Origin: Pocillopora damicornis
Lineage: Eukaryota
DNA length: 64,000 nucleotides
Direction: 5' to 3'
Assembly (NCBI RefSeq): GCF_003704095.1
Contig: NW_020847569.1
Span: 682,001 to 746,000 of the forward strand
In this document: in pieces, positions 1 to 64,000 of the stretch
Layout: the number at the start of each line of letters is the position of its first letter
How positions within the stretch are numbered: position 1 is the first letter of the stretch
The notes under the pieces: model-generated
Told to the model about the DNA's origin: nothing
The model's database searches: none
What the model saw: the letters and a program-made list of their open reading frames with translations, nothing else
Program-made: the position numbers and the translations under genes

Positions 1-942
1 GAAGCTTATAGCAACCGTGAGAAATACCTCTACGGTGGTATTATGTTTGCAGAAATCATTGTGAAAAGGTCGCTTGTATTTTCGCTCGTATTTTCATTTG
101 GTTTTGAGTGGGGTTGAATTTTTTTCTGTTTTGTTTGATTTTAACAGATATTTGTTCTGAAAATCGTTTGTTCTCCAAAAAACCCTCTCAGCCATGGCAC
201 AATTATCAAACCTAACAAAAATTTACTGCTCTCCTTTCAAGTGTTTTGTACACTGTCTGCAAGCCAAGAAAATAAAATACCAACCTGGAGCAGTGTATCC
301 TTAATCTTAATACTCGCCTAATCTTCCTAGTACTGTCATGCTTTGGAAACTTTCAAAAGAAGTCGGGTGATATCTTCAAAAACTGCCGAAATGCTACATA
401 CATATTTTTGGCTCAGAAGCATACCTTGACTCAATCCTAGTTCTTGACAAGAAGGTTGATCCCATAGAGACGCCTTTACTGTACTCAAGCAGAAATTTCA
501 GAGTTCAGTTCGCAGTTACTCATTTTGACTCCTCTACACTGAAATCTTCAAATATTATTTCGTAAGTCCGTTGATTTGACAGAAAACCGGTAATCTGCGG
601 GTAAGAAAAATTCATAAGATTTTCACGAATGTGACTCTTGTCCATCTTAGGCGAAGACAACTCACGCTTCACGCACACATTAATTCACGAATCACGTTCC
701 TCTTATGGTTATTTTCACGCGTCACGTACTAATTTGTTTCCCTAATCATTCATCACACACACCTTCTCAAATATCGTCCATTAAAACCAAGACCGTGTCC
801 TGGCAGCCAATATTATTCAGGCTTTTATTCGTTCGAGCTGTCAATTTTGAACAATTCCAATTCAAAGCTTAACAAATTCTACTTACTTTCGATTTATCTG
901 AAACTTTTTTCGTATCTTTCAGAAGCATTATCACTGTTCGAA

Positions 943-2866
943 ATGTTCTCGTCCTTTCTAAGAGGTGACCTTTCGGATAACGAAGTTGATTTTCTCGCCT
1001 CAGAAGGCCGAGACTATTTTCTCACCCGCGGAATGATTTACAAAAACAAGAGTGGAAATTTAGAGCACAGACCCTTTACTGTCCTTCCCACTCCATTTCC
1101 AAGAAGACTTTTCGCAGCTGCCAGAGAGGTTCAAAAGGATTTTAATTTGCTGGTGCACAAGGCAAGCCAGGATTTCCAGTTCACGAAAGACGCACTTCTG
1201 AGGTACACTTTCATCTTTACTTTAATTTCCCTACTTATCATTCCGAATCGCTGGTTTGTGACAGTGAATCTCTCAAACTCGTGGATTTTCTCTTAATCTT
1301 CTGTACTTATCTTTTAGTACCATAACTGCGGATGTATTCACAGCAAAAATATTTGCCATTTACGAGAAAACTCAAGAGCAAGGCATAGATCAGGTGTGTA
1401 CACAACTTGGCTGTTAGGGAGGTCTGTGGATGCATGTCTTATACATATTAATTATTGAGCGAAAGATTGTCATTGATTCTACTATAAATCAACCCTTTCT
1501 TTCTTTAAGGATCTATGGAAAAAAAATTGATCGATTGATACCCTCTTTTCGTAAATTATTTAATTACTCTTTTAACATAAAAGGAACATAAACAATTATT
1601 TTTCGAATCGTTAGGTAAATTACAATAAACGTTTTATTTTTCTCAGCCCATTTCGTTGGGAATCTTCCGATCGGACTACATGCTTGAACAAACAAGCGGG
1701 TCGCACAACCAAGAAGACGAAAACTTAAACCTTTGTATCAAACAAGTTGAACTAAACACTATTTCCATAAGTGCCATATCTTCATCATGTCGTGCTTCCA
1801 GCCTTCACAGGTATGATGCATCCTATTATTTTATCCAAATTTTTACTTGGGACGCACTGATGCAATTACTTATGCCTGTGGCGATTTTGCGCTCTTTGGA
1901 AAGACGCTTTACGCAAAGGCAATGTATTGTTTACGTCCGTAAATGTTAGAAAGCTGCGCGAAAATCTGTCCCTTGATTAGACTTAGATAAACAATGAAGG
2001 GGATAAAGAGAAAAAAAAAAAAAGGGTTTAATTTACGCAACATTTCGATGTCTTCGCGTTATGAGAAAATTTTCAAGTGATGAAATAAATGAAAAGAATA
2101 TTTAATCTCCTTACAAACATATTCAGCGTGTAAAACTAGAATTAACATTTTAAATTGTTCATCTTTGTAGTTACTGATAACAATTTGAAAAATTGACCAA
2201 CACTGTTTCCTAGCGATAAAAGCACATTTTTACCCATGGCACCGAAACAATAAGTGACCTTACCAGTAACTCAGTAACCGTCCTCAATGAGAAATTGAAT
2301 TGTTTAAGCCATCCTACGATATGTCATTCACATGAAAGAAAAATCCAGGCCCAATCACGCAATCAAAATCTATCGTGCAAGATATAAGTTCGTCCGTAGG
2401 GTGAAAATCAGGTTGCTAGAGACTGCAATACGCATTTTTTTATAACTTGTCAACTCCGGTGCTTGTCAGTTCTGCGCTCTTAGCTATCTTACATTTCCTC
2501 GTAAATTAATTACAAGAATTTGGTATTAGATCAAATTAACAAACTCTGCTTGATAATTCTAAGTATTCTCATTACCTGTTTGCTGGATAAAGTATGGATA
2601 TTATAAGGAGAAGTTACTTGTTAATCACTTGTGGGAATAAAAAGGTTAAGGAAATATGACATTGAAACTGGAAGACATAAGCAAACCTAAAATCGTAGAT
2701 TTTCTCTCTGTGAAAATTGATTTTTTTGGAAGAATCTACATTATTTTGTTTGTTAACAGCAACACTTACACTGCAAATAATTCTTCAAAAATATCTTGTT
2801 TTCTACCATTTTTGATTTAGATCATGGAAATATTTTAAACTGTGTACAACTTCTAAATACTAAGAG

Positions 2867-2910
<44 letters not shown>

Positions 2911-5900
2911 TGAATTATTTTCGCTTACCCCAATGATTCATTTACGTGATTCCAGACATCTGTTGAATCTTATTGGAAAAGAGGAGAAGGTATAGTAACT
3001 ATCATTTACTTTTGATATTGGGCTTGTGTTAACTTCCAAAACCGTTTTTTTTTTCCGAAGCCATATGAAAAAAAAAGATCATATTTACAGAGCTTGGACT
3101 AGAATCCTTCAATTGATGTTATTGTCGTTTTCTTTTTCAAGGGTGCTCTAGCCCTTTTTGCTAACTAGTTGTCTTTCTCCTTGCATGCTTCTTTGTAGTC
3201 ACCGCCTCCAAACTTTGCACTCGATGAAGTAGCTGAGGGACTCATTAAGGCCTGGGAACTATACGAGTCACCGAGGTATAACCGATACACTTAACTAATA
3301 TTTAGACCAATGATTTTCTAGTTTTCATTCGGCCAGCAGCTTCGATCACATTTCAAATACGTGTATCAGTCACATTATTTGGCAAAGAATGAAGAAATTA
3401 TCCCGCGCGGGGTGCAACTACATCTAAACAAGGTATATGATTAATAATCGGGCAAGGCATTGTGTTAGTATATCGATCAATGAAAAGTGTTCTATTCCAA
3501 TCGTGTTGTTTTATTTTGTTGCCCAACTATTGTTGTTTTCCACTTCTAGCAACGTTTTGCTTTATATCTTTTCAGTGCAGTTATCATGTTTGTCGTTCGT
3601 CCCGACGAAGTAAATGTGTATGTCCAAAGGATTCTGGAATACAGCATCAGAGACAAGTAATGAATTTGCAGATAGAACGCTTTTCCACTTAGTGTCGTAA
3701 AACCAGAGCGAGAGTGATCACCACAGCTCATCAGAACAAACAACATCATTAAAAACAACCATAAATTCAATGCAAATTGAACGAAGCGAGCGAGAAAAAT
3801 GCGAATAAGTCATGATCGATTTTAATTCATTGTCTAGTCGATAGTCGAGATCCAGCGCAAGTTTTCTAGACCCTAAAATGTAAAACCACAGGCAGTAAAA
3901 CAAAAGCAATCAAATCTGTGATTACTTTTTCCCTCCAGCAGTGCGTTATCGAATGATTCAATTGATAAAGATATTGCGTGTATCTTCAACTGGTTAGCGG
4001 GCTGATGTGTGGATCTGAAGGTCCGGGTTTCAACGAGAAAAACTTGATTTCACTATTCAGGGGCGTGGGAGGAATTTTCCTGTTGGATAGGAAGGGGGGG
4101 GGGGGGGTATTATGAGCTATTTTAGGTAATGAATAAAAATAAAACTTCATCTTTATTCTTGCAGAAACCGCGCTGTAAAAGTGATCAGACGAACCTTGAC
4201 CGAAATTTGTACTCGAAGCGAAATACAGGGCGACAAATCCCTCTTTGTGTAAGAAAGTTGGCATTACATTTATTATCTCCCAGTTTTCGTTTTCTGTTTA
4301 GTAACTCTTTGATCATACCTCTTAATTCACCAACTAAACGACTGAGAAGCTGATTCACTGCTTAACTCCCCATGTATTGAATGAATTTCTTTCTGACTTA
4401 CTGACTGGGCGATAAAATATTTATGTACTCGCAATGATATACCTAATACTAATTGTTGTGGTAAAGTTCTCTGTTTCATAATTTTTAGGTGATAAAATGG
4501 AAAATTATTTTTTGGGTTAATTTCTTTTAGTTTATTCTTTCAAGTTATTGAGATAGTAATTCCAAGATCGTGCGCACAAATCTGCTTTTATAAATGACTA
4601 CATATGTAGACGCCTGAACTCTTATTAGGTTCTTATTTACCTTTAACAGGGATGGACTTGAGGTCGCTGTAGCTTACTTTAGAGCAGGTTACACACCCGT
4701 TGACTACCCTAGTGAAGACGTAAGTGCCCTTGCTAACTCCTTTTTCAAAACTTGGATAAGAATTTTTCGAAAAATGTTTTCCCGAAGAATAAATTATGTG
4801 GAAACTAGCTCAGTGAAAACGTACTACCGCGAGAAAACTATACACCTGTATGAGATAAAACGCAGAGATTTTATAAAGGATAAGTGATAAATTTATTTGC
4901 CACGAATTCTAGAAGAGGAAAGGCTTATCTAAGTTTCTGATAGGCTCATGTATGTGTTCTTAGATGAAATACATGCTAATTTTCTGACTCAGGAATGGTC
5001 AGCTCGTCTGACAATCGAGCTGTCTCGTTGTATTAAATGCCCGACAGTGGCTCATCAGTTGATGGGAACCAAAAAGATGCAACAAGTATTTGCTGAACCT
5101 GGAGTTTTAGAAAGGTAACAAGCTCCGAAGAAATTAGGGCTCGAGATAAACAAGGCACAATCTTTAGGTTTTTTCTTGTAAAACTGGGTGGGTTGATTGG
5201 AATGGGGTGTTCAACCGTGATACCGTTATCCGGGTCAGCCCTCCCCGCCCTTTCATGGAGACACATTGTAGATATATAAGAAACCGAGCCAACCCCGATT
5301 GACTGAGCTCATATGAATACATTCCAAACCTTTATAGACCTTTACACCCTCAGATCAGAGTAGATATTTTCCTTACTGTGCTCTACACATTTCCTACGGT
5401 TCTGAAAAGGACTAGTTGTTTTACAATCCAGGGCCTCTTTTGTTGGCGATCATTTCCTTTATTCTCATAACCTTAACATTCGATTCAATGAACAAATTGT
5501 TAGGAGAAATTAGGTGCTGGTCACCTTTAAAGATTGTAGGGTTTATAATCTCCAGCGGTGTAGTATTTTTATGCAACTGAGTTCAATTAAGAAATTCATT
5601 TTTCATATTTTGAGTAGGTTTTTACCGAATAGAGAGGCAGTGGACAGAGTAAGAGCAACCTTTACTGGATTATACACTCTCGATCCGGTAAATGAATAAC
5701 TGTACATAGTGTTAAGAACTTTACCCAGTGTGTGAAGGCAGAATTTTAATAACCAGACCTTGCTAAGGAATGACATACTTGTGTCTTACCCCTGAGAAGC
5801 TTATCTGTAGTGATCTGAGACAGTGTATAGAGTACATCTGTTGCTGCATGCGTCGACCCACGTCATGACTGTTCGTATCTGTAGGTTTGTATTTAAGATG

Positions 5901-7711
5901 CAGTTACAAGTCTCTTCAGTATGTAATGTGTTAAACGTCATTAAAGGATATATCTACTAAAATAACTGGCATGGGTATACTGTCTATGGAGAATTTTCAG
6001 ATTGAATGTAAATTGTCAAAATCATGAAATATGCCAGTTTTTCGAACCTATTTCAGACAAAATAAAAAATGTTATTCTATATTTCTCAATTTCAGGGACC
6101 ATCAGGAGATCGCAATGTCGAGTGTTGTCTCCAAGCCGTGGAAAGGTTTGTCATGAAACCTCAGAGGGAAGGAGGAGGTATGATAGGATTTACCTTTAAT
6201 AGCCAAATGGAAAGAGATGAGAGAAATAACAACAACTTTGAGCTTCGCTGTTCTCTTTGAGAAGTGCAAAACTAGCTCTAGCAATCAAAAAGTAAAAAAA
6301 CACTACTAATTTATTACGCTAATTTGTGTGGATACCTGCTCATCCCATGACTACAGGTAATCTCATCTATGGGGAAGATATCCGGCACACACTCCAAAGC
6401 AATCCTGAAAAGCGTTCTCAGTATATTTTGATGGACCGAATTCGACCTGCTTGCATCAACAGGAACTTTATCGTTCGTCAGGAGTCCATAAAACCTGCAG
6501 AAATTATCTCTGAACTGGGGATTTTTGGCATTTTTCTCAGGTAACCGGCGGTTTTTAATATAATTTGATTTTTCTGTGTTGCTGGAACCATTTTCAGTAT
6601 TGGAGGACATGTAAGAAAACCCTTCGGATATCTTTAAAGTTGTTACCTGATTTTTCGACCTGACCCGATCGTTTTCACGATGAATAGGAATCTGACCTGA
6701 TCAACACTTCCTATTTATACGCATTTAGCCTCATTCGATGAACAAAGATAAACTAAGATTGTTCACTGTTCAGAATTTTTTCCTTCACAAATTGCTGCAC
6801 CGTTGTTTTCATATTTAACCCTCCCTGACTCTCCTTAAAACAAGTCAGTTTTTATGATTATGCCCAGTAAAATCTGTTGGATACTATAGAGGAGCTTCCC
6901 GATTGCTTTTCATAATCGATCACAGGGGCAAATCAGATCTAAGGTTAGCCTTTAACCCTTAAGAATGACCAGCCTCTAATTTCTCCTTACAATATCACCC
7001 CTTAATCAAACATTAAAGCCACGAGAATTAAGGAGATGATCATCAACTTATAAAGCTCTTGGTTTTTAGAAAAATTCTCCTTGTCAGTATGAAGAATATG
7101 CATACTGATGTTAGGATGTAAAGGGTTAACAAAGCAAGGAGCCAATGGAAACTTAAAGTAAACGCATGAATGCTTTAACCCTTTACCTTCCACGAGTGAC
7201 CAACAGAGAATTTCTCCTTACAATATTACTACAATATCAAGCATAAAAGTTATGAGAATAAAGTAAAATAGCAACTGAGGGATTATTAGTTGATCCAATA
7301 GCAAATTCTCCAAATTTACATTATAATAACTGTATGTCCGACAGTAAAGAGAATTACTTATTAGATCTTGGGAGTTTAAGGATTAAGTGCGCGAAAACGT
7401 GAATAACTTCGAGCTATGGTTAGCAATAGTTTTGAATCTGATTGGTCAAGAAAGTGACACCAACCACTGGACCAATCATACAGTGTGGTGATGCAAAGTC
7501 AAGGCGATTGCTGTCGACGTTCGAATGAGAATTCTCTTGCATCTTGCCAATTAAAGCCTAACAAGCCTTTTTCTGCTGTTTTAGTCAGGGAGATGAGATA
7601 CTGATCAACAAAGATGGAGGCTACCTTGTCCGCAGTAGGCCATGGGATAAGTTAGAAGTGATAAGTCTTCATGGAGAAGGCGCCTACTGCAGTCCATATT
7701 TGGTAGACTAG
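943..7711 (+). CDS. Glutathione synthetase-like ATP-grasp ligase (eukaryotic GSS family), 13 coding exons, divergent substrate loops
   Basis: GT-AG exons ~943-1202, 1318-1393, 1647-1810, 2956-2989, 3199-3275, 3576-3656, 4165-4248, 4650-4719, 4993-5114, 5618-5687, 6096-6177, 6357-6540, 7585-7711. They encode the GSS motifs [77 protein letters not shown] and ISELGIFG. Stop TAG at 7709-7711; AATAAA at 7801. Confidence 0.9.
2870..2907. repeat. (TA)n microsatellite
   Basis: About 19 consecutive TA units in GSS-like intron 3. Confidence 0.95.
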
Positions 7712-8878
7712 AATGCACTTCACTTAAAGAGTAGCAAGCGAATAGATTTTATGTTGCTGTGCGGCTGTGCTGTAGAAAAACACAGATAACGTCAAGATGT
7801 AATAAAAACGAAAGAATGGCACAGGAGGCACAGTCGAGTGTGTTACTGATGTTCTTGACGGTAGTTTTCTCTCGTCCTCACTAATTGTTCAAAAAAAGGC
7901 TGGTATGACCCCCTTTGTCGTACAATGATATACCTCTTGAATTTGTATTTGAAAGGTTGCGGAGAGGCTGGTGAAATTAAATTTGCCCTCGCCCTTCAGT
8001 GAGGAGAATTTCCAGAGGGCTGGTTAATCATTTGAGTGTGCGAGGCGAGAATAAAATCAAATATGTCCCTTTGAGCTGATTTTTGTCTTTAAAAAAGACT
8101 TTAAAAGGAAAGATCCCGAAAACTGCCATGAAATCTTCTTCTCTAAGCAAAAAGTCGTCGACAATTGACAGGGATGGCAGGGTTGGTAATGTTCAGCTTT
8201 TAGCGCTGGGTACTAATCCCTGGGGTTTTAGTGACGGGGTTTCAGCGCTAAATGATACATGTAAGGGGTTTCTTGATGAGAGAGGAATTGAATAACGAGC
8301 CAAAAGAAAGCCAGGAAGGAGGTATTCATAACGAGTTTGCAGCACGCACAATTTTCATTTCCATTTCCGGTTGTTATAAATGCAAGTTTTATGTTTTGTG
8401 TTTATGTGACCTTTGTGATATTCAGTCACGGTTAGTCGCAAGTTAACTTTACCTCCATGATATTTTTATTTGAACACACCAGGGCCTAGTTTTTAAAAGA
8501 GCGGATAACGCTATCCGAAGGATAAAACGCTATCCAGCGGACAAGAGTTAACAAAACATACTGTGCTATCCACCGTATAGAGATTTATCCCCGGACTAGT
8601 ATAGTTTATGATTACCCAAGAACTCCTACATAGAGCCAGAATTTCACACCGCACACAAATATTAGCAACCTTCAACAACAGCGAAAGGGAGGAACGAGAT
8701 GCAAATATTGTATGCAAATATTGTATGGAATATATGCATGGAATAAGTGCCCGACAGACTCTCCTTCCACAATTGAAGATTCGTATCTACAATCAACAAA
8801 TCAGTCTATTTTGTCTAATCACAACATTGAACGTCTTTCCACGAGGGATAGGGGACTGTTTTCTTTTTCTTTCGAAGC

Positions 8879-11800
8879 TCAGATGGCAATACTATTTGGA
8901 ATTCTCTCTGGCAAAAGATATGGGTACGGGACACGAAGTTTTGCGTTTCGCGCCTTAATTTCAGCGGATATGCCCTTCAGTTTCCTCTGAAATACTTCAA
9001 TGGCGGCTTTGGCAGGTTCTTCGATGAATAGCTCCTCTGGGTAGTCACCAATGAATTTCTGTCAATTAGAACAAATGATAAGTGGTTTTGAAGTAGTACG
9101 AACTACGATCGAAAAAACAAACATGTACTTGATAACATCAACTCTGCACTGATGGTTTTTGCATGATTTGTTGATGAAGCACGCATGCGTATCGATTGCC
9201 TGCTTTTCGAAATGTGTTCCGTTAACACTAAGTTCACTTTAAATCCTAGAGGTGACCTTAACTGGTACAAGAATAAAGGGGGGTAAGTTTCTAAAGAAAC
9301 TGCGGTGCTGCGTCGGTGGAGGAGTATAACAAGACAAATTGGTTTTATCAACTGAGTTGACAGTGTAAATTAGCCAGCGTAAGGAGTTTCTAAAGCTGAC
9401 TTTTCAAGCATTAGCCCTTTGTCAGAGCGAATTGACGATCGTGAATTGCTGAGGCTCTGGAAACTCTTTATGGTGGCCAAGTCACATTATTAACTCAGTT
9501 GATAAAACCAAATTACCTTAACTGGTACAACTGAAGACAATCACGAATTGAGCACAGAAGTTATGCATTACGGTACCTCGTCTTTAAAAATACGGGTCAA
9601 GTCGTACACTGTGGCAATGGTGAGGGAAGATTGGTGCTTGGTAGCCAAGCATTTCATGAGGTCTGCTTGCCCCACAACTCCTTTCTTGGTCGGTGGTGGC
9701 TGACGCATGAGTGCTGGAGAATTTGGCGGGAAACCGTATACGTCCATCTGGGAGAAGTTAACTGCTGCGTGTTGGCAGGCGCAGGTGAAGATGATGGAAG
9801 TCAAGAATTCGTACAGCTGGACGCAACTGGTAAAAGATGGCGGAACACCATGGTTTGTATGGCCTGGTTTATTGGGATAGCCATTGTCATGCAGATCTTT
9901 GACCCAATTCTGAAGCTCGTAGTCCTTTAATAAAAGTAACACGATGAGTTTTATTTGGATGGATTACAAGACACAGATTGCGAAAGGAAGAATAAATAGC
10001 CAAAGTGACAAAACAATATCCCGAGTTGACGGGATAATAAATTATGAGTGTTTGATTATCGCTGATTAACACTCTTCCAAAAAAAAAAGTGGATTTCAAC
10101 CTCAGTTCGAAAGGAGGCACGGAAAGGATAAGCTTAATCTACAGTCGTCCTTGATCAGGAGACCAACAAATGCAACTACTGTGCGCGGATTTAAATCATA
10201 TTTAGCAATTTTGATTTCATAAACCTTTACTTTTATTAACTCTCTGATATGGTTTAAGTAAAATCGTTAAGTGCGCAGGCACAAAAACAATACATTGCTG
10301 ACAACCTCTTATCTCCCAGAAGTGACTAACATGTAACCTCTCCCTATAATAACCATATACTATCCAACAAAAAGGTACTGGGAATATTCAACGTTATCAG
10401 GTAGAAGTTTTCATCTTGATCAAACATCAAATTCTCGTAACTAATTCACTAAGAAGTGTGCTCTTATCTCCCAGAAGTGACTAACATGTAACTTCTCCCT
10501 ATAATATTCATATACTATCCAACAAAAAGGTACTGAGAATATTCAACGTTATCAGGTAGAAGTTTTCATCTTGATCAAACATCAAATTCTCCTAACTAAT
10601 TCACAAAGAAATGTGTATGAGCAAGAGAGGAGAGTTTACAGTCAGATGTTGGGAGTTAAAGGGTAAAACTAACTCAACGTGACCGCGTTAGATTTGGTGT
10701 GGATTTTGCTGCAAGGAGATAGAGTGGCTTACTTTACCACTTCGTCGTAAAGACTTAGTAAAAGCTGTTTTTTTGACCTCCTTTGGTTCTTAGAATCTTG
10801 AGGAAACTGATTAACGTCTAAAAAAAGCCATCGAAAGCACTCTATATTTCTCCTTCTATGCTGCACAACGTGATGTAAGGTTGAGAGGAAGGACAACTCG
10901 AAAAGCTTCAGATTTTGTAAATTGGTCGGCTTTTTTGATCGTCATTTAACAACTTTTTTTAGTAATCATCCAACACCTTTTAGGATTATTAGACCGGTCT
11001 ATCGTTCGATTAAGTATTTGACTCATTACCTTCTGCACTTCACCATCTGAGTGGTAATAGCCAGATAGAATCTCCTTGACGAAGTCTGCTATGGCTGCCC
11101 AGAGTTTTAAAGAATCTTCGCGGTAGTGGAAGTTGGGTAGTTTTTCGGGATCATCCACCCCTCTGTCTTTTAGCACTTGTGGCAGGATATACGAGGGCCA
11201 GGTACTGCTGCTCTTGTAGAATTTCTTCATTAGGGTGACATGCCCTGGCAAAAGCAATTAGACACATGTGTAAAGCGCGATGACTCAATCAAGCTCAAAG
11301 TAACATGGGAGAGTAGATAAGAAAATCGTCAAAATTCATAAAGGTGCCCTGCAACTGGATTTGTCAAAAAATGTGGTAAATATCCTTATTTTTTACATGT
11401 GTAAGGGAGCAATTTAAACCAGACACTTGGTAATTTGACCTCCCGGGAGACAGATTGACGCTATGAGTTATCGTTTTACCTCCTCCGCCAACAGTCAAAG
11501 TGTTATCAGCCACTCCTCCCTCCGCTATCAAGACATCTCTGCCAAGAGTGTTGATGGCCAGAACTCCTCGGATATGAGGGGCCAACAATTTCCAAACGGG
11601 GTGGATTGTGGGTAGCTGTCTATAGCTGGCAACGGCAATGGGTTCCATGAAGAGATGGGTGCGGAGAAGATGGGTGACCATCTAAATACAACAGACACAG
11701 ATGACAGGAAAGTTTATTTTGTAAAAAAAGTGCATTTTTCAGGCATGGCTCTCGTGGTTCAGGGAACCTATCTTGCGTGTCCACGTATTATTTACCTTCT

Positions 11801-14750
11801 TTATTGCACCAAATTACGGAGTGTTTATTTTTCAAGTTCTTTACGGGTCGTCCCGGGAACTCAACGATCATAAGTCGAGCATGCACCAATGGATCACTTT
11901 ACAGCCGGCTGCGCCAATCTCCTGCGCAAAAATTTCAGGGGAAATTATATTGATACACCTTAATAAATCGACAAAGCTGAAATGGTAAGCTTCTTCTCAA
12001 GCCTGTTCTCCATTTCCTCTGCGATCCACATGTGGATAATTATCTATGCCTCTCACTCTATTTGAGGAGACAATCCGTGATGCTGAAAACGAATTAGTTT
12101 GTTTTCACATAGCTTCTTCAGGGTAACGTCTCGCACGCAGGCAAGAATTCACGCTGTCTCAGTTAATTAGGCGGGTTTCAAAGTAGCGCACAAAATAAAC
12201 AAAGTATTAAGGACAGTTTGAATTGACCATTACGGGAGGTGAACGAATGGAAATGATAAAAATAAGTTGATTTGAATCTCACGAAATCTCTATAGATTCT
12301 CCATGTTGATGCCGTCTCGTACCTGATGGAATTGAGTGTCAGAGTTACGCAGCCACAGCTTAGCACAGGTCCAGTCCATCTCGGAATCATTTGGGGTCCA
12401 TATAGGGTTTTCATGGTGTGGTTCTTGATGGAACTGAACTGCTATCGGCACCAGGTCTCCGTTACCTTTCACATAAAACAGGCCTAGGCTTGCGCACATG
12501 TATCTCCTTTCTAGGTCCGGTCGGTTCTGCCCGTAGTGCGGGATGTCCTCCAAGATCTTATAATCCACCATGTAAATACGGCCATCCTATGTGATGACAC
12601 CAAGAATCTTTTTCAATACTTACATGAGACAATGAAATGAGATATCCTCGTGAAATTCTTAATTATTTTGGGCATTAAAAAAGAGACCGCATAAACGTCA
12701 ACCTTTCCACAATCAAATAGTGCTATTTCTTAAATGTGCAATGTTTCTATTCACAAAAAGAACTTATTTACCGCCATGGTTTTCAAATACCGTTATCTCT
12801 TACGTGTGCAATATTTCTATTCACAAAAAGGACTTATTTACCGCCATGGCTTTCTTTAAACTGTCCCCACTGTCCAGCAGGTTACCAACCAACTCCTGTG
12901 TGACAGGAAAGTGGGGTGGCAGTTTTGTGCACCTCATGATTGAATCAGGATTACAGCCATTGAGAAACTGGTATCCAAAGAAACGGTCCTCTTTCCAGTA
13001 TTTTGCAGCTAGTGGAACCTCTCCAACAAAGCCAGTGAATGCCTATTTAAATAAATGTAGAATTTTTACAAATATATCAGACTATCAAATCAGTATGAAA
13101 TCACTTGGCACTTAATAATCATTCTGCAATAATCTGATAGAATTGACCGAACCATTTCAGAACTCAGAACAGAACAGAACCGAAAAAAAGTGTCTCTAAA
13201 AATCGGAAGTGTCAATCGGCAAACCTTGCAGTAGTCATCAAAGTCGTCCCACTGGTCAAAAAAATTCAACAAGTGCACAAGACCCAGGTTGATGAGTGCG
13301 TTTTTCCTGGCTCGATGAAGGTCATAGGCAGCTTCCTCGGTAAACTGCACGTCCTTGGGAAGATTCTTCACTCCAGATGCTTTCACGTAGCCTGGCAGAT
13401 CCTCATACACCTCATCTTTACCCCACTCATACAGTGCCCTCCTCTCCTTAAGCTCGGCTTCACGTCGACTTTTCAATTCAGGATGTTGCTCATCCGTGGG
13501 CAGTTTAGCTGAAATAGAAACGCAGTGGCATTAGGGGCCATCCATATAAACTGGTCGACTATGCCACATTCTTCTATAGAAATGTGAATCTTGCGCCAGG
13601 GTTGGGGAGGAGCGCACCCCCCCACCCCTTCCTTGAGATGACCAGTGGCTTTCTTATACAACAAGTATTGTGCGAAAAGAAAATGGAAAAAGAAAACTAT
13701 GTGATTTATTGGCGTTGAAGTAAAACATGAGATGAATTTAAAGAATTTATGTCAAACGCCCTAAACGTTTCGAGCATTAGCCCTACTTTTCGTCATAATA
13801 GACGTCAGTTACTTCATTCCTTAGTAGTGCACCCCCTCCTAAGAAGAAGAATCTCGGCTCCGCCCCTGTGCGCATGTTCGACGCGCTGTTTAGCAAAGAA
13901 GCTTGCGAGAGAGACCAGGTTATGGCTGTCTTACCTTTTCCTTCAAAGAAAGTGACTTCACTCTCTACCCAACGATTGCAAGGAAAAACATAGGTGACAT
14001 TCTTAGTTTTGATTGTTACTCGGTCGACGAACCAATCACTTCTGTACCCGCCGCCATCATTTTTTAGAGTGATCATCAAAAGCTCGCCAACATCCTTGGC
14101 GGTTATGTAGTAGTCGTCCTTCTGTCCGGCTTCAAAGTCATTATGGAACCATTTGTCCATAGACAGAGGGTTTGTTTCGCCGTTGCTACCTGAGATGAAA
14201 TTTTAAAGGCATTTTGCGAGGTTTTAAGTAGAAATTGGGGTCATTCATTTCACAAATGTTCACGGCCGCTCAGTTTGAAAAAATTAAAAATGATTTTGCA
14301 GAATTTGCCCTCATTTCTTAGCTTCCACGAGGACAACCATTCCGACGAGGCGTGCAGCTTTCAGGTCCTATTTATCCAAGGTATTCACTACGGTTGAAAA
14401 TCTCAAACGTAAACATTTCATTGTTGAACTTGCCTTCATAACGGAGGGAAAAGGTTCACAAATAAGGAAATCTACTGAAGTTAAAATGGTCGCAGAGAAT
14501 CTAAAGATTGTACCTCCCCACCAGAGGTCTAAATTGACTCGACGCCTCAAAATTTGGGTTCTCGTGTAAATGCCAAGCGCCAAGATTCAAAAAGTCCATA
14601 AGGTTTCTTAGGTAGTATATTTCGATGGAGAAATTTGACGAGAGAAAGATGTTAGGGTGAGTTACCTTTGATTATAAGAGACACTGATGCATCTGTACCA
14701 GCTCCTTTGCGGTTTCCCGTAACGACAGTGATTATATATTCTGACGTCAT
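8879..14750 (-). CDS. Stand-alone arachidonate lipoxygenase (PLAT + LOX domain), predicted R-specific, coral 8R-LOX-like
   Basis: Starts [23 protein letters not shown] (ATG 14750). PLAT motif DKWFHNDFEAG, then [29 protein letters not shown] (Gly at the Coffa site), QHAAVNFSQ and C-terminal LLPERIPNSIAI* (stop 8879-8881). About 9 exons with GT-AG boundaries. No catalase-like exons recognised upstream. Confidence 0.92.
9277..9430 (-). mobile_element. Degenerate copy of the 63628 repeat family in the last LOX intron
   Basis: Reverse complement of the same consensus (ggggtaagtttctaaagaaactg.ggtgctgcgtcggtgg). Confidence 0.75.
10308..10665. repeat. MITE-family copy with an internal ~155-bp tandem duplication
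   Basis: The unit ctcttatctcccagaagtgactaacatgtaac...ctaattcac occurs at ~10306-10460 and again at ~10461-10615 with few mismatches. Confidence 0.8.
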
Positions 14751-16722
14751 CTTTTCGTCTCCTGAAATTGACAGAGGCTGTATTCAAGAAATATTTCTAG
14801 TTCAAAGATATGTAATTAGTCTACATGCAGATATTTTTGAGGAAGAATAAAAAATAGAGAGCTGACTTTTTGCTTCTTCATGTATCTGATTGCTGCCAGA
14901 TCCACAACTGACTGGTGAGGAACCCGCCACGTAAATTTGTTCAAGAACCAATCAATGTCAAGTAATTTTTCGTGGGGCATTTCTCAAAATTCATGAAAAA
15001 TACCCTGTCTCAGCCAATCAACATTTAGTTATTGGCCCCCATATGTTATGAAATTATACCACTTATGATTTTTGAAATCACTCAAAAGGCAAACGATATC
15101 TATAGTCAATACTACCTGTTTGCGGTTACATACGATGCATATTCGATTGAGGAAATTTCCTTAAATTTACTTAAGTGTGTAAATACAAGTTAACTTCAAC
15201 AACACTATTTTATCCGAAAGCCTGTTATTTTTCTGAAAAATAGTTTAAAGTTCTAACCATTTTATCAAAATAGAAAAATAGATAAAATATTGCTAATATT
15301 GAGATCTCTGGTACTATCAAAGATTCCAGCCATTCACATGAAGAACAGTTTTTTTGGCAATCGCATTGGTGTTTAGCAGCATGGATACGGGTTTGAATTT
15401 AAATAACTTTTGAAACCACCCTAATTATTTCTGAACTATAAAAATTGTTAATGTTTCATCTTTATCTTTCTTTTCTTTCCGAGCATGCATGACCCCGTAA
15501 AGTCGATAGATATTAACCTTGATGAAAATGATATGTTAAGAGCGGTTTTGAATTTAATTTGGAACTAAAGCGCCCATAAAATTAGACGCCCAATTTTCGT
15601 AATGTTGTATTTAAGCATCCTAGTCGTAAATGTGCTTTAGTGGATAAACCGAAACAACTGACTAATTTGAAAAAGATTACTTATCAGGTTGCTCCTTGTG
15701 GAAGTAGCAATCACAGAACAGGGAGGTGATCAGTTAGAAAATCGGTCTGTGTTAAAAGAATGGATACATTCTTACTATTGGTAAATAAAGTATTCATGAT
15801 TGGAAAAGGAAAGAGTTCTTGGCAATAAAGAGACGAGATTGAGCAATTTGAAACCGGTTCTTAACAGTCAAAAGAAAAATGATCTTGCCGCGGTTGTTCG
15901 AAGGTCTGATAAAGCTATCCATAGGATAAATCTCCATCTGGTGGATAACGCCGTACGTTTCGCCACCACTTATTTTCGATTCATCCGTTGGATAGCATTA
16001 TCCGCCCTTTTCTACGAATGAGCCCTGGCTGTGAGGTTATTATGGCACTGAGTAAATTTAAAAGCATAAATCAGTAGCTTATAGCAAGGGGTAAAAAACA
16101 GAAATGAAAACACTCTTTCATGCGCAAACCTGAAATGTCGACATGTTTGATCCCTTTGAATTTAAGTCTTATCCAATCGAAACACTGGCATAATTCTTTC
16201 AGTTCGTTCAATTTAGACTCCATACCAACAGAACAACGCCGGATCGAGTGCAGGCGAGGAAGGTCAACTTTGCGAACAGCTTAACTGCCAATACAGTGAC
16301 CCACTCAAAGCCTGGGGCGATAGGCGGTCAGAACATGTGCTGTACTTAGCGGAGGGGGGAGGGGAATGAAATAAGTCAAGAGATCGAGAGTTGGTGTGCA
16401 TGGATATTTCTAAACCGAGCGAGCGAGTCTGGAGGAAATGTTTAAGTTCTGACGTCGAACTCGGAGTGATCTTCAGCTCGAATTGATTTCCTCGTGACTA
16501 AAGCATGTGTCGAAAAATGGTGGCTGTCATGTTACATTGATAAGATCACGTTTCTCATAACTGGTACTTTTATAAAAGCCATGCAGCTTTGCGCCTTTGA
16601 ATTTCGGCGGCTGTCGATTTAAAGCGATAAAGGAGAACTTTATTACACCGCGGTGAAAGACGTCAAGTCATTTTTGTCAATGGTGACAATTATATTTATC
16701 GTTGTTACTAGTTTATCTCTAA

Positions 16723-16822
16723 NNNNNNNNNNNNNNNNNNNNNNNNNNNNNNNNNNNNNNNNNNNNNNNNNNNNNNNNNNNNNNNNNNNNNNNNNNNNNN
16801 NNNNNNNNNNNNNNNNNNNNNN
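16723..16822. other. Assembly gap (100 N)
   Basis: Run of N; true length unknown. Confidence 1.
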
Positions 16823-18371
16823 AATAAGCGCGTTTATTTCGTGGGTATTGCACAACTCACTCAAGAGCACTTTCCAGGCAAATTCGACTAAATCCTTTTT
16901 TTCTTGATTTAGTTTTTGATTTCGCTTTTGAATTTCGTAGTCCTCTTTAGATCTCCATATTTGACTGCCGCTGAATGACCCCCTTTCGACACGATATGAT
17001 GATCTTAAACATTCTTCACAGCCTTTGGATTTTAACCCTAATCGTATTAGTAGAAATATACATCATAACAAAGGGCCAATATTGGTGTCACGTACTTCAT
17101 CACAGGTTTGTCTTTATAATCGACTTATTTTGTAAATACTAACAAATTTTTGACTTAAATCGTTTAAACAGATTTTTGAACAACAATTTTATTGTCCTTT
17201 GGAGAGATTGGAGTGTTCCATAATGGTCAGTTCCTCCCAAAAAATTATTAGAACTCGGTCCTACTTAATATACAAGTAATAGTCGTGTTGGAATTTTGGA
17301 GCCCAAATGCTCGTTAAACAGTCTCAAGTGACAAGAAACCGCCTACGCAACCCTTGTTAGAAGTTTCGTCACGTAAAGATAAGGAAAATTGCAATACGAG
17401 TGTAACTGAATGATCTTTTTGATCAGACTTCAGTTGCACAATCAATAAGTAGCCATTGATTTGTGGTAGTCGGAATATCTATTTCCTCTTCCTCTGACGA
17501 AACACCTCTCAAGTTATTAAGGATTAAGATAAGTGATTGCTGACGAGGACCATCGAATGACAAAGAAATCGTGAAAGAATGGGGAAACGGTTCATTAAAT
17601 CCCATCGCCACACCTTGCGAACGACCATAGTATCTGGGGTTTGCCCAAGCTCTTCTGCAGGAAATGACGTCTTTTTCAAGCTAACTCTACTCTACTACTC
17701 CGCTGGAATGTTTGGGATATGTTATTTTGCTTTACATTTCGCAGGAAACAACGCCTAATATCATGACCTGACCTAAGAGTCACTGTAGAGTTTGCCCTAT
17801 AGATTACCTAACCTCCTTAATTTTAATTCATTTTTGTTATAAGACACTTAGCATTATCGAAAATTAAGCGGTTCACGTAGTTTTTGTGACGTCGCAAGTG
17901 CTAACTTGAATGGCACGAAAAGGCTTACGTAAGGCGAAATAATAAAAAATAAAATCAAAGACGGAATCCTAAAAATTAAAAAAAGATAGCAGTGAAAGAA
18001 GTTTTAAGTGCGTGGAAGGTGAATTTGTCCTTCCCCAAATACCCTGAAGACATTCTTATGACAATCTCCTCCTTACAGCTGGAGAAGCAATTTCAAAATC
18101 TACCCGGTCGCTGTATGTTGGACATGTCCTCTCTTCAGACAGGAGACTGGCTTACTGTGACGTGAAAGAGATAAATTCCACGGATCGAGAAGTTGAATTT
18201 CATTTTATTCCCGAAGGGTTCGTAGATTGAAATACTCTTCATTTATCTTTATATTCAAGATATCTTGTCGTCCTGAATTTCATATAACCACCAGGGACTT
18301 CTACATTTATCAACATAGTCATGAGCGCCGTTGATTCACGAAAATATCTGACCGGTTTCTCAATTTTTTCC

Positions 18372-18480
18372 TGGAATTTAGCTTTTCTCACTTTTTCAAC
18401 GAACCCTATTATTTATTGTTGGAAGTGATAAATATCCGATGCACCATTATAGACATTCTCTAATACGTATTCTAGCGCAG
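18372..18480 (+). pseudogene. Second, more decayed GPCR TM7 remnant
   Basis: WNLAFLTFSTNPIIYCWK followed immediately by stops; resembles the 21.6 kb remnant. Confidence 0.5.
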
Positions 18481-20939
18481 CTAAGAAAGCTGCGGTTTTG
18501 CAATCGAAGCTCATTCTGCCAAGAAACGGAACTCGCTATTCATAATTTTTCCCTTGAGCATCATGTCTACCCTAATGTACTAACCTACAGTTTTCTCCGC
18601 AGAGCACATTTTTTTTGTCATCTTCAGTAGTCTGTTTTGTTTCTTTTCTGGGATTATAGTACAGTGAAATTCGCTCGTTTCTTAACTGACAAAGGACTTT
18701 TGAAACTACGGCCCTCTTAAACTTCATTTGAAATTAAAGAGCGAAGACATGATAATATTTTTGACAATCACTTGTAAATTTCTCTGTAATTCAAATAATG
18801 CATTAGCATGAAGCGAAGTAGTATATATCCATGTGATCAGCTTTATTTCTTCTACATTTATTCGCTCTTCAGGTCTTTTGGCTACTTGTGCAAAATCTGA
18901 ATTGTGTTCGTCATGAAATCTTGCCGATATGAAGCGTCAGCTCTTTGGAGGTAGGAACAGTATTCCAGCAATACAAAACAGTTCAATTGGTGCCTATCAT
19001 TAATTTTAAGAACGGGTTTCCCTTTCTATACCGAGGAATAAAAGCAATTAATTCATCTCTCCGACGGATGGGCGTAGGAATTCTGTCCATAAGTAATACG
19101 TACAAGTGTACTTGTCGGCGCTGTACACATTACAACACAGAAAAATAGAAATGACTGGGTGCCAATCCACTATCAAGTGTTTGTGCTAGAGAAAAAGCAT
19201 GATATAAGTATCTAAAATACAGCTCATAGAATGCAATACCTTCTCCTTCCGAAATCATCTTGATCCTGTCCTCGACAATAAGAGCAGACCTTAGCCAAAC
19301 TTCGCTGAATACAAATTTTGCCCAGAATTTTGCATAAAAATTGTTTTAAGTTATGAATATATTATGGTGGTCCCTTGATAAAAAAAAATGAATATGCAAG
19401 ATTAAGGATTGCAAAATAATTAAGTTTTTCACACTACGGAATGCCACAAGATCCTTTGTTGTAATTTTTGTGGATCAGACGAAGGATTATTTTGTTTGTT
19501 TCCACATTTGTTTTCTCACTCCTGATTTACATAAAGATAAAGAAAAAAACCTTAAGAGGAATCAAAGCAAAGGTCTTGTAAGATCTAATTGCAAGATTTT
19601 TTTTATCCGCGATTTTTTTCTCAGTGTTTATTACCAGCATAGCTTGTTTTGTGTTCTGTCAGTTTTTTCGCTTGTTTCCGAAGGGTTTGGTGATTCGTGT
19701 TTCTTTTCGATTCTCATCTGCATTTGCTTACCGGCATGTTCGCCTTTATTAGCGCCCTCATAGGTTTTTTTCGTGTCCTTTTAAAAGGAGGAGATTAAAC
19801 TCCCAAAAATATTTTTCAAAAGACAACCGACAGCGATAAAAAAAAATTGAGCAAAAGTTTAAAACGTTACCCAGAGGAATTCGTGTTCTTGAATCCCCTG
19901 CTTTGTTGTTTTAAGTCGAATGGATACGTTTCATTTCAGTTTGGTATTTTGAAAACATTGGAAAATAAGTGAGCAGTTACTTCCGTCGCTTAAATCGATA
20001 ACTTGCCCTTGCATTCGTATTTTAAGAATATTTATGATCCATCAAAATAATTTTGGCTCGCGTGCTCTTGGTCTAAACGGTTTACAGTTTTCCTCGAACT
20101 CCGCTCTTGGAAAACTGTTGGCATCTTGGAACAGATAATGTCCGCGAACAAATATCCGTACATATTTTCACGCCAAATATAGAGCTATTGTTTATACATC
20201 CATTTATTCTAAATTTCGAATTGGCTCAAAATTGTTTCATGAAGTGGAAGTTTAAAAAAATAATTTCATATGTTGTAGTATTTCATCTCACTGACTGATT
20301 TTCCTACCCACTTAGCTATTGATTACAATTTTTATTTCACAGCACTCCATTAATGAGAGTTCATTACATATCGCTAGCTTCTTTGCTTCACGTTAAAATA
20401 TTTCTCACCATCATTGTTTGACTTATTGCAAAATTGACTTCTTTTATTAACCCTTTGTAGACCCCTAGGAGTGACCAGCATCTAATTTCTCTTTACAATA
20501 TCACCTCTGAATCACTCATTAAGGTCCGGAGAATAAACGAGCATCTAATTTCTCTTTACAATATCATCTCTGAATTACTCATTAAGGTCAGGAGAATAAA
20601 CGAAACGATCACTAACCAAAGAAACTCTTTGATTGTGATACCAATTCTCCTTGTCAGCACCTTAGGGAATTGTATAAAAAAGAAATGGAGAATGTGTACA
20701 CAAAAGCAAGTCAGGAAGCGGCTAGGTGGGCAAGTGTTACATTCTCACCCGAATTCAAACACTACACACTATCACTGAAGGACGCTTATAGAAGATTGCG
20801 GTGGTTAAACTAAGTAAATGGCCTCATGAACCCCATTAGTCCTAGCATCAGTATGCATATTCTCCCCATACTCATCTCTATACATTTCCTTAGGTGCTGG
20901 CAAGGAGAATTTGTTTAACAATTAAGAGCTTATTGGTTA

Positions 20940-21078
20940 TCAGACTACACTTCCACATGTTATCCCCCGGCTTCAAACCATTTACTGTACAAAACAGTAC
21001 AGTAGACTTACGGTAGACACTCGTCAGTTACGGAGAAAAGTTTTTGTATAGCCATTTGCCTTTAGGACATTGGAAACA
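20940..21078. mobile_element. Penelope-like fragment abutting an assembly gap
   Basis: 20940-20996 is the near-exact reverse complement of 22415-22470. The minus-strand peptide VSNVLKANGYTKTFLRN resembles the post-RT 'L..NGYP..FI' motif. Confidence 0.55.
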
Positions 21079-21178
21079 NNNNNNNNNNNNNNNNNNNNNN
21101 NNNNNNNNNNNNNNNNNNNNNNNNNNNNNNNNNNNNNNNNNNNNNNNNNNNNNNNNNNNNNNNNNNNNNNNNNNNNNN
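21079..21178. other. Assembly gap (100 N)
   Basis: Run of N; true length unknown. Confidence 1.
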
Positions 21179-21506
21179 CTATATCACGAAATCTATGAAT
21201 AACCTCGCTATTCGGTGTTACGGCTTTCAGTTTGGACAGATTCCTTGCCATCCATTTTCATCTCAGATATCAGGAACTTGTGACTCAAAGGCGTGTTGTT
21301 GCCGCGGCATTGTGGCGTGGATCTTCAGCGAATCGCTTTCATCCCTTGGTCTGTTGATTCCAAGGAATGTCATAAAGCTGGTTTTTGCTGCTAAAAACGT
21401 TATTTGCATAGTGCTGACGACAGTGGTCTTCGCTAATCTTCTTGCAGTTTTCGACGCTTTAGTTACCAAGCTCAAATTCCAGTGCAATACTTTGGTTAAA
21501 TGGTAA

Positions 21507-21698
21507 ATGGGACGGGTCTTAGAAATTCTGCCATGGTTGCCTTGTATATCAGTAATACTTTTCACGATAAATTCATGGACCTTAGTGTTTGTTAATTCTT
21601 CTTTAAACCCTATAATTTTCTGCTGGAAGATGAGGCACATTCGACGTGCTATTTTAAACGTTCTGCAAAATGTGCATCAAAGTTGTAGGTCAAGTTGA
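21507..21698 (+). pseudogene. Rhodopsin-class GPCR remnant (TM6/TM7 and helix 8)
   Basis: Reads ILPWLP...SWTLVFVNSSLNPIIFCWKMRHIRRAI (NSxxNPxx(Y/F) motif plus basic helix 8). An in-frame stop lies just upstream and no TM1-5 is recognisable. Confidence 0.65.
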
Positions 21699-22414
21699 TA
21701 TCACTGTTACCGAATATCATTTAAGATCTTGGATATTTTGGGTTATGATTTCATTCTATTTGTGTTTGAGGAAACGGAGCCACCATGTCGTTCTTTCAAA
21801 CACGGTGCAAAACCGTGAACACATTTTGTTTGTTTATAGTGAGTAAAAATAGCTCTGTATTGTATTTCCCCTCAAGATTTCCTTGACAGTTTTATCCCTG
21901 ATAACTTTTCCGTGTCAATGTAGAAAGAAGATATTAAGCAGTGCATAATTTTTAAAAATGTTTTCTTTATTCGATCTGTTGTTCTAAGAGCTAAACTTTC
22001 TGTGGCTTCTGTCCATCTTTCTTTCGTGCACAAACGGACATGCTATATTTTTTTTAAGGATAGTTACAAAGAAATTTGGAAAAAAGAAATTTCGTAGTGA
22101 AGATCGACAAGATGTCTCAAGTCAAGTAAACATGGAACGGTTTAGTTCTAAATCAACGAAAATCTACTCCAGAGCTGCTTTCATTTTGTTGACAGGTGTT
22201 TCTGATTAGTTTACTCTGTTAATGTACCGCAGATAATTTTCCGCAATGTGTTTGTCATAAAAAACTTGTCAGCGTAAATGTGGCTTAAACAACGTCACCG
22301 AAGGTCGCGTTGTCTAATATAAACTAAACTGAACCGATGACATATTAATGCTTTTGACAGCTGCTTATAATCTCTTGTTGAGAATCGATCTTTTTTTTCT
22401 TTGAATAAAGGTTG

Positions 22415-22643
22415 TGTTTTGTACAGTAAATGGTTTGAAGCCGGGGGTAACATGTGGAAGTGTAGTCTGATCGTCCGGGTGAGTGTAGTCCTGAAAAGAA
22501 CTGTTGTCGGTATTGGTGACCATGAGCAGAAGTCATCACCAGCCTCTGATGATGACTTCCGCTCAGATTGTCGAAACGTCAGTCACTCCAACCGACAACA
22601 GTCCTTTTCAGAACTACACTCACCCGGACGATCAGACTACACT
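22415..22643. mobile_element. Penelope-like pseudo-LTR foldback with hammerhead-type core
   Basis: About 52-bp inverted arms at 22460-22511 and 22591-22643 flank CTGATGA (22546) ... GAAACGTC (22573-22580). A partial inverted copy at 20940-20996 lies next to a Penelope-like ORF scrap (VSNVLKANGYTKTFLRN). Confidence 0.65.
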
Positions 22644-22952
22644 ATGACATAGTATTTTGTGACTCAAAGATTTGTCGAAGAGAAGAAATCTTTTGTGTCA
22701 GAATGAATAACAAATGCATTTGCACTCAAATGGTGCCTTTGATAGACTTTCCACCGTCATCAAGAGCTCGGTCTTCTTTTGTCACGAACGCTGAACAATT
22801 TCACGAACTGCAGCTGGTTGTTAGCACTCTCCTTTTAAGGTAGCTAACTGATAACAATACCGTCTTTCGATAAAAAAAATTCAGTCATCTGTTTCATCTC
22901 ATTTATCACCAGCGAAAATTGACCACAATTTCTTGCGACTGACGTTTCTATT

Positions 22953-22995
22953 GACTGACAATTTCTAGTGACTGACAATTTCTAGTGACTGACAA
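22953..22995. repeat. 17-bp tandem repeat, ~2.5 copies
   Basis: gactgacaatttctagt repeated. Confidence 0.85.
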
Positions 22996-23897
22996 GACCA
23001 TGAATTTTTTTCTAAAGTATTGATAATTTTATGCCTAGCACGTTTCAATGAAATTTTTGTTTTTCACCTCAGTGCACTGGGCACGTCTCTGAATTTCTGT
23101 GAATGGAGACGAACGTAAAAGCAAGCCAGCTAAAACAGCGGTTGTATACCGAAAGGCGGCAAAAGCATCATCTTTCCCTGGCGCCATTTTCTTATCGTCC
23201 TCAATAATCACGAATGTGGCACTGACATCCTTCTTTTCAGCTAGGAAAAGCCACTCTAAGCTTTTTAACGGCAGTTCTTCGCTTTTCGTCCTCTCAAGCC
23301 TGTTTTGCTTGTACGCAGTAACCATAGCCACTTGGAAATATTTTGGACAACCGATTTAATCTTCTCAGCATACTATTTGGGGTAGCATTTGTACGTGTAA
23401 CTGGGTTTAACCAGAAAAATAGGAAACGTCCAGTCTTCTCAAAAGATACAGAGACATTTTCCATTTGCCTCCGTTACACTATAATTATCACATGTATATA
23501 CTTCTGCCTAGTAATAAATTTTTAGTATATGTCGAGTTATATTTACATTTCTTTAGATATTTCAAAACAAGCCGTACTCCTTTATAAAGAAAATATGAGG
23601 TTCATCTAAATTAAACTTTAAGATTCAGCACGAAGAAGAACACACTAAAGAATTACCACGTATAGGGCTCACCTAGATGAATAAATAAATAAATTACTGT
23701 AGAGAAAAACTATTTCAATGCGAATATTGATGAAAACTTGTTTTACCATGTAAATTGAACACGGCCCGTTAAGATGTTCTCGACTCTTGAAAGCATTCAC
23801 TTTCGAACATTTTCTTGGCTGTGAAACGTAACGCAGTCATGTGTATTCTTATCAAGTAGCTAAACAAGTTGGTATGTAAGAATTATAGCATGCTTCT

Positions 23898-26800
23898 CTA
23901 GATAGCGATGCTGTTTGGTATTTTCTCCGGAAGCAAATAAGTATAAGGAAACTTTAACTTCTCATTCCTTTTCTTTATTGACGCCGAAATTCTCTGAAGT
24001 TTTCCTTGGAAGCGCAAGATGGCCTCTCTGGCAGCCATGTCAGTGAAGGAGCTATCAGGGTAATCACCAAGGAAACGCTTGGAGGTAAGAAAAGAATATC
24101 TACAATCAGCGTCAAAATTGGTTGACACATCATGTTTGAATGTTTGAAGGGAAATACCAGGATTTGTTAAAGAATATCAAGGTTATAACTTACCTCATCG
24201 GGAGAAATTCGAGTCAGATCGTTCACCGTCGCTATAGCAACTCCTGCCTGGTGCTTGGTGGGAAGAGTCTTCATTATGTCTTTCATGGTCACTGTGCCCT
24301 TTTCCTTTGGAGGCGGCTGTCTCATGAGGCCTGGCGAATTTGGCGGGAAACCGAGCACGTCCATCTGCGAGAAGTTTACAGCTGCATGTTGACAAGAGCA
24401 AGTAAAGATAACAATAGTTAGTATGTGAGCCAGCTGCTCAGCGCTTGCAATAGACGATGGGAAGCCATGGTCCGTCTCTCCTTCGCGGACAGTGTAGCCA
24501 TTGTCATGAATGTCGAGGATCCACGCCTGGAGTTCTGTATCCTGGCAGAGAGAAAAGTCACCGTTGAGTAATGATAAATTCTTGAATATGCATTTCGCGA
24601 TTTCCTGGTTTTCCAGATAAAACACTTCTCACCTTTTGAATAACCTCATCTAATGGGTAATAGATGGATACAATCCTTGTGACGAAATTCTTGATGGCCT
24701 GCCATAGTCGCAAGGCATCATCACGATAGTGGAACCCAGGTAGTTTGTCTGGATCGTCCACTCCTCTCTCCTTTAAGACATTTGGCAGGTCATACGACGA
24801 CCACTTCATGTTCTTGTAGTACTTTTTCATGAGATCAATATGACCTACAATGGACATTAAACTGAGCGTTATGAAAACGAAGTAACCTTTTGGTATCCTC
24901 TGAAATCATCACAAACTTTTTCGTACAAGTTGCTGCATGAACGGATGAAGAGATCTGGTTTACAAATATACATTGCCGAATAAAAATCTTCCAATGATAA
25001 CGAAACAAAAAACAATGTTAAAAGCTTTAAATATTGGACAGCTCATCCGAAATGTAACATGAATGGTAAAGTAAAGGACTCTTAAAAGCCGTCTTAACAA
25101 AGGTTTCGTCAAAAAGGTGTGCGATACGTTGAATTTTTGGGGCGTAAATATTCATTCAGGAAGTTAGGAGTTCTGGCAATATCCACAGACGGAGCTCCCT
25201 TACCTCCACCTCCTATACTAAGAGTTTGATCCACTACACCTCCAGCTGCAATGAGCCTAGCTCTCCCAAGGGTATTGATGGCCATAACTCCCTTCAAATG
25301 AGGGACCAATAGTTTCCACAGTGGGTGAAGAGAGGGAAGTTGTCTCCAGCTGGCGAGAGCGAGTGGCTCCATGAAGAAATGAGTGCGAAGAAGATGCGCA
25401 ATCGTCTAAAGAGAACGTAAAGGAAGGGGTGTTGGGCAAAATCAATTGGCAGGGGAAGGGAGGGGATAGTAACAGAAATCCTTACCATCTTTAGTGTTAA
25501 AAATCGTAAGTATGGTATTTACAATCATCATCATCATCCTAACAGATCGCTGGAATAGTTTATATCTGTGCATTAAGAGACGCAACGCTAACCAAATAGA
25601 ATCTATGCGGAGAGGTAATGTATCCACCTATTCTGGATTTCTATAGTTGAGATCCTTAACTTGAAAACTTACTTGATGCCACTGCATGTCAGCATTACGC
25701 AGCCACATCTTGGCGTAGGTCCAGTCCAATTCAGAGTCATTAGGGGTCCATAATGGGTTGGTCACGTCAGGTCCCTGGTGAAGCTGAATTGCGATGGGAA
25801 CCATATCTCCAGTGCCCTTGACATAGAACAAACCCATCGCCGCACACGTATAGCGCGTCTCTAAGTTTTCATCTAAGAATCCATAAGATAGGATGCCATC
25901 AAGAATGCTGAAGTCGACCATATAAACACGCCCGTCCTTATTGAAAATAATTTAAAAATGAATAATTAGGAAGAAAACAACAGAGCTTTGCACGAGCTAT
26001 GAACATGAAAAGGTTATATTCGATCAAATAGCCTGTAATAATAATAACAATAATAATTGACCACTCCCCAAATGGGACTTTCAGGGCCAATACAAAAAAA
26101 TTGTAAATAAACACAGGGTTAAAAAATTCCAACTGGCGGGAGACAGACCAGTTGGCTATAGACAAGGCGTAGCCACGAAGTTGAGCTCAGGCAACCTAAA
26201 ACAAATCCGGTGGGTAACAGGGTGAAGGGCATCAAACCGGGACCACCAGGTTACTAGCCCAGCGCCCCAACCACTCGGCCACATTGCTTCTTTAGTAAAT
26301 CAGTCATACGCATGTGTGATTATTCGATCGTTCGATCGTGCATTTGGTCTATCGGTCGTTATTTTTTCTCGTCGTCCCTAAGTTTCGTCGTCAGTCTTCT
26401 GGTCACACAGTCACTTCGTGAGTCTGTCGGTTCGATCATCCATGGACGCAAATGAACAGTTCCGAACAGTTTCATGTGTAGGTATATTTACCTTCATTGC
26501 TTTCTCCAGATTGTCATCAACATCAAGAAGGTTTCCAACCAATTGCTGTGTCACGGGAAAGTTGTAAGGTAGTTCCGTACATCGCTTGATCGTTTCAGGG
26601 TTACAGCCATTCAGGAACTGTGCCCCGTAGAAGCAGTCATCCTGCCAGTGGTCGGCAGCCATTGGAACATCACCAACGAAAGAAACAAACGCCTGCAACA
26701 AAATGGACTGCTGTAGATTTCCTTGTTAAGGTAGCACAACTCACTTATTTTCCCATCAAATGCACAACCTTCATGCATAAACGTTTTCACCTAAAATGTT

Positions 26801-29800
26801 TGTTGAAGACGCTGTGCAAAGAAAGTCCTGCAGCTTGTTGAGAGATTTCTTTTGTATTATCAAGCCTTTCTATGAAAACATATGAAACGCACATGGAACA
26901 TGCTTTGACAACCCAAACACACACTTGACAAAATTTCAAAAGTTCCCTCATAGGACCTAACGGATAAAGTAAGATTAAACAAATGCATACCTTACGGTAA
27001 TCATCGAAGTCTTCCCAAGAATCGAAGATATTCAATAACTTTATTAAACCAAGATTTACTAGTGCTTTATTTCTGGCGGTATGAAGGTCATCCACAGCTT
27101 CCTCTGTAAATTGGACATCTTTGGGGAGCTTTTTCCAGTGCTCAGACTTGACGTATCCTGGTAAACCGTGGTTCAAAGGATCTTCTCCCCATTGAAACAG
27201 TTCTTGCCTCTGTTGAATTTCGAGTCGCCTTTGGCTTCGTATCACTTCGTGCTGCTCATCTGTGACTAGAAGGGCTGGAGGAAAGTCAGAAGGCATTCTT
27301 TTAATCTGTCCTCGACCTTGCTTCACTTTCAACTCTCTATCATCGATAGAGGCATGAAACATTGACTAAGGAACCTGTCATTATTCATCGCCTGGGGGGA
27401 AGGGGGGGTTGTGTTACGATCAAAATTTACTTCACGCCCCCTCCCACCATAGGATTCTGTAACACTGTTATGATCCCCCTCTATAGGAGTTAATCGGGAA
27501 TCAATTTTCCATTGCCCCCCTATTGGCGCTGTTGGCAAAGACTAATGCTCCCTCCATCCCCCCTGAAAACCATGTGGTCCTCCAAAAATCCCCCGACCCC
27601 CTCCAGGCGATAAATAAAAATGCTCCCTAAAGAGGGTGCATTTTATTTATCAGTACTGTGGAGATTTATGTCATCATTAACTTCGTACCTTTTCCTGTAA
27701 AGAAGATGGATTCACTCTGCACCCATCGAAAGCAAGGAAATTCATAAAGCTTTTGAGGATTTTGGCTGCAGGTGATCATGATTTTCTCCACGAACCAGTC
27801 ACTATACAAACCACCCTGATCATTGTGTAACTTAATCATCAACAAATCTCCGACATCTTCAGCTGCCAAGATATACGTATCGTCTTGTCCAGCCTTAAAG
27901 TCGTCATGGAGCCATTTGTCCATCAAAAGAGGTCTTGTTCTACCTCTACTGCCTAAATACGATTTCAAAAGAGTCACTCTGAGTCAAATACAATGGAGTC
28001 CATCATTTCTCTCCATAACTGAAAAGATAACTGATTTGTCTGAGTGCAGATCTAAATGGGAATAAGTACCTTCTGATGGCTTTGGTGATCTATCCAAGTG
28101 TACCTTTTAACAGCACTGACAAGTCATAAAAAGTATGGGTCTAGGATCTTCTTAAACAAGACCGTCATCATTGCATGCCTATGACGTGACGAGTTCAGTC
28201 AGCGGCTGTGAAGTAGGGAACAAACCCACGAAAGAGTAGACTAAATAAAGAATCTCGATTGATTTTAATGCCACTCAACCCGAGCTTTCTCTTCTCTGGG
28301 CCGGGTTTTTCAAAGCTGGATTAAGATACTCCAGGGTTAGTGCGAAATCTGATTTCAGAACTGATAGCTTTAAAACAAGATTCAGTCGGATTCTTTTTGT
28401 CTAGAATACGACTATTTGATGCTCTAAAAAGAACACAAGAAATTATCCTAAGAATGCTTTTGAATAAAGGAATGAAAAACTCAGATTACGGTTTAATCTT
28501 GGGTTAGCGCTAATCAGCCTTCGAACAACTGGGCCCTGGATTCTAAAATGGAAGATGGTAAACACTCTCGAATTTTTCGGTATTAAGAATTATCGTCGTA
28601 GCGTCTCATCGAGGGTGCATGTCGTCCCATATATTCAGTTTGCATACAATTATCCGCTGATCAACGATCTATCTGCTGGACTAGATATGCTCGTATCTTG
28701 GAAATAAAGAAGTCATACCTGTGATTGTAAGGGTTACATCGGCGTTGGTACCAGCATGTTTTCGGTCTCCCGTGAACACAGAAATGCAGTAGATGGACAT
28801 ATCTCCCTCTGATTTAGAAGTCTTCCTTAAAGAAAAGCTCTGCTTTTTAGGTCGTGATTGAAGTTTCGACTTTAAATACGCCATGGAATTATAGTCGTAG
28901 ATGGTCTTGGCAGAAGGGAGTGACAAAGACCCACACGGTATATTTTCTAATGAACAACGGGTTCCCTTTGTTACATCCTCTGGTAAAAGTGACGTCAACC
29001 TGACTTCGGCGAGGTCTAGCCAAGGGTGAGTTGCTTGGTCCCAGACTCGAGCCGCGTGAAGCACAAGATGTGAGTCGTCGGGTTGTTTTTCATGTAGTTG
29101 TATTTGAAGTTTGTATTGAACGCCACCTTCTGACATACGCTCTTCAAAATCAGCAGTTAAATAGGACTTAGGTCTCCTATCACCCTCCCATCGAAATGTT
29201 TCCCTACAGAAAAACAAGAAAAATTAACTAACAATTCCTATAGCTGGTTTCATGGTAGATTTGGGAGATCAGCCAGACAAGCTAACTAGCACCTCTAGTA
29301 TCAGTTTCTGCGACCACATTGACCACTACTATCATAATGGTAAAAAAGCAAAGCAAAACAAAACAAACAAACGAGCCGTGGGGAGCAGGGACACAAGAAA
29401 AATCATTGCGATGGCAGTAATTTGCCGGTTTAGTAGTCATAAAATTGTTTTTGACGTACACTTTTTTTTTTTAAGAAATTGACATACCTAGCTGCGTTGT
29501 TATTGTGCAGGAGTCTGGCTCAGAGGTTGCGGATTTACGCCTTTCCTGGGTCATTGTGCTGAGATCTCGGGAAAGACAACGTAGTCTTACGGTCCTTATG
29601 CTTCCCAAAAATTCAAATTGGTTCATACCGGTGCACTTACTGCTAGAGAAAACTAAAGAAATCCTGAGCATACGCTCACCGAAAGTTCGCTTAGCATTTC
29701 TTCAACAATGTTCATAATTTTCCTCTCGCAGTACACCTAATCGCTTAAAGTGAAAATTGGATAAACTACTAGTGTACATGTTACTTGACCCTTTTATGAT

Positions 29801-31554
29801 TTTTTCTCAGGGCTGAATTAACTAAAAATAATTCCTCTTTGGGAATTCCCGAGAATGAACAACAGGTCCTACCAAGGTTTTCTTTGCTCTTCTTCTGTCA
29901 TAAGTCCAGTTTCTTCTCTATCATCAGCAGGGACGAGGCGAAATTTGGCGTAGCGAGGCACACCGTCTCTCGCTTTGTATTCAAACGCCATCCACGAGTA
30001 ATACCTCTGGTCAGTAAATGATTCCGGAGCTCGACGAAATGCAGCAATGGTTAAGTAAAAGCTGTGTTTGTAAAAGCAGATAAGAAACGGAAATTCATGA
30101 ATTGCGGTACTTTTAGCTTGTGGCTAAGACCATTTCTGTTTAATTACTTGGCGGCAGATGCAAGAAAAAAACAGCCTGTTTCGGGCACTCAGTTTTGATT
30201 ACAAACAAAAAAGCGGATGGCTCTCCATTTTTGTTTTTGGATCTTCTTGAAAAAGGTAGTAAGGCTACTCAATAACAGGGAATCCAGTCTTGTGGCCGCA
30301 TATGTTTAATGGAAAGATCTCAGGACAGATCGGAAGTTGGAACTTATCGAAAGACTTCTCCCGAGCGTCTTGTGAATAAATTGAAAATGAAATATCGTAT
30401 CTCATTTCTTTCACTTAAATGTGAGTTGGCTCGAAATCGAATAAAATTTGATAACAGGTCAATTACACTTCCCTTTCTCCAGGCATTTATCTTTTATGTA
30501 AAGTTTTCTTTATTTTGTTACGATATGTGAACAGATAATGTTGCTACTTACTGCCAAGGGTCCTCCAAACAATATGTCTCAAATGCTTCTGTCTCACCAT
30601 GCAACGCACTAAGCATCTTGTCTAAGCTATAGAGGCTCCAATACGCAGCCTCCTCACCAGTATGTAACAACAGATCAAAAGGTGATTCGAAGTCACTATC
30701 GGCAAACTTCAGAGCCGCTAGTCTCACGTCTAATTCGGCATCGTCTACCTTGATAAGATTACAGTGGAGGAGGCGGGCTGGAAACACCCTTTCTGCAGAG
30801 AAAAAGTCGTGCGCAGGGAGGAGAGGGTTGTTGAGGACTGTTACAACTCCAGTGGCTCCTACACCTCTTGTTTGTTGTGTCAAGAGTGTCTTGAGAAGGA
30901 ACCCGGCTTGATACTTTTTAACATAAAGTGCCAACTGCGACGCACTGAATGGCCCAGCTTCTGGTGGAGGCTGTAAAGGGAAGCAAGTACAGAACTAGTC
31001 TCTAACCTTTATCTAAAACAAAATTCGTTCACTATGGAGATTAAATGAAAACTTTAACATTATCCTGGAGAATTGCTAGACACTCCTGATTATATCCCTT
31101 CACAAAAACCATTCCTAATGTTTAAATCGATGACGATTACAAATAATAGCGGTAACTCTATCGTCGATGTTAACGAGTATGATATGGATCAAGGACAATT
31201 ACCAAACAAATATAATGATAGCAATGATGAAAATGTTTCATCTCTGAGGTGAGATCGGACATTAAAGGCATAAAGAACTTGATTACCTCGTCTGCCTCTA
31301 CCATCATTTTTTCAAATAATTCCTGTCCCATCATTTCCTTGATTATCTTGAATCCCATGTTCTTCCCTATTTTCATTGTAAAAAAGCACAAATTAGTCAA
31401 AGAAAACATAAATCATGCATAATTTAAACTCAGACAGGAGATGAACAGTTCTTGTTTACTTACAGCCTTCTGGCTCCTGATTTGTTTCAACTGTTGGTCT
31501 CTTGATGGTTTGATTCACTCTTTTCTTTTTTCTCTTTGATGGAATAATGCCCAT
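23898..31554 (-). CDS. AOS-LOX-type fusion, copy A: catalase-like domain lacking heme His/Tyr + PLAT + LOX
   Basis: Exon 1 (31554-31464) MGIIPSKRKKKR... splices to WKNMGFK..., then PPPEAGPF...[30 protein letters not shown] and YKLQIQLHE (cAOS-like). PLAT motif FTGDRKHAGTNA. LOX motifs [27 protein letters not shown] and PEKIPNSIAI*. The exon phases checked are compatible. Confidence 0.92.
26110..26288 (-). mobile_element. tRNA-derived SINE-like element
   Basis: The minus strand begins gcaatgTGGCCGAGTGGttggggcgctgg...cccGGTTTGATGCCc (Pol III A and B boxes), followed by a non-tRNA body. Confidence 0.55.
28297..28539. mobile_element. MITE-like element with short imperfect terminal inverted repeats
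   Basis: ctgggccgggtttttcaaagctggattaag ... taatcagccttcgaacaactgggccc. Elements with similar termini at ~8480-8600 and ~15887-16027. Confidence 0.5.
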
Positions 31555-32431
31555 GTTTCTAAACAAGTGTTTTTTTTCTGGTAAGTGATAGAATAAAGAG
31601 TCAATGCCGAGCATAAGAGGAGTGTTTATGCATGTGGTGATCCTAGTCGACCAGCCCTATTCTTAGTTACGTTTGACCCCGTAAGCTCTTGCTCCCCATT
31701 TGAGACAGCTTTCGAGACTGAGTATTTTGACCACAAACGCAGTACAATGACCCGGCCAGAGACACCAAGCCCGGAAATTTCGATCCGGAGTCCCACCTTT
31801 CCCGATGTTTTAGGTTAATTGGTAGGCATTCGGTGAAGGTTTTGGTCGCCTTTGCAGCTTTTGATGCTAATATTTCCGGGACGAAACGTCCATTGTTCTC
31901 ACGAAGTGTTTTAAAGAGCGCATCCAACATTGGAAATGTAAACGTGATAACATAGCCTGCGCGGCAGAGAGGGTAAGTCTGTCAGCCGCGCGCTCCTTGC
32001 CCCTTACCCCACCCCTCCCCCCTCATCCCTTATCATCTCCCCGAGCGTGTCACGCAGACGAAGAATAATGCATTTGTGAAGCTAATCGTCTTCATCATTT
32101 ATATTTGTCCAAGATTATCATACCGATGGTTTATTTTGGATATTGAAAGTCACTCGGGATTTTAGAGGTAACTTAACGCATTCAAATATCATTAAAGTGT
32201 ACTTTTATCCCATCTTTTTCTTCTAATCAAGCTGAAGAACGTTTCTTTCATAAGAGACATCGCTTTCCTTACATTCAAAGTAAATTTCAACTCAGTAACT
32301 AGCGATGTAGGAGCGCATATTAATGACTCCTTCTACAAGCCACCCGAAGTCATTAATATGCTTGCATATTCACGAGAGGACTTGTATTTTGAACACTATT
32401 AAGAACTAAAGGTTAGCTGTAATAATAAAAA

Positions 32432-32525
32432 AGGGCTAACGCTCAACACGTCAGCTTTGAAACTCTTTGCGGTGCCCAATTTACGTAATCAACTGTGTTG
32501 ACAATGCTAGTATTACCCTAGTATA

Positions 32526-32556
<31 letters not shown>

Positions 32557-32572
32557 CAGAAACTTACTCCCT
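32432..32572 (+). mobile_element. Degenerate copy of the 63628 repeat family
   Basis: Shares aagggctaacgctc...gtcagcttt...ctctcccaccgacgcagcaccacagtttct; ribozyme core truncated and mutated. Confidence 0.75.
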
Positions 32573-33078
32573 TGATTCATTTGTAATAATCAAGACATGC
32601 TCTAAAATCTTCATCGACGGAAACGTTAAAAAAATAATGAAACGTGACAATTGTCACACAACTCTTTCAAAAATCAATCCGTTTCCATGATATTGGACTC
32701 CCACTGAAACTAAATTTTCATCGTTTCGTATAAATATAGCACTTAGCCCGCTGGCAGATTGAAATAGAACAAAGCTAGTGAAGTAAAAAAACCATTTAAC
32801 GAGCAGATACAGCTTTCGGTCAAACAACGCGAAATAACACAATTATGAAGCATCGGAATGGTGTGCTCATTACCAGTTCGCACAATGATTGTGGAGTTTG
32901 CATTTCATCATTGGTCCTGGTGAAAGGCCGGTCAGAAACATTGCACAAAACATGTCTGTAGCAAATACACTACTTGATACCATATACTCACCTGCTATGA
33001 ACCTGTGAACGATATCTTGCAAATTCCCTCAATATTCATTTCCCATATCGATCACTGCGTCACTTGTTGCTCTTGCCC

Positions 33079-33205
33079 TGACGTCAAGTGACAAAGAACT
33101 CAGCTGTTGCCTAGAAACAAAGACCTAAAGCTGTTTATAATGCCCTAAGGGAACTTAACACCTCTGCATGTTACTTTGAGATCACTGAACCTTTGCTAAT
33201 TGTAC
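33079..33205 (-). promoter_or_regulatory. Putative promoter block of copy A (CRE + RFX X-box), conserved upstream of copy B
   Basis: TGACGTCA at 33079-33086 and GTTGCCTAGAAAC at 33106-33118. The block aligns by eye to ~43540-43685. A candidate 5'UTR splice donor lies at ~32990. Confidence 0.55.
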
Positions 33206-34651
33206 CGTGGAAAGCGTTCGTGTCTAAACATTTTAAAAATATAAAGGGACGTATTTTTAAGGGCTTAACTCATCCATAAATCTCTAATCTCTCTTTATTC
33301 AATAATAATGATGAAATTTAAAAGCTTTTTCTTTCATGTTACGTTTCATGTTTCCCCGACAGCGCTTGGCCAGTGGTTGCGAAAACAAATGTCTGTCTGA
33401 GCTAAGCTAAGTAGCACCAATACAATGTATAATCCGACACCAGTTTCGAGTACTGTATTATAAGGCACTTGGCTTTGTAACCGTAAAAAAATCCACGATC
33501 AAAACAGCAGCTTAAAATTGTGACAACTTACTTCGCGCTTCTTGTCATTGACGTGATCTTACGATTATTTTTGTATTTCTAGCTTAGGCCCACGAATTGA
33601 CGTTTAGACATCGAAGATGTGACGATATCTTCATGTCATAAATTTCAAATGCGCTGTATCACGCAATGAAGGCCGAGAGACGTATGGCTTACGTCACTAT
33701 TTGTACACTGTAAGCGGAGACGGCAAAGTTTTGTCGATGGCGATCATCAAAGTCCACTATACACAAAACGATCACACGATTTATTTCCACATTTCTTTCA
33801 AAATATCAAGGGCTGCAGCCAGGATGGATCATAATAAAATCTAAAACTTTTCCAAGCTGAATATTTATTCAAGAAACACGCTTTGGAGGTCTTTGGTTTT
33901 GCAAAACAAAAGCGAAAAACCTCTCTAACAGCCGTTGAGGTTTACAAGATATTAACCCAAAGCCAATGACAGAATCTTCAATTGCTTCCTTTGTAAACGT
34001 ATATGCCGTTGCACTCACTCATGAGCTATCGAGTTAAACACTCGAGAAGAAATTCCATATCTAGGCACGCTCATATATCATTCTCTATTTCTCGCGGCTG
34101 AAAGGGAAAATCGGCAGCTGGAAAATTTGCCACAGGCCGATTTTGGTCGTTTACCCGAAAGATTTCTTCTGCCGGTAAGGACAAAGTCAATAAATGAGAA
34201 TTTTGTAACTTGAAAATTACGACCATTGATGTTTTGTAATCCCGATTCATTTTTCCATCTTGAGACTTTGCGCCAACGCTTTGTATGATTGTCGATTCTT
34301 TTTTTTTCATTTATTAAATCGGCTTTTCTTGTCACCACAGGGCTATTGTGTTTATATGATACGCAAAATAATGCATGGCTGCTTGTAGGTATAGAATTTC
34401 TCTTCTCGTGTTAAACCCGACATTTCACTAATTCGCTGCGCTCACTCGTGAGCTATCGACTTAACATCGAAGAGAAATCCCATATCTACGCCTGCTCATG
34501 TATTATTTTCTATTTATTGTTACTCTTTTTAGTGTTTTGTTTCTTTTTATTACGCAAAATTATGTTCTTATAAACTAATTCAGTTCTCTAAATTTATCAT
34601 CAGAGCCAAACTAGTAGACGAACTTCCGTCTTAGAATTGATGACTTAACAA

Positions 34652-34862
34652 TTAACCCTTTAACTCCCAGATCAAATTTGTTATTCTCCTTACTGTCAAC
34701 CATACAATTCGTATAATGTTAGTTCAGAGAATTTAGTATTTGATCAACTAATTATCCCTAAATTGATCTTCTTCTTCATTCTCACCACTTATCTGGTTGA
34801 TGTTGTATAGACATTGCAAGGAAAAATTCTGTCTTGGTCACTCATGGGAGTTAACGGGTTAA
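34652..34862. mobile_element. ~210-bp MITE with TTAA-CCCTT termini (piggyBac-like, non-autonomous)
   Basis: ttaaccctttaactccc ... gggagttaacgggttaa terminal inverted repeats. Related copies at ~2520-2648, 5340-5545, 6953-7130, 7175-7386, 10310-10665, 20448-20700 and 61717-61928. Confidence 0.75.
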
Positions 34863-35365
34863 CCCTTACTGCCTCTGGCCACTGGGAGAGAAACTCAGCT
34901 ACACAGGCAGCATCGAAGTGCACCAGTCATAATTGTTGAGAACCAACTATACACGATTTGCAGTCGAAACGTCGAAGCGCGATCCTCATCATTGGAAAAA
35001 CGATATAGAAAACTCATTACTTCATCGAGTCTCTTATTCTAAATTTATTTGTCTACATTTCTCGGATTAAATCATCAAGTTGATGCGACTTGGATCATCG
35101 TCGGATGTTTATTGGTTAATCATTTATCCTTGAAAGAGAACATCAACCTTATATACTGAGAGAGTACAAGTACATGGTCCAAATGGCACATACGAAAAAC
35201 TTGACTCGGGATTCATATCATCGGAGAAATAGCATTCTGGAGTCGTTCATTCGATGCGCAGTTCAATGATATCCAGGGTACTTCTGAGAAGTATTTCCTG
35301 TCTATTTCACACTGGAACCCATATCTGGGTGTTAATGATATGTGAGTATCTTGGCGGAACCATGC

Positions 35366-38300
35366 CTAAATAGCTATACTGTTTGGTATTCTTTCCGGAA
35401 GTAAATGAATGTAAGGAAACTTCAAAGTATCATTCCTTTTCTTTATGGACCTTGAAATACGATTAAGTTTTCCTTGGAAGAGCAAAATGGCCTCTCTGGC
35501 AGCCATGTCAGTAAAGGAGCCATCAGAGTAATCACCAAGGAAACGCTTCATAGGAAAAAGAGAGAGATAAATGCACTTGTTAATACGATAACCTATACGC
35601 AAAAATATAACTCAGTAAGATAAATACGTGAAGTGTGTATCTATTATCTGAACTCTGGCTTGAGGGGAAAACTGAAAACTATAGGGATGGCTATTTCGAC
35701 AAAATCTAACTTAGGCCGCAGTTTTAAAAAATCGATGGACCTCGAGATTTACTTTTGAGTGGGCTGTCTGAAGTGAATAAATATTTCCAGTCCATCTATA
35801 AAACTGTTCCCATCATAAGTTCAGATTAAAAAATATGGCCTAAAACACAGGTTTACTAAACAACAACTCAAGTCAATTTAAATGACCGCATATAATTCAG
35901 CTTTAACTGTAACAGTGATTGGCATGACAACTTGAAAAAAGAAATTTATATTTTTTATTGTGTGATAACTACACAACAGGAAAAGTAATAGAAAAGTATA
36001 GTTTTGGGACAAAAGTTAAGATATTTCTTACCTCATCAGGAAATATGCGTGTTAGATCGTAGACGGTCGCTATAGCAACTCCTACATGGTGCTGGTTGGG
36101 CAGGCTTTTCATAACGTCTTCCATGGTCAGTTTGCCCTTCTCTGTTGGAGGAGGCTGTCGCATGAGAGTAGGTGCATTGGGAGAGAAGCCATACACGTCC
36201 ATCATAGAAAAGTTGACGGCTGCGTGTTGACAAGAGTAGGTAAATATGACAATAGTAAGTAGGTTGGCCAGCTGCTCAGAGCTTGCAACGCACGATGGGA
36301 AGCCATGGTCCGCCTCACCCTCCCGGACAGTGTAGCCATTGTTGTGAATGTCTTCGATCCACGCTTGGAGTTCTGTGTCCTGTTGGGAAAAAAGGCAGCA
36401 TGGAGTGAGAGTGTATTTTAGAAAAGGTTTCCAGCTCTTTCTTACTTTCTGAGATAAAACACTTCTCACCCTTTTGATATCCTCATCTGATTTGTAATAA
36501 ATCGATAGCATCCTTTTGATGAAGTCATTTATGGCCTGCCATAGTCGCAAAGCATCGTCGCGATAGTGGAATCCCGGAAGTTTGTCTGGATCGTCCACTC
36601 CTCTCTCCTTTAGGACATTTGGTAAGTCATACGATGACCAATTTATGTCCTTGTAGTGCTTTTTCATGAGATCAATGTGACCTAAAATGGGAAAAATGAG
36701 CAGATTATTATAAAACACGATAAACAAATACTGGCAATATTCACGTTGTAACCCAGGAATGTTGGAGCAATAATGGATTTGAAATGCATGCTTACCATTT
36801 CATATGTTGGAGAATATTGTAAAAAAAAGACCATGAATAGAAATGTAATCTCAACTGACAACCAGAAAAGCTGATTTGATATATAAGGTTAAAAAATTGC
36901 TCATACAATGAATGTTCAGCCTTTCGTATAGGTGATGTGGTAGCACTTGAAATTATGATTTTAATTTCATTCATATGATATGCGTGAAATTTGAAAGATG
37001 ATATGAAAGGTGTAAAATAGGGGGGAACAAATTATGCAGGAGACCCAGACAGAAAAGGGACACCAAAATGATGGCCGGGTGACATTCACAGAAGCATTTT
37101 ACCTCCGCCTCCCACACTAAGTGTGTGATCAGCCACGCCCCCCGCAGGAAGCAGTAATTCCCTTGCAACGGTGTTGATGGCCAAAACTCCCTTTATGTGA
37201 GGTATCAGTAGTTTCCATAAAGGGTGGACGGAGGGAAGCTGTCTCCAGGTTGCAACAGCGATCGGTTCCATGAACAGATGAGTTCGAAGAAGGTGAGTGA
37301 TCATCTGCAAAAGAAAAATGTTTACAAATTTTAGGAAGGTTACTAAGTTTTTTGTTGCAAAATTTTGTGTAGTCGCCTAAAACGTATGTTTAAACAAGCA
37401 CTTATAAGTAAGGTAAATCTTGTACAGTGAACTGAGTTGAGATTCATATCTTCAAGTACATGTGACTCAATTTTCTTGTTTTACTTTGCAGTGTTACTTT
37501 CCATAGTGTTATTATCTTTTTCAGTAAAACTTTTGAATATGCAAATGATACATAAGAAACTACTTTTGAAGTGAGAATAAAGAAAAAAAATACATATTTG
37601 CGACTCCGAACTGTTATGGCTCTGGAAAATGACAACCTGCGCGGCGATATGCCTCGTTAAATTGTGAACCTGTGAAGTTTTCTCTGTTATGTCACTATTA
37701 TTTGCTCAGGCTCTATTGCTGTGTTTATTTTTTCTTCTTTGTTCTTCGTCACTCGCGAACGTGACAGGATCATACACGTAGGGTGGGTAGAAATGTTTTG
37801 TAATCTTTCACCTGGTTGCAAATGTCGTTTTAGATCCGGAAATACTCACCTGATGCCACTGAACGTCTGCAGTGCGCAACCACATCTTAGCGAAGGTCCA
37901 GTCCAACTCAGAATCATTTGGGGTCCATATTGGGTTGGTCTCATTCGTTTCTTGGTGGAACTGAATTGCTATGGGTGCTATGTCTCCAGTGCCCTTGACA
38001 TAGAACAACCCAAACGGCGCAGATATGTAGCGCTTCTCTAAGTTCTCGTCATTCCAGCCGTAAAGCTTGATGTCCTCAAGGATCTTGAAATCAACCATGT
38101 AAAGACGACCTTCCTGAAATGTATGATAAAATTGAAAAAGAAATACTCACGCACAAAACGTCAGTCTTGAATTGGGAACACAAACTGAAGTTTGTTTTAA
38201 CGAGAGTCACTCGGCTTTTTGGGTCAATAACCCGTCGGTATATTCTTCCGAACGTCCGTCTATTCGTGCTTACATCTTCCGTTCGTCCCTCCTTTCCTCG

Positions 38301-41300
38301 CTGCCGTTCGTCAATCCGTTCAAATCAATTGAAAAAAAACACTTACTTTCATTGCTTTCTCTAATGTATCACCCTCATCAAGAAGGTTGCCAATCAGCTC
38401 TTGTGTGACGGGGAAGCTAGGGGGGAGTTCAGTACATCGTTTGATTGTATCAGGGTTGCAGCCATTCAGGAACTGCGCTCCGTAGAAGTTGTCTTCCTGC
38501 CAATGGTCGGCGGCTTGTGGAACATCACCAACAAAAGCGACAAACGCCTAGATAAAAGTCGACCTCCCGCTAATCAATCGAATTTCACATGTAACACGTT
38601 TAAAATTCTAGTCTAAAACACGAAGAGAATTTTATTATTGGTTTTCGTATAAGATCTCGCATTACTTTTTATTAATATTATGCCAGATTAAAGAGTAATT
38701 ACTGAAATATACGGACTTAAAGATTAACAGAACCTCCCGCGGGTGTCTCTTTACAGTTAGATAAAAAGGAAATGCTTAGAAATCTCTTTGACGATGAATC
38801 CGACTTTGAATTGTATCATGCCTAAACCTACCTTACGGTAATCATCAAAGTCTTCCCAAGAATCGAAGATATTCCATAATTTTATCAAGCCAAGGTTTAT
38901 TAGAGCTTTCTGTCTGGCTGTGTGAAGGTCGTCGGCGGCTTCAGTGGTAAACTGGACATCTTTAGGTAGTTTTTTCCAATTTTCAGACTTGACATATCCA
39001 GGTAAACAGTGAAATACAGGATCGTCTCCCCACTGGAACAGTTCTTGTCTCTGTTGAATTTCAATTCGTCTTTGGTTTTGCACTGCTTCATGCTGCTTCT
39101 CTGTGACAAGTAACGCTGAAGTAGATTAAACAACACCAACCATAAGGAATTGTGATATATATTTGTTGTATTCTAGAGTAATAGGTATTTTATTTAATCG
39201 CAAGAGTTGCAGCGCACGAAGAGCGCTTAACTAGGTATCGAGTTATGCCATAAACGATGATTGTGCCCCGTCAAAGTCAGAGTGGTAAGTGTGATTGTGA
39301 TATGATATTTGTAATTCCCTTTTCGTTTATCCGTCTATAATACGATTAGGGATCCTCATCATGTTATACCACGTGTCTACGCAAAGATCTGTTTGATCGA
39401 GTAAAACAACTAAGTTGCAAACAACTTAACAACTAAGTTGCAATTTGCAGAAAATACCTTCCGCGAATACCTCATGCAAAGAAAAAATCGACAATACACT
39501 CCAAATTTCTACTTTTCTTTAGGGCCGTTAAGGTTTGTAATAACCTCCAAGGGATGAAGCCTTGAAAGATAAATGTAGAGAAACACCCAAGAAAAAAATT
39601 ATATTGAGACAGTTTTTGGCTAGAGATGATAAGAAGGGTTGAAAATATAGAAATTCTTGAAAACTTGAGTTTTCATTCTTGACAAGCATGGCCCTCGGCG
39701 AAGCTCCTTTGAAGTTGCAGTTGTCCCAAATTTACCGAAAAATCTCAGCGATATCGTTGTCAAAGTTATCCTTTCATACAACCCTGAACAACATGGTTGC
39801 TTCCATCAACACTTACCTTTTCCTTCGAAGAAGACGGATTCACTCTGTACCCACTGAAAGCAAGGGAATTCATAAAGCCTCTGGGGATCTTGGCTACAGG
39901 TAATCATGATTTTCTCCACAAACCAGTCACTTAACAATCCACTTTGATCATTGTGTAGTTTAATCATTAAAAGCTCCCCAACATCTTCTGCAGCAAGGAG
40001 ATAAGTATCTTCTTTTCCAGCTTCAAGATCGTCATGGAGCAATTTGTCCATCAAAAGAGGTCTTGTTCTTCCTTTGGTTCCTTGGAAAACGTTTTTTTAA
40101 AAAAAGCTATTATTGCAGTAATCATAGACATTTTACCATTCTAAATATCAAACGTTAGTTCATCTTTGCCTTCAGAGAGGGTGAACTCTGAATTGTAAAG
40201 TATTTTTCCATTGCATAACCGTGACAATAGATTTAATGTGAAGAAAGTGCAATGTTTGAATTCAGTCTTACCTGTGATGGTGAGGGTTACATCGGCGTTG
40301 GTACCAGCATATTTTCGATCGCCAGTGAAAACTGAGATGCAGTAAATGGACATATCTTCCCCGGTTTTCGAAGGTCGCCGCAGATTCAATTTATTGCTTG
40401 AGCCAGATTGTACTTTTAATTTCAAGTACGCCGAGGAATTGTAGTCGTAGATAGTCTTGGCTGGTGGCACTGACAAAGATGAGGGCATATTTTCTAACGA
40501 AGAGCGTGTTGATTCAGTTACGTCTAATGGTATAAGTGAAGTCAACTTGACGTTAGCTAAGTCCAACCAAGGGTGAGTGACTTGGTCCCAGACTCTAGAC
40601 GCGTGGAGAACAAGATGTGAGTCCTCGGGTTGTATTTCATGTAGTTGTATTTGAAGTTTGTATTGAATACCACCGTCTGACATGCGCTCTTCAAATTCAG
40701 AAGTTAGATAATCTTTAGGTCTCCTATCGCCCTCCCAACGGAATGTTTCCCTACAGAAAAGAGAGGAGAAGTAAGCTAAGAAATGATTGATTCTCTTGTT
40801 TAAAGTTAGCCGAGCTCTGATTCATTCGTTCCAGTACAAGCTTCTAAGACTGATTGATAATGACCATACATCACACTTTTTAGTATGATTACAAAGAATG
40901 GACAACAGGTCCTACCAAGGTTTTCTTTGCTCTTCTTCTGTAATAAGTCCAGTTTCTTCTCTATCATCAGAAGGGACGAGGCGAAATTTGGCGTAGCGAG
41001 GCACACCGTCTTTCGCTTTGTATTCAAACGCCATCCACGAGTAATACCGCTGATCAGTAAATGAGTTAGGAGCTCGACGAAATGCAGCAATGGTCAAATA
41101 GAAGCTGTATTTGTAAAAACAGAAAAAATTAACTTTCTAAATTCCATTTGACCAACTCTTTGTCTTTTTGTGTTACTGGCTTAGCAGCCGGCGTCGTAAG
41201 CATTCTGAAAACAATTTTGGGTTATTATACTTTTGGGTCATCAGTGTTTTCACATATTTTACATTGATTGTACTTACTGCCAAGGATCCTCCGCACAATA

Positions 41301-42619
41301 GGTCTCAAATGCTTTTATGTCTCCATTCAACGCACTAAGCATCTTGTCTAAGCTATAAAGGCTCCAATATGCAGCCTCTTCGCCAGTATACAAAAACAGA
41401 TCGAAAGGTGATTCAAAGTCACTGTCGGCAAACTTGAGAGTCGTTAATCTGATGTCCAATTCGGCATCGTCCATCTTAACGAGATTACAGTGACGGAGAC
41501 GGACTGGAAACACCCTTTCTGCAGAAAAAAATTCGTGGGCAGGGAGGAGTGGGTTGTTTAGGACTGTTACAACCCCAGATGCACCTACACCTCTCGTCTG
41601 TTGTGTAACAAGTGACCTGAGAACAAAGCCGGCTTGAAACTTTTTTACATAAAGTGCTAATTGTGACGCACTGAACGGTCCAGCTTCTGGTGGAGGCTGT
41701 AAAGGGAAGCAAAAACACGACATCAGTCATGCTTACAAATCACGGTTATATTTGGAGAGGCCTTAAACACGAACAACATAAGAAGGTCGGTAAATCTAAC
41801 ATCCTGTAGTTGATTATAGAAAAACATGCTATTTTTCTTGCAAAGAACGTGCGGCACTGTTGATCCTAGCTGTATGCAGCTGCAGGGCATGTATCACATT
41901 TAAACTTAGTAATGGTTTAACTCATCAAAGAGTTCTGTGTAGTTAAACGGTCACGCATCGCAACGCGGAAACCGCAGGTGCGGGGTTCTATTCCTTAAGA
42001 GAAGTCAGATTTGTTCCTTATCCCACTCCCGTCATGACCGTGACAAGACGGATAACCTTTTGCTGTAGTCTTCAATACTGGTGTTTAGTGTTTTGGATAA
42101 TGTATGGGGAAAAGATTTCGATGAAACAACAAAAAATACAATAGCGAGAACAAAAACGACAAAAAATTAAACAGAGGGTAACCCTAGACGAAAATCGTTT
42201 CTAATTTTGATAACGATGATGGCGATTATGAATTATGAGGGTGACGTTAGCGATTGCGTTACCGAGACAAAAGCAATATTGGTTATGAAATTTTGATGAA
42301 AATTCTATGAAAAAGTTCTTCACCTCGTCTGCCTCTGCCATCTTTTTTTCAAACAATTCCACTCCCATTGATTCCTTAAATATCTTGAATCCCATATTCT
42401 TCCCTGTTGAAATACACATACAACTCCCAAAATTAGTTCAAATCGTTTACACTGGAAATAATAACATTTAGAGACAGCAAGAGAGGATAAATATGCTCTC
42501 TTTGAGACAGTTTTTTTTCTCTACTTACATGGTTCTCGTTCTTCGCTTACTTCAATCGTCGGCCTCTTAATAGTTCCAATTACTTTGTTCTTCTTCCTCT
42601 TTGAAGGAATAATCCCCAT
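35366..42619 (-). CDS. AOS-LOX-type fusion, copy B: catalase-like domain lacking heme His/Tyr + PLAT + LOX with Ala at the Coffa site
   Basis: ATG 42619, MGIIPSKRKKNK...; same exon structure as copy A. LOX motifs [27 protein letters not shown] and PERIPNSIAI*. Confidence 0.92.
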
Positions 42620-43539
42620 CTTTACCCGGATATTCTGCTTTTATGTTATAAGTAAAAAAGATAACATTAGCTAATTTGTCATGATCTGGCTCAGTCCATG
42701 TTCCGTGGAATGAAGGGCAAAATAAAAGACGACAAACACGTTGCATGTTTACTGGTGCATTGACTTTTTCGTCCAGCGGAACATCACCGATAAAATTGTT
42801 CAAAACAGGAATCTATTGTCGTGACGCGAGAAAGGAGAAAAAGCATTTGCAAGGCTAATTCGCCATGAAGCGTCAGGAAATAGCGCATAATTGATACTGA
42901 AACAACTTAAACAATATTTAAACGTTTCTTCATACAATAATAATAATAATACCATCAGTTTTTTTCATTTGCATTCGCAATTTGAGCTCTTTGAACGTAA
43001 TTTATGATTAAATTTGCTTACTATGGCTAAAGCGACGCAGTAGTTCGCCCTCACGACTCGTATTCGACTATAAAACTGATTCCGTTGTAATTTTCAAAAC
43101 ACATTGTAAGTTACAAGGACTTTAAAACTCATTTCGTCAGGTGGAGTCGGCTAAGCCTTGGGTCTCTCTTTTGAGTCATCTCATCTCGTTTCGTTTAACG
43201 GCCTGGTGATACATTGCTTCGCTGATGAAATGAAACAATTTATTTATCGGACGACGGGAGCTGTCCGTGAGTTAAGACGAAATGTGCAGAGTACAGTGTC
43301 AAAATGAAGAGGGTACGAATTGCTCATAAGCAAGGTTAAAATCATTTGAGCTCGTGACGATAGACTAGTTTGTCTTGAAACATTCTACAGGACCCTTCGG
43401 CGACACATGCAAGTCGCAGCGCTTAACACGTACCTTTGAAACGTTTTCACCGTGTAGATCTTGTTGCTAAATTGTGTTTCTTTTTTTTTGTTTATTCCGT
43501 CATGTCTTTGAATCTTTACACCCTCGTCTTTGGTTGTTT

Positions 43540-43685
43540 CCGTCACGTCATTTAAGATAAATACTGAAAATACGTGTTTCCTAGCGATAGAGACCCTCAG
43601 TAAACAAACCTGTTTAGTATGCCCTCGAGGAGCTTAATCAACTCTGCGTCTTTCTTTAGATCATTGAACCTTGACTAATTGCTCT
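43540..43685 (-). promoter_or_regulatory. Putative promoter block of copy B, paralogous to 33079-33205
   Basis: cgtcacgtca, GTTTCCTAGCGAT (43576-43588), and the shared ctgttta..atgccct..ggagcttaa...agatca.tgaacctt..ctaattg. Confidence 0.5.
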
Positions 43686-46139
43686 CTTGTAAACATTCAA
43701 AAGTAAGATGGAACGCATTATTGAAGCTTAACACTCCTATAAAGACAAACCACAATACAAATTGATACAACTTAAAAAAATTTTCTCTGTCACGTTATCT
43801 TGCATTTCTTTTTCAAAATGCTCTTGCAGCAGTTGTGATAGCATAGCTTATGCTCTCTTGGTGCAATATTATCCGCGAATAAACTTTAAATATAAGTGTA
43901 CTGTATTAGCATTTGCATTCGCTTGACTGTTTATGTTGCGTTGATATGGTAATACTGTTGTTTATGACGCAGTCCTCGGAATCTTTTCTTTGGATAACTC
44001 TATAGTTATGCCCACGTACTGACGTCTGACGAGGACAATGAAGGCAGCGCGAGTTCTCTGATGATAACATATCAGTTATGTAATGAAGGACACTACTGTG
44101 TACCATGTGGGTGTTGTTGATGGCAACGGAACGTGCTATTCACATAATGCCCACGCTCAACTTCTTTCAGAGATTTCTAAATTATTCTCATTGCATAAAG
44201 TCCATTCAGTAATGCTGAGTAGCATTTCATACACAATTAAAACGGTTTATGAACTGAGTTGATCGAAGACCCAATCTATTTTGATTTTTGAACTTTTTAT
44301 GCACTCTATTTGACCCAGTGCAGCCTCATCAATTTTCCTTTAACAAAGCCAAGAAAATTTTGAAAAGTTGCGTTGCTTTGATTCATTTGATTGTTGGTTG
44401 CACCCCAACGCGATGGAAAAATTTTAGATTTTTATCATGATTACCTCCACGGGGGGCTCAATTTTTTCCGGGTTTTTCTTTGATATCACTGATTCTCTCT
44501 AATATCTTTACTCCCTTGGAAAAACTAAGAAGAGAATGAATCTTGTAGTTTTTTTTTTCAGAAGTTGTCTTTAAAGACTATCTTTCAACTTACATACAAC
44601 AGAGCCATACTAACTCTACGTAAAATCACTTACAATAATTACGATACTAACAATGTACTCGTTACTTACAATACTACCCCCCAGTTTTTCTATATATATT
44701 TATCAATACTCATGTTTAAGACTACTTAAAAATGATTTTTTTTTCTAATACTAGCTTGCAATACAAATTATACGATTCCTACTCCACTTGCATTACGAAT
44801 TTTAAATCAATAATTAGCTTACTCTACATACTAAACAATATTTACTTACACCAGGTGAGCCTATTACAATTTATGAGAGGTAGACTAGAACACAACACAG
44901 ACACAATGCAGGTACTTCAGTTACATTTCGGAGCTCAGGTTCGTTACCAAAAAGAAAAAAAGAAGGTAATGCTGACTTTGAATGAGCTAACTACAATTTT
45001 TAAAATTTTTTTGAACCTCGTAGTTGATATAGGGAAAATCTTCTCAATTCTTTCAAAAGTTGTTTCGGCACGTATTGGGATGCAATCGACGTACTCCAGC
45101 GGAAGTTGTGCTGACCTTATAAACAATGCATATCTTCTGTTTACGTTTTGTAGTTCTCCAATACTAGTGAATGACAGAATGGTAAATCAATTCATTCTGA
45201 AACTTATGACCACATTTCACCGATGTGTCCACCATTTACGGGGGATCTGTTATTCACTTCAAGTGTATCACACTAATCGATTGCGTATTCCAGAAAATTA
45301 TTGTAAATTTAATACATGATTAGCTGGCCCACAGACTATTATCGTATTGAGTTCATGTAGCTTTTTCTCTAAATTAGCTGTTAGTGAAAGTGCGAACGAG
45401 GAGGTGGAGTGGGGAGGAGATAGCGAAAAAAAAAGTGAGTGCTCATGGAATAGAAAAACAATAAGAGGGAGAAGGGAACAGCGACAGGGTGCACTGAAAT
45501 GAAAATGGTAAAATATGGAATGGAATGTGTGGATCGTGGAGTAGGAGGTAAAAAAAAAAACAAGGAAAAGGAAACAGTAAGAAATCACTGGAACAAGAAA
45601 AGGAAACGGCGATCGAGCAAAGAGGATCAGCGGCTTTTTCAACGCGGAAGCTGAATTTTCCTGAGGGGCTTTGACCTTTTTTGCGAACATGTTGACTTCT
45701 TTTCTACTCAGTTCCCCTGTTGAGGTGATAACCAGACGGTGTGCGCGCACTGATGACGTTGCATCATCGTCGTAAAAGAAACAGGAAGTCATATGCATGT
45801 TGTCGTGGTCGGGTGAACATCTTTGATGACAGAGAAAAAATAGCGTGAATATACATGGAATGCAATGGGGATTCATCGTTTGTTGTCATTCCTTCGAAAG
45901 TTTAAAAGTGTTGATGGGCCTGCGCGACTCCTGTCATTCCACCGCGACGAATTCGTTCCTAGGAAGGAACTGACCAGATTCATAAAGAATTGAAACTGCA
46001 GAAATGGCAACAGTTACACTCTCAGCCGATAGCTTTGTAAATAATATCAAATCCACAAATTACATTTCTAGACAAGATTATTTCACAGGGAATCGACCCT
46101 TGACACGCAAACGCATAACATAGACCTTTTAGCCCACGA

Positions 46140-46520
46140 ACTCTTTTTTTTCGTGTCATTCACCAGGCGTCGGAATACGAAGTCCGTAAAAGAAGAAGCG
46201 CTACGCCTCTTGAGAACTAATTCGTCACGATCCATGTTTAATATAAACGCACAAAGTTTCAAAATACGCTCAAAGAATAGAGGATATCTAGATGAAGGTT
46301 TTGAGAAAAGTATCTTGAGTTATTTTTTGCGAGATAGAAAGTACACTTAACAAAAACAAATTACATAGAAAATATTACCTTTTGTAACACAATCTCATCT
46401 GGCTTATCCTAATAAGCGCTTAAATTGAAGGAAGCAGATTTAAAAGCGCTAGCGAATGGCAGGAGTTGCTCTGGCCAGTCAAACACCTTTCTTAAACGCT
46501 TGACTGGCTTACCGGGCGTG
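46140..46520 (+). mobile_element. Decayed Penelope-like retroelement fragment (C-terminal to RT)
   Basis: VKEEALRLLRTNSS...FKIRSKNRGY, followed by ILPFVTQ; frameshifts and stops present. Confidence 0.7.
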
Positions 46521-47468
46521 TCTACTTGAGCAATGTTGAGTTACTCATTCGGTTAAGTGACTCCTTTCATTGCTGATTCAATTGTCTTTCTTTGATTAAG
46601 ATAGTAGATTTAGCATACAATACTGGCGATTATTTGATTTACTTTTATTAAAGAAAGTAAAATTACAATACGATTAAGTAGATATAGGAAATGTCCCTAC
46701 AATAGTGACGTTATGTAACGCAATACACTACACACACACCAACAAGCCTTTTTGCGGCCTTAGCCGGTCTCGAACATCAGCACTTAAAATGAATAAAACA
46801 CGAGTACCGTTGGAGAGCGTTTGGTCAGAGCTGTTAAAGAAGGATCAAAGCAAATTAAAAATCAGTGAATGTGTTTGTCCTTGAGAACGATTGAATACGC
46901 GACAAATACGTACAGAGAACACCTATAAACATTCAGAATAAATCAAATATAATTTACCCGTGGTGAAAGGAAAAAGGAACACCCCAACTTATTTGATTTC
47001 TGCCACTTTCACCACCATGTTGAAAATAACGCTACCACAATGCAACGCAATCGGAGTGCATTCAGTGTATCCCAGAGGGAAAATATCTCATCACTATAAC
47101 TAGTTTGATTTGGATCTGTCATACACGAGTTCCTCGATTATGATCATTAAAATAATTGCCTAAACGATAACAGCATTTTACAAATATTGGTGGAATGGTA
47201 AAATTAACCAAAAAGGAAGCAGATGATGTCGCTAGTATCACTAGAAAATTGCCAAATATTCTTCTGGTTAGCTCTTCCGTTATTTAACATTTACATTTTC
47301 TACAATAAAAGAAGCAGTATAAACTTTGTTTCCTATCTGGTTATGGACATAAATATAGATTAACCCCTCAGTAACAACGAAGTTTTGGTATGGTAGCTTT
47401 CTTCTATGATGTAGTTAGTCATTTATTCGACAAGTATTCTGGCCATTCTGTTCTCTTTTGTGGTATCT

Positions 47469-50400
47469 CTAAATGGCTATACTGTTTGGTGTTCTCTCTG
47501 GCAGCAGATATTCGTAAGGGACCTCTAACCGTTTATTTCTTTCCTTTATTGCGCTGGAAATCTCATTGAGCTTTCCTTGAAAGCGTAGAATTGCTTCCAA
47601 TGCAGCGTTGTCGGTGAATAGGCCGTCCGTATAGTCACCAAGGAAACGCTTGGGGAGAAAAAAAACGGATGATTTTTTAGTAAGGGAAGGTAGGAAGAGT
47701 TATCCATAAGTCAGCACGTCAGCTTTGTCCGATAAAGAGGTCGATGAGACTTTTAGTCTCCCTCCGACCAGGAAGATAAATGGGTTCCAAGGGTCGTTAA
47801 CTGTGAGTTAAACCCTTTAAAATGCTGGGGGTGACCTTTGATTGACATGCCTCATCTTATCCTAGTCTCGTGGCAACTCCTAATTGTTTCTTGAAGCTAC
47901 CGTAACCTGAACAATCTTTGGTAACAGTGAGTCTCGTGTTCAAACTTGAATTCAACCAATATCTAGCACCATTCACAATAATGGATACTTAAATATGTCG
48001 CATTTTGATCAATTTGGCTATCTTCCCCACATCCCCTGGTCATATTTTTTGTATCAGGCTGACCTGAATTAAAATTACCTCGTCTGGAAAGATGCGTGTC
48101 AAATCATACACTGTTGCTATGGTTACTCCCGCCTGATGCTTTGTTGGTAAACATTTCATGACATCTTTTATGGTTACAACTCCCTTCCTTGTGGGAGGCG
48201 GCTGTCGCATCAGAGCGGGAGCGTTTGGCGGGAAACCAAAAGTATCCATTTGAGAAAAATTCACAGCCGCGTGTTGGCACGAGCAGGTGAAGATTATGAT
48301 AGTCAGCAGATGTGTCAGCTCTGGGATGCTTTTAACCGATACAGGGAAGCCATGACATTTCTCCCCGTTACGCACAGGATAACCATTGTTGTGGAGATCC
48401 AGAATCCACGCTTGGAGCTCTGTGTCCTGTGAAGAGTTGTTAAACCATTATTTCAAAAGACCTGGTTGAAACAGTTGGAATCGTTGCTTTTGCATTAATA
48501 TCAAGATCTGTAAGATATATTCGCTGAGAATTAATGGCTGACGATGCACCAATAAGCTATATCCCAACGAGCAACGACTCTCAGATACACGAGTCGTCTA
48601 GAACTTCTTAGTGTTTAGAGTGGATATGTTTGCATGCGGTTTTAAGAAAATTGCTTAAAGATATATGAAGGATGAGTACGTCCAGGGTTTTAACCTAATG
48701 ACGTACAAGAAGAACACTGGAATATAAAGAGCATTCCCGAGAACTTTTTTTTTAACCTCAGAGGGACACTGGGATGTAACACAAACACAATACTTGCCAT
48801 TTCAATGTCATGATCAGAATGGTAGTAAACTGATAGAATGTCTTTGATGAAATCGCCGATGGCCTGCCACAGACGTAAGGCGTCGTCTCGATAGTGGAAG
48901 CCAGGAAGCTTATTTGCATCAAAAACCCCTCTCTCTTTTAACACTTTGGGAAGGTCATACGATAACCAGCTTAAGCTTTTGTAATACTTCTTCATAAGAG
49001 CTATGTGACCTGGGGATAAGAAGACACCATGCACTGTAAAATAAATAATCTTTAAATTTCCTCAGCTAAAGAGTAGCCTCATCCACGTCTATAAAGCAAA
49101 ACTGGCGATCATACACTGCACTCATTTAGTCTTTGGCCACTATCCTTTTGTATGGCATTAAGGCAAAAGACTGGACGCAACCTGGTTGAGTGGTATGAAC
49201 CCTGAATAGAAAAGCCAGAATTCCACTGGTCTTCCTCTCTCCAATTTAAGGGTTAACACCCATAATATTTTCATTTAAATATGTTTCATTGATTTGCTCT
49301 TCTGCGCCAGTCCCAGTACTAAGAACACCATTGAGGGAAAATAGATCCTAAATTTTTGTAACCATGTACACTTCAACCACTTTTTACGTATAAATATCAT
49401 ACTTGTGAACTGCGGTTTTAGAAATGAAAATGTAAGCGATCTTCGCAGTGATGAACATTACTTAAGCAGTAATAAAACTAACGCCTGAAAAAAATTCAGA
49501 AGATCTGAAAAAAAAATTCTCAAAAATAATTTTAATATATTCACAGTCATTGATTCATCACTTCGCGGGTGTACTACGAACCAACATAAAAAGCAGCTCC
49601 TAGTTGGTAGTGCACCGCACCGGTATCGCAGAGGTCATGGGTTCACATCTCGTACAAGCCTGAATTTTTTCAGGCATTATTTTCACTACTGCTTCAGTAA
49701 TGTTTACGAAGGTCGTTTTCATATTTAATGTGCACTTCATTGGCCTTACCTCCACCACCCAGGCTAAGCGTGTTGTCCGCCACACCTCCGGCAGGAATAA
49801 GTCTCTCTCTTCCAAGCGTGTTGATGGCCAGAACTCCTCTCACGTGAGGGGACAATAATTTCCACAAGGGGTGGAGTGCTGGCAATTGCCTCCTGCTGGC
49901 AAGAGCGACAGGCTCCATGAAAAGATGAGTACGAAGTAGATGGGTTATCATCTGTTAATGCAAAGGAAATTTCGATCAAATTCTATAAGAAATATCGAGA
50001 GAAATATTGATACATTGATTCAAAAGGGTAGTATTGTCTTGCTAGGATTCGAAATACAGGACTGACATTTTAAGACTTACTTGATGCCATTGTGAGTCAG
50101 CATTGCGAAGCCACATTTTGGCGTAGGTCCAGTCTAGCTCAGAATCATTTGGGGTCCATATTGGGTTTGTCTCACTTGGCTCTTGATGGAACTGAATTGC
50201 TATTGGCACTACATCCCCACTACCTCGAACATAGAACAAACCTAAAGATGCAGACGTGTAGCGCCTTTCTAGTTTTGAATCGTTTTGGCCATAATGTGGA
50301 ATGTCGTCAAGAATCTCGTAATCTACCATGTACACACGGCCATCCTGAAAATGATACAGTGATAAAAGCCTTTATTTAATGTTCCATACAAACAACTCTT

Positions 50401-53400
50401 ATTGCCGACATCTTCCTCGGAAAGTAATTGTTCCTCTCTAGAAAAGGGATAGTTTTCTGGTGAATTGCAAGCTAGAGTGAGAAATGCTCTCAAAAAATCC
50501 ATTGGAGTATATAATTCAATTTGTTTATTTTGCTTCCGGATCCTCTTAGAAAGGTTTTTTTTTCCGACACCACAAAATTAAATTTTAGTTGGGGAAGCCT
50601 TTGGTCATTCAACAATTTGCAATTGAGTGCATGTCAAAAGTGATCCGTGATTGCTTTGGTTTTACTTAACCCTGCTCTGTGATTGGTCCAGAAGACTTGC
50701 GCCATCCTTTCAACCTATAAGATGTAAAACTAAAAACTTGATAACTCACGTTTTTCCGCACTTCAAGCAATTTGCTTCTTTTCACTCTTAGGTCCCATTG
50801 GCTAATGATGATGAAACCTTTGTTATGATTGGTTGAGGGAATTACTTTTCGATTAAGTGACAGGTATAGGGACACTCAATTGAAAACTGCTGTACTTCTC
50901 TACGTTACAGATGTTTACTGTCTTGTTCCCCCTAAAAGTTCCTGAGTTCTTGACATTTATCTAGATATTTGGTACTAACGATCGAATTTGATACTCAATG
51001 AAGAGTAGAGATCCGTACCTTTATTGCGTTTTGCAGTGTATCACCCGCATCTAGGAGATTGCCAACCAACTCTTGTGTCACGGGAAAGTTGGAGGGAAGT
51101 TTTGAGCATCGCATGATCGTGTCAGGATTGCAGCCGTTAAGGAACTGTGCTCCGTAGAAACGGTCATCTTGCCAGCGCTTGGAGGCCAGAGGAACCTCTC
51201 CAACAAAAGAGACGAACGCCTACAAAGTAGTGTTTGTTAGCATCTGAAAATGAGAATGTTCAAGATCTGAAATTGGGCATCAATTCTGTAGTGTTAATCT
51301 GTTACCTTCTTGAAATCATGAAAATCTTCCCACGACTCAAGCATGTTCAGCAATTTAACCAGCCCTAGGTTGATTAACGCTTTTCGCTTTGCCTGGTAGA
51401 GGTCATCGATTGCTTCTTCTGTAAATCGTACGTCTTTTGGAAGTGTCCTCACGCTCTCGGATTTGATAAACCCTGGAAATCCGTCAAAATTGGGATCATC
51501 TCCCCACTGGTATATTTCTAGCCGCTTTTGAACCTCTAGGCGTCGTTGCTTTTTCAGTACCTCGTGTTGTTCATCTGTTATCAACTTTGCTAAAAGGGAC
51601 AAAATTGCACATCATGAAAGTTAGTTTTAAATTGTCTCATGAGAAAAGAAAGGGATGAGTCAAGATGAATTTCACCTTTAGAAATTCGTGCATAACTCTA
51701 AATCTTTGGCTTCTTCGTGTGGACTATCCAGCTATTTTGAAATTACAAAAAGGACAAAAGTTCACCGGTATTTAGGGAAGCTCAACTAAGTTGTAGCACA
51801 CGTTGTCAATGCAAAGTGACGCAAATGCAATTGCAACTCTGTAATTGCCGATACAAAAGTTACTTTATACAACAACTCTCCAGTAACAAAGACCCAACCG
51901 ACCATGTAAAGTCTGGTCATTTAGCTTTTCTTTCGCATGAAGAATTTTAATTCTGACCATACGCTTTGGGCTCCGCTCAGTCGTGTGACACTTATGCAGA
52001 AGAAAGTAGTCTTCTACCTACCTTTCCCTTCAAAGAAAACTGCCTCTTGCTGCACCCATCCGTAGCATGGAAATTCGTAAACTGTTTGACTGTTTGAGCT
52101 GCAATTGATCTCAACCTTGTCAACGAACCAATCACTGGAGCGATGGAATCCGACACCCTGGTTATTCTCGAGTTTTATAATTAAAGGCTCGCCAACATCC
52201 TCTGCATTAATGATGTAAGTGTCTTCCTGTCCTTTCTGAAAGTTATTGCGATACCATTTTTCTAGGGTAACTGGCTTTGTTCTTCCCTTAGTCCCTAGAA
52301 ACAGATTTGGTCTTTAGCCCAAGTACCTTAATGTGACCTTCTTTTCTAAGAATCCTTAAGGTATAAAGCAGCTAAAATAAATAGCCCGTTGTAAACTGAC
52401 TCGTTATTGGTATAGGGACATTATCCTGACAATAAAATTAAAGAATGAAATCATAGGACTACTTTGTTATTTGACACTACTGGTATCAGTAACAGTCAAC
52501 TCGTTACGGTGATACGCTACGTGTAAAATCCTTTTAGTGTTGCAGACATTACACGTAGAGAGCTTCCGAAAATAAGAATGAAGAGAAGAAGAATTTTGAG
52601 GAAGACCCATGCTTTAGACAACTTTGCAATCGATTAAGGCCGCTATACCATCAATCATGGTTTTCACTGGCGACCCGCACACAAATGCTAAAGTATTTAT
52701 TTCCCAGAATAATAACACTGAGGAGACTCAGTAAGGTTAAGTGCAAAGACAAATGATTTGAATTGCCTTGTATGGTTTTTGCTGGTTGTCATGTTATTGT
52801 TATTGATCATGCCGATATATTCCACGGTTAAGAAAAGAATGAGAGATAATGTTGTGCATGATTGCGCTTGTATTTGCGGGGCAAATGAAAACGTATTGCT
52901 GCCATCTTGTACATCGTACTTTTGGAAGGCTTACCTGTAATCGTCAAAGCAACTTTTGCATCAGTTCCTGCTCCCTTACGATTTCCTGTTTTCACCTTGA
53001 CGCAATAACTCACTTCGGATAGCATCTGCTCTCTCGATACCTTTTTACGAGGCCTGTTTGAACTCATCATATTCGATGTGGGATAAATTTTCGACCTCAA
53101 GTAAGCAATGGAGTTGTAGTCGTAAATTGTGTCAGCAGGAGGAATGCCCAGCGATAGGGGGCGATGTTCCAATGAATAACGAGTGCGCTCTACTATCTCT
53201 ATTGGCAACACTGACGTAAGAGTGACATCAGCAAGATCCAACCAGGGATGTGTTTTTTGATCCCAAGCCCTGGCTGCGTGCAAAATTAGATGTGAGTCAT
53301 CCGGTTTTATTTCGTGCAGTTGTATTTGAAGCTTGTATTTTACTTCCCCTTCAGCAATCTGATTCATGAATTCTGGGATTAAGTAACTCTCGGGTCTCTT

Positions 53401-55975
53401 TTCGTCTTCCCATCTGGCAGGCACCCTAGAACGAAGGAAGTTTCGTCTGTTTAGAACGTCCCATTTGGTTTTGATTGAGTACTTTCTCGTGAACAATTCA
53501 TCTTGATTTTTCATCAAATTAGCAATAAAACAGACCAGCAGACAAAAACACACCAAATGATCAACAGAACAAGAGTACAAGAGACCGATACACCACCAAA
53601 TCAACGAACATAGTCCCAAGTGTTCCCTTAATTTCTTCCATGCTTTGTCTGAGAGGCTGCACCTCGAAGCATGCATATCATTAATAATACTCAATGTTAT
53701 ATGAAAAAAGGTAGTATAAACTTGTCATCGGCAAATCGGGCTGGGGAGAGTTGTTGCTGGACCTACAGTATTGACCATCTCGGCTGTTATCACTGCTATC
53801 TGATCATGAAACTCTCAAGCGATGATCATATCCTTGGACGATCATGGAAGGAAATTGTTAATACAAAAAAATTACCATGGTTTCCGTTGGTCGTATTCTG
53901 TCATCAAACCAGTCTCCTCTCTGTCATCTGCGGGAACGAGGCGAAATTTTGCGTAACGTGGTACACCATCTTTTGCTTTGTATTCAAACGCCATCCACGA
54001 GTAATACCGCTGATCAGTAAACGACTTAGGAGCTCGTCGGAAAACTGCTATGGCTAAGTGGAAGCTGAGATAAAGAGGCAAAGTTATTAGCCAGTTAAAA
54101 ACGTCTAAAGAGTCATTATAGGCATCTTGTAAGACATTTTTTTCTTTATATAATTTTACAGAGCGTAGTCTCTTTTACTGCACCTTTGAATGAGCATAAT
54201 TCCGTTTTCACTCTCCCATGAAATCGAGAACTGGTCGATTTAACCCGATTTATATCGTATGAAAGTCAATATTTTCCAATATAAACATGTTATAAAATAT
54301 AAATAAAAGTAAGATACACAAAAGCCTCTGAGCATTCTATGTCTGATATGTAATGTAATTTAAAAAAATTTTGACGGACTTACTTCCATGGATCCTCCAA
54401 GCAGAAAGCTTTGAATACTTTTGGACCCCCAGCCAATGCTGTCAACATTCTATCAAAACTAACTATGTTCCAAAAAGCAGCCTCTTCACCCGTATGCATC
54501 ATCAAATCGAACGGCGAGTCGAAATCATTGTCCGCAAACTTCAGAGACACCGCCCTTACGTCTAATTGAGTATCATCCGTTCGCACGAGGTTGGAATGGC
54601 GGAGGCGGACTGGGAATACGTGCCCCACTTTGAAGAATTCGTGCTCGGGAAGAAGAGGGTTTTCTACCACTGTTACGGTTCCTATAGCCCCAACACCTTT
54701 AGCGTGGGTCCCACGTTGACGAGTAATCAGAGTTTTTAAGGCGAAACGGGTTTTGTACTTTTTGACGTATCGAGCCATTTGTGATGCACTGAGGGGTCCA
54801 GGCTCAGGTGGAGGCTAATAAAAACACATAAAATTAAGTCGTTATTAAAGTTGGGATATATTACCGTATAACGACAAAGAAAGAACCCTTCGTCTACTTT
54901 GTTGGAGCAGTCTGCAAATCAATTTATGCAAGAGATCATAATCTCTTAATTAAGGCTGATAACTGACTTCAGCCGCTGTTTCAAGACGTCACTAGCTGCA
55001 AGAGAAAATCTCTTCAATATCTTTTTCAACAAATAGTGTTTAGTTTATTTGCCCCTGTTTGCTATCATTTGTCAATGTTCTGTCTCCTTTAGTTTGTCCA
55101 CACCTTATGCCAACACCTGTTTTATTTTAAGCCGACACCGCCAAAATCCTTTTTCTAAAATACACTTTTACATAAGAGAAATCCAAATGAAGTCTAACTT
55201 TTTATTTTGGGTTAGCAGCCTTGGCTCTAAATAGAAGCCCCTGGTCGGAAAGTACTATATAAGCCGACCAATCAGCGACGGAGTAGAGCTATTTCATTTA
55301 AAGTCACGGATTACAAAGAGACAGCCTGCACCCCGTGGCTATTTGAAGATTTTTTCATCAAGGTGTCCCGAAATTTCAGTTTGCATTGTTTTCTATGGAT
55401 AATACACTGCTGGGTTCGCCTGTGGGAATTAACATTTTCCCTGATCTTGAATGCATCAGAAATAGACATACCTCGTCGGCCTCTTTCATTTTCTTGAAAT
55501 ATAACTCATCTCCCATTCTTTCTCGGTAAAGTTTAAATCCCATGTTTTCCCCTATGGATTCAAAACACAAGATTGTTATGAACTCAACATTCCACATCCT
55601 GTGCTCCCACTTGAAGCCGGAATATATTATCATTTTCGTCGACTCACCAACATTCTTCTAAGATCATAAATTTAACCGCTTTTCAGGATCGCGCCGAGTC
55701 TCTCTCCATTCTTACAGTGGCTGGAAAGAGAGAGATCCTGACGACCAGTACGGACAAGCCTGAGGCAAATAGGCCCTCTGTTGTAGAAGCCTAGATACCT
55801 CTAACCCGTCCAAAAACTCGGAGAAACTATCAGCTCTACGACTTTTAAAACTTATATTCAGGCTAAGTGACTCTAAGTTATACTCACATTCGGTAAGTTC
55901 TTCTCTGCTTCCAACAATTGATTTTTTCGTGAAGCCGTGTATCACCTTGAGTTTCTTTGAATTTACTCCTCCCAT
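47469..55975 (-). CDS. AOS/HPL-LOX fusion, copy C: catalase-like heme domain with His and Tyr intact + PLAT + LOX
   Basis: Exon 1 (55975-55888) [10 protein letters not shown]...ELTE splices (phase 1) to WENMGFK. Distal motif RGTH (His 54704-54706), RLRHSN, and proximal LRSKIY (Tyr 53083-53085). LOX motifs [27 protein letters not shown] and [10 protein letters not shown] (stop 47469-47471). Confidence 0.93.
49420..49735. mobile_element. Second copy of the tRNA-arm foldback repeat, in an intron of copy C close to a splice donor
   Basis: gcgatcttcgcagt...cgcctgaaaaaaattcag and ctgaattttttcaggc arms; tagttggtagtgcaccgcaccggtatcgcagaggtcatgggttc. Confidence 0.65.
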
Positions 55976-58900
55976 ATTAAAGCCGCAAATCAAATCTATT
56001 GAAAGACAAAGAGGAGACAATAGCAGTGAAAAGGTTTACATCTGGGGAAAACTCTTCACAAATACAATGTCCGGATACATTTTAAAACGAAAACGCTGCC
56101 TCGGCCAGGGTAGAAATAACCATAAGCGTTAACATTTTTGAGGTCTTTTTTCGAGGGAAGTCGCTGAAAACTGCGAAAATGAAACAAAAATGAGAAATGG
56201 GTGTATATAAGGGATAACTTGAACCAGAAGCTAGTGATTTTCTCAATAAAATCTCCCGAACCTGGTCTTCAGTTTTAACGATAACCCTATCCGAAATCCC
56301 AAGCCTAAATCATGTTGACAACATCTATTAAGTTTAACTATAATTGCAGTTAGCCTTAGACCAAACGGCTTATTCAGTACATTTCCTGTTCTTCCATATA
56401 TTAACATTTAAGCAACAGACAACTCTCATAATGTTATCGTTGTCCAGGCCCAACCGCGCACCACGCTTCTCGATTAATTAAATGCCCGAGGCTAGCGTGG
56501 GATCGTAAAGAAGGTGCGTGAAGGAGACTCATCCAAGACTAAAAATCCTCCGTTTGAACTTTAAAATTTAGGTGAAAAGCATCTTAGGTCACGTGAAGTC
56601 CTCTTCCTTAGCCAGGATATTGACGTACAGGTAATGTGAGCTAAGAGGGCTCTCTTTACTTCATCATATCAAGTTGATTATATCAAGTTGCGTTTCCATA
56701 ATGTCTTCACGTAGAAGCAACAGTGGGTCACAATGTTGAAATGTTTAACGTAAGATGAAGATAGCTGTGAAGCTTCTGAGGGTAAAATTAAATCTGCGGA
56801 GAGTCTTTTTAGGGTAATCTGTAGTCATCTAGCACACTTACGAGAGAATGTAGAATTTGAAAGAAATGCTTGGCATTTCCAAATATTGAGTTGCTGTGTT
56901 TCAAATTCAACTGACACAAGCATTTGAATAATTATAAGCTTACAGCTAGGTAGCTCTTAATTTCTCTTTTAAAATAATAAACATCTAACGGAGCGGGTTT
57001 GCTTTCGACAGCTTTAGCACTCACTCTTGAGTGACATTAAGCGAATTTGCATTTGCTAATGACTTCGATATATTGACCCCTAAGCTTTCAGTCCTAAAAT
57101 AATTCATAGATGTAACAGCCAATTGTTCCGTTGCTATTATGAAGAAAGCGGAAGCCTCATAGGCGCATAAATAAACCACGTCTTTACGTGCTCAAACATT
57201 CTGTAAATAGAGTTGAGTTGATGCGCAAGAAACTATTGATTGCTTGTTTACCATCCGCTTGTGAGAAAGTGAAAAACTTCTGTCACGCTATGAGCCCTGC
57301 ACCATCTTGTACTGGTAGCTGAACAGAACGCATCAGCACATCGATTTGCGTTTACTAAGCTTGTCATTAATTGTATTGTATTGTATTCGAATAAACATTT
57401 TATGAAAAATAACACGACTCGCCATTGAATGCTAACTGCCCAAAGTGAAAAGTGGCAGACAAAACACTAGCTTTCAGGGTGACGATACAATCTAATGCAT
57501 CAGCACGGCTACAGGAACGAAATGTTTGGCCGCAGTTGACATAAAAGCTAGAGGGTGACTATCAGAACTTTGACTCGATTGTGATTAAATTTCAATGCAA
57601 TTTATGACATGATGAATGTGGTACATTCCTACCTCAGTTGCCTCGGTGTTGATATATTGAGCCACTTCTGATCTAACTGTGAAATTAGTGGTTTGTAGCG
57701 TCTTCTGATGACTCTCGCGATACGCCTTTCGTTATGTAAGTTTGATGACGTCAAGCTTGGTTAAAGCTTTCCGATTTCCGGTCGACCGTCGAGAAGAAAG
57801 GAAAATTTTCCCAAAGTGCTGAGGCCTTTGTTAGACTGCCGTCCAATAATCGAAGACGGGTTTAAATAGATGTTTCACTTCGACGTTTTTTTGGAGATGA
57901 TTTGTTTAAAGTTATTGAGGTTACTCACTGAAACAAACAAAATATAAAGCTCATTTGTGAACGGTCTTCGAAGCGATTACTCTTGTTTGGTCAAAATTTG
58001 CCGAAATAACACTGTGTAAGATATTTAACTGTGACAAATTGGAACTAACGTCTTTAGGAACTAGTTCTGAGACGAAGCCACCTTCCCGGTGATGATCCCT
58101 TAAATCAGCGTGGCTGGTCATGCCGTGTTTGTCACGATATATCGGTGTTTTTTTATGTCAATACTGATAACATCAAAGTTCAGTGATATCGTCACAAAAG
58201 TGTTATTTTGGGGTAAGAAAAACATTTAAGAAGATTGAAAAAGGAAGAGAGGAACGTTCAGACGCTTACATCGCACAGTGATCCATTATTTTTCTTGGCC
58301 AAACATGGTTTAAGCACACCGACTATAATGTTTCCTACTGGGTAAAATATTGGGTGTGGGCAGTCGAGTATATTCTAATCTGTTTCCTGGGGAAGATATC
58401 GTGTGTAGGGCAGGACAGAAGGAAATACAATTCAGTCATTGAACAATTAAAGAGATCAATGTAACTTCCGAAGGAAATGCAAAGGAAAAAAAAAAAAAAA
58501 GAACAAGGGTGATGTTTACATATTCTACCATTAGACATTCTACCATTCTGTATAGTATCTATCTACAAGATGTTGAAAATAAAGTGAAAACGTTATGTCG
58601 ATCTAGCTAACATCAAAGGTATTTAAAAGTAGCAGTTCAAAAACTTGCTGTTCACTGACATCTTTTAGCGTCAACCAGAAGAGGGTCAAAAAATAAGTTT
58701 AAAAACCTGAACTGCCATAAAAAGATATCCATGAAGCAAGAATTTATTATGAGGTAAAACAATTATTATCCAAAACAACCTGAGCAGTAAAACGTAAAAA
58801 CGCACTTTGAAAACTGCTAGGAAATGTAGATAACAAAAGCCTTATTACATATTTAGTCAATCGTTGGCCGATAATCTAAACCAGCGAAAACAGAATTATT

Positions 58901-60599
58901 TTAAAGAAAAATTTAATCACAAAAATATTTTTCTGTATTAGGGTCTATGTCTTACTAAGGTGTTGGGAAATGAATGGAAATAAAACATTGTCGTATGCCA
59001 TTCAGCAAAACTATAAAAGTTAGTTGATTACGACTATTCCCTTAATAACCTTACCTTTTAATAAGAGTATTTTAATTTTAGCACGCCACGTTCACATCTC
59101 TGTTGTTCAAGGTGACCACACAATATAAATAAATACAAACATCCCGAGCCCACGCGCTTTTCAAGAGACGCGAGCTTGGGATGCCTGTGGTATGAAAAAC
59201 CTTTATTTCAATCCTCCGCACGAAATTTAGTGATATCATACAGTCATCGCGGAATTAGTTTTACTATATGAGCAATAGTCTTTTGGGCGAGTCAAAGTTA
59301 TTAGATATTTGTCCATATATAGTATCTTTTCCGAGAAACGAAGAGATTTATAGAGCTATGTTCAAGAAAAGGTATGAGCCAGTGTATACGAGAATCTCTT
59401 CAAGGTTAATGGAAGCTGGTGAAATTTTTTCCTTCAAATATTCTTTCTGCGCGTGGGATCGGCTAGACAAAGTATTGACGACAACTTTGCGTCAAAACTT
59501 TTACTGCGTGGGGTTTTGTGTTGGATCATTTGAAAAAACAAATTTGTCGTTAGTGCAACGTCAACACCGTCTAACATCGTGAAATAAACTTTAAAGGAAT
59601 ATTTTTCTTTATTTACTGGATTTTTTTGAAATGGAAAATATCACTTGATGTACATCAGAAATGTCGTCATTTTGACGGAGAAACCCTATATTTATCATAA
59701 TTATTTGTTCCTTGTTAATTTTTTTCTTCACATAATAACTGACTTTTCATCCTCGTAAAATTCTGCCATCTTGAACAAAGCTTTCAAGGCTTTATCTAAA
59801 ATTAGTGCAGAAAGCCAATTAATCAGTTCTTTTGGTAGCGTAAGGATAAGCCCTTGCGTAGAATAAACATACAACGTTTTAACATGGACACCATCTTTGT
59901 AGTCAGAATCAAGTAGAGTTTATTGGTGAGGAACTCGTAAATAGTACGCATGAATGAGCAGCTTTACGCTTTGCAATTCATCGTATTCGACTAGAATGTG
60001 TCGTAAGGAAAATAATACTCGTTTTTGAATGCTTACAGTCAAGGCTTAAAGCGGCAGACGACACCCCAGCTGCCGTTTTCCTGTGCAAAAGATATGGCTA
60101 CAGTTCGCTAAGAAAGTTAAATATAACTGTTCTCGTTAAAGACGAGCTTTGATACTACTTACGCACAATTTCATTAACGTTTCAATTTGACAATTCCAAC
60201 GTAATGAGAGGTATAATCATAACTCTGTATACCTACCTTAGTCGTCACAGTGTTAAGCTCTTTTGCCTCAAGTGGTTTACACGTAAAATGAGTGATTTTA
60301 GCGCGTCGTGATGTACACAGTAATGATTGTAAAGCCACGTGATTTCATATTCCTTATTACCTAACCTCTGACGTGAAAGTCGTTTTGTCGCCCGTCATTC
60401 AGTTCAGCGTCCGCGGGGATATTTAATAACGTCACCAGGGACATGATGCCAGTTGCGTCAAGATATATTGAGTAATTGTTTTGAACAGTTCAATAACATT
60501 CAAATAAAATCTTTAGAAAAACCAGTTTGTTACGGTGGCTAAACCTCTAACATGGGAGTATACCAATAAAGAACGAATATATTGCCTATGTTAAAAATA

Positions 60600-61110
60600 A
60601 TCGGTGTGTAGCCAAGCATATGAGATTGTGTCACTTCTAGGCTTACTAAAAACACGCGTGAAAGAACACACAAAGGCCATAGCAACATTGGATGAAAACT
60701 CTTTGTTGGCCAAACACCATATGCTTCACAGTCACCGAATAGATTTGGGGAGTGTTGAAATTGTTGACAGGTCATCGGCGTGGCGACAGACTAATTCTTG
60801 AAGCTTGGCGTTCCATGCGAGATAGAAACGCCATAAACGAACATATAACGCCACCAAACATATACAATAACATTAAGAATTTTTAGAGCCATTCAAAATA
60901 CTCTAGGGACTATTATTGCATTTAAAAAATTCCTTCGAGATTTAGTTTTATCACACATCGTGGACATATACCAAGCAGGACTCTACATTTGCATTTTTAT
61001 ATTTGCCGAAGAAGGCAACAGTAGTAGCCGAAACGTCCAGAACAATATACTTTTTAGCCAGTGTCAACATTTTTAGGATTCCTTTTACCAATATTGCTAA
61101 TATTACCCCC
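60600..61110 (+). mobile_element. Decayed Penelope-like element 3' end (GIY-YIG endonuclease tail plus degenerate hammerhead)
   Basis: LKTRVKEHTKAI...SLLAKHHMLHSHRIDLGSVEIVDR, then frameshifted LILEAW...AINE. The sequence ccgaagaaggc..gccgaaacgtc lies at ~61006-61037. Confidence 0.75.
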
Positions 61111-61716
61111 ACATAACCGTCGAACAGTGGTCCAATACCTCAATAATCCTACAACCGATTGCGTCTTATAAATTTCAGTGCGTGCGTTCAGTGCAGGCTG
61201 ATTGGCCGATTTGATCAATTGTCAGTGGCCCGCCGAATCCTTACACGTGCACGGTAACAGAGAAGCGAAAAAAAAAAAAAATAGCGGATAGAGGAAATTC
61301 AAGCCGTAAAAGCTGATGATAAGTTTTCTTCAGTCGAAGCTTTCCTCTAGGGTAGACCGAGATATCCAAGATGTTTTATCATATGCCTAGAAGTGGCACA
61401 ATCTCTAACAATTTGGGTCGGCTTTGTCAATTTAAAACCATTATTTATGACCACATCGAAGTCAAATGCATGGGAATTACGTCGTGTTTTTTCACGGGTG
61501 CCTGGTACATGTAAATCCGCAGACTTGTCCTTTTTACTCAAAATGATCTCACCCTGGGAAGACCGCCACACTTAAGATCGAAACTCAGAGATGAAGGTTT
61601 AAGTCCTGATCAGTTCATGGCATAATCCTTAATTTTTGGTAGAACCCTTTCCACTTTCACCGCTTCTTTCCACCACTATAGTACCAGTCCACATTCAGAG
61701 AAACTTGACAACGTTC

Positions 61717-61928
61717 TTAACCCTTTAACTCCCAAGATTTAATCAGTAATTCTCCTTACTGTCTCCCATATAGTTCTTGTGATGTTAGTTTGGAGAATTT
61801 GGTATTGGATCAACTAATAATCCCCCTAATTAACATTTTTCTTTATTCTCATCACTTGTCTGCTTGATATTGTATCGATATTGTAAGGAGAAATTCTGTC
61901 TTGGTCACTTGTGGGAGTTAAAGGATTA
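61717..61928. mobile_element. MITE, same TTAA-CCCTT family
   Basis: ttaaccctttaactcccaag ... gtgggagttaaaggatta; internal sequence aligns by eye with 34652-34862. Confidence 0.75.
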
Positions 61929-62204
61929 GTTAGTTTGCTCGACCGTTGCTCATGAAATGTGTTTTACTTTTGTAATTTTATTCTTACTTTATAGAAACGG
62001 ACATATAATGTCCATTTTATTTACAGTAATATGCTATGTGTGCATATAAGAACCACATTCAATACCTCTAATCAAAAAATGATTCAGATACCTTATCAAG
62101 ATAGATACATAAGAACACTTGAAGTAACTTAGGGGAAAAAACGTAGCAAAAGAACGCAGAAAGGAGCTTAAAAATCGAAGATAAATACAAAAAAAACAAT
62201 TAAA

Positions 62205-62535
62205 AAAACGAATATGGAAGCGATTCTCGCAGTTACGAACACTGCTGAAGTAGAAGTGAAAATTAGGCCTGAAAAAAATTCAGACCCGTACGGGATTTGA
62301 ATCCATGACCTTGACGTTACCGGTGCAGCGCAGTGCAGCGGTGCAGCGCTGAGCTACTAAGCCAACTGACAGCTTGTTATTATGTTGGTTGCAAATAAAC
62401 TCTCGAAGTCGGCTTGTTGGGCAGTTGGTAGAGCGCTGACTGGTATCGTAGGGGCCTGAATTTTTTTCAGGCCTTATTTTCATTACTACTTAGTAGTGTT
62501 CATAACTTCGAGGATCGCTTCCATATTCGTTTCTT
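62205..62535. mobile_element. Foldback repeat with tRNA-like sequence in both arms
   Basis: aaacgaatatggaagcgat...aggcctgaaaaaaattcag pairs with ctgaattttttttcaggcct...atcgcttccatattcgttt. Contains A-box-like agttggtagagcg and B-box-like (reverse) gggatttgaatcc. Second copy at ~49420-49735. Confidence 0.7.
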
Positions 62536-62953
62536 CAACCGTAGTTGACATATACGATTTTCATATATCTACAGTCAGATAAAAAAAATACCATGCAAAG
62601 GTTCATGCTCGGCCGTTGTAAAGTTTAAATGTTATGTATATTTTCATAATTAATCAGGGCCGTTACACGACAAATCCTTGCTTCTGTTATGTAACTCTAC
62701 ATGCACAGCCATGTGAATAAGGCTTAGAAACATTTATGCAATGATTCCTTGTATATGAAAAGCGAAAGTTTAGACTCAGAGGCTTTATCATCAGATTTTC
62801 TCTCTTCCACTAGATTTGTTAATTGATAGCTTTTCAGTTTCTCAACAGGGGAGGAGCTACGATCCTGTTACTACTGCTTCACTCGCTTTTTAATTATTTT
62901 ACCCTCACCAATGTCTTATCATAAATATCATCAAAATAACACGAGACTGACTA

Positions 62954-64000: not shown

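What the first reader, a model, noticed from the sequence alone, without database searches (positions are those of the whole stretch)
8879..55975. A four-gene oxylipin cluster in which each paralog appears to have a different job
Seen: four co-oriented LOX genes with four different configurations. These are a free PLAT-LOX (Gly, R-type), a pseudo-catalase-LOX (Gly), a pseudo-catalase-LOX (Ala, S-type) and an intact heme-domain LOX (Gly, Phe150-type). Inference: a subfunctionalised oxylipin module. Three LOXs could supply differently positioned hydroperoxides, with a single heme domain converting them, which would give products not predictable from the 'AOS-LOX' annotation all three fusions would normally get.
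Basis: inference. Interest (0 to 1): 0.75.

Follow-up and report, generated by a model that had tools for sequence, protein, structure and literature searches.

The report
Four-gene coral lipoxygenase tandem array
A stony-coral genome carries four intact lipoxygenase genes in a row, two of which keep a catalase-like front domain that has lost its heme-binding residues, a variant already noted in the coral literature.

Summary
All four genes lie on the minus strand.

- **D (55975-47469, 1080 aa):** AOS-LOX fusion with Thr66-His67, Arg349 and Tyr353. It has His at position 137 and Phe at 150. Coffa residue is Gly.
- **C (42619-35366, 1070 aa) and B (31554-23898, 1072 aa):** fusions whose catalase-like domain lacks Thr66/His67 (4-residue deletion). 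Arg349 is Lys and Tyr353 is Gln. Coffa residue is Ala in C and Gly in B.
- **A (14750-8879, 677 aa):** PLAT-LOX only, Gly.

All 44 introns sit at conserved positions. All iron ligands are present.

- **Transcription:** RNA contigs confirm 6 of 6 gene A introns laid, and polyA runs hold gene C.
- **Gaps:** both N gaps lie between A and B and touch no exon. However, A's transcripts start with an exon absent from the assembly.
- **Heme-less domain:** it is under purifying selection (dN/dS 0.17 against 0.14 for PLAT-LOX). It belongs to a well-supported clade of 15 exon-level sequences, all without Tyr353.
- **Prior literature:** Lohelaid and Samel (2018) already reported such stony-coral AOS-LOX sequences.
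- **The 'single heme domain serving three LOXs' idea is not supported.** Three more AOS domains with Thr-His lie elsewhere in the genome. Only C differs at the stereocontrol site.
- **New details:** a myristoylation-like first exon in all three fusions, and a rare Gly form of C's Ala site.

The parts
47469..55975 (-). Gene D: AOS-LOX fusion, 13 exons, 1080 aa, with heme-type catalase-related domain
   Evidence: Model. Exon 2 matches PDB 1u5u at E 4.4e-31 and exon 4 matches 3dy5 at E 3.8e-35. There is a weak Pfam Catalase match (E 0.004, below cut-off) in exon 2 only.
55888..55975 (-). D first exon, begins Met-Gly-Gly-Val-Asn-Ser-Lys-Lys (myristoylation-like motif plus basic residues); phase-1 donor GTGAGT
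   Evidence: Sequence read and model. Exon use is not checked by RNA.
54704..54709 (-). D codons for Thr66-His67 (distal heme pocket), present
54494..54496 (-). D position 137: His instead of the Asn of octocoral cAOS
   Evidence: His is the commonest state here, in 10 of 18 aligned rows.
54455..54457 (-). D position 150: Phe (the state of Capnella cHPL; octocoral cAOS has Leu)
53083..53097 (-). D Arg349 to Tyr353 (proximal heme ligand), present
35366..42619 (-). Gene C: fusion with ligand-less catalase-like domain, 13 exons, 1070 aa, Coffa Ala
   Evidence: RNA runs hold 0.39-0.59 of the words of this stretch.
42529..42619 (-). C first exon, begins Met-Gly-Ile-Ile-Pro-Ser-Lys-Arg-Lys-Lys; donor GTAAGT, phase 1
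41595..41600 (-). C: codons flanking the 4-residue deletion that removes Thr66-His67
40408..40422 (-). C: Lys at position 349 and Gln at position 353
37164..37166 (-). C Coffa codon: Ala
   Evidence: The Ala form is on 202 public contigs and an otherwise identical Gly form on 4.
23898..31554 (-). Gene B: fusion with ligand-less catalase-like domain, 13 exons, 1072 aa, Coffa Gly (25265-25267)
   Evidence: It has the same deletion (30869-30874) and Lys349/Gln353 (28858-28872).
8879..14750 (-). Gene A: PLAT-LOX without AOS domain, 9 modelled exons, 677 aa, Coffa Gly (11541-11543); 5' exon missing from the assembly
   Evidence: Spliced RNA contigs in 4 of 4 runs confirm 6 of 6 introns laid. Contigs leave the reference at 14767/14768.
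16723..16822 (.). Assembly gap in the A-B interval; possibly hides A's 5' exon; left unfilled
21079..21178 (.). Assembly gap in the A-B interval; touches no modelled exon

Best explanation
This is a tandem array made by gene duplication inside the cnidarian AOS-LOX/LOX family.

- **D** is a conventional two-step enzyme. A LOX domain makes a fatty-acid hydroperoxide, and a heme-bearing catalase-related domain can convert it. The product type (allene oxide or aldehyde) is open.
- **B and C** belong to an old stony-coral subfamily whose catalase-like domain lost its distal His and proximal Tyr, so it most likely binds no heme. The domain is kept by selection. These proteins most likely work as membrane-targeted lipoxygenases whose front domain has a non-catalytic role (scaffold, lipid binding or docking).
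- **A** is a lipoxygenase without that domain.
- **Stereochemistry:** C's Ala is predicted, by the Gly/Ala rule, to switch oxygenation stereochemistry and position. The other three are predicted R-type.

Shown here: gene structures, residues, selection, transcription of A and presence of C in RNA runs. Inferred: heme loss, product types and myristoylation.
For: - **Intact genes.** Four intact models with conserved introns.
- **LOX active sites.** Two His, then His and Asn, and a C-terminal Ile are present in 4 of 4 genes.
- **D keeps the AOS residues.** Thr66, His67, Arg349 and Tyr353 are present.
- **C and B lack all four**.
- **Selection.** For B against C, dN/dS is 0.173 over 348 codons of the AOS part and 0.138 over 679 codons of PLAT-LOX.
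- **Other public assemblies, proximal site.** Of 40 exon-4 rows, 17 lack Tyr353 (Gln 7, Leu 7, Met 1, Ser 1, Lys 1). Fifteen of those 17 form one clade with 100/99 support that contains B and C.
- **Other public assemblies, distal site.** It is lost in several ways: 5 rows with the deletion and 4 with substitutions, among 15 rows that cover it.
- **Transcription of A.** It is spliced as modelled in 4 of 4 runs from 3 studies.
- **Transcription of C.** Run X7 shows only exon bins on gene A. It holds 0.42 of gene C's words, close to the exon share of that stretch, about 0.44 by my own figure from the model.
- **Literature.** PMC5793058 reports stony-coral AOS-LOX with Thr66/His67 missing and Tyr353 replaced by Leu, forming a separate clade.
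Against: - Heme content, activity and products were not measured.
- Transcription of B and D, and use of the first exons of B, C and D, were not checked with reads (one read-laying run only).
- Word shares in RNA runs can include DNA or pre-mRNA. X1 and X3 also cover A's introns and upstream region at low depth.
- The Gly/Ala rule has exceptions (recalled).
- A's protein start is uncertain. The visible part of its missing 5' exon is open in the frame of the ATG.
- D has His at 137 and Phe at 150, so calling it an allene oxide synthase is itself unproven.
Confidence: 0.75

Rival explanations
1. A, B and C make differently placed hydroperoxides, and the single heme domain of D converts them in trans, giving products not predictable from annotation.
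For: - The four genes are adjacent and co-oriented.
- A and C are present in the same 4 RNA runs.
- All three fusions carry a similar membrane-targeting-like first exon. PLAT domains could bring them to one membrane.
Against: - Three more AOS domains with Thr-His lie elsewhere in the genome, beside LOX exons.
- Three of four LOX domains share Gly and nearly the same active-site motifs.
- The heme-less subfamily is widespread in other assemblies.
- Octocoral cAOS is described as acting on 8R-HpETE (PMC5617202 passages). Acceptance of other positional isomers is unshown.
Confidence: 0.1
2. The front domain of B and C still binds heme or another cofactor through other residues and catalyses a different reaction on hydroperoxides.
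For: - Purifying selection is as strong as on the LOX part.
- Core motifs of the fold are kept in all rows.
- His is present at position 137 in B.
Against: - Both axial-side residues are gone. There is no Pfam Catalase signal even at E 10, while D's exon 2 has a weak one.
- Position 353 varies (Gln, Leu, Met) inside the clade, as expected for a site released from constraint.
Confidence: 0.1
3. B and C are decaying copies on the way to pseudogenes.
For: Loss of catalytic residues of one domain.
Against: - Intact 13-exon frames and conserved splice sites.
- dN/dS of 0.14-0.17.
- Relatives of each lineage in other assemblies.
- Gene C words held in polyA RNA runs.
Confidence: 0.03

Closest known systems
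Plexaura homomalla AOS-LOX fusion protein (PDB 3DY5; domains 1U5U, 2FNQ, 3FG1)
   Same: - Same order: catalase-related domain, PLAT, LOX catalytic domain.
- D aligns over residues 30-155, 177-239 and 241-410 with Thr66, His67, Arg349 and Tyr353 kept.
- The LOX exon 11 of D, C and A matches at E 1e-36 to 1e-37.
   Different: - D has His137 and Phe150.
- B and C lack the four catalytic residues.
- All three window fusions have an extra first exon starting Met-Gly. Absence of such an exon in the octocoral protein is recalled, not tested.
Stony-coral AOS-LOX clade with altered AOS residues (Lohelaid and Samel 2018, PMC5793058; for example O. faveolata XP_020618715.1)
   Same: Thr66 and His67 are missing and Tyr353 is replaced. 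The paper says these sequences form a separate clade. B and C show the same pattern, and the Leu353 form also turns up in my exon-level hits.
   Different: - B and C have Gln353 and Lys349.
- The paper gives no gene order, selection test or function.
- I could not align their sequences. Full-length coral proteins were out of reach of the exon-sized searches, and the paper's supplement with the alignments is closed.
Capnella imbricata catalase-related hydroperoxide lyase-LOX (Teder et al. 2017, PMC5617202)
   Same: D has Phe at position 150, the cHPL state.
   Different: - The paper shows that cAOS L150F still makes AOS products, so Phe150 alone does not predict lyase activity.
- The 176-177 pair could not be placed with confidence.
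- Phe150 is the usual state in the stony-coral rows.
Gersemia fruticosa 11R-lipoxygenase (PDB 3VF1)
   Same: It is the best solved match to C's exon 9 (E 4.2e-27, against 2.6e-20 for 8R-LOX). It is about equal to 8R-LOX for exon 11.
   Different: It has no AOS domain, as in A. The window LOXs are about equally far from 8R- and 11R-LOX, so positional specificity cannot be read off.
Coffa-Brash Gly/Ala stereocontrol site of lipoxygenases
   Same: Gly in D, B and A, and Ala in C, at the residue aligned with the Gly of 8R-LOX and 11R-LOX.
   Different: The rule itself (Gly gives R, Ala gives S, with a shift of position) is recalled and cited in PMC5793058. No product was measured.

Membership tests
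Lipoxygenase (Pfam PF00305) | Profile match over the curated cut-off | tested here: met
   Two matches per gene, 49.5-68.2 bits against a cut-off of 23.6. ORF scans gave 66-75 bits.
Lipoxygenase (Pfam PF00305) | Iron ligands: two His in the His-x4-His motif, then His and Asn, and a C-terminal Ile | tested here: met
   The motifs are present in 4 of 4 models and all end in Ile.
Lipoxygenase (Pfam PF00305) | N-terminal PLAT domain | tested here: inconclusive
   Pfam PLAT scored 21.7 bits (cut-off 23) on the exon fragment of D and E 0.13. The start aligns with 3dy5 residues 373-410. Whole domains were not scanned because exons were searched apart.
Catalase-related allene oxide synthase (cAOS) | Sequence relationship to the solved cAOS domain | tested here: met
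   D matches at E 4.4e-31, 1e-09 and 1e-28 to 1u5u/3dy5. C and B are 62% identical to D over 389 positions.
Catalase-related allene oxide synthase (cAOS) | Distal Thr66-His67 | tested here: not met
   Met in D. Not met in C and B, where a 4-residue deletion removes them.
Catalase-related allene oxide synthase (cAOS) | Proximal Tyr353 with Arg349 | tested here: not met
   Met in D. C and B have Gln353 and Lys349.
Catalase-related allene oxide synthase (cAOS) | Distal Asn137 | tested here: not met
   D His, B His, C Tyr. The three other genomic copies have Gly, Gly and Ser.
Catalase-related allene oxide synthase (cAOS) | Heme content and conversion of 8R-HpETE to allene oxide | not testable with these tools
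   Needs purified protein.
AOS-LOX fusion protein | Both domains in one reading frame | tested here: met
   In D, C and B the AOS C-terminus, linker and PLAT start lie in a single exon, and the 13-exon frames are open. This is not met in A.
Catalase-related hydroperoxide lyase (cHPL) | Phe150 together with Tyr-Ser at 176-177 | tested here: inconclusive
   Phe150 is present in D. Positions 176-177 fall just outside the aligned stretch.
N-myristoylated proteins | Met-Gly start with a small residue at position 6 (pattern recalled) | tested here: met
   D starts Met-Gly-Gly-Val-Asn-Ser. C and B start Met-Gly-Ile-Ile-Pro-Ser. Each is followed by Lys/Arg. Use of the exon and the lipid itself were not tested.

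The most novel reading that the evidence does not exclude
The ligand-less catalase-like domain is a true pseudoenzyme module. Selection has kept it across stony corals because it gives N-myristoylated lipoxygenases a non-catalytic function, such as holding the hydroperoxide or substrate, or docking to a membrane or partner. In addition, gene C carries a natural Gly/Ala switch at the stereocontrol site, so near-identical corals would make oxylipins of opposite chirality and shifted position.
Probability: 0.3. Interest if true: 0.6.

Novelty: new member of a known kind. Interest (0 to 1): 0.4.

Why it matters
Annotation pipelines label all three fusions 'AOS-LOX'. Expression studies of coral stress, wounding and larval development quote that label (passages seen in PMC12019164 and PMC12960093).

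Two of the three fusions here almost certainly cannot do the AOS step. Oxylipin pathways inferred from such labels are therefore overstated.

The array also offers a clean natural set for enzymology:
- with heme ligands, without them, and without the domain;
- Gly against Ala at the stereocontrol site.

This set could show what a heme-less catalase fold does for a lipoxygenase.

Tried and rejected
- **Pfam Catalase over the whole assembly.** It found 12 matches, all on contig C2447 and none in the window. It does not see the AOS domains. Only D's exon 2 gives a sub-threshold match.
- **The big representative search.** It returned mainly exon-sized ORFs and distant full-length fusions. I fetched 31 of the 150 listed but did not need them for gene modelling, because the paralogs fixed the splice sites. 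I make no claim about which organisms the full-length hits come from.
- **Spliced evidence among the protein hits.** All 52 hits tested matched within exon 2 or exon 4 limits, apart from small overhangs and P0190, which ran about 20 residues past the end of exon 4. They are genomic ORFs, not cDNA.
- **A myristoylation-type first exon for A.** None was found in the readable 14784-23900.
- **ORFs between the genes and in the flanks.** Of 10 scanned, 9 had no Pfam family. One (1656-1949) matched glutathione synthase.
- **Repeats around the gaps.** One 63-nt tandem pair and one 69-nt inverted pair, neither informative.
- **Positional specificity from similarity to 8R-LOX against 11R-LOX.** Rejected, because the scores are nearly equal.
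- **Synteny in other corals.** The only hint is that hits of different types report the same longest-contig length: 1,443,702 for P0154, P0161 and P0191; 486,322 for P0156, P0174 and P0193. This suggests the same contig but does not prove it.
- **Search for print on myristoylation of coral AOS-LOX.** 0 papers held 'myristoyl', 'allene oxide synthase' and 'coral' together.
- **Supplements.** They are closed, so the supplementary alignments of PMC5793058 were not seen. They may list residues for more species.

Full report
**Setting**

The window is contig C4204:682001-746000 of a 234-Mb assembly in 4393 contigs. It has 39% G+C and two 100-N gaps, at 16723-16822 and 21079-21178. The relatives found are stony-coral sequences. 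One hit is named for Desmophyllum pertusum, and the RNA runs are labelled coral or marine metagenome. That the assembly size fits Pocillopora damicornis is my recollection, not a tool result.

**Observation**

Pfam Lipoxygenase matched 28 places in the assembly. Eight lie in the window, two per gene, all on the minus strand. Comparing all minus-strand ORFs with each other gave four sets of paralogous exons.

I chose splice sites by requiring the same position and phase in the paralogs. First exons were read directly from the sequence. The resulting models are:

| Gene | Coordinates | Exons | Length |
|---|---|---|---|
| D | 55975-47469 | 13 | 1080 aa |
| C | 42619-35366 | 13 | 1070 aa |
| B | 31554-23898 | 13 | 1072 aa |
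| A | 14750-8879 | 9 | 677 aa |

- None has an internal stop.
- Of the 44 introns, 43 are GT-AG and one is GC-AG (D, donor at 48797).
- The finding's end points are exactly A's stop and D's ATG.

**Domains and residues**

D's exons align to the solved Plexaura AOS domain and fusion protein (1u5u E 4.4e-31; 3dy5 E 3.8e-35 and 1e-09).

- **D:** Thr66, His67, Arg349 and Tyr353 are present. Position 137 is His rather than Asn, and position 150 is Phe.
- **C and B:** four residues including Thr66-His67 are missing. Position 349 is Lys and position 353 is Gln. Position 137 is Tyr in C and His in B. Position 150 is Leu.
- **Fusion:** in D, C and B the end of the AOS domain, the linker and the start of PLAT lie in one exon, so these are true fusions.
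- **A:** the homologous exon has a stop upstream in frame and an ATG at 14750.
- **Iron ligands:** present in all four.
- **Coffa residue:** Gly in D, B and A, and Ala in C. That Ala aligns with the Gly of 8R-LOX and of 11R-LOX.

**The gaps**

Both gaps lie between A's first modelled exon (14666-14750) and B's last exon (23898-24077). No reading frame crosses them.

- No AOS-like piece is found in the readable part of that interval (best E 0.17).
- All 164 local HSPs of the four models fall on the 48 exons.

RNA contigs laid on 10723-16722 (four runs from three studies) confirm 6 of 6 introns of gene A in that stretch. They also show something the assembly does not contain:

- In three runs the contigs leave the reference at 14767/14768, 17 nt before the ATG. 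They continue for 22 or 62 letters.
- Those letters are absent from the window and from the whole assembly at up to 3 mismatches.
- The 30 visible letters are open in the ATG frame. The junction is in phase 1, the same phase as the first-exon donors of B, C and D. A six-residue stretch resembles the end of D's first exon.
- Low-depth contigs cover 14734-16722 without a break, at depths like those over A's introns.

The simplest reading is that A has a short 5' exon in unassembled sequence, possibly in a gap. The contigs end within 62 letters, so an AOS domain upstream is unlikely but not excluded. The reference shows no AG directly before 14767, which I cannot explain.

**Is the heme-less domain alive?**

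B and C are 81% identical in the AOS part and 79% in PLAT-LOX. Nei-Gojobori estimates give dN/dS 0.173 over 348 codons for the AOS part and 0.138 over 679 codons for PLAT-LOX. The ligand-less domain is as constrained as the enzyme behind it.

Exon-level word searches found relatives in other public assemblies:

- **Exon 2** (11 hits, aligned with the window copies and 4 earlier hits, 18 rows). Of the 15 rows that cover the distal site:
  - 4 have Thr-His and 2 have Ala-His;
  - 5 have the deletion (C, B and three hits);
  - 4 have other replacements of His.
- **Exon 4** (38 hits plus 3 window copies; one fragment dropped, leaving 40 rows).
  - 23 rows keep Tyr353.
  - 17 do not: Gln 7, Leu 7, Met 1, Ser 1, Lys 1.
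- **Maximum-likelihood tree of those 40 rows**.
  - 15 of the 17 form one clade (support 100/99) that holds B and C.
  - D sits in a separate clade of 15 rows, all with Tyr (100/99).
  - The label needs two changes on the tree. The root is at the midpoint only.
  - Three rows have long branches.
- B and C each pair with their own near-identical sequence. In addition, P0175, which is 90% identical to B, groups with B rather than with C. The B/C duplication is therefore probably older than that divergence.

**What is already in print**

- **Lohelaid and Samel 2018** (PMC5793058; section 2.1 read in full).
  - They report stony-coral AOS-LOX sequences with Thr66 and His67 missing and Tyr353 replaced by Leu (O. 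faveolata).
  - They report others with Thr66 and Arg349 replaced (Acropora).
  - They say these form a separate clade, note Gly, Ala, Ile, Leu and Val at the Coffa site, and state that function is unknown and that sequence does not predict LOX specificity.
- **Teder et al. 2017** (PMC5617202; passages).
  - Phe150 is the state of Capnella cHPL and Leu150 that of cAOS.
  - cAOS L150F still makes AOS products.
  - 'Phe150-type' is therefore a correct observation without predictive force. Phe is also the usual state in the stony-coral rows.

**The module idea**

Three further AOS exon-2 copies lie on contigs C2496 (two) and C3860 (one). All three have Thr-His.

- Two of them lie beside LOX exons on the same strand: the C3860 copy and the C2496 copy at about 245 kb.
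- The other C2496 copy sits in a more tangled stretch with LOX exons on both strands.
- The C3860 LOX exon 11 carries one stop.

D is therefore not the only heme-type domain of this coral.

D's exon 11 is 69-76% identical to those of A, B and C but only 49-54% identical to the C2496 and C3860 copies. The four window genes are each other's closest relatives, which fits local duplication and, for A, loss of the AOS exons.

**The Ala of gene C**

Among 39 exon-9 rows, 34 have Gly, 4 have Ala and 1 has Val.

- The Ala form of C's exon is on 202 public contigs.
- A form identical except for Gly at that site is on 4 contigs.
- The next relative (88% identical) has Gly.

The Ala is real and common in the data, but young. 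I cannot tell whether the Gly form is an allele or a sister species.

**Transcription**

- Ten runs on record as RNA hold 0.39-0.59 of gene C's sampled words.
- Run X7 shows depth only in exon-bearing bins of gene A (15 of 30 bins). It holds 0.42 of C's words, close to the exon share of that stretch, about 0.44 by my own figure from the model.
- X1 and X3 also carry intron and upstream sequence at low depth, so their shares overstate mRNA.
- B and D were not tested.

**New details**

- All three fusions begin with a short extra exon coding Met-Gly, a Ser at position 6 and a run of Lys/Arg. This fits the myristoylation pattern as I recall it. The exon joins in phase 1 to form a Trp codon.
- One or two of the distant copies also have a Met-Gly-x-Cys start upstream.
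- I found no paper that combines these terms (0 papers).
- Exon use is inferred from conservation, not from reads.

**Verdict**

Two members belong to a ligand-less AOS-LOX subfamily that is already in print by sequence.

- evidence of purifying selection on the ligand-less domain;
- the breadth of the ligand-less clade;
- the missing 5' exon of A;
- the first-exon motif;
- the Gly/Ala variation in C.

The trans-acting 'single heme domain' model is not supported.

Noticed in passing
window 847-1949 (+), probably to about 7700: Exons of a eukaryotic glutathione synthase-like gene on the plus strand (Pfam GSH_synth_ATP, E 9e-13 and 1.4e-12). It converges on the 3' end of gene A.
   Followed up: partly
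window 14767-14770 (-): RNA contigs of three runs join an unassembled 5' exon to gene A at a point where the reference shows no AG acceptor. This could be an allele difference, an assembly error or a non-canonical site.
   Followed up: partly
window 15977-16010: Contigs of runs X6 and X7 (one of 1316 nt, depth 138) match only 22 nt here, with long unmatched ends on both sides. This is either a micro-exon of another transcript or a chance or repeat match.
   Followed up: no
G000:C2496:221000-246000 and G000:C3860:8300-13700 (loci L004-L013): A second set of AOS-LOX and LOX genes. It includes two AOS exon-2 copies with Thr-His on C2496, an inverted pair of identical LOX exon-9 copies (L010, L012), and a C3860 copy whose LOX exon 11 carries one stop.
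   Followed up: partly
L005 (G000:C2496:243185-246586), about 1.07 kb upstream of the AOS exon 2: An ORF starting Met-Gly-Ser-Cys-Val-Ser with a phase-1 GT donor. It suggests that a lipidated N-terminus may be general to the coral's AOS-LOX genes.
   Followed up: no
window 44732-45876: Two overlapping ORFs of 195 and 192 aa on opposite strands between genes D and C, with no Pfam family.
   Followed up: no
genes B and C, AOS part against PLAT-LOX part: Synonymous divergence between B and C is lower in the AOS part (0.54) than in PLAT-LOX (0.85). This could reflect gene conversion.
   Followed up: no
window 20474-20599: Two tandem copies of a 63-nt unit (94% alike) in the A-B interval.
   Followed up: no

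What the first reader, a model, noticed from the sequence alone, without database searches (positions are those of the whole stretch)
28720..41700. Two LOX fusions (A and B) carry a conserved but apparently heme-less pseudo-catalase domain
Seen: copy C reads [16 protein letters not shown], whereas A reads TLLTQQTRGVGA (~30860-30890) and B reads SLVTQQTRGVGA (~41585-41620). This clean 4-codon deletion removes the Thr-His. At the proximal side C has YLRSKIYP, A has YLKSKLQS (~28856-28880) and B has YLKLKVQS (~40405-40430), i.e. Arg->Lys and Tyr->Gln. Established: coral catalase-like AOS needs the distal Thr66-His67 and the proximal RxxxY heme ligand (Arg349/Tyr353). The domain nevertheless has no stops or frameshifts, and one 64-aa exon differs at only 4 residues between A and B while intron interiors do not align. 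The LOX halves keep all Fe ligands. Inference: a selected pseudo-enzyme domain fused to an active LOX. It could act as a hydroperoxide/lipid-binding module, a scaffold or heterodimer partner for copy C, or a way to release free HPETE rather than allene oxide. I am not aware of such a class being described.
Basis: partly seen in the sequence, partly recalled or inferred. Interest (0 to 1): 0.9.

Follow-up and report, generated by a model that had tools for sequence, protein, structure and literature searches.

The report
Coral lipoxygenase fusions with ligand-less catalase-like domain
Two of three neighbouring coral lipoxygenase fusion genes carry an N-terminal catalase-like domain that has lost the residues that hold and use heme, yet the domain is transcribed, intact in several coral genomes and under strong purifying selection, so it most likely has a non-heme role.

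Summary
The minus strand holds a tandem array: C, then B, then A, then a lipoxygenase-only gene D. [quoted passage not shown] Measured against Plexaura cAOS (PDB 1U5U), a 4-codon deletion removes Arg64, Thr66 and His67. Arg349 is Lys and Tyr353 is Gln. Asn137 is His in A and Tyr in B. Arg102 is Leu in A only. All five LOX iron ligands are kept.

RNA contigs from four studies show every splice joint of A's catalase-like exons, with the ligand-less codons unchanged. An ortholog pair with the same deletion and Lys/Gln lies in another coral assembly, in the same C, B, A order. dN/dS of the domain is 0.12-0.19 (upper bootstrap limit 0.28). That equals the LOX half and the canonical copy C.

A tree puts A and B in a supported clade, sister to C-type genes. 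Every member of that clade lacks His67, Tyr353 or both, in different combinations.

Two corrections. Lõhelaid and Samel (2018) already noted such residue changes in stony-coral sequences. The near-identical 64-aa exon partly reflects A/B gene conversion.

Heme loss itself remains an inference. The scan has not noted this on other DNA.

The parts
23898..31554 (-). Gene A: 13 coding exons, about 1072 aa, AOS-like domain fused to PLAT-LOX. A further 5' exon lies upstream of 31577.
   Evidence: Gene model. The 5' coding exon comes from RNA joints. No stops.
31464..31554 (-). A exon 0: N-terminus MGIIPSKRKKK..., a myristoylation-type MGxxxS motif plus a polybasic run.
   Evidence: RNA joint 31366|31464 in runs X18 and X15. 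The frame was read. The exon is conserved in homolog loci.
31287..31366 (-). A exon 1 (WKNMGFKII...).
   Evidence: RNA joints 31366|31464 and 30970|31287.
30552..30970 (-). A exon 2: distal half of the catalase-like domain.
   Evidence: 1U5U residues 65-171, E 2.4e-23. RNA joints on both sides.
30854..30889 (-). A distal site TLLTQQTRGVGA: the equivalents of Arg64, Gly65, Thr66 and His67 are deleted.
   Evidence: RNA contigs show no differing letters here (table 3).
29873..30061 (-). A exon 3: the most conserved catalase-like exon, and a likely A/B gene-conversion tract.
   Evidence: 1U5U residues 173-237. Synonymous divergence 0.15 between A and B.
28719..29203 (-). A exon 4: proximal half of the catalase-like domain, linker and start of PLAT.
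   Evidence: 3DY5 residues 243-401, E 8.4e-33. RNA joints in 4 runs.
28855..28878 (-). A proximal site YLKSKLQS: Arg349 is Lys (28870-28872) and Tyr353 is Gln (28858-28860).
23898..27952 (-). A exons 5-12: PLAT and LOX. His757/His762 lie at 25379-25396, His943/Asn947 at 24374-24388, C-terminal Ile at 23901-23903.
35366..42619 (-). Gene B: same 13-exon structure, about 1070 aa.
   Evidence: Its expression was not tested.
41278..41696 (-). B exon 2, with distal site SLVTQQTRGVGA at 41580-41615.
40272..40750 (-). B exon 4, with proximal site YLKLKVQS at 40405-40428 (Lys349, Gln353).
47469..55975 (-). Gene C, the comparator: Arg64, Thr66, His67, Arg102, Arg349 and Tyr353 are kept; Asn137 is His. 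The distal site is at 54686-54733 and the proximal site at 53080-53103.
   Evidence: Its 5' exon is inferred by analogy only.

Best explanation
A and B belong to a stony-coral paralog clade of AOS-LOX fusion proteins. The clade arose by tandem duplication of a canonical, heme-type gene of the C kind. In it the N-terminal catalase-like domain no longer does heme chemistry.

In A and B the distal Thr-His and Arg64 are deleted. The proximal Tyr is Gln and its partner Arg is Lys. The O-O cleavage that makes allene oxide is therefore very unlikely.

The lipoxygenase half is intact. These proteins should still oxygenate polyunsaturated fatty acids and release the hydroperoxide, or pass it to another enzyme, instead of converting it themselves.

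The dead domain is kept by purifying selection over its whole length, as strongly as the LOX half. So it works as a non-catalytic module.

My committed guess for its role has two parts:
- It is a fatty-acid or hydroperoxide-binding module.
- It also orients the enzyme on membranes. It sits between an N-terminal myristoyl-plus-polybasic anchor motif and the PLAT-LOX body, and it tunes substrate access or product release.

Shown: residue loss, intact ORFs, splicing into mRNA for A, conservation across assemblies, low dN/dS, clade structure.

Inferred: no heme, an active LOX, and the module's role.
For: Residue loss is mapped on PDB 1U5U/3DY5 numbering. The set of heme residues is named in PMC5617202.

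All five LOX iron ligands are kept.

Spliced RNA contigs from 4 studies cover A exons 0-5 and carry the same codons.

Another coral assembly (ERZ25067556) has the same array, C-type then two A/B-type genes. Both A/B-type genes have the same 4-aa deletion and Lys349/Gln353.

All 9 homolog gene models are open, with conserved intron positions.

NG86 dN/dS of the catalase-like domain, with bootstrap ranges:
- A against its positional ortholog: 0.12 [0.08-0.18].
- B against its positional ortholog: 0.12.
- A against B: 0.17 [0.11-0.26].
- LOX half: 0.12-0.14.
- Canonical C against its ortholog: 0.13.

The tree shows a clade with 97/98 support, sister to C-type. It holds only genes that lack His67 and/or Tyr353:
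- Gln/Gln in A/B-type.
- Tyr353 to Leu in three genes.
- His lost with Tyr kept in two.
- His to Tyr and Tyr to Lys in one.

This pattern fits a release of constraint on the heme site at the base of the clade.

137 of 330 domain columns are invariant across the 10 clade members.

The N-terminal MGxxxS plus Lys/Arg exon is conserved in all clade members.
Against: No protein was made, so heme binding was not measured. A Lys at 349, or the His at position 137 in A, could in principle take part in an unusual ligation.

Uniform constraint over the whole domain would also fit a domain that is still an enzyme of another kind.

Only A's transcripts were examined. B's expression is untested.

dN/dS is pairwise NG86, not a codon-model test. 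Orthology of A and B with the two genes of the other species is positional only: the tree leaves the four unresolved, possibly because of gene conversion.

The spliced proteins could not be folded with the tools, so whether the heme cavity persists is unknown.
Confidence: 0.65

Rival explanations
1. The domain is still a hemoprotein, or binds another cofactor. It uses non-canonical ligands and catalyses a different hydroperoxide reaction.
For: Whole-domain purifying selection is as strong as in canonical copy C. The new residues (Gln-Gln, Lys349, Gln353) are themselves invariant among all A/B-type sequences seen. Other clade members keep either His67 or Tyr353.
Against: Gln is not a heme iron ligand. 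In A, six of the seven alignable heme-site residues named in PMC5617202 are changed, and so is Arg349, the partner of Tyr353. The replacement at 353 differs between subclades: Gln, Leu, Lys, and Met or Ser in fragments. That looks like released constraint, not a new ligand.
Confidence: 0.13
2. The domain is a decaying relic carried along by a functional LOX, and its conservation reflects recent duplication or gene conversion.
For: Exon 3 shows a conversion-like drop in synonymous divergence between A and B. The two genes of the other species group together in the tree.
Against: Synonymous divergence is 0.54-0.77 over the domain, while dN/dS is 0.12-0.19. There are no stops or frameshifts in 10 genes from 8 assemblies, counting the window's own genome. 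Introns are saturated while exons align. All exons are spliced into mRNA.
Confidence: 0.03
3. Assembly or gene-model artefact: the His and Tyr codons exist but were missed or misaligned.
For: Alignment at the distal site is ambiguous between a gap and Gln-Gln substitution.
Against: Either alignment leaves no His near the site; the next His is about 20 residues downstream and is conserved in all copies. Independent assemblies and RNA contigs carry the same letters.
Confidence: 0.01

Closest known systems
Plexaura homomalla allene oxide synthase-lipoxygenase fusion (cAOS-8R-LOX; PDB 1U5U, 3DY5)
   Same: Same two-domain architecture: an N-terminal catalase-related domain, then PLAT and an iron lipoxygenase. 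Clear sequence homology over all exons. The same LOX iron ligands.
   Different: A and B lack Arg64, Thr66, His67, Asn137, Arg349 and Tyr353, and A also lacks Arg102. They carry an extra N-terminal MGxxxS/polybasic exon that is not matched in the solved protein.
Stony-coral AOS-LOX 'group 2B' of Lõhelaid and Samel 2018 (O. faveolata XP_020618715.1, A. millepora c002903, A. digitifera XM_015912608.1; PMC5793058)
   Same: Stony-coral paralogs forming a separate clade with altered AOS catalytic residues. The O. faveolata protein is reported without T66/H67 and with Y353L. That matches the Tyr353-to-Leu subclade found here in L004, L005 and L009.
   Different: The paper only lists the substitutions and leaves function open. 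I could not align the named proteins directly, because none was returned by the searches.
Capnella imbricata catalase-related hydroperoxide lyase-LOX (cHPL; PMC5617202)
   Same: Shows that paralogous catalase-related domains on LOX fusions can change function after duplication.
   Different: cHPL keeps all heme residues and differs only in substrate-channel residues such as Phe150. A and B lost the heme site itself.
Amphioxus 'AOS-LOX-like' proteins (XP_078679810.1, XP_066285942.1, XP_066267927.1, XP_078602947.1)
   Same: Fusions of a catalase-like domain to LOX in which Arg349 and Tyr353 are replaced, and in one also His67. The domain is as conserved between Branchiostoma species as the LOX half.
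   Different: They are the outgroup to all the coral genes in the tree, so the losses are independent. Most keep the distal His. No paper found in the searches discusses this.

Membership tests
Catalase-related allene oxide synthase hemoprotein (cAOS, as in PDB 1U5U) | Sequence homology to the catalase-related cAOS fold | tested here: met
   A exons 2, 3 and 4 match 1U5U/3DY5 at E 2.4e-23, 5.3e-11 and 8.4e-33. Pfam Catalase itself is not reached by A or B, and is reached only below cut-off by C.
Catalase-related allene oxide synthase hemoprotein (cAOS, as in PDB 1U5U) | Distal Thr66-His67 pair | tested here: not met
   Deleted in A and B; present in C.
Catalase-related allene oxide synthase hemoprotein (cAOS, as in PDB 1U5U) | Proximal Tyr353 iron ligand with Arg349 | tested here: not met
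   Gln353 and Lys349 in A and B.
Catalase-related allene oxide synthase hemoprotein (cAOS, as in PDB 1U5U) | Heme-coordinating Arg64, Arg102, Arg360 | tested here: inconclusive
   Arg64 is deleted in both. Arg102 is Leu in A but kept in B. Arg360 falls in a linker that does not align reliably, even in C.
Catalase-related allene oxide synthase hemoprotein (cAOS, as in PDB 1U5U) | Bound heme and turnover of fatty-acid hydroperoxide | not testable with these tools
   Needs purified protein.
Iron lipoxygenase (PF00305) with PLAT domain | Iron ligands His757, His762, His943, Asn947 and the C-terminal Ile | tested here: met
   In A by alignment to 3DY5 and the C-terminal ...SIAI before the stop. In B the same motifs. 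Pfam PF00305 hits at E 1e-15 to 1e-19.
Iron lipoxygenase (PF00305) with PLAT domain | PLAT domain between the two halves | tested here: met
   The end of A exon 4 aligns to the first residues of 8R-LOX structures. The orthologous exon 5 carries PF01477 in the called genes of L001, L003-L010.
Pseudoenzyme domain (inactive homolog kept by selection) | Loss of catalytic residues together with purifying selection and expression | tested here: met
   Residue loss. dN/dS 0.12-0.19. Spliced RNA for A. B's RNA was not examined.
Pseudoenzyme domain (inactive homolog kept by selection) | Demonstrated lack of the ancestral activity | not testable with these tools
   Needs enzyme assays.

The most novel reading that the evidence does not exclude
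Catalase-fold domains that have given up heme form a recurrent, selected class of non-catalytic modules on animal lipoxygenases. They arose independently in reef-building corals (a whole paralog clade next to a canonical gene), in amphioxus and in a nemertean. In corals they are combined with an N-terminal myristoyl/polybasic membrane anchor. They would control where and how lipoxygenase products are released in wound and stress signalling.
Probability: 0.4. Interest if true: 0.7.

Novelty: new variant of a known kind. Interest (0 to 1): 0.58.

Why it matters
AOS-LOX genes are among the most cited stress, wound and disease markers in coral transcriptomics. They are routinely annotated and counted as heme-binding allene oxide synthases (for example PMC12019164).

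In the genome searched here, two of six copies cannot do that chemistry by their residues. So pathway inferences from expression data need to separate the paralogs.

For enzymology, this would be a catalase fold kept under strong selection without its heme ligands. It offers a natural experiment on what the fold does besides catalysis. The canonical sister gene next door serves as a control.

Tried and rejected
- **Pfam on single exons.** The scan gives no catalase hit for A or B and only a sub-threshold one for C. Family assignment therefore rests on PDB homology.
- **Representative-library search.** It returned no full-length cnidarian relative, only ORF-sized exon fragments. The closest full-length proteins (38% identity) are from amphioxus. 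Named coral proteins from the 2018 paper could not be aligned.
- **All 'Logan' protein hits.** They proved to be genomic ORFs with intron-derived ends, not transcript products. No unaltered full-domain protein was available.
- I did not submit the joined A/B/C proteins to structure prediction, fold search, complex prediction or database searches. Joined models were used only inside my own scripts for alignment, tree and dN/dS.
- **First junction solver.** Local-alignment scoring picked wrong splice sites around exon 2/3. It was replaced by global scoring with splice-site terms. RNA joints later confirmed the result.
- **First reading of the 5' joint.** I dropped one base and wrongly suggested an upstream ORF ending before the start codon. 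This was corrected.
- **Papers not held.** Oldham 2005, Gilbert 2008 and Mashhadi 2016 were not available. Statements about them rest on citations in PMC5617202 and PMC8124189, or on my own knowledge.
- **Proximal-site states across the wider family.** They are unreliable for the short bacterial group, which aligns poorly there. Only the distal His count (85 of 91) and the hand-checked animal fusions are used.
Full report
**What is there**

The window (38-43% G+C) carries four tandem lipoxygenase genes on the minus strand:
- C, 55975-47469
- B, 42619-35366
- A, 31554-23898
- D, about 14849-8882, which has PLAT and LOX only

I built gene models with a splice-junction solver guided by full-length relatives. 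For A, B and C it gives twelve exons from the Met of MGFK..., with the same intron positions and phases and open frames of 1039, 1037 and 1048 codons. RNA evidence adds one more 5' coding exon (below). Pairwise protein identity is 80% for A/B and 67% for either against C.

**The observation**

Alignment to the solved Plexaura homomalla protein fixes the numbering.
- Copy C has Arg64, Thr66, His67 and Arg102, and the Arg349/Tyr353 pair.
- Copy A has Lys at 349 and Gln at 353, and B reads the same.
- At the distal site HMMER can lay Gln-Gln on Thr66-His67 without a gap.
- A fragment from another coral (P0153) reads QQRGTRP. It shows that QQ is upstream and that the missing four residues are the Arg64-Gly-Thr66-His67 block.

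PMC5617202 lists the heme residues of cAOS as R64, R102 and R360 (coordinating), T66, H67 and N137 (distal), and Y353 (proximal). A has lost six of the seven, plus Arg349. B keeps only Arg102. Arg360 cannot be placed.

The lipoxygenase ligands His757, His762, His943, Asn947 and the terminal Ile are intact. These are the residues named in PMC5793058.

**Is the domain expressed?**

Contigs of four RNA runs from four studies were laid on 27600-31700. They show joints at exactly the modelled boundaries:
- 27952|28719 in all four runs
- 29203|29873 in two runs
- 30061|30552 in two runs
- 30970|31287 in two runs
- 31366|31464 in two runs, a further joint upstream

One 847-base contig runs from the 5' exon through exons 1 and 2 into exon 3. 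A 1713-base contig runs from exon 4 through exon 5; its remaining 1050 bases lie beyond the laid stretch, on the LOX side, and were not placed. No differing letters fall on the distal or proximal codons.

**Is it under selection?**

Exon-sized ORF fragments from other coral assemblies led to ten loci. I modelled nine homologous genes from them, all open and with the same intron positions.

One assembly, ERZ25067556, repeats the window's layout. It has a C-type gene followed by two genes with the same 4-residue deletion, Lys349 and Gln353.

Nei-Gojobori dN/dS values, with bootstrap ranges:

| Comparison | Catalase-like domain | LOX half |
|---|---|---|
| A vs positional ortholog | 0.12 (0.08-0.18) | 0.12 |
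| B vs positional ortholog | 0.12 | 0.12 |
| A vs B | 0.17 (0.11-0.26) | 0.14 |
| Canonical C vs its ortholog | 0.13 | 0.08 |

- Synonymous divergence in these pairs is 0.5-0.9, so the comparisons are informative.
- Between A and B, exons align and introns do not.
It therefore also bears a conversion tract.
- Against C, the same exon has the lowest non-synonymous divergence of the domain, with saturated synonymous sites.

**Where it sits in the family**

A maximum-likelihood tree used amphioxus proteins and one protist-transcriptome protein as outgroup. C and its ortholog come out as sister to a clade (support 97/98) that holds all ten genes with an altered heme site. The clade has four kinds:
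- A/B-type: no His, Gln353.
- Three genes with a 6-residue deletion just before a retained Thr-His, and Leu at 353. This matches what Lõhelaid and Samel reported for O. faveolata.
- Two genes without His but with Arg349/Tyr353.
- One gene with His to Tyr and Tyr to Lys.

Different losses in different branches, on a background of strong overall constraint, fit a change of function at the base of the clade. After that change the heme residues were no longer needed.

At least five assemblies place such a gene directly downstream of a C-like gene. The window's own genome has six catalase-like copies: C, A, B and three distant ones elsewhere, all with Arg-x-Thr-His.

**Beyond corals**

In the 50%-identity representative library the distal His is present in 85 of 91 aligned family members. 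The exceptions, apart from A and B:
- an amphioxus protein
- a nemertean protein
- a brachiopod protein where His may be shifted by one

All four amphioxus 'AOS-LOX-like' clusters lack Arg349 and Tyr353. Their catalase-like domain is as conserved between Branchiostoma species as the LOX half. None of the papers I found discusses this.

**How it most likely works**

Established knowledge of cAOS is cited in PMC5617202. His67 starts homolytic cleavage of the hydroperoxide on a tyrosinate-ligated heme. Without His67, Tyr353 and most propionate-binding arginines, this chemistry should be gone.

The LOX half should still make a hydroperoxide. The product would then leave as such, or go to a heme-bearing paralog or a CYP74-clan enzyme.

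Constraint is spread over the whole domain and not over a patch. I therefore favour a role that uses the fold as a whole: binding of lipid substrate or product, and positioning of the enzyme on membranes.

The RNA-supported N-terminus of A reads MGIIPSKRKKK..., a myristoylation-type motif followed by a polybasic run. The same exon precedes exon 1 in B and in all nine clade-member homolog loci examined; C has a weaker version ([10 protein letters not shown]), and for the C-type ortholog locus L010 the scan returned no hit. This part is inference.

**Novelty**

The residue changes were listed in 2018 for one Orbicella and two Acropora sequences, with function left open. So the class is not wholly undescribed. 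New here:
- the Gln/Gln-Lys form with its deletion
- the evidence for selection and expression
- the clade structure and conserved tandem order
- the N-terminal anchor motif
- the parallel in amphioxus

I rate it a new variant of a known kind.

**Limits**

- No protein chemistry was done.
- dN/dS is pairwise only.
- Species names of the assemblies are not known to me.
- That step is left out.

Noticed in passing
window 31464-31554 (A), 42529-42619 (B), 55888-55975 (C); L001, L003-L009 upstream of exon 1: An upstream coding exon gives all three proteins an N-terminus of the MGxxxS type followed by Lys/Arg runs (MGIIPSKRKKK in A and B; [10 protein letters not shown] in C). This is a classic N-myristoylation plus polybasic membrane-anchor pattern. 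It is supported by RNA joints for A only, and it is conserved in all nine clade-member homolog loci examined from other coral assemblies.
   Followed up: partly
window 8882-14849, minus strand: A fourth tandem gene, D, has PLAT and lipoxygenase exons but no detectable catalase-like exons upstream as far as gene A. Two 100-N gaps (16723-16822 and 21079-21178) lie in that interval, so absence is not certain.
   Followed up: partly
window 29873-30061 vs 40916-41104: Exon 3 of A and B has synonymous divergence 0.15, against 0.33-0.63 in the other exons. The nucleotide match (93.5%) runs about 20 bases into the flanking introns. This is a likely gene-conversion tract between A and B.
   Followed up: yes
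window 54380-54778 (copy C exon 2): The heme-competent copy C has His at the Asn137 position and Phe at position 150, the residue that marks the hydroperoxide-lyase paralog in Capnella (PMC5617202). A and B have Leu at 150.
   Followed up: partly
P0006, P0007, P0019, P0020 (Branchiostoma), P0149 (Tubulanus): Amphioxus and nemertean catalase-like/LOX fusion proteins also lack the proximal Arg/Tyr pair, and two of them lack the distal His. The domain is as conserved between amphioxus species as the LOX half.
   Followed up: partly
L001, L008, L010 (assembly ERZ25067556); L003, L004, L009: The tandem order, a C-type gene followed by altered-site gene(s), is repeated in other coral assemblies. In ERZ25067556 the two A/B-type genes group with each other and not one-to-one with A and B. 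This suggests independent duplication or concerted evolution.
   Followed up: partly
G000:C2496:231914-245035 and G000:C3860:8306-8659: Three more catalase-like exon-2 copies lie elsewhere in the same genome, about 41-44% identical to C. All have the canonical Arg-x-Thr-His motif, and one was seen with the proximal Arg/Tyr pair. They probably belong to the other stony-coral AOS-LOX group.
   Followed up: partly

Follow-up and report, generated by a model that had tools for sequence, protein, structure and literature searches.

The locus

The window, a 64,000-nt stretch of the Pocillopora damicornis genome, carries on its minus strand three tandem AOS-LOX genes, here called A, B and C, each of which encodes a catalase-related allene oxide synthase (AOS), a PLAT domain and a lipoxygenase (LOX) as one fusion. 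The AOS, PLAT and LOX pieces occur in order among the open reading frames of all three genes, and PF01477 and PF00305 are recorded for the stony-coral AOS-LOX clade. AOS-LOX has been described as the enzyme at the centre of coral arachidonate metabolism and as wounding-induced (PMC3925239).

The start-codon exons of A, B and C (Table 1) contribute 88–91 nt of coding sequence and 29–30 residues, which open with Met-Gly-x-x-x-Ser-Lys and run on into a series of Lys and Arg; the start codon context is ATG GGN throughout. A GT..AG phase-1 intron then splits a Trp codon, and the W(K/E)NMGF of the AOS domain continues after it: the downstream 80-nt exons, which have GT donors, open at 31366, 42403 and 55551, each after ..AG, and begin with GG, the rest of the Trp codon, followed by (K/E)NMGF. 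The sequence of all three genes reads as described by the first-pass annotation, which had placed phase-1 exons of about 30 residues here. The annotation had also equated W(K/E)NMGF with the start of octocoral cAOS, and residue 2 of 3dy5_A (TWKNFGF) does align to residue 29 of P0237 (P. damicornis XP_027058642.1), whose N-terminus is identical to that of gene C. The N-terminus of gene A is identical to that of P0209 (P. verrucosa XP_058954727.1), and that of gene B to those of P0231, P0151 and P0152 (P. verrucosa RefSeq).

The exon structure of B and C is based on annotation models and orthologues. In each gene, Gly directly follows the initiator Met and an in-frame stop lies upstream, 24 nt before the ATG in B, 63 nt before it in C, and within the spliced UTR forms in A; no ATG intervenes in B or C. 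The GenBank model RMX56645.1 fuses A, B and C into a single model, so that two of the three N-terminal glycines become internal to the polypeptide. A segment at 43606–43681, upstream of gene B, resembles the promoter-proximal block of gene A.

Table 1. Features of genes A, B and C, numbered from the first letter of the window.
Gene	Feature	Position	Strand	Basis
A	Start-codon exon, coding part: MGIIPSKRKKKRVNQTIKRPTVETNQEPEG + first base of Trp codon (T), donor GTAAGT	31464..31554	-	Inside contigs of X1, X8, X9
A	23-nt 5'UTR portion of start-codon exon, after acceptor ..CCAG	31555..31577	-	Contig match to genome ends at 31577, upstream-exon letters continue
A	Phase-1 intron within Trp codon, 97 nt, GT..AG	31367..31463	-	Contig joint skipping 97, CT..AC (cut +1), X1, X8, X9
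A	80-nt exon, (W)KNMGFKIIKEMMGQELFEKMMVEADE	31287..31366	-	Contig joints at 31365/6 and 30970-31287
A	Non-coding upstream exon, short form, donor GCAG/GTGAGT at 32992	32992..33077	-	88-letter loose end of X9 maps 32992-33019, AC in front (+ strand)
A	Upstream-exon extension via alternative donor AACTG/GTAATG at 32874	32874..32991	-	121-letter loose end of X8 maps 32874-32901, AC in front
A	Promoter-proximal block with TATA-like GGCATTATAAAC	33127..33202	-	79% identity over 77 nt to 43606-43681
B	Start-codon exon, coding part: MGIIPSKRKKNKVIGTIKRPTIEVSEEREP + T, donor GTAAGT	42529..42619	-	Sequence reading and matching models
B	Phase-1 intron, 125 nt, GT..AG	42404..42528	-	Modelled
B	80-nt exon, (W)KNMGFKIFKESMGVELFEKKMAEADE	42324..42403	-	Sequence reading
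C	Start-codon exon, coding part: 29 residues + T, donor GTGAGT	55888..55975	-	Sequence reading and matching model
C	Phase-1 intron, 336 nt, GT..AG	55552..55887	-	Modelled
C	80-nt exon, (W) + 26 further residues	55472..55551	-	Sequence reading

Transcripts of gene A

The RNA evidence consists of assembled contigs, not raw reads, and concerns gene A in four runs. The 97-nt splice (31366 to 31464, CT..AC on the plus strand) is present in contigs of X1, X8 and X9, three of the four runs and from three studies, and joins the start-codon exon to the next exactly as modelled; run X5 yielded no contig over the start-codon exon. A single 332-nt contig of X8 runs from the upstream UTR exon through the MG and WKNMGF exons and 17 nt into the PPPEAG exon. 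Contrary to what had been supposed, the start-codon exon is not the first exon of gene A: about 1.4 kb upstream lies a non-coding exon, which is joined to an acceptor located 23 nt ahead of the ATG. The outer boundary of this upstream exon, at 33077, is the limit of the contig and not a mapped 5' end. Its extended form contains an in-frame TGA ahead of the ATG, an in-frame upstream ATG (about 31614) falls within an intron, and all four modelled UTR forms have a stop ahead of the MG start codon and no further in-frame ATG in the stretch between them.

Transcript starts are not visible in these runs, which are contigs, and several models (P0269, P0285, P0283, P0270, P0272 and P0275) begin downstream with MGFKIF, MENLGF, MGEELF or MKLFVKKYE. 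The main products might accordingly start from a downstream Met, such as that of NMGF, with the MG exon representing a minor or untranslated form. Against this stand the joining of the UTR, MG and WKNMGF exons in gene A contigs from three RNA runs, and the position of the MG ATG as the first in-frame ATG after a stop, with A at -3 and G at +4. Full open reading frames from MG (1080–1107 aa) are also found in several corals on Logan or JGI contigs of 3.4–4.8 kb, a size that suits spliced transcripts, and purifying selection on G2, S6 and K7 argues that the MG exon is translated. We therefore regard predominant initiation at a downstream Met as very unlikely.

Conservation of the N-terminal extension

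In Pocillopora and Stylophora, RefSeq or GenBank models have the same three N-termini as A, B and C (P0209, P0231 and P0239 in P. verrucosa; P0236, P0233 and P0234 in Stylophora, in the same gene order), and orthologues from Acropora, Montipora and Porites also have an MG-type N-terminus. The 16 MG rows group as a single clade (SH-aLRT 100). Of the 51 members of one stony-coral clade that were compared, 40, all of those that are full-length, start with MGxxxSK, contain 4–8 Lys/Arg and lack Cys. The other 11 begin at internal positions downstream of the extension and may be truncated at the 5' end or represent genuine anchor-less isoforms; two of them, Porites lutea isoform X2 (P0272) and a Logan ORF (P0275), start MKLFVKKYE.

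The clade contains 23 distinct extensions, all of which fit the PS00008 myristoylation pattern; residues 7–20 hold 4–8 Lys/Arg and 0–2 Asp/Glu, and Cys is absent. Across 13 lineages or paralogues, only M1, G2, S6 and K7 are invariant. Judged from the sequences, the MGxxxSK pattern exceeds chance. PROSITE-type myristoylation patterns are short and match many proteins by chance, and the central part of the extension is freely variable, as would be expected of a translated but disordered leader that has no targeting role and fits a loose motif by accident. Such a leader would not readily explain why the four residues stay fixed while positions 3–5 and 8–14 vary among 3–8 residues, why two paralogue lineages and no fewer than five genera keep the basic excess, or why the pattern is fitted by just 3 of 42 more distant homologues, all three belonging to one unrelated pair of clusters. 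We consider this explanation quite unlikely.

A predicted myristoyl and basic-cluster anchor

N-myristoyltransferase (NMT) substrates have been described as GXXXS/T sequences in which Gly2 is critical, Ser6 preferred and Lys7 favourable; in Fyn, Lys7 and Lys9 are reported as required for efficient myristoylation, and myristate with a polybasic stretch is presented as a two-signal membrane anchor (PMC2133112). The proposed match to this consensus holds in A, B and C, which combine GXXXS/T with Ser6, Lys7, an adjoining basic cluster and no Cys: GIIPSK (A), GIIPSK (B) and GGVNSK (C) all have an uncharged residue 3, Ser/Thr at 6, and Lys, not Pro, at 7. Position 5 is Pro in A and B. Residues 7–20 hold 8 (A), 7 (B) and 5 (C) Lys/Arg and no Asp/Glu. 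This genome has an NMT gene: NMT_C (PF02799) matches two exons on G000:C217, at 74 and 69 bits against a cut-off of 27.9.

We propose that A, B and C probably encode AOS-LOX fusions with a myristoyl plus basic-cluster membrane anchor at the N-terminus. The initiator Met would be removed and Gly2 acylated by N-myristoyltransferase during translation; the C14 chain and the adjacent basic cluster would then form a two-signal anchor as in Src and in MARCKS and BASP1, which are myristate-plus-basic anchored proteins. The enzyme would be kept at acidic membranes, on their cytosolic side, beside its polyunsaturated fatty-acid substrates, and the remaining 15–20 residues of the extension would act as a flexible linker. 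A, B and C keep the PLAT domain, which may still have a part in membrane binding; the contrast that the first-pass annotation drew with a soluble, Ca2+-recruited octocoral enzyme is a tentative one.

The basic cluster could instead be a nuclear-localization signal or a partner-binding site, with Gly2 N-acetylated and the enzyme directed to the nucleus or nuclear envelope without a lipid anchor. Stretches of the classical K-(K/R)-x-(K/R) pattern are present as KRKK in A and B, KKLK in C and KRRK in Acropora (KRKKKR, KRKKNK and KKLK match), and mammalian 5-lipoxygenase is active at the nuclear envelope. The pattern is not fitted in Montipora (SKQKARKV), P0210 (SKKKFEVK), P0211 (SKKKPEKD) or P0212 (SKKNLKVK), whereas G2, S6 and K7 are invariant in 23/23 distinct extensions, and a nuclear-localization signal need not occupy residue 7 after Met-Gly. 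Nuclear targeting of this kind seems unlikely.

If the anchor is real, the main stony-coral AOS-LOX enzymes are made as membrane-resident proteins, which would change the cellular site where the unstable allene oxide products form and how the AOS-LOX pathway gets switched on. Expression and assay practice would also be affected: protein produced recombinantly in E. coli lacking NMT would come without the anchor. None of the examined members with the predicted anchor keeps the second PLAT-loop Trp of the octocoral enzyme. Tentatively, and with more doubt than we attach to the anchor, reef-building corals may possess a clade of covalently lipid-anchored LOX fusions, the first lipid-anchored lipoxygenases, in which the anchor arose before the sampled stony-coral families diverged, has been kept in two paralogue lineages and partly replaces the Trp-loop/Ca2+ PLAT mechanism. 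The enzyme could then be set free by phosphorylation of Ser/Thr within or beside the basic cluster, which would provide corals with a switchable membrane-resident allene oxide source in wound and stress responses.

Origin of the extension

The MGxxxSK plus basic extension is absent from the octocoral, Oculina-type and other homologues compared. An anchor-less paralogue in the same genome reads ATG GCT T, a GT..AG intron and GG, encoding just Met-Ala before the same split Trp codon, and the phase-1 intron is therefore older than the extension. The gain of an exon, as envisaged in the first-pass annotation, does not describe this history, since a start-codon exon and phase-1 intron already exist in the anchor-less paralogue; of that interpretation the exons, their splicing and the NMT consensus stand, and the designation "first exon" (for gene A) and the exon gain do not. 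As far as the gene structures indicate, the extension arose by growth of the coding part of a pre-existing exon, and the anchored and anchor-less forms appear as separate paralogues.

Comparison with known systems

The octocoral AOS-LOX enzymes (Plexaura homomalla, PDB 3DY5; Capnella; Gersemia) share the AOS-PLAT-LOX order with the coral genes: residues 29–1080 of P0237 align to residues 2–1066 of 3dy5_A (E = 0), and identity to the Capnella and Gersemia enzymes is 44–45%. W-K/E-N-x-G-F at the start of the AOS domain is common to both. The octocoral proteins begin M-T/V-W (MTWKNFGF in Capnella P0222), with two residues before the Trp, whereas A, B and C have 27–28 more, including MGxxxSK and the basic cluster. 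The coral fusions studied here have His, or a deletion, in place of the PLAT-loop Trp found at position 449 of the octocoral enzyme.

SH4-type anchors such as that of Src resemble the coral extension in Met-Gly, Ser6, Lys7, a Lys/Arg run directly after and the lack of a Cys for palmitoylation. They sit on kinase and scaffold proteins, whereas the predicted coral signal sits on an oxylipin-forming enzyme of about 1070 aa. An enzymatic parallel is NADH-cytochrome b5 reductase, reported as one gene giving myristoylated membrane and soluble forms that differ only at the N-terminus, where the membrane form of this oxidoreductase, like coral AOS-LOX, has a myristoylation consensus (PMC2289487). The reductase forms come from alternative promoters, as described there, whereas the anchored and anchor-less coral forms are paralogues; the Porites models hint at alternative anchor-less isoforms.

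The lipoxygenase–membrane contacts known to us are all non-covalent. Our literature search found no report connecting lipoxygenases and myristoylation, and a term search found "myristoyl", "lipid anchor" and "acylation" absent from a 2024 review of LOX–membrane interaction (PMC10889196); a predicted N-terminal fatty-acid attachment signal is undescribed for the AOS-LOX enzyme family. Ca2+/PLAT recruitment, as in coral 8R-LOX, coral 11R-LOX and human 5-LOX, serves the same goal of bringing LOX to the bilayer, but is reversible and non-covalent, in contrast to the covalent anchor predicted for A, B and C.

Exon structure of the fusion genes

In the window, the three tandem minus-strand fusion genes A, B and C, which encode a catalase-related allene oxide synthase joined to a lipoxygenase (AOS-LOX), each begin with a start-codon exon (the MG exon) that encodes MGxxxSK and several basic residues; the residues ahead of the conserved Trp are referred to here as the extension. 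The first-pass annotation had described these exons as an N-myristoylation and polybasic membrane anchor gained as a first exon by all three fusions, and re-reading of the window sequence showed its coordinates, intron phase and translations to be right throughout. NMGF has three matches on the minus strand, each marking the exon after an MG exon. These exons are preceded by ..AG and open with GG, such that the split codon T/GG encodes Trp, followed by (K/E)NMGF. Acceptor-like sites are located 15 nt (B) and 20 nt (C) before the ATG.

Features of genes A, B and C in the window (PLAT loops are those at octocoral Trp413/Trp449)
Feature	Position	Strand	Content
Gene A	~23.9-31.6 kb	minus	ORF pieces AOS, PLAT, lipoxygenase, in that order
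Gene B	35.4-42.6 kb (approx.)	minus	ORF pieces AOS, PLAT, lipoxygenase, in that order
Gene C	47.5-56.0 kb (approx.)	minus	ORF pieces AOS, PLAT, lipoxygenase, in that order
MG exon coding part, A	31554-31464	minus	ATG GGC.. = MGIIPSKRKKKRVNQTIKRPTVETNQEPEG + T, donor GTAAGT
MG exon coding part, B	42619-42529	minus	MGIIPSKRKKNKVIGTIKRPTIEVSEEREP + T, donor GTAAGT
MG exon coding part, C	55975-55888	minus	29 residues + T, donor GTGAGT
NMGF exon, A	31366 (start)	minus	80 nt, ends ..EADE, GT donor
NMGF exon, B	42403 (start)	minus	80 nt, ends ..EADE, GT donor
NMGF exon, C	55551 (start)	minus	80 nt, ends ..EADE, GT donor
PLAT loops, A	ORF 27666-27977	minus	W and 3-residue deletion (GGLY)
PLAT loops, B	ORF 39806-40054	minus	L and same 3-residue deletion
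PLAT loops, C	Matching exon of C	minus	W and H (GFHRSS)

Transcript structure of gene A

RNA evidence was collected for gene A (window 26300-32200) as contigs assembled from four runs of four studies. In contigs of three of the runs (X1, X8 and X9), exactly 97 nt are missing between 31366 and 31464, a gap bounded by CT..AC on the plus strand. These contigs thereby contain the junction between the MG and NMGF exons by which the first-pass annotation had proposed to check its reading; the fourth run, X5, has no contig covering the MG exon of A. Six more joints, all CT..AC, connect the downstream exons.

Upstream, the match between contigs and genome breaks off at 31577, immediately after ..CCAG and 23 nt short of the ATG. 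The letters beyond this point map to 32874-32901 in X8 and to 32992-33019 in X9, preceded in each case by AC on the plus strand, which places a non-coding exon of gene A roughly 1.3-1.5 kb upstream. This exon has two alternative GT donors, GCAG/GTGAGT at 32992 and AACTG/GTAATG at 32874. A single 332-nt X8 contig runs from this UTR exon through the MG and WKNMGF exons into the following exon, of which it covers the first 17 nt. For gene A, the MG exon is thus the second exon of the transcript and not the first. Translation of A from an in-frame ATG located 60 nt ahead of the MG codon is ruled out, as that ATG is intronic. Each of the four modelled UTR forms has a stop codon before the MG ATG, and no other in-frame ATG separates the two. 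Initiation at a downstream Met would agree with P0272 (Porites lutea isoform X2) and P0275 (a Logan ORF), which begin at MKLFVKKYE and may represent an anchor-less isoform; the contigs and the frame analysis of gene A argue against such a start, which may nevertheless occur as a minor isoform.

The X8 and X9 contigs also carry two extra A relative to the reference in the A-run at 31570-31579, directly behind the MG-exon acceptor of A, so that the 5'UTR homopolymer appears to differ in length, leaving the coding frame unaffected. Further upstream, promoter-proximal blocks of A (33127-33202) and B (43606-43681) share 79% identity over 77 nt and contain GGGCATTATAAAC in A and GGGCATACTAAAC in B; at E <= 1e-3, the region upstream of C yielded no counterpart.

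Conservation of the N-terminal motif

Homologues were reached by searching one exon ORF of B and taking the database proteins from its cluster; the clusters to which ORFs of the window belong carry the names Pocillopora damicornis and P. verrucosa. A word search with residues 1-60 of P0237 yielded 7 candidates, none with a score, and is not read as an absence of matches. The same N-termini occur in independent protein models: that of P. damicornis XP_027058642.1 (P0237) is exactly that of C, and among P. verrucosa RefSeq proteins the N-termini of P0151, P0152 and P0231 match B exactly, that of P0209 matches A and that of P0239 matches C. All three N-termini are present in Stylophora (P0236, P0233 and P0234), and the corresponding N-termini are MGTTSSKRRKR in Acropora, MGITGSKQKARK in Montipora and MGIITSKKRKNN in Porites, where the extension is 66 aa long. 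ORFs of 1080-1107 aa with like N-termini are found on Logan/JGI contigs of 3.4-4.8 kb, a length compatible with spliced transcripts. The MG exons are already in RefSeq.

Selection by at least 60% identity over at least 400 aa to P0237 or P0209 defined 51 clade members among 118 proteins of at least 600 aa. An MGxxxSK start ahead of the conserved Trp is present in 40 of them; the other 11 all begin internally, and are hence truncated models, truncated contigs or possible isoforms, and none has an alternative extension. The 40 proteins contain 23 distinct extensions, all matching the myristoylation pattern G-{EDRKHPFYW}-x(2)-[STAGCN]-{P}, with 4-8 K/R and 0-2 D/E in residues 7-20. Counted over 13 lineages or paralogues, columns 1-14 contain 1, 1, 4, 4, 5, 1, 1, 3, 4, 6, 6, 8, 6 and 8 different residues, respectively. 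The invariance of the motif residues is hard to square with the extension being a functionless leader. The basic run could possibly serve as a nuclear-localisation signal in some members, but the K-(K/R)-x-(K/R) pattern varies across the clade whereas G2, S6 and K7 are conserved.

Several extensions have features of their own. The C-type extension (window 55888-55930, minus strand) includes a second conserved block, (K/R)KSIVGSRE(E/Q)L, near-identical in Pocillopora, Stylophora, Acropora, Montipora and the database protein P0210, which might be phosphorylated by a basophilic kinase or act as a binding motif. In Porites (P0213, P0271, P0278 and P0281), three Q/T/V-rich repeats (..QTVQNEQVIQTP..) lie between MGIITSKKRKNN and the conserved Trp. 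Three distant AOS-LOX-like fusions, P0079 (ENA, 1180 aa) and P0117 and P0206 (Logan, 1166 aa), group with the MMETSP transcript P0009; their starts (MGNGASV.., MGGGSSI..) fit the myristoylation pattern without a basic run, and may constitute another N-terminal Gly signal, independent of the first, in the AOS-LOX family.

Some gene models merge neighbouring fusions. The original P. damicornis GenBank model RMX56645.1 (P0232, 3235 aa; window 23900-55975) fuses C, B and A, placing the MGIIPSK exons of B and A internally at residues ~1110 and 2164 with translated UTR in front (..NIRVK-MGII.., ..LKN-MGII..), and P. meandrina CAH3041300.1 (P0235, 2126 aa) likewise merges B and A. Over residues ~1-510, P0151 and P0152 (P. 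verrucosa XP_066020411.1 and XP_066020441.1) are B-like (96-100% identity to P0231), and from ~510 to the C-terminus they are C-like (93-100% identity to P0239); they reflect a genuine B/C recombinant gene in P. verrucosa or else chimeric annotation.

Origin of the extension

A quick maximum-likelihood tree with midpoint root was calculated from 32 rows picked from the 118 proteins, with near-duplicates, B/C chimeras and truncated models omitted. All 16 MG rows group in a single clade (SH-aLRT 100). Its A/B-type subclade additionally contains Porites and a further Acropora paralogue, and its C-type subclade additionally contains Acropora and Montipora. Pocilloporidae occur in each subclade alongside Acroporidae or Poritidae, so both the duplication and the motif are older than the split of these families, which corresponds to the robust/complex divide. 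Oculina and Actinostola (MEWKNIGY; the Actinostola model is truncated) are sister to the MG clade, and the octocorals Capnella and Gersemia (MTWKNFGF, MVWKNYGF) follow next outward.

The P. damicornis genome (234 Mb, 4393 contigs) has three further AOS-like loci. In one of these, L004 (G000:C2496), the start-codon exon reads ..TAG/GGTCC..AGC ATG GCT T/GTAAGT and the following exon opens with GG CGT AAT CTC GGA TAC, giving the N-terminus M-A-W-R-N-L-G-Y of an anchor-less paralogue. From this structure it follows that the phase-1 intron in the Trp codon and the acceptor before the start-codon exon are common to anchored and anchor-less paralogues. The gain of an exon is accordingly not borne out; instead, an exon that was already there lengthened in its coding portion, from 2 codons to 29-30. 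In the tandem neighbour of L004, L005 (G000:C2496:243179-246592), the start-codon exon at locus positions ~2300-2330 (minus strand) reads ..CAACACACCT before GTAAGT, compared with ..CAGCATGGCTT before GTAAGT in L004, and its ATG is missing, which points to either another start codon or a decaying copy.

Predicted membrane anchoring

According to PMC2133112, (i) the minimal N-myristoylation consensus is GXXXS/T, with Gly2 critical and Ser6 preferred, (ii) efficient myristoylation of Fyn needs Lys7 and Lys9, and (iii) in SH4 motifs, myristate is paired with a second signal, either palmitate or a polybasic stretch, and stable membrane binding requires both. A, B and C have each of these sequence features, among them the N-myristoyltransferase (NMT) consensus first proposed, and the P. 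damicornis genome contains an NMT gene. From these two observations we infer that Gly2 would be myristoylated co-translationally and that the Lys/Arg run would bind acidic lipids electrostatically at the cytosolic membrane face. Lipid anchoring of A, B and C, with two details corrected, is a well-supported prediction from sequence. A mitochondrial, secretory or peroxisomal signal is ruled out by the absence of a hydrophobic stretch and by the acidic tail, and dual acylation by the absence of Cys from all 23 distinct extensions.

Full-text literature searches, whose coverage mostly excludes subscription journals, returned among the papers listed no link of AOS-LOX or any lipoxygenase to myristoylation. 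A survey of stony-coral AOS-LOX (PMC5793058) gives lengths of 1037-1081 aa for stony corals versus 1066-1067 aa for soft corals, and a term search of its main text found no mention of myristoylation or the N-terminus; a term search of a 2024 review on LOX-membrane interaction (PMC10889196) likewise found no mention of myristoylation, a lipid anchor or acylation. In the solved octocoral fusion of Plexaura homomalla (3dy5_A), residue 2 onward aligns to residue 29 onward of P0237, and the extension is therefore without counterpart in any solved structure.

The PLAT domain is kept in A, B and C. In the octocoral enzyme, Trp413 and Trp449 of the PLAT loops (numbering counted on the octocoral sequence in alignments) are presumably the membrane-insertion residues. 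The second loop Trp (Trp449) is absent in every anchored clade member examined, whereas Oculina retains it, and the loop changes would fit a shift in the way in which the enzyme meets the membrane.
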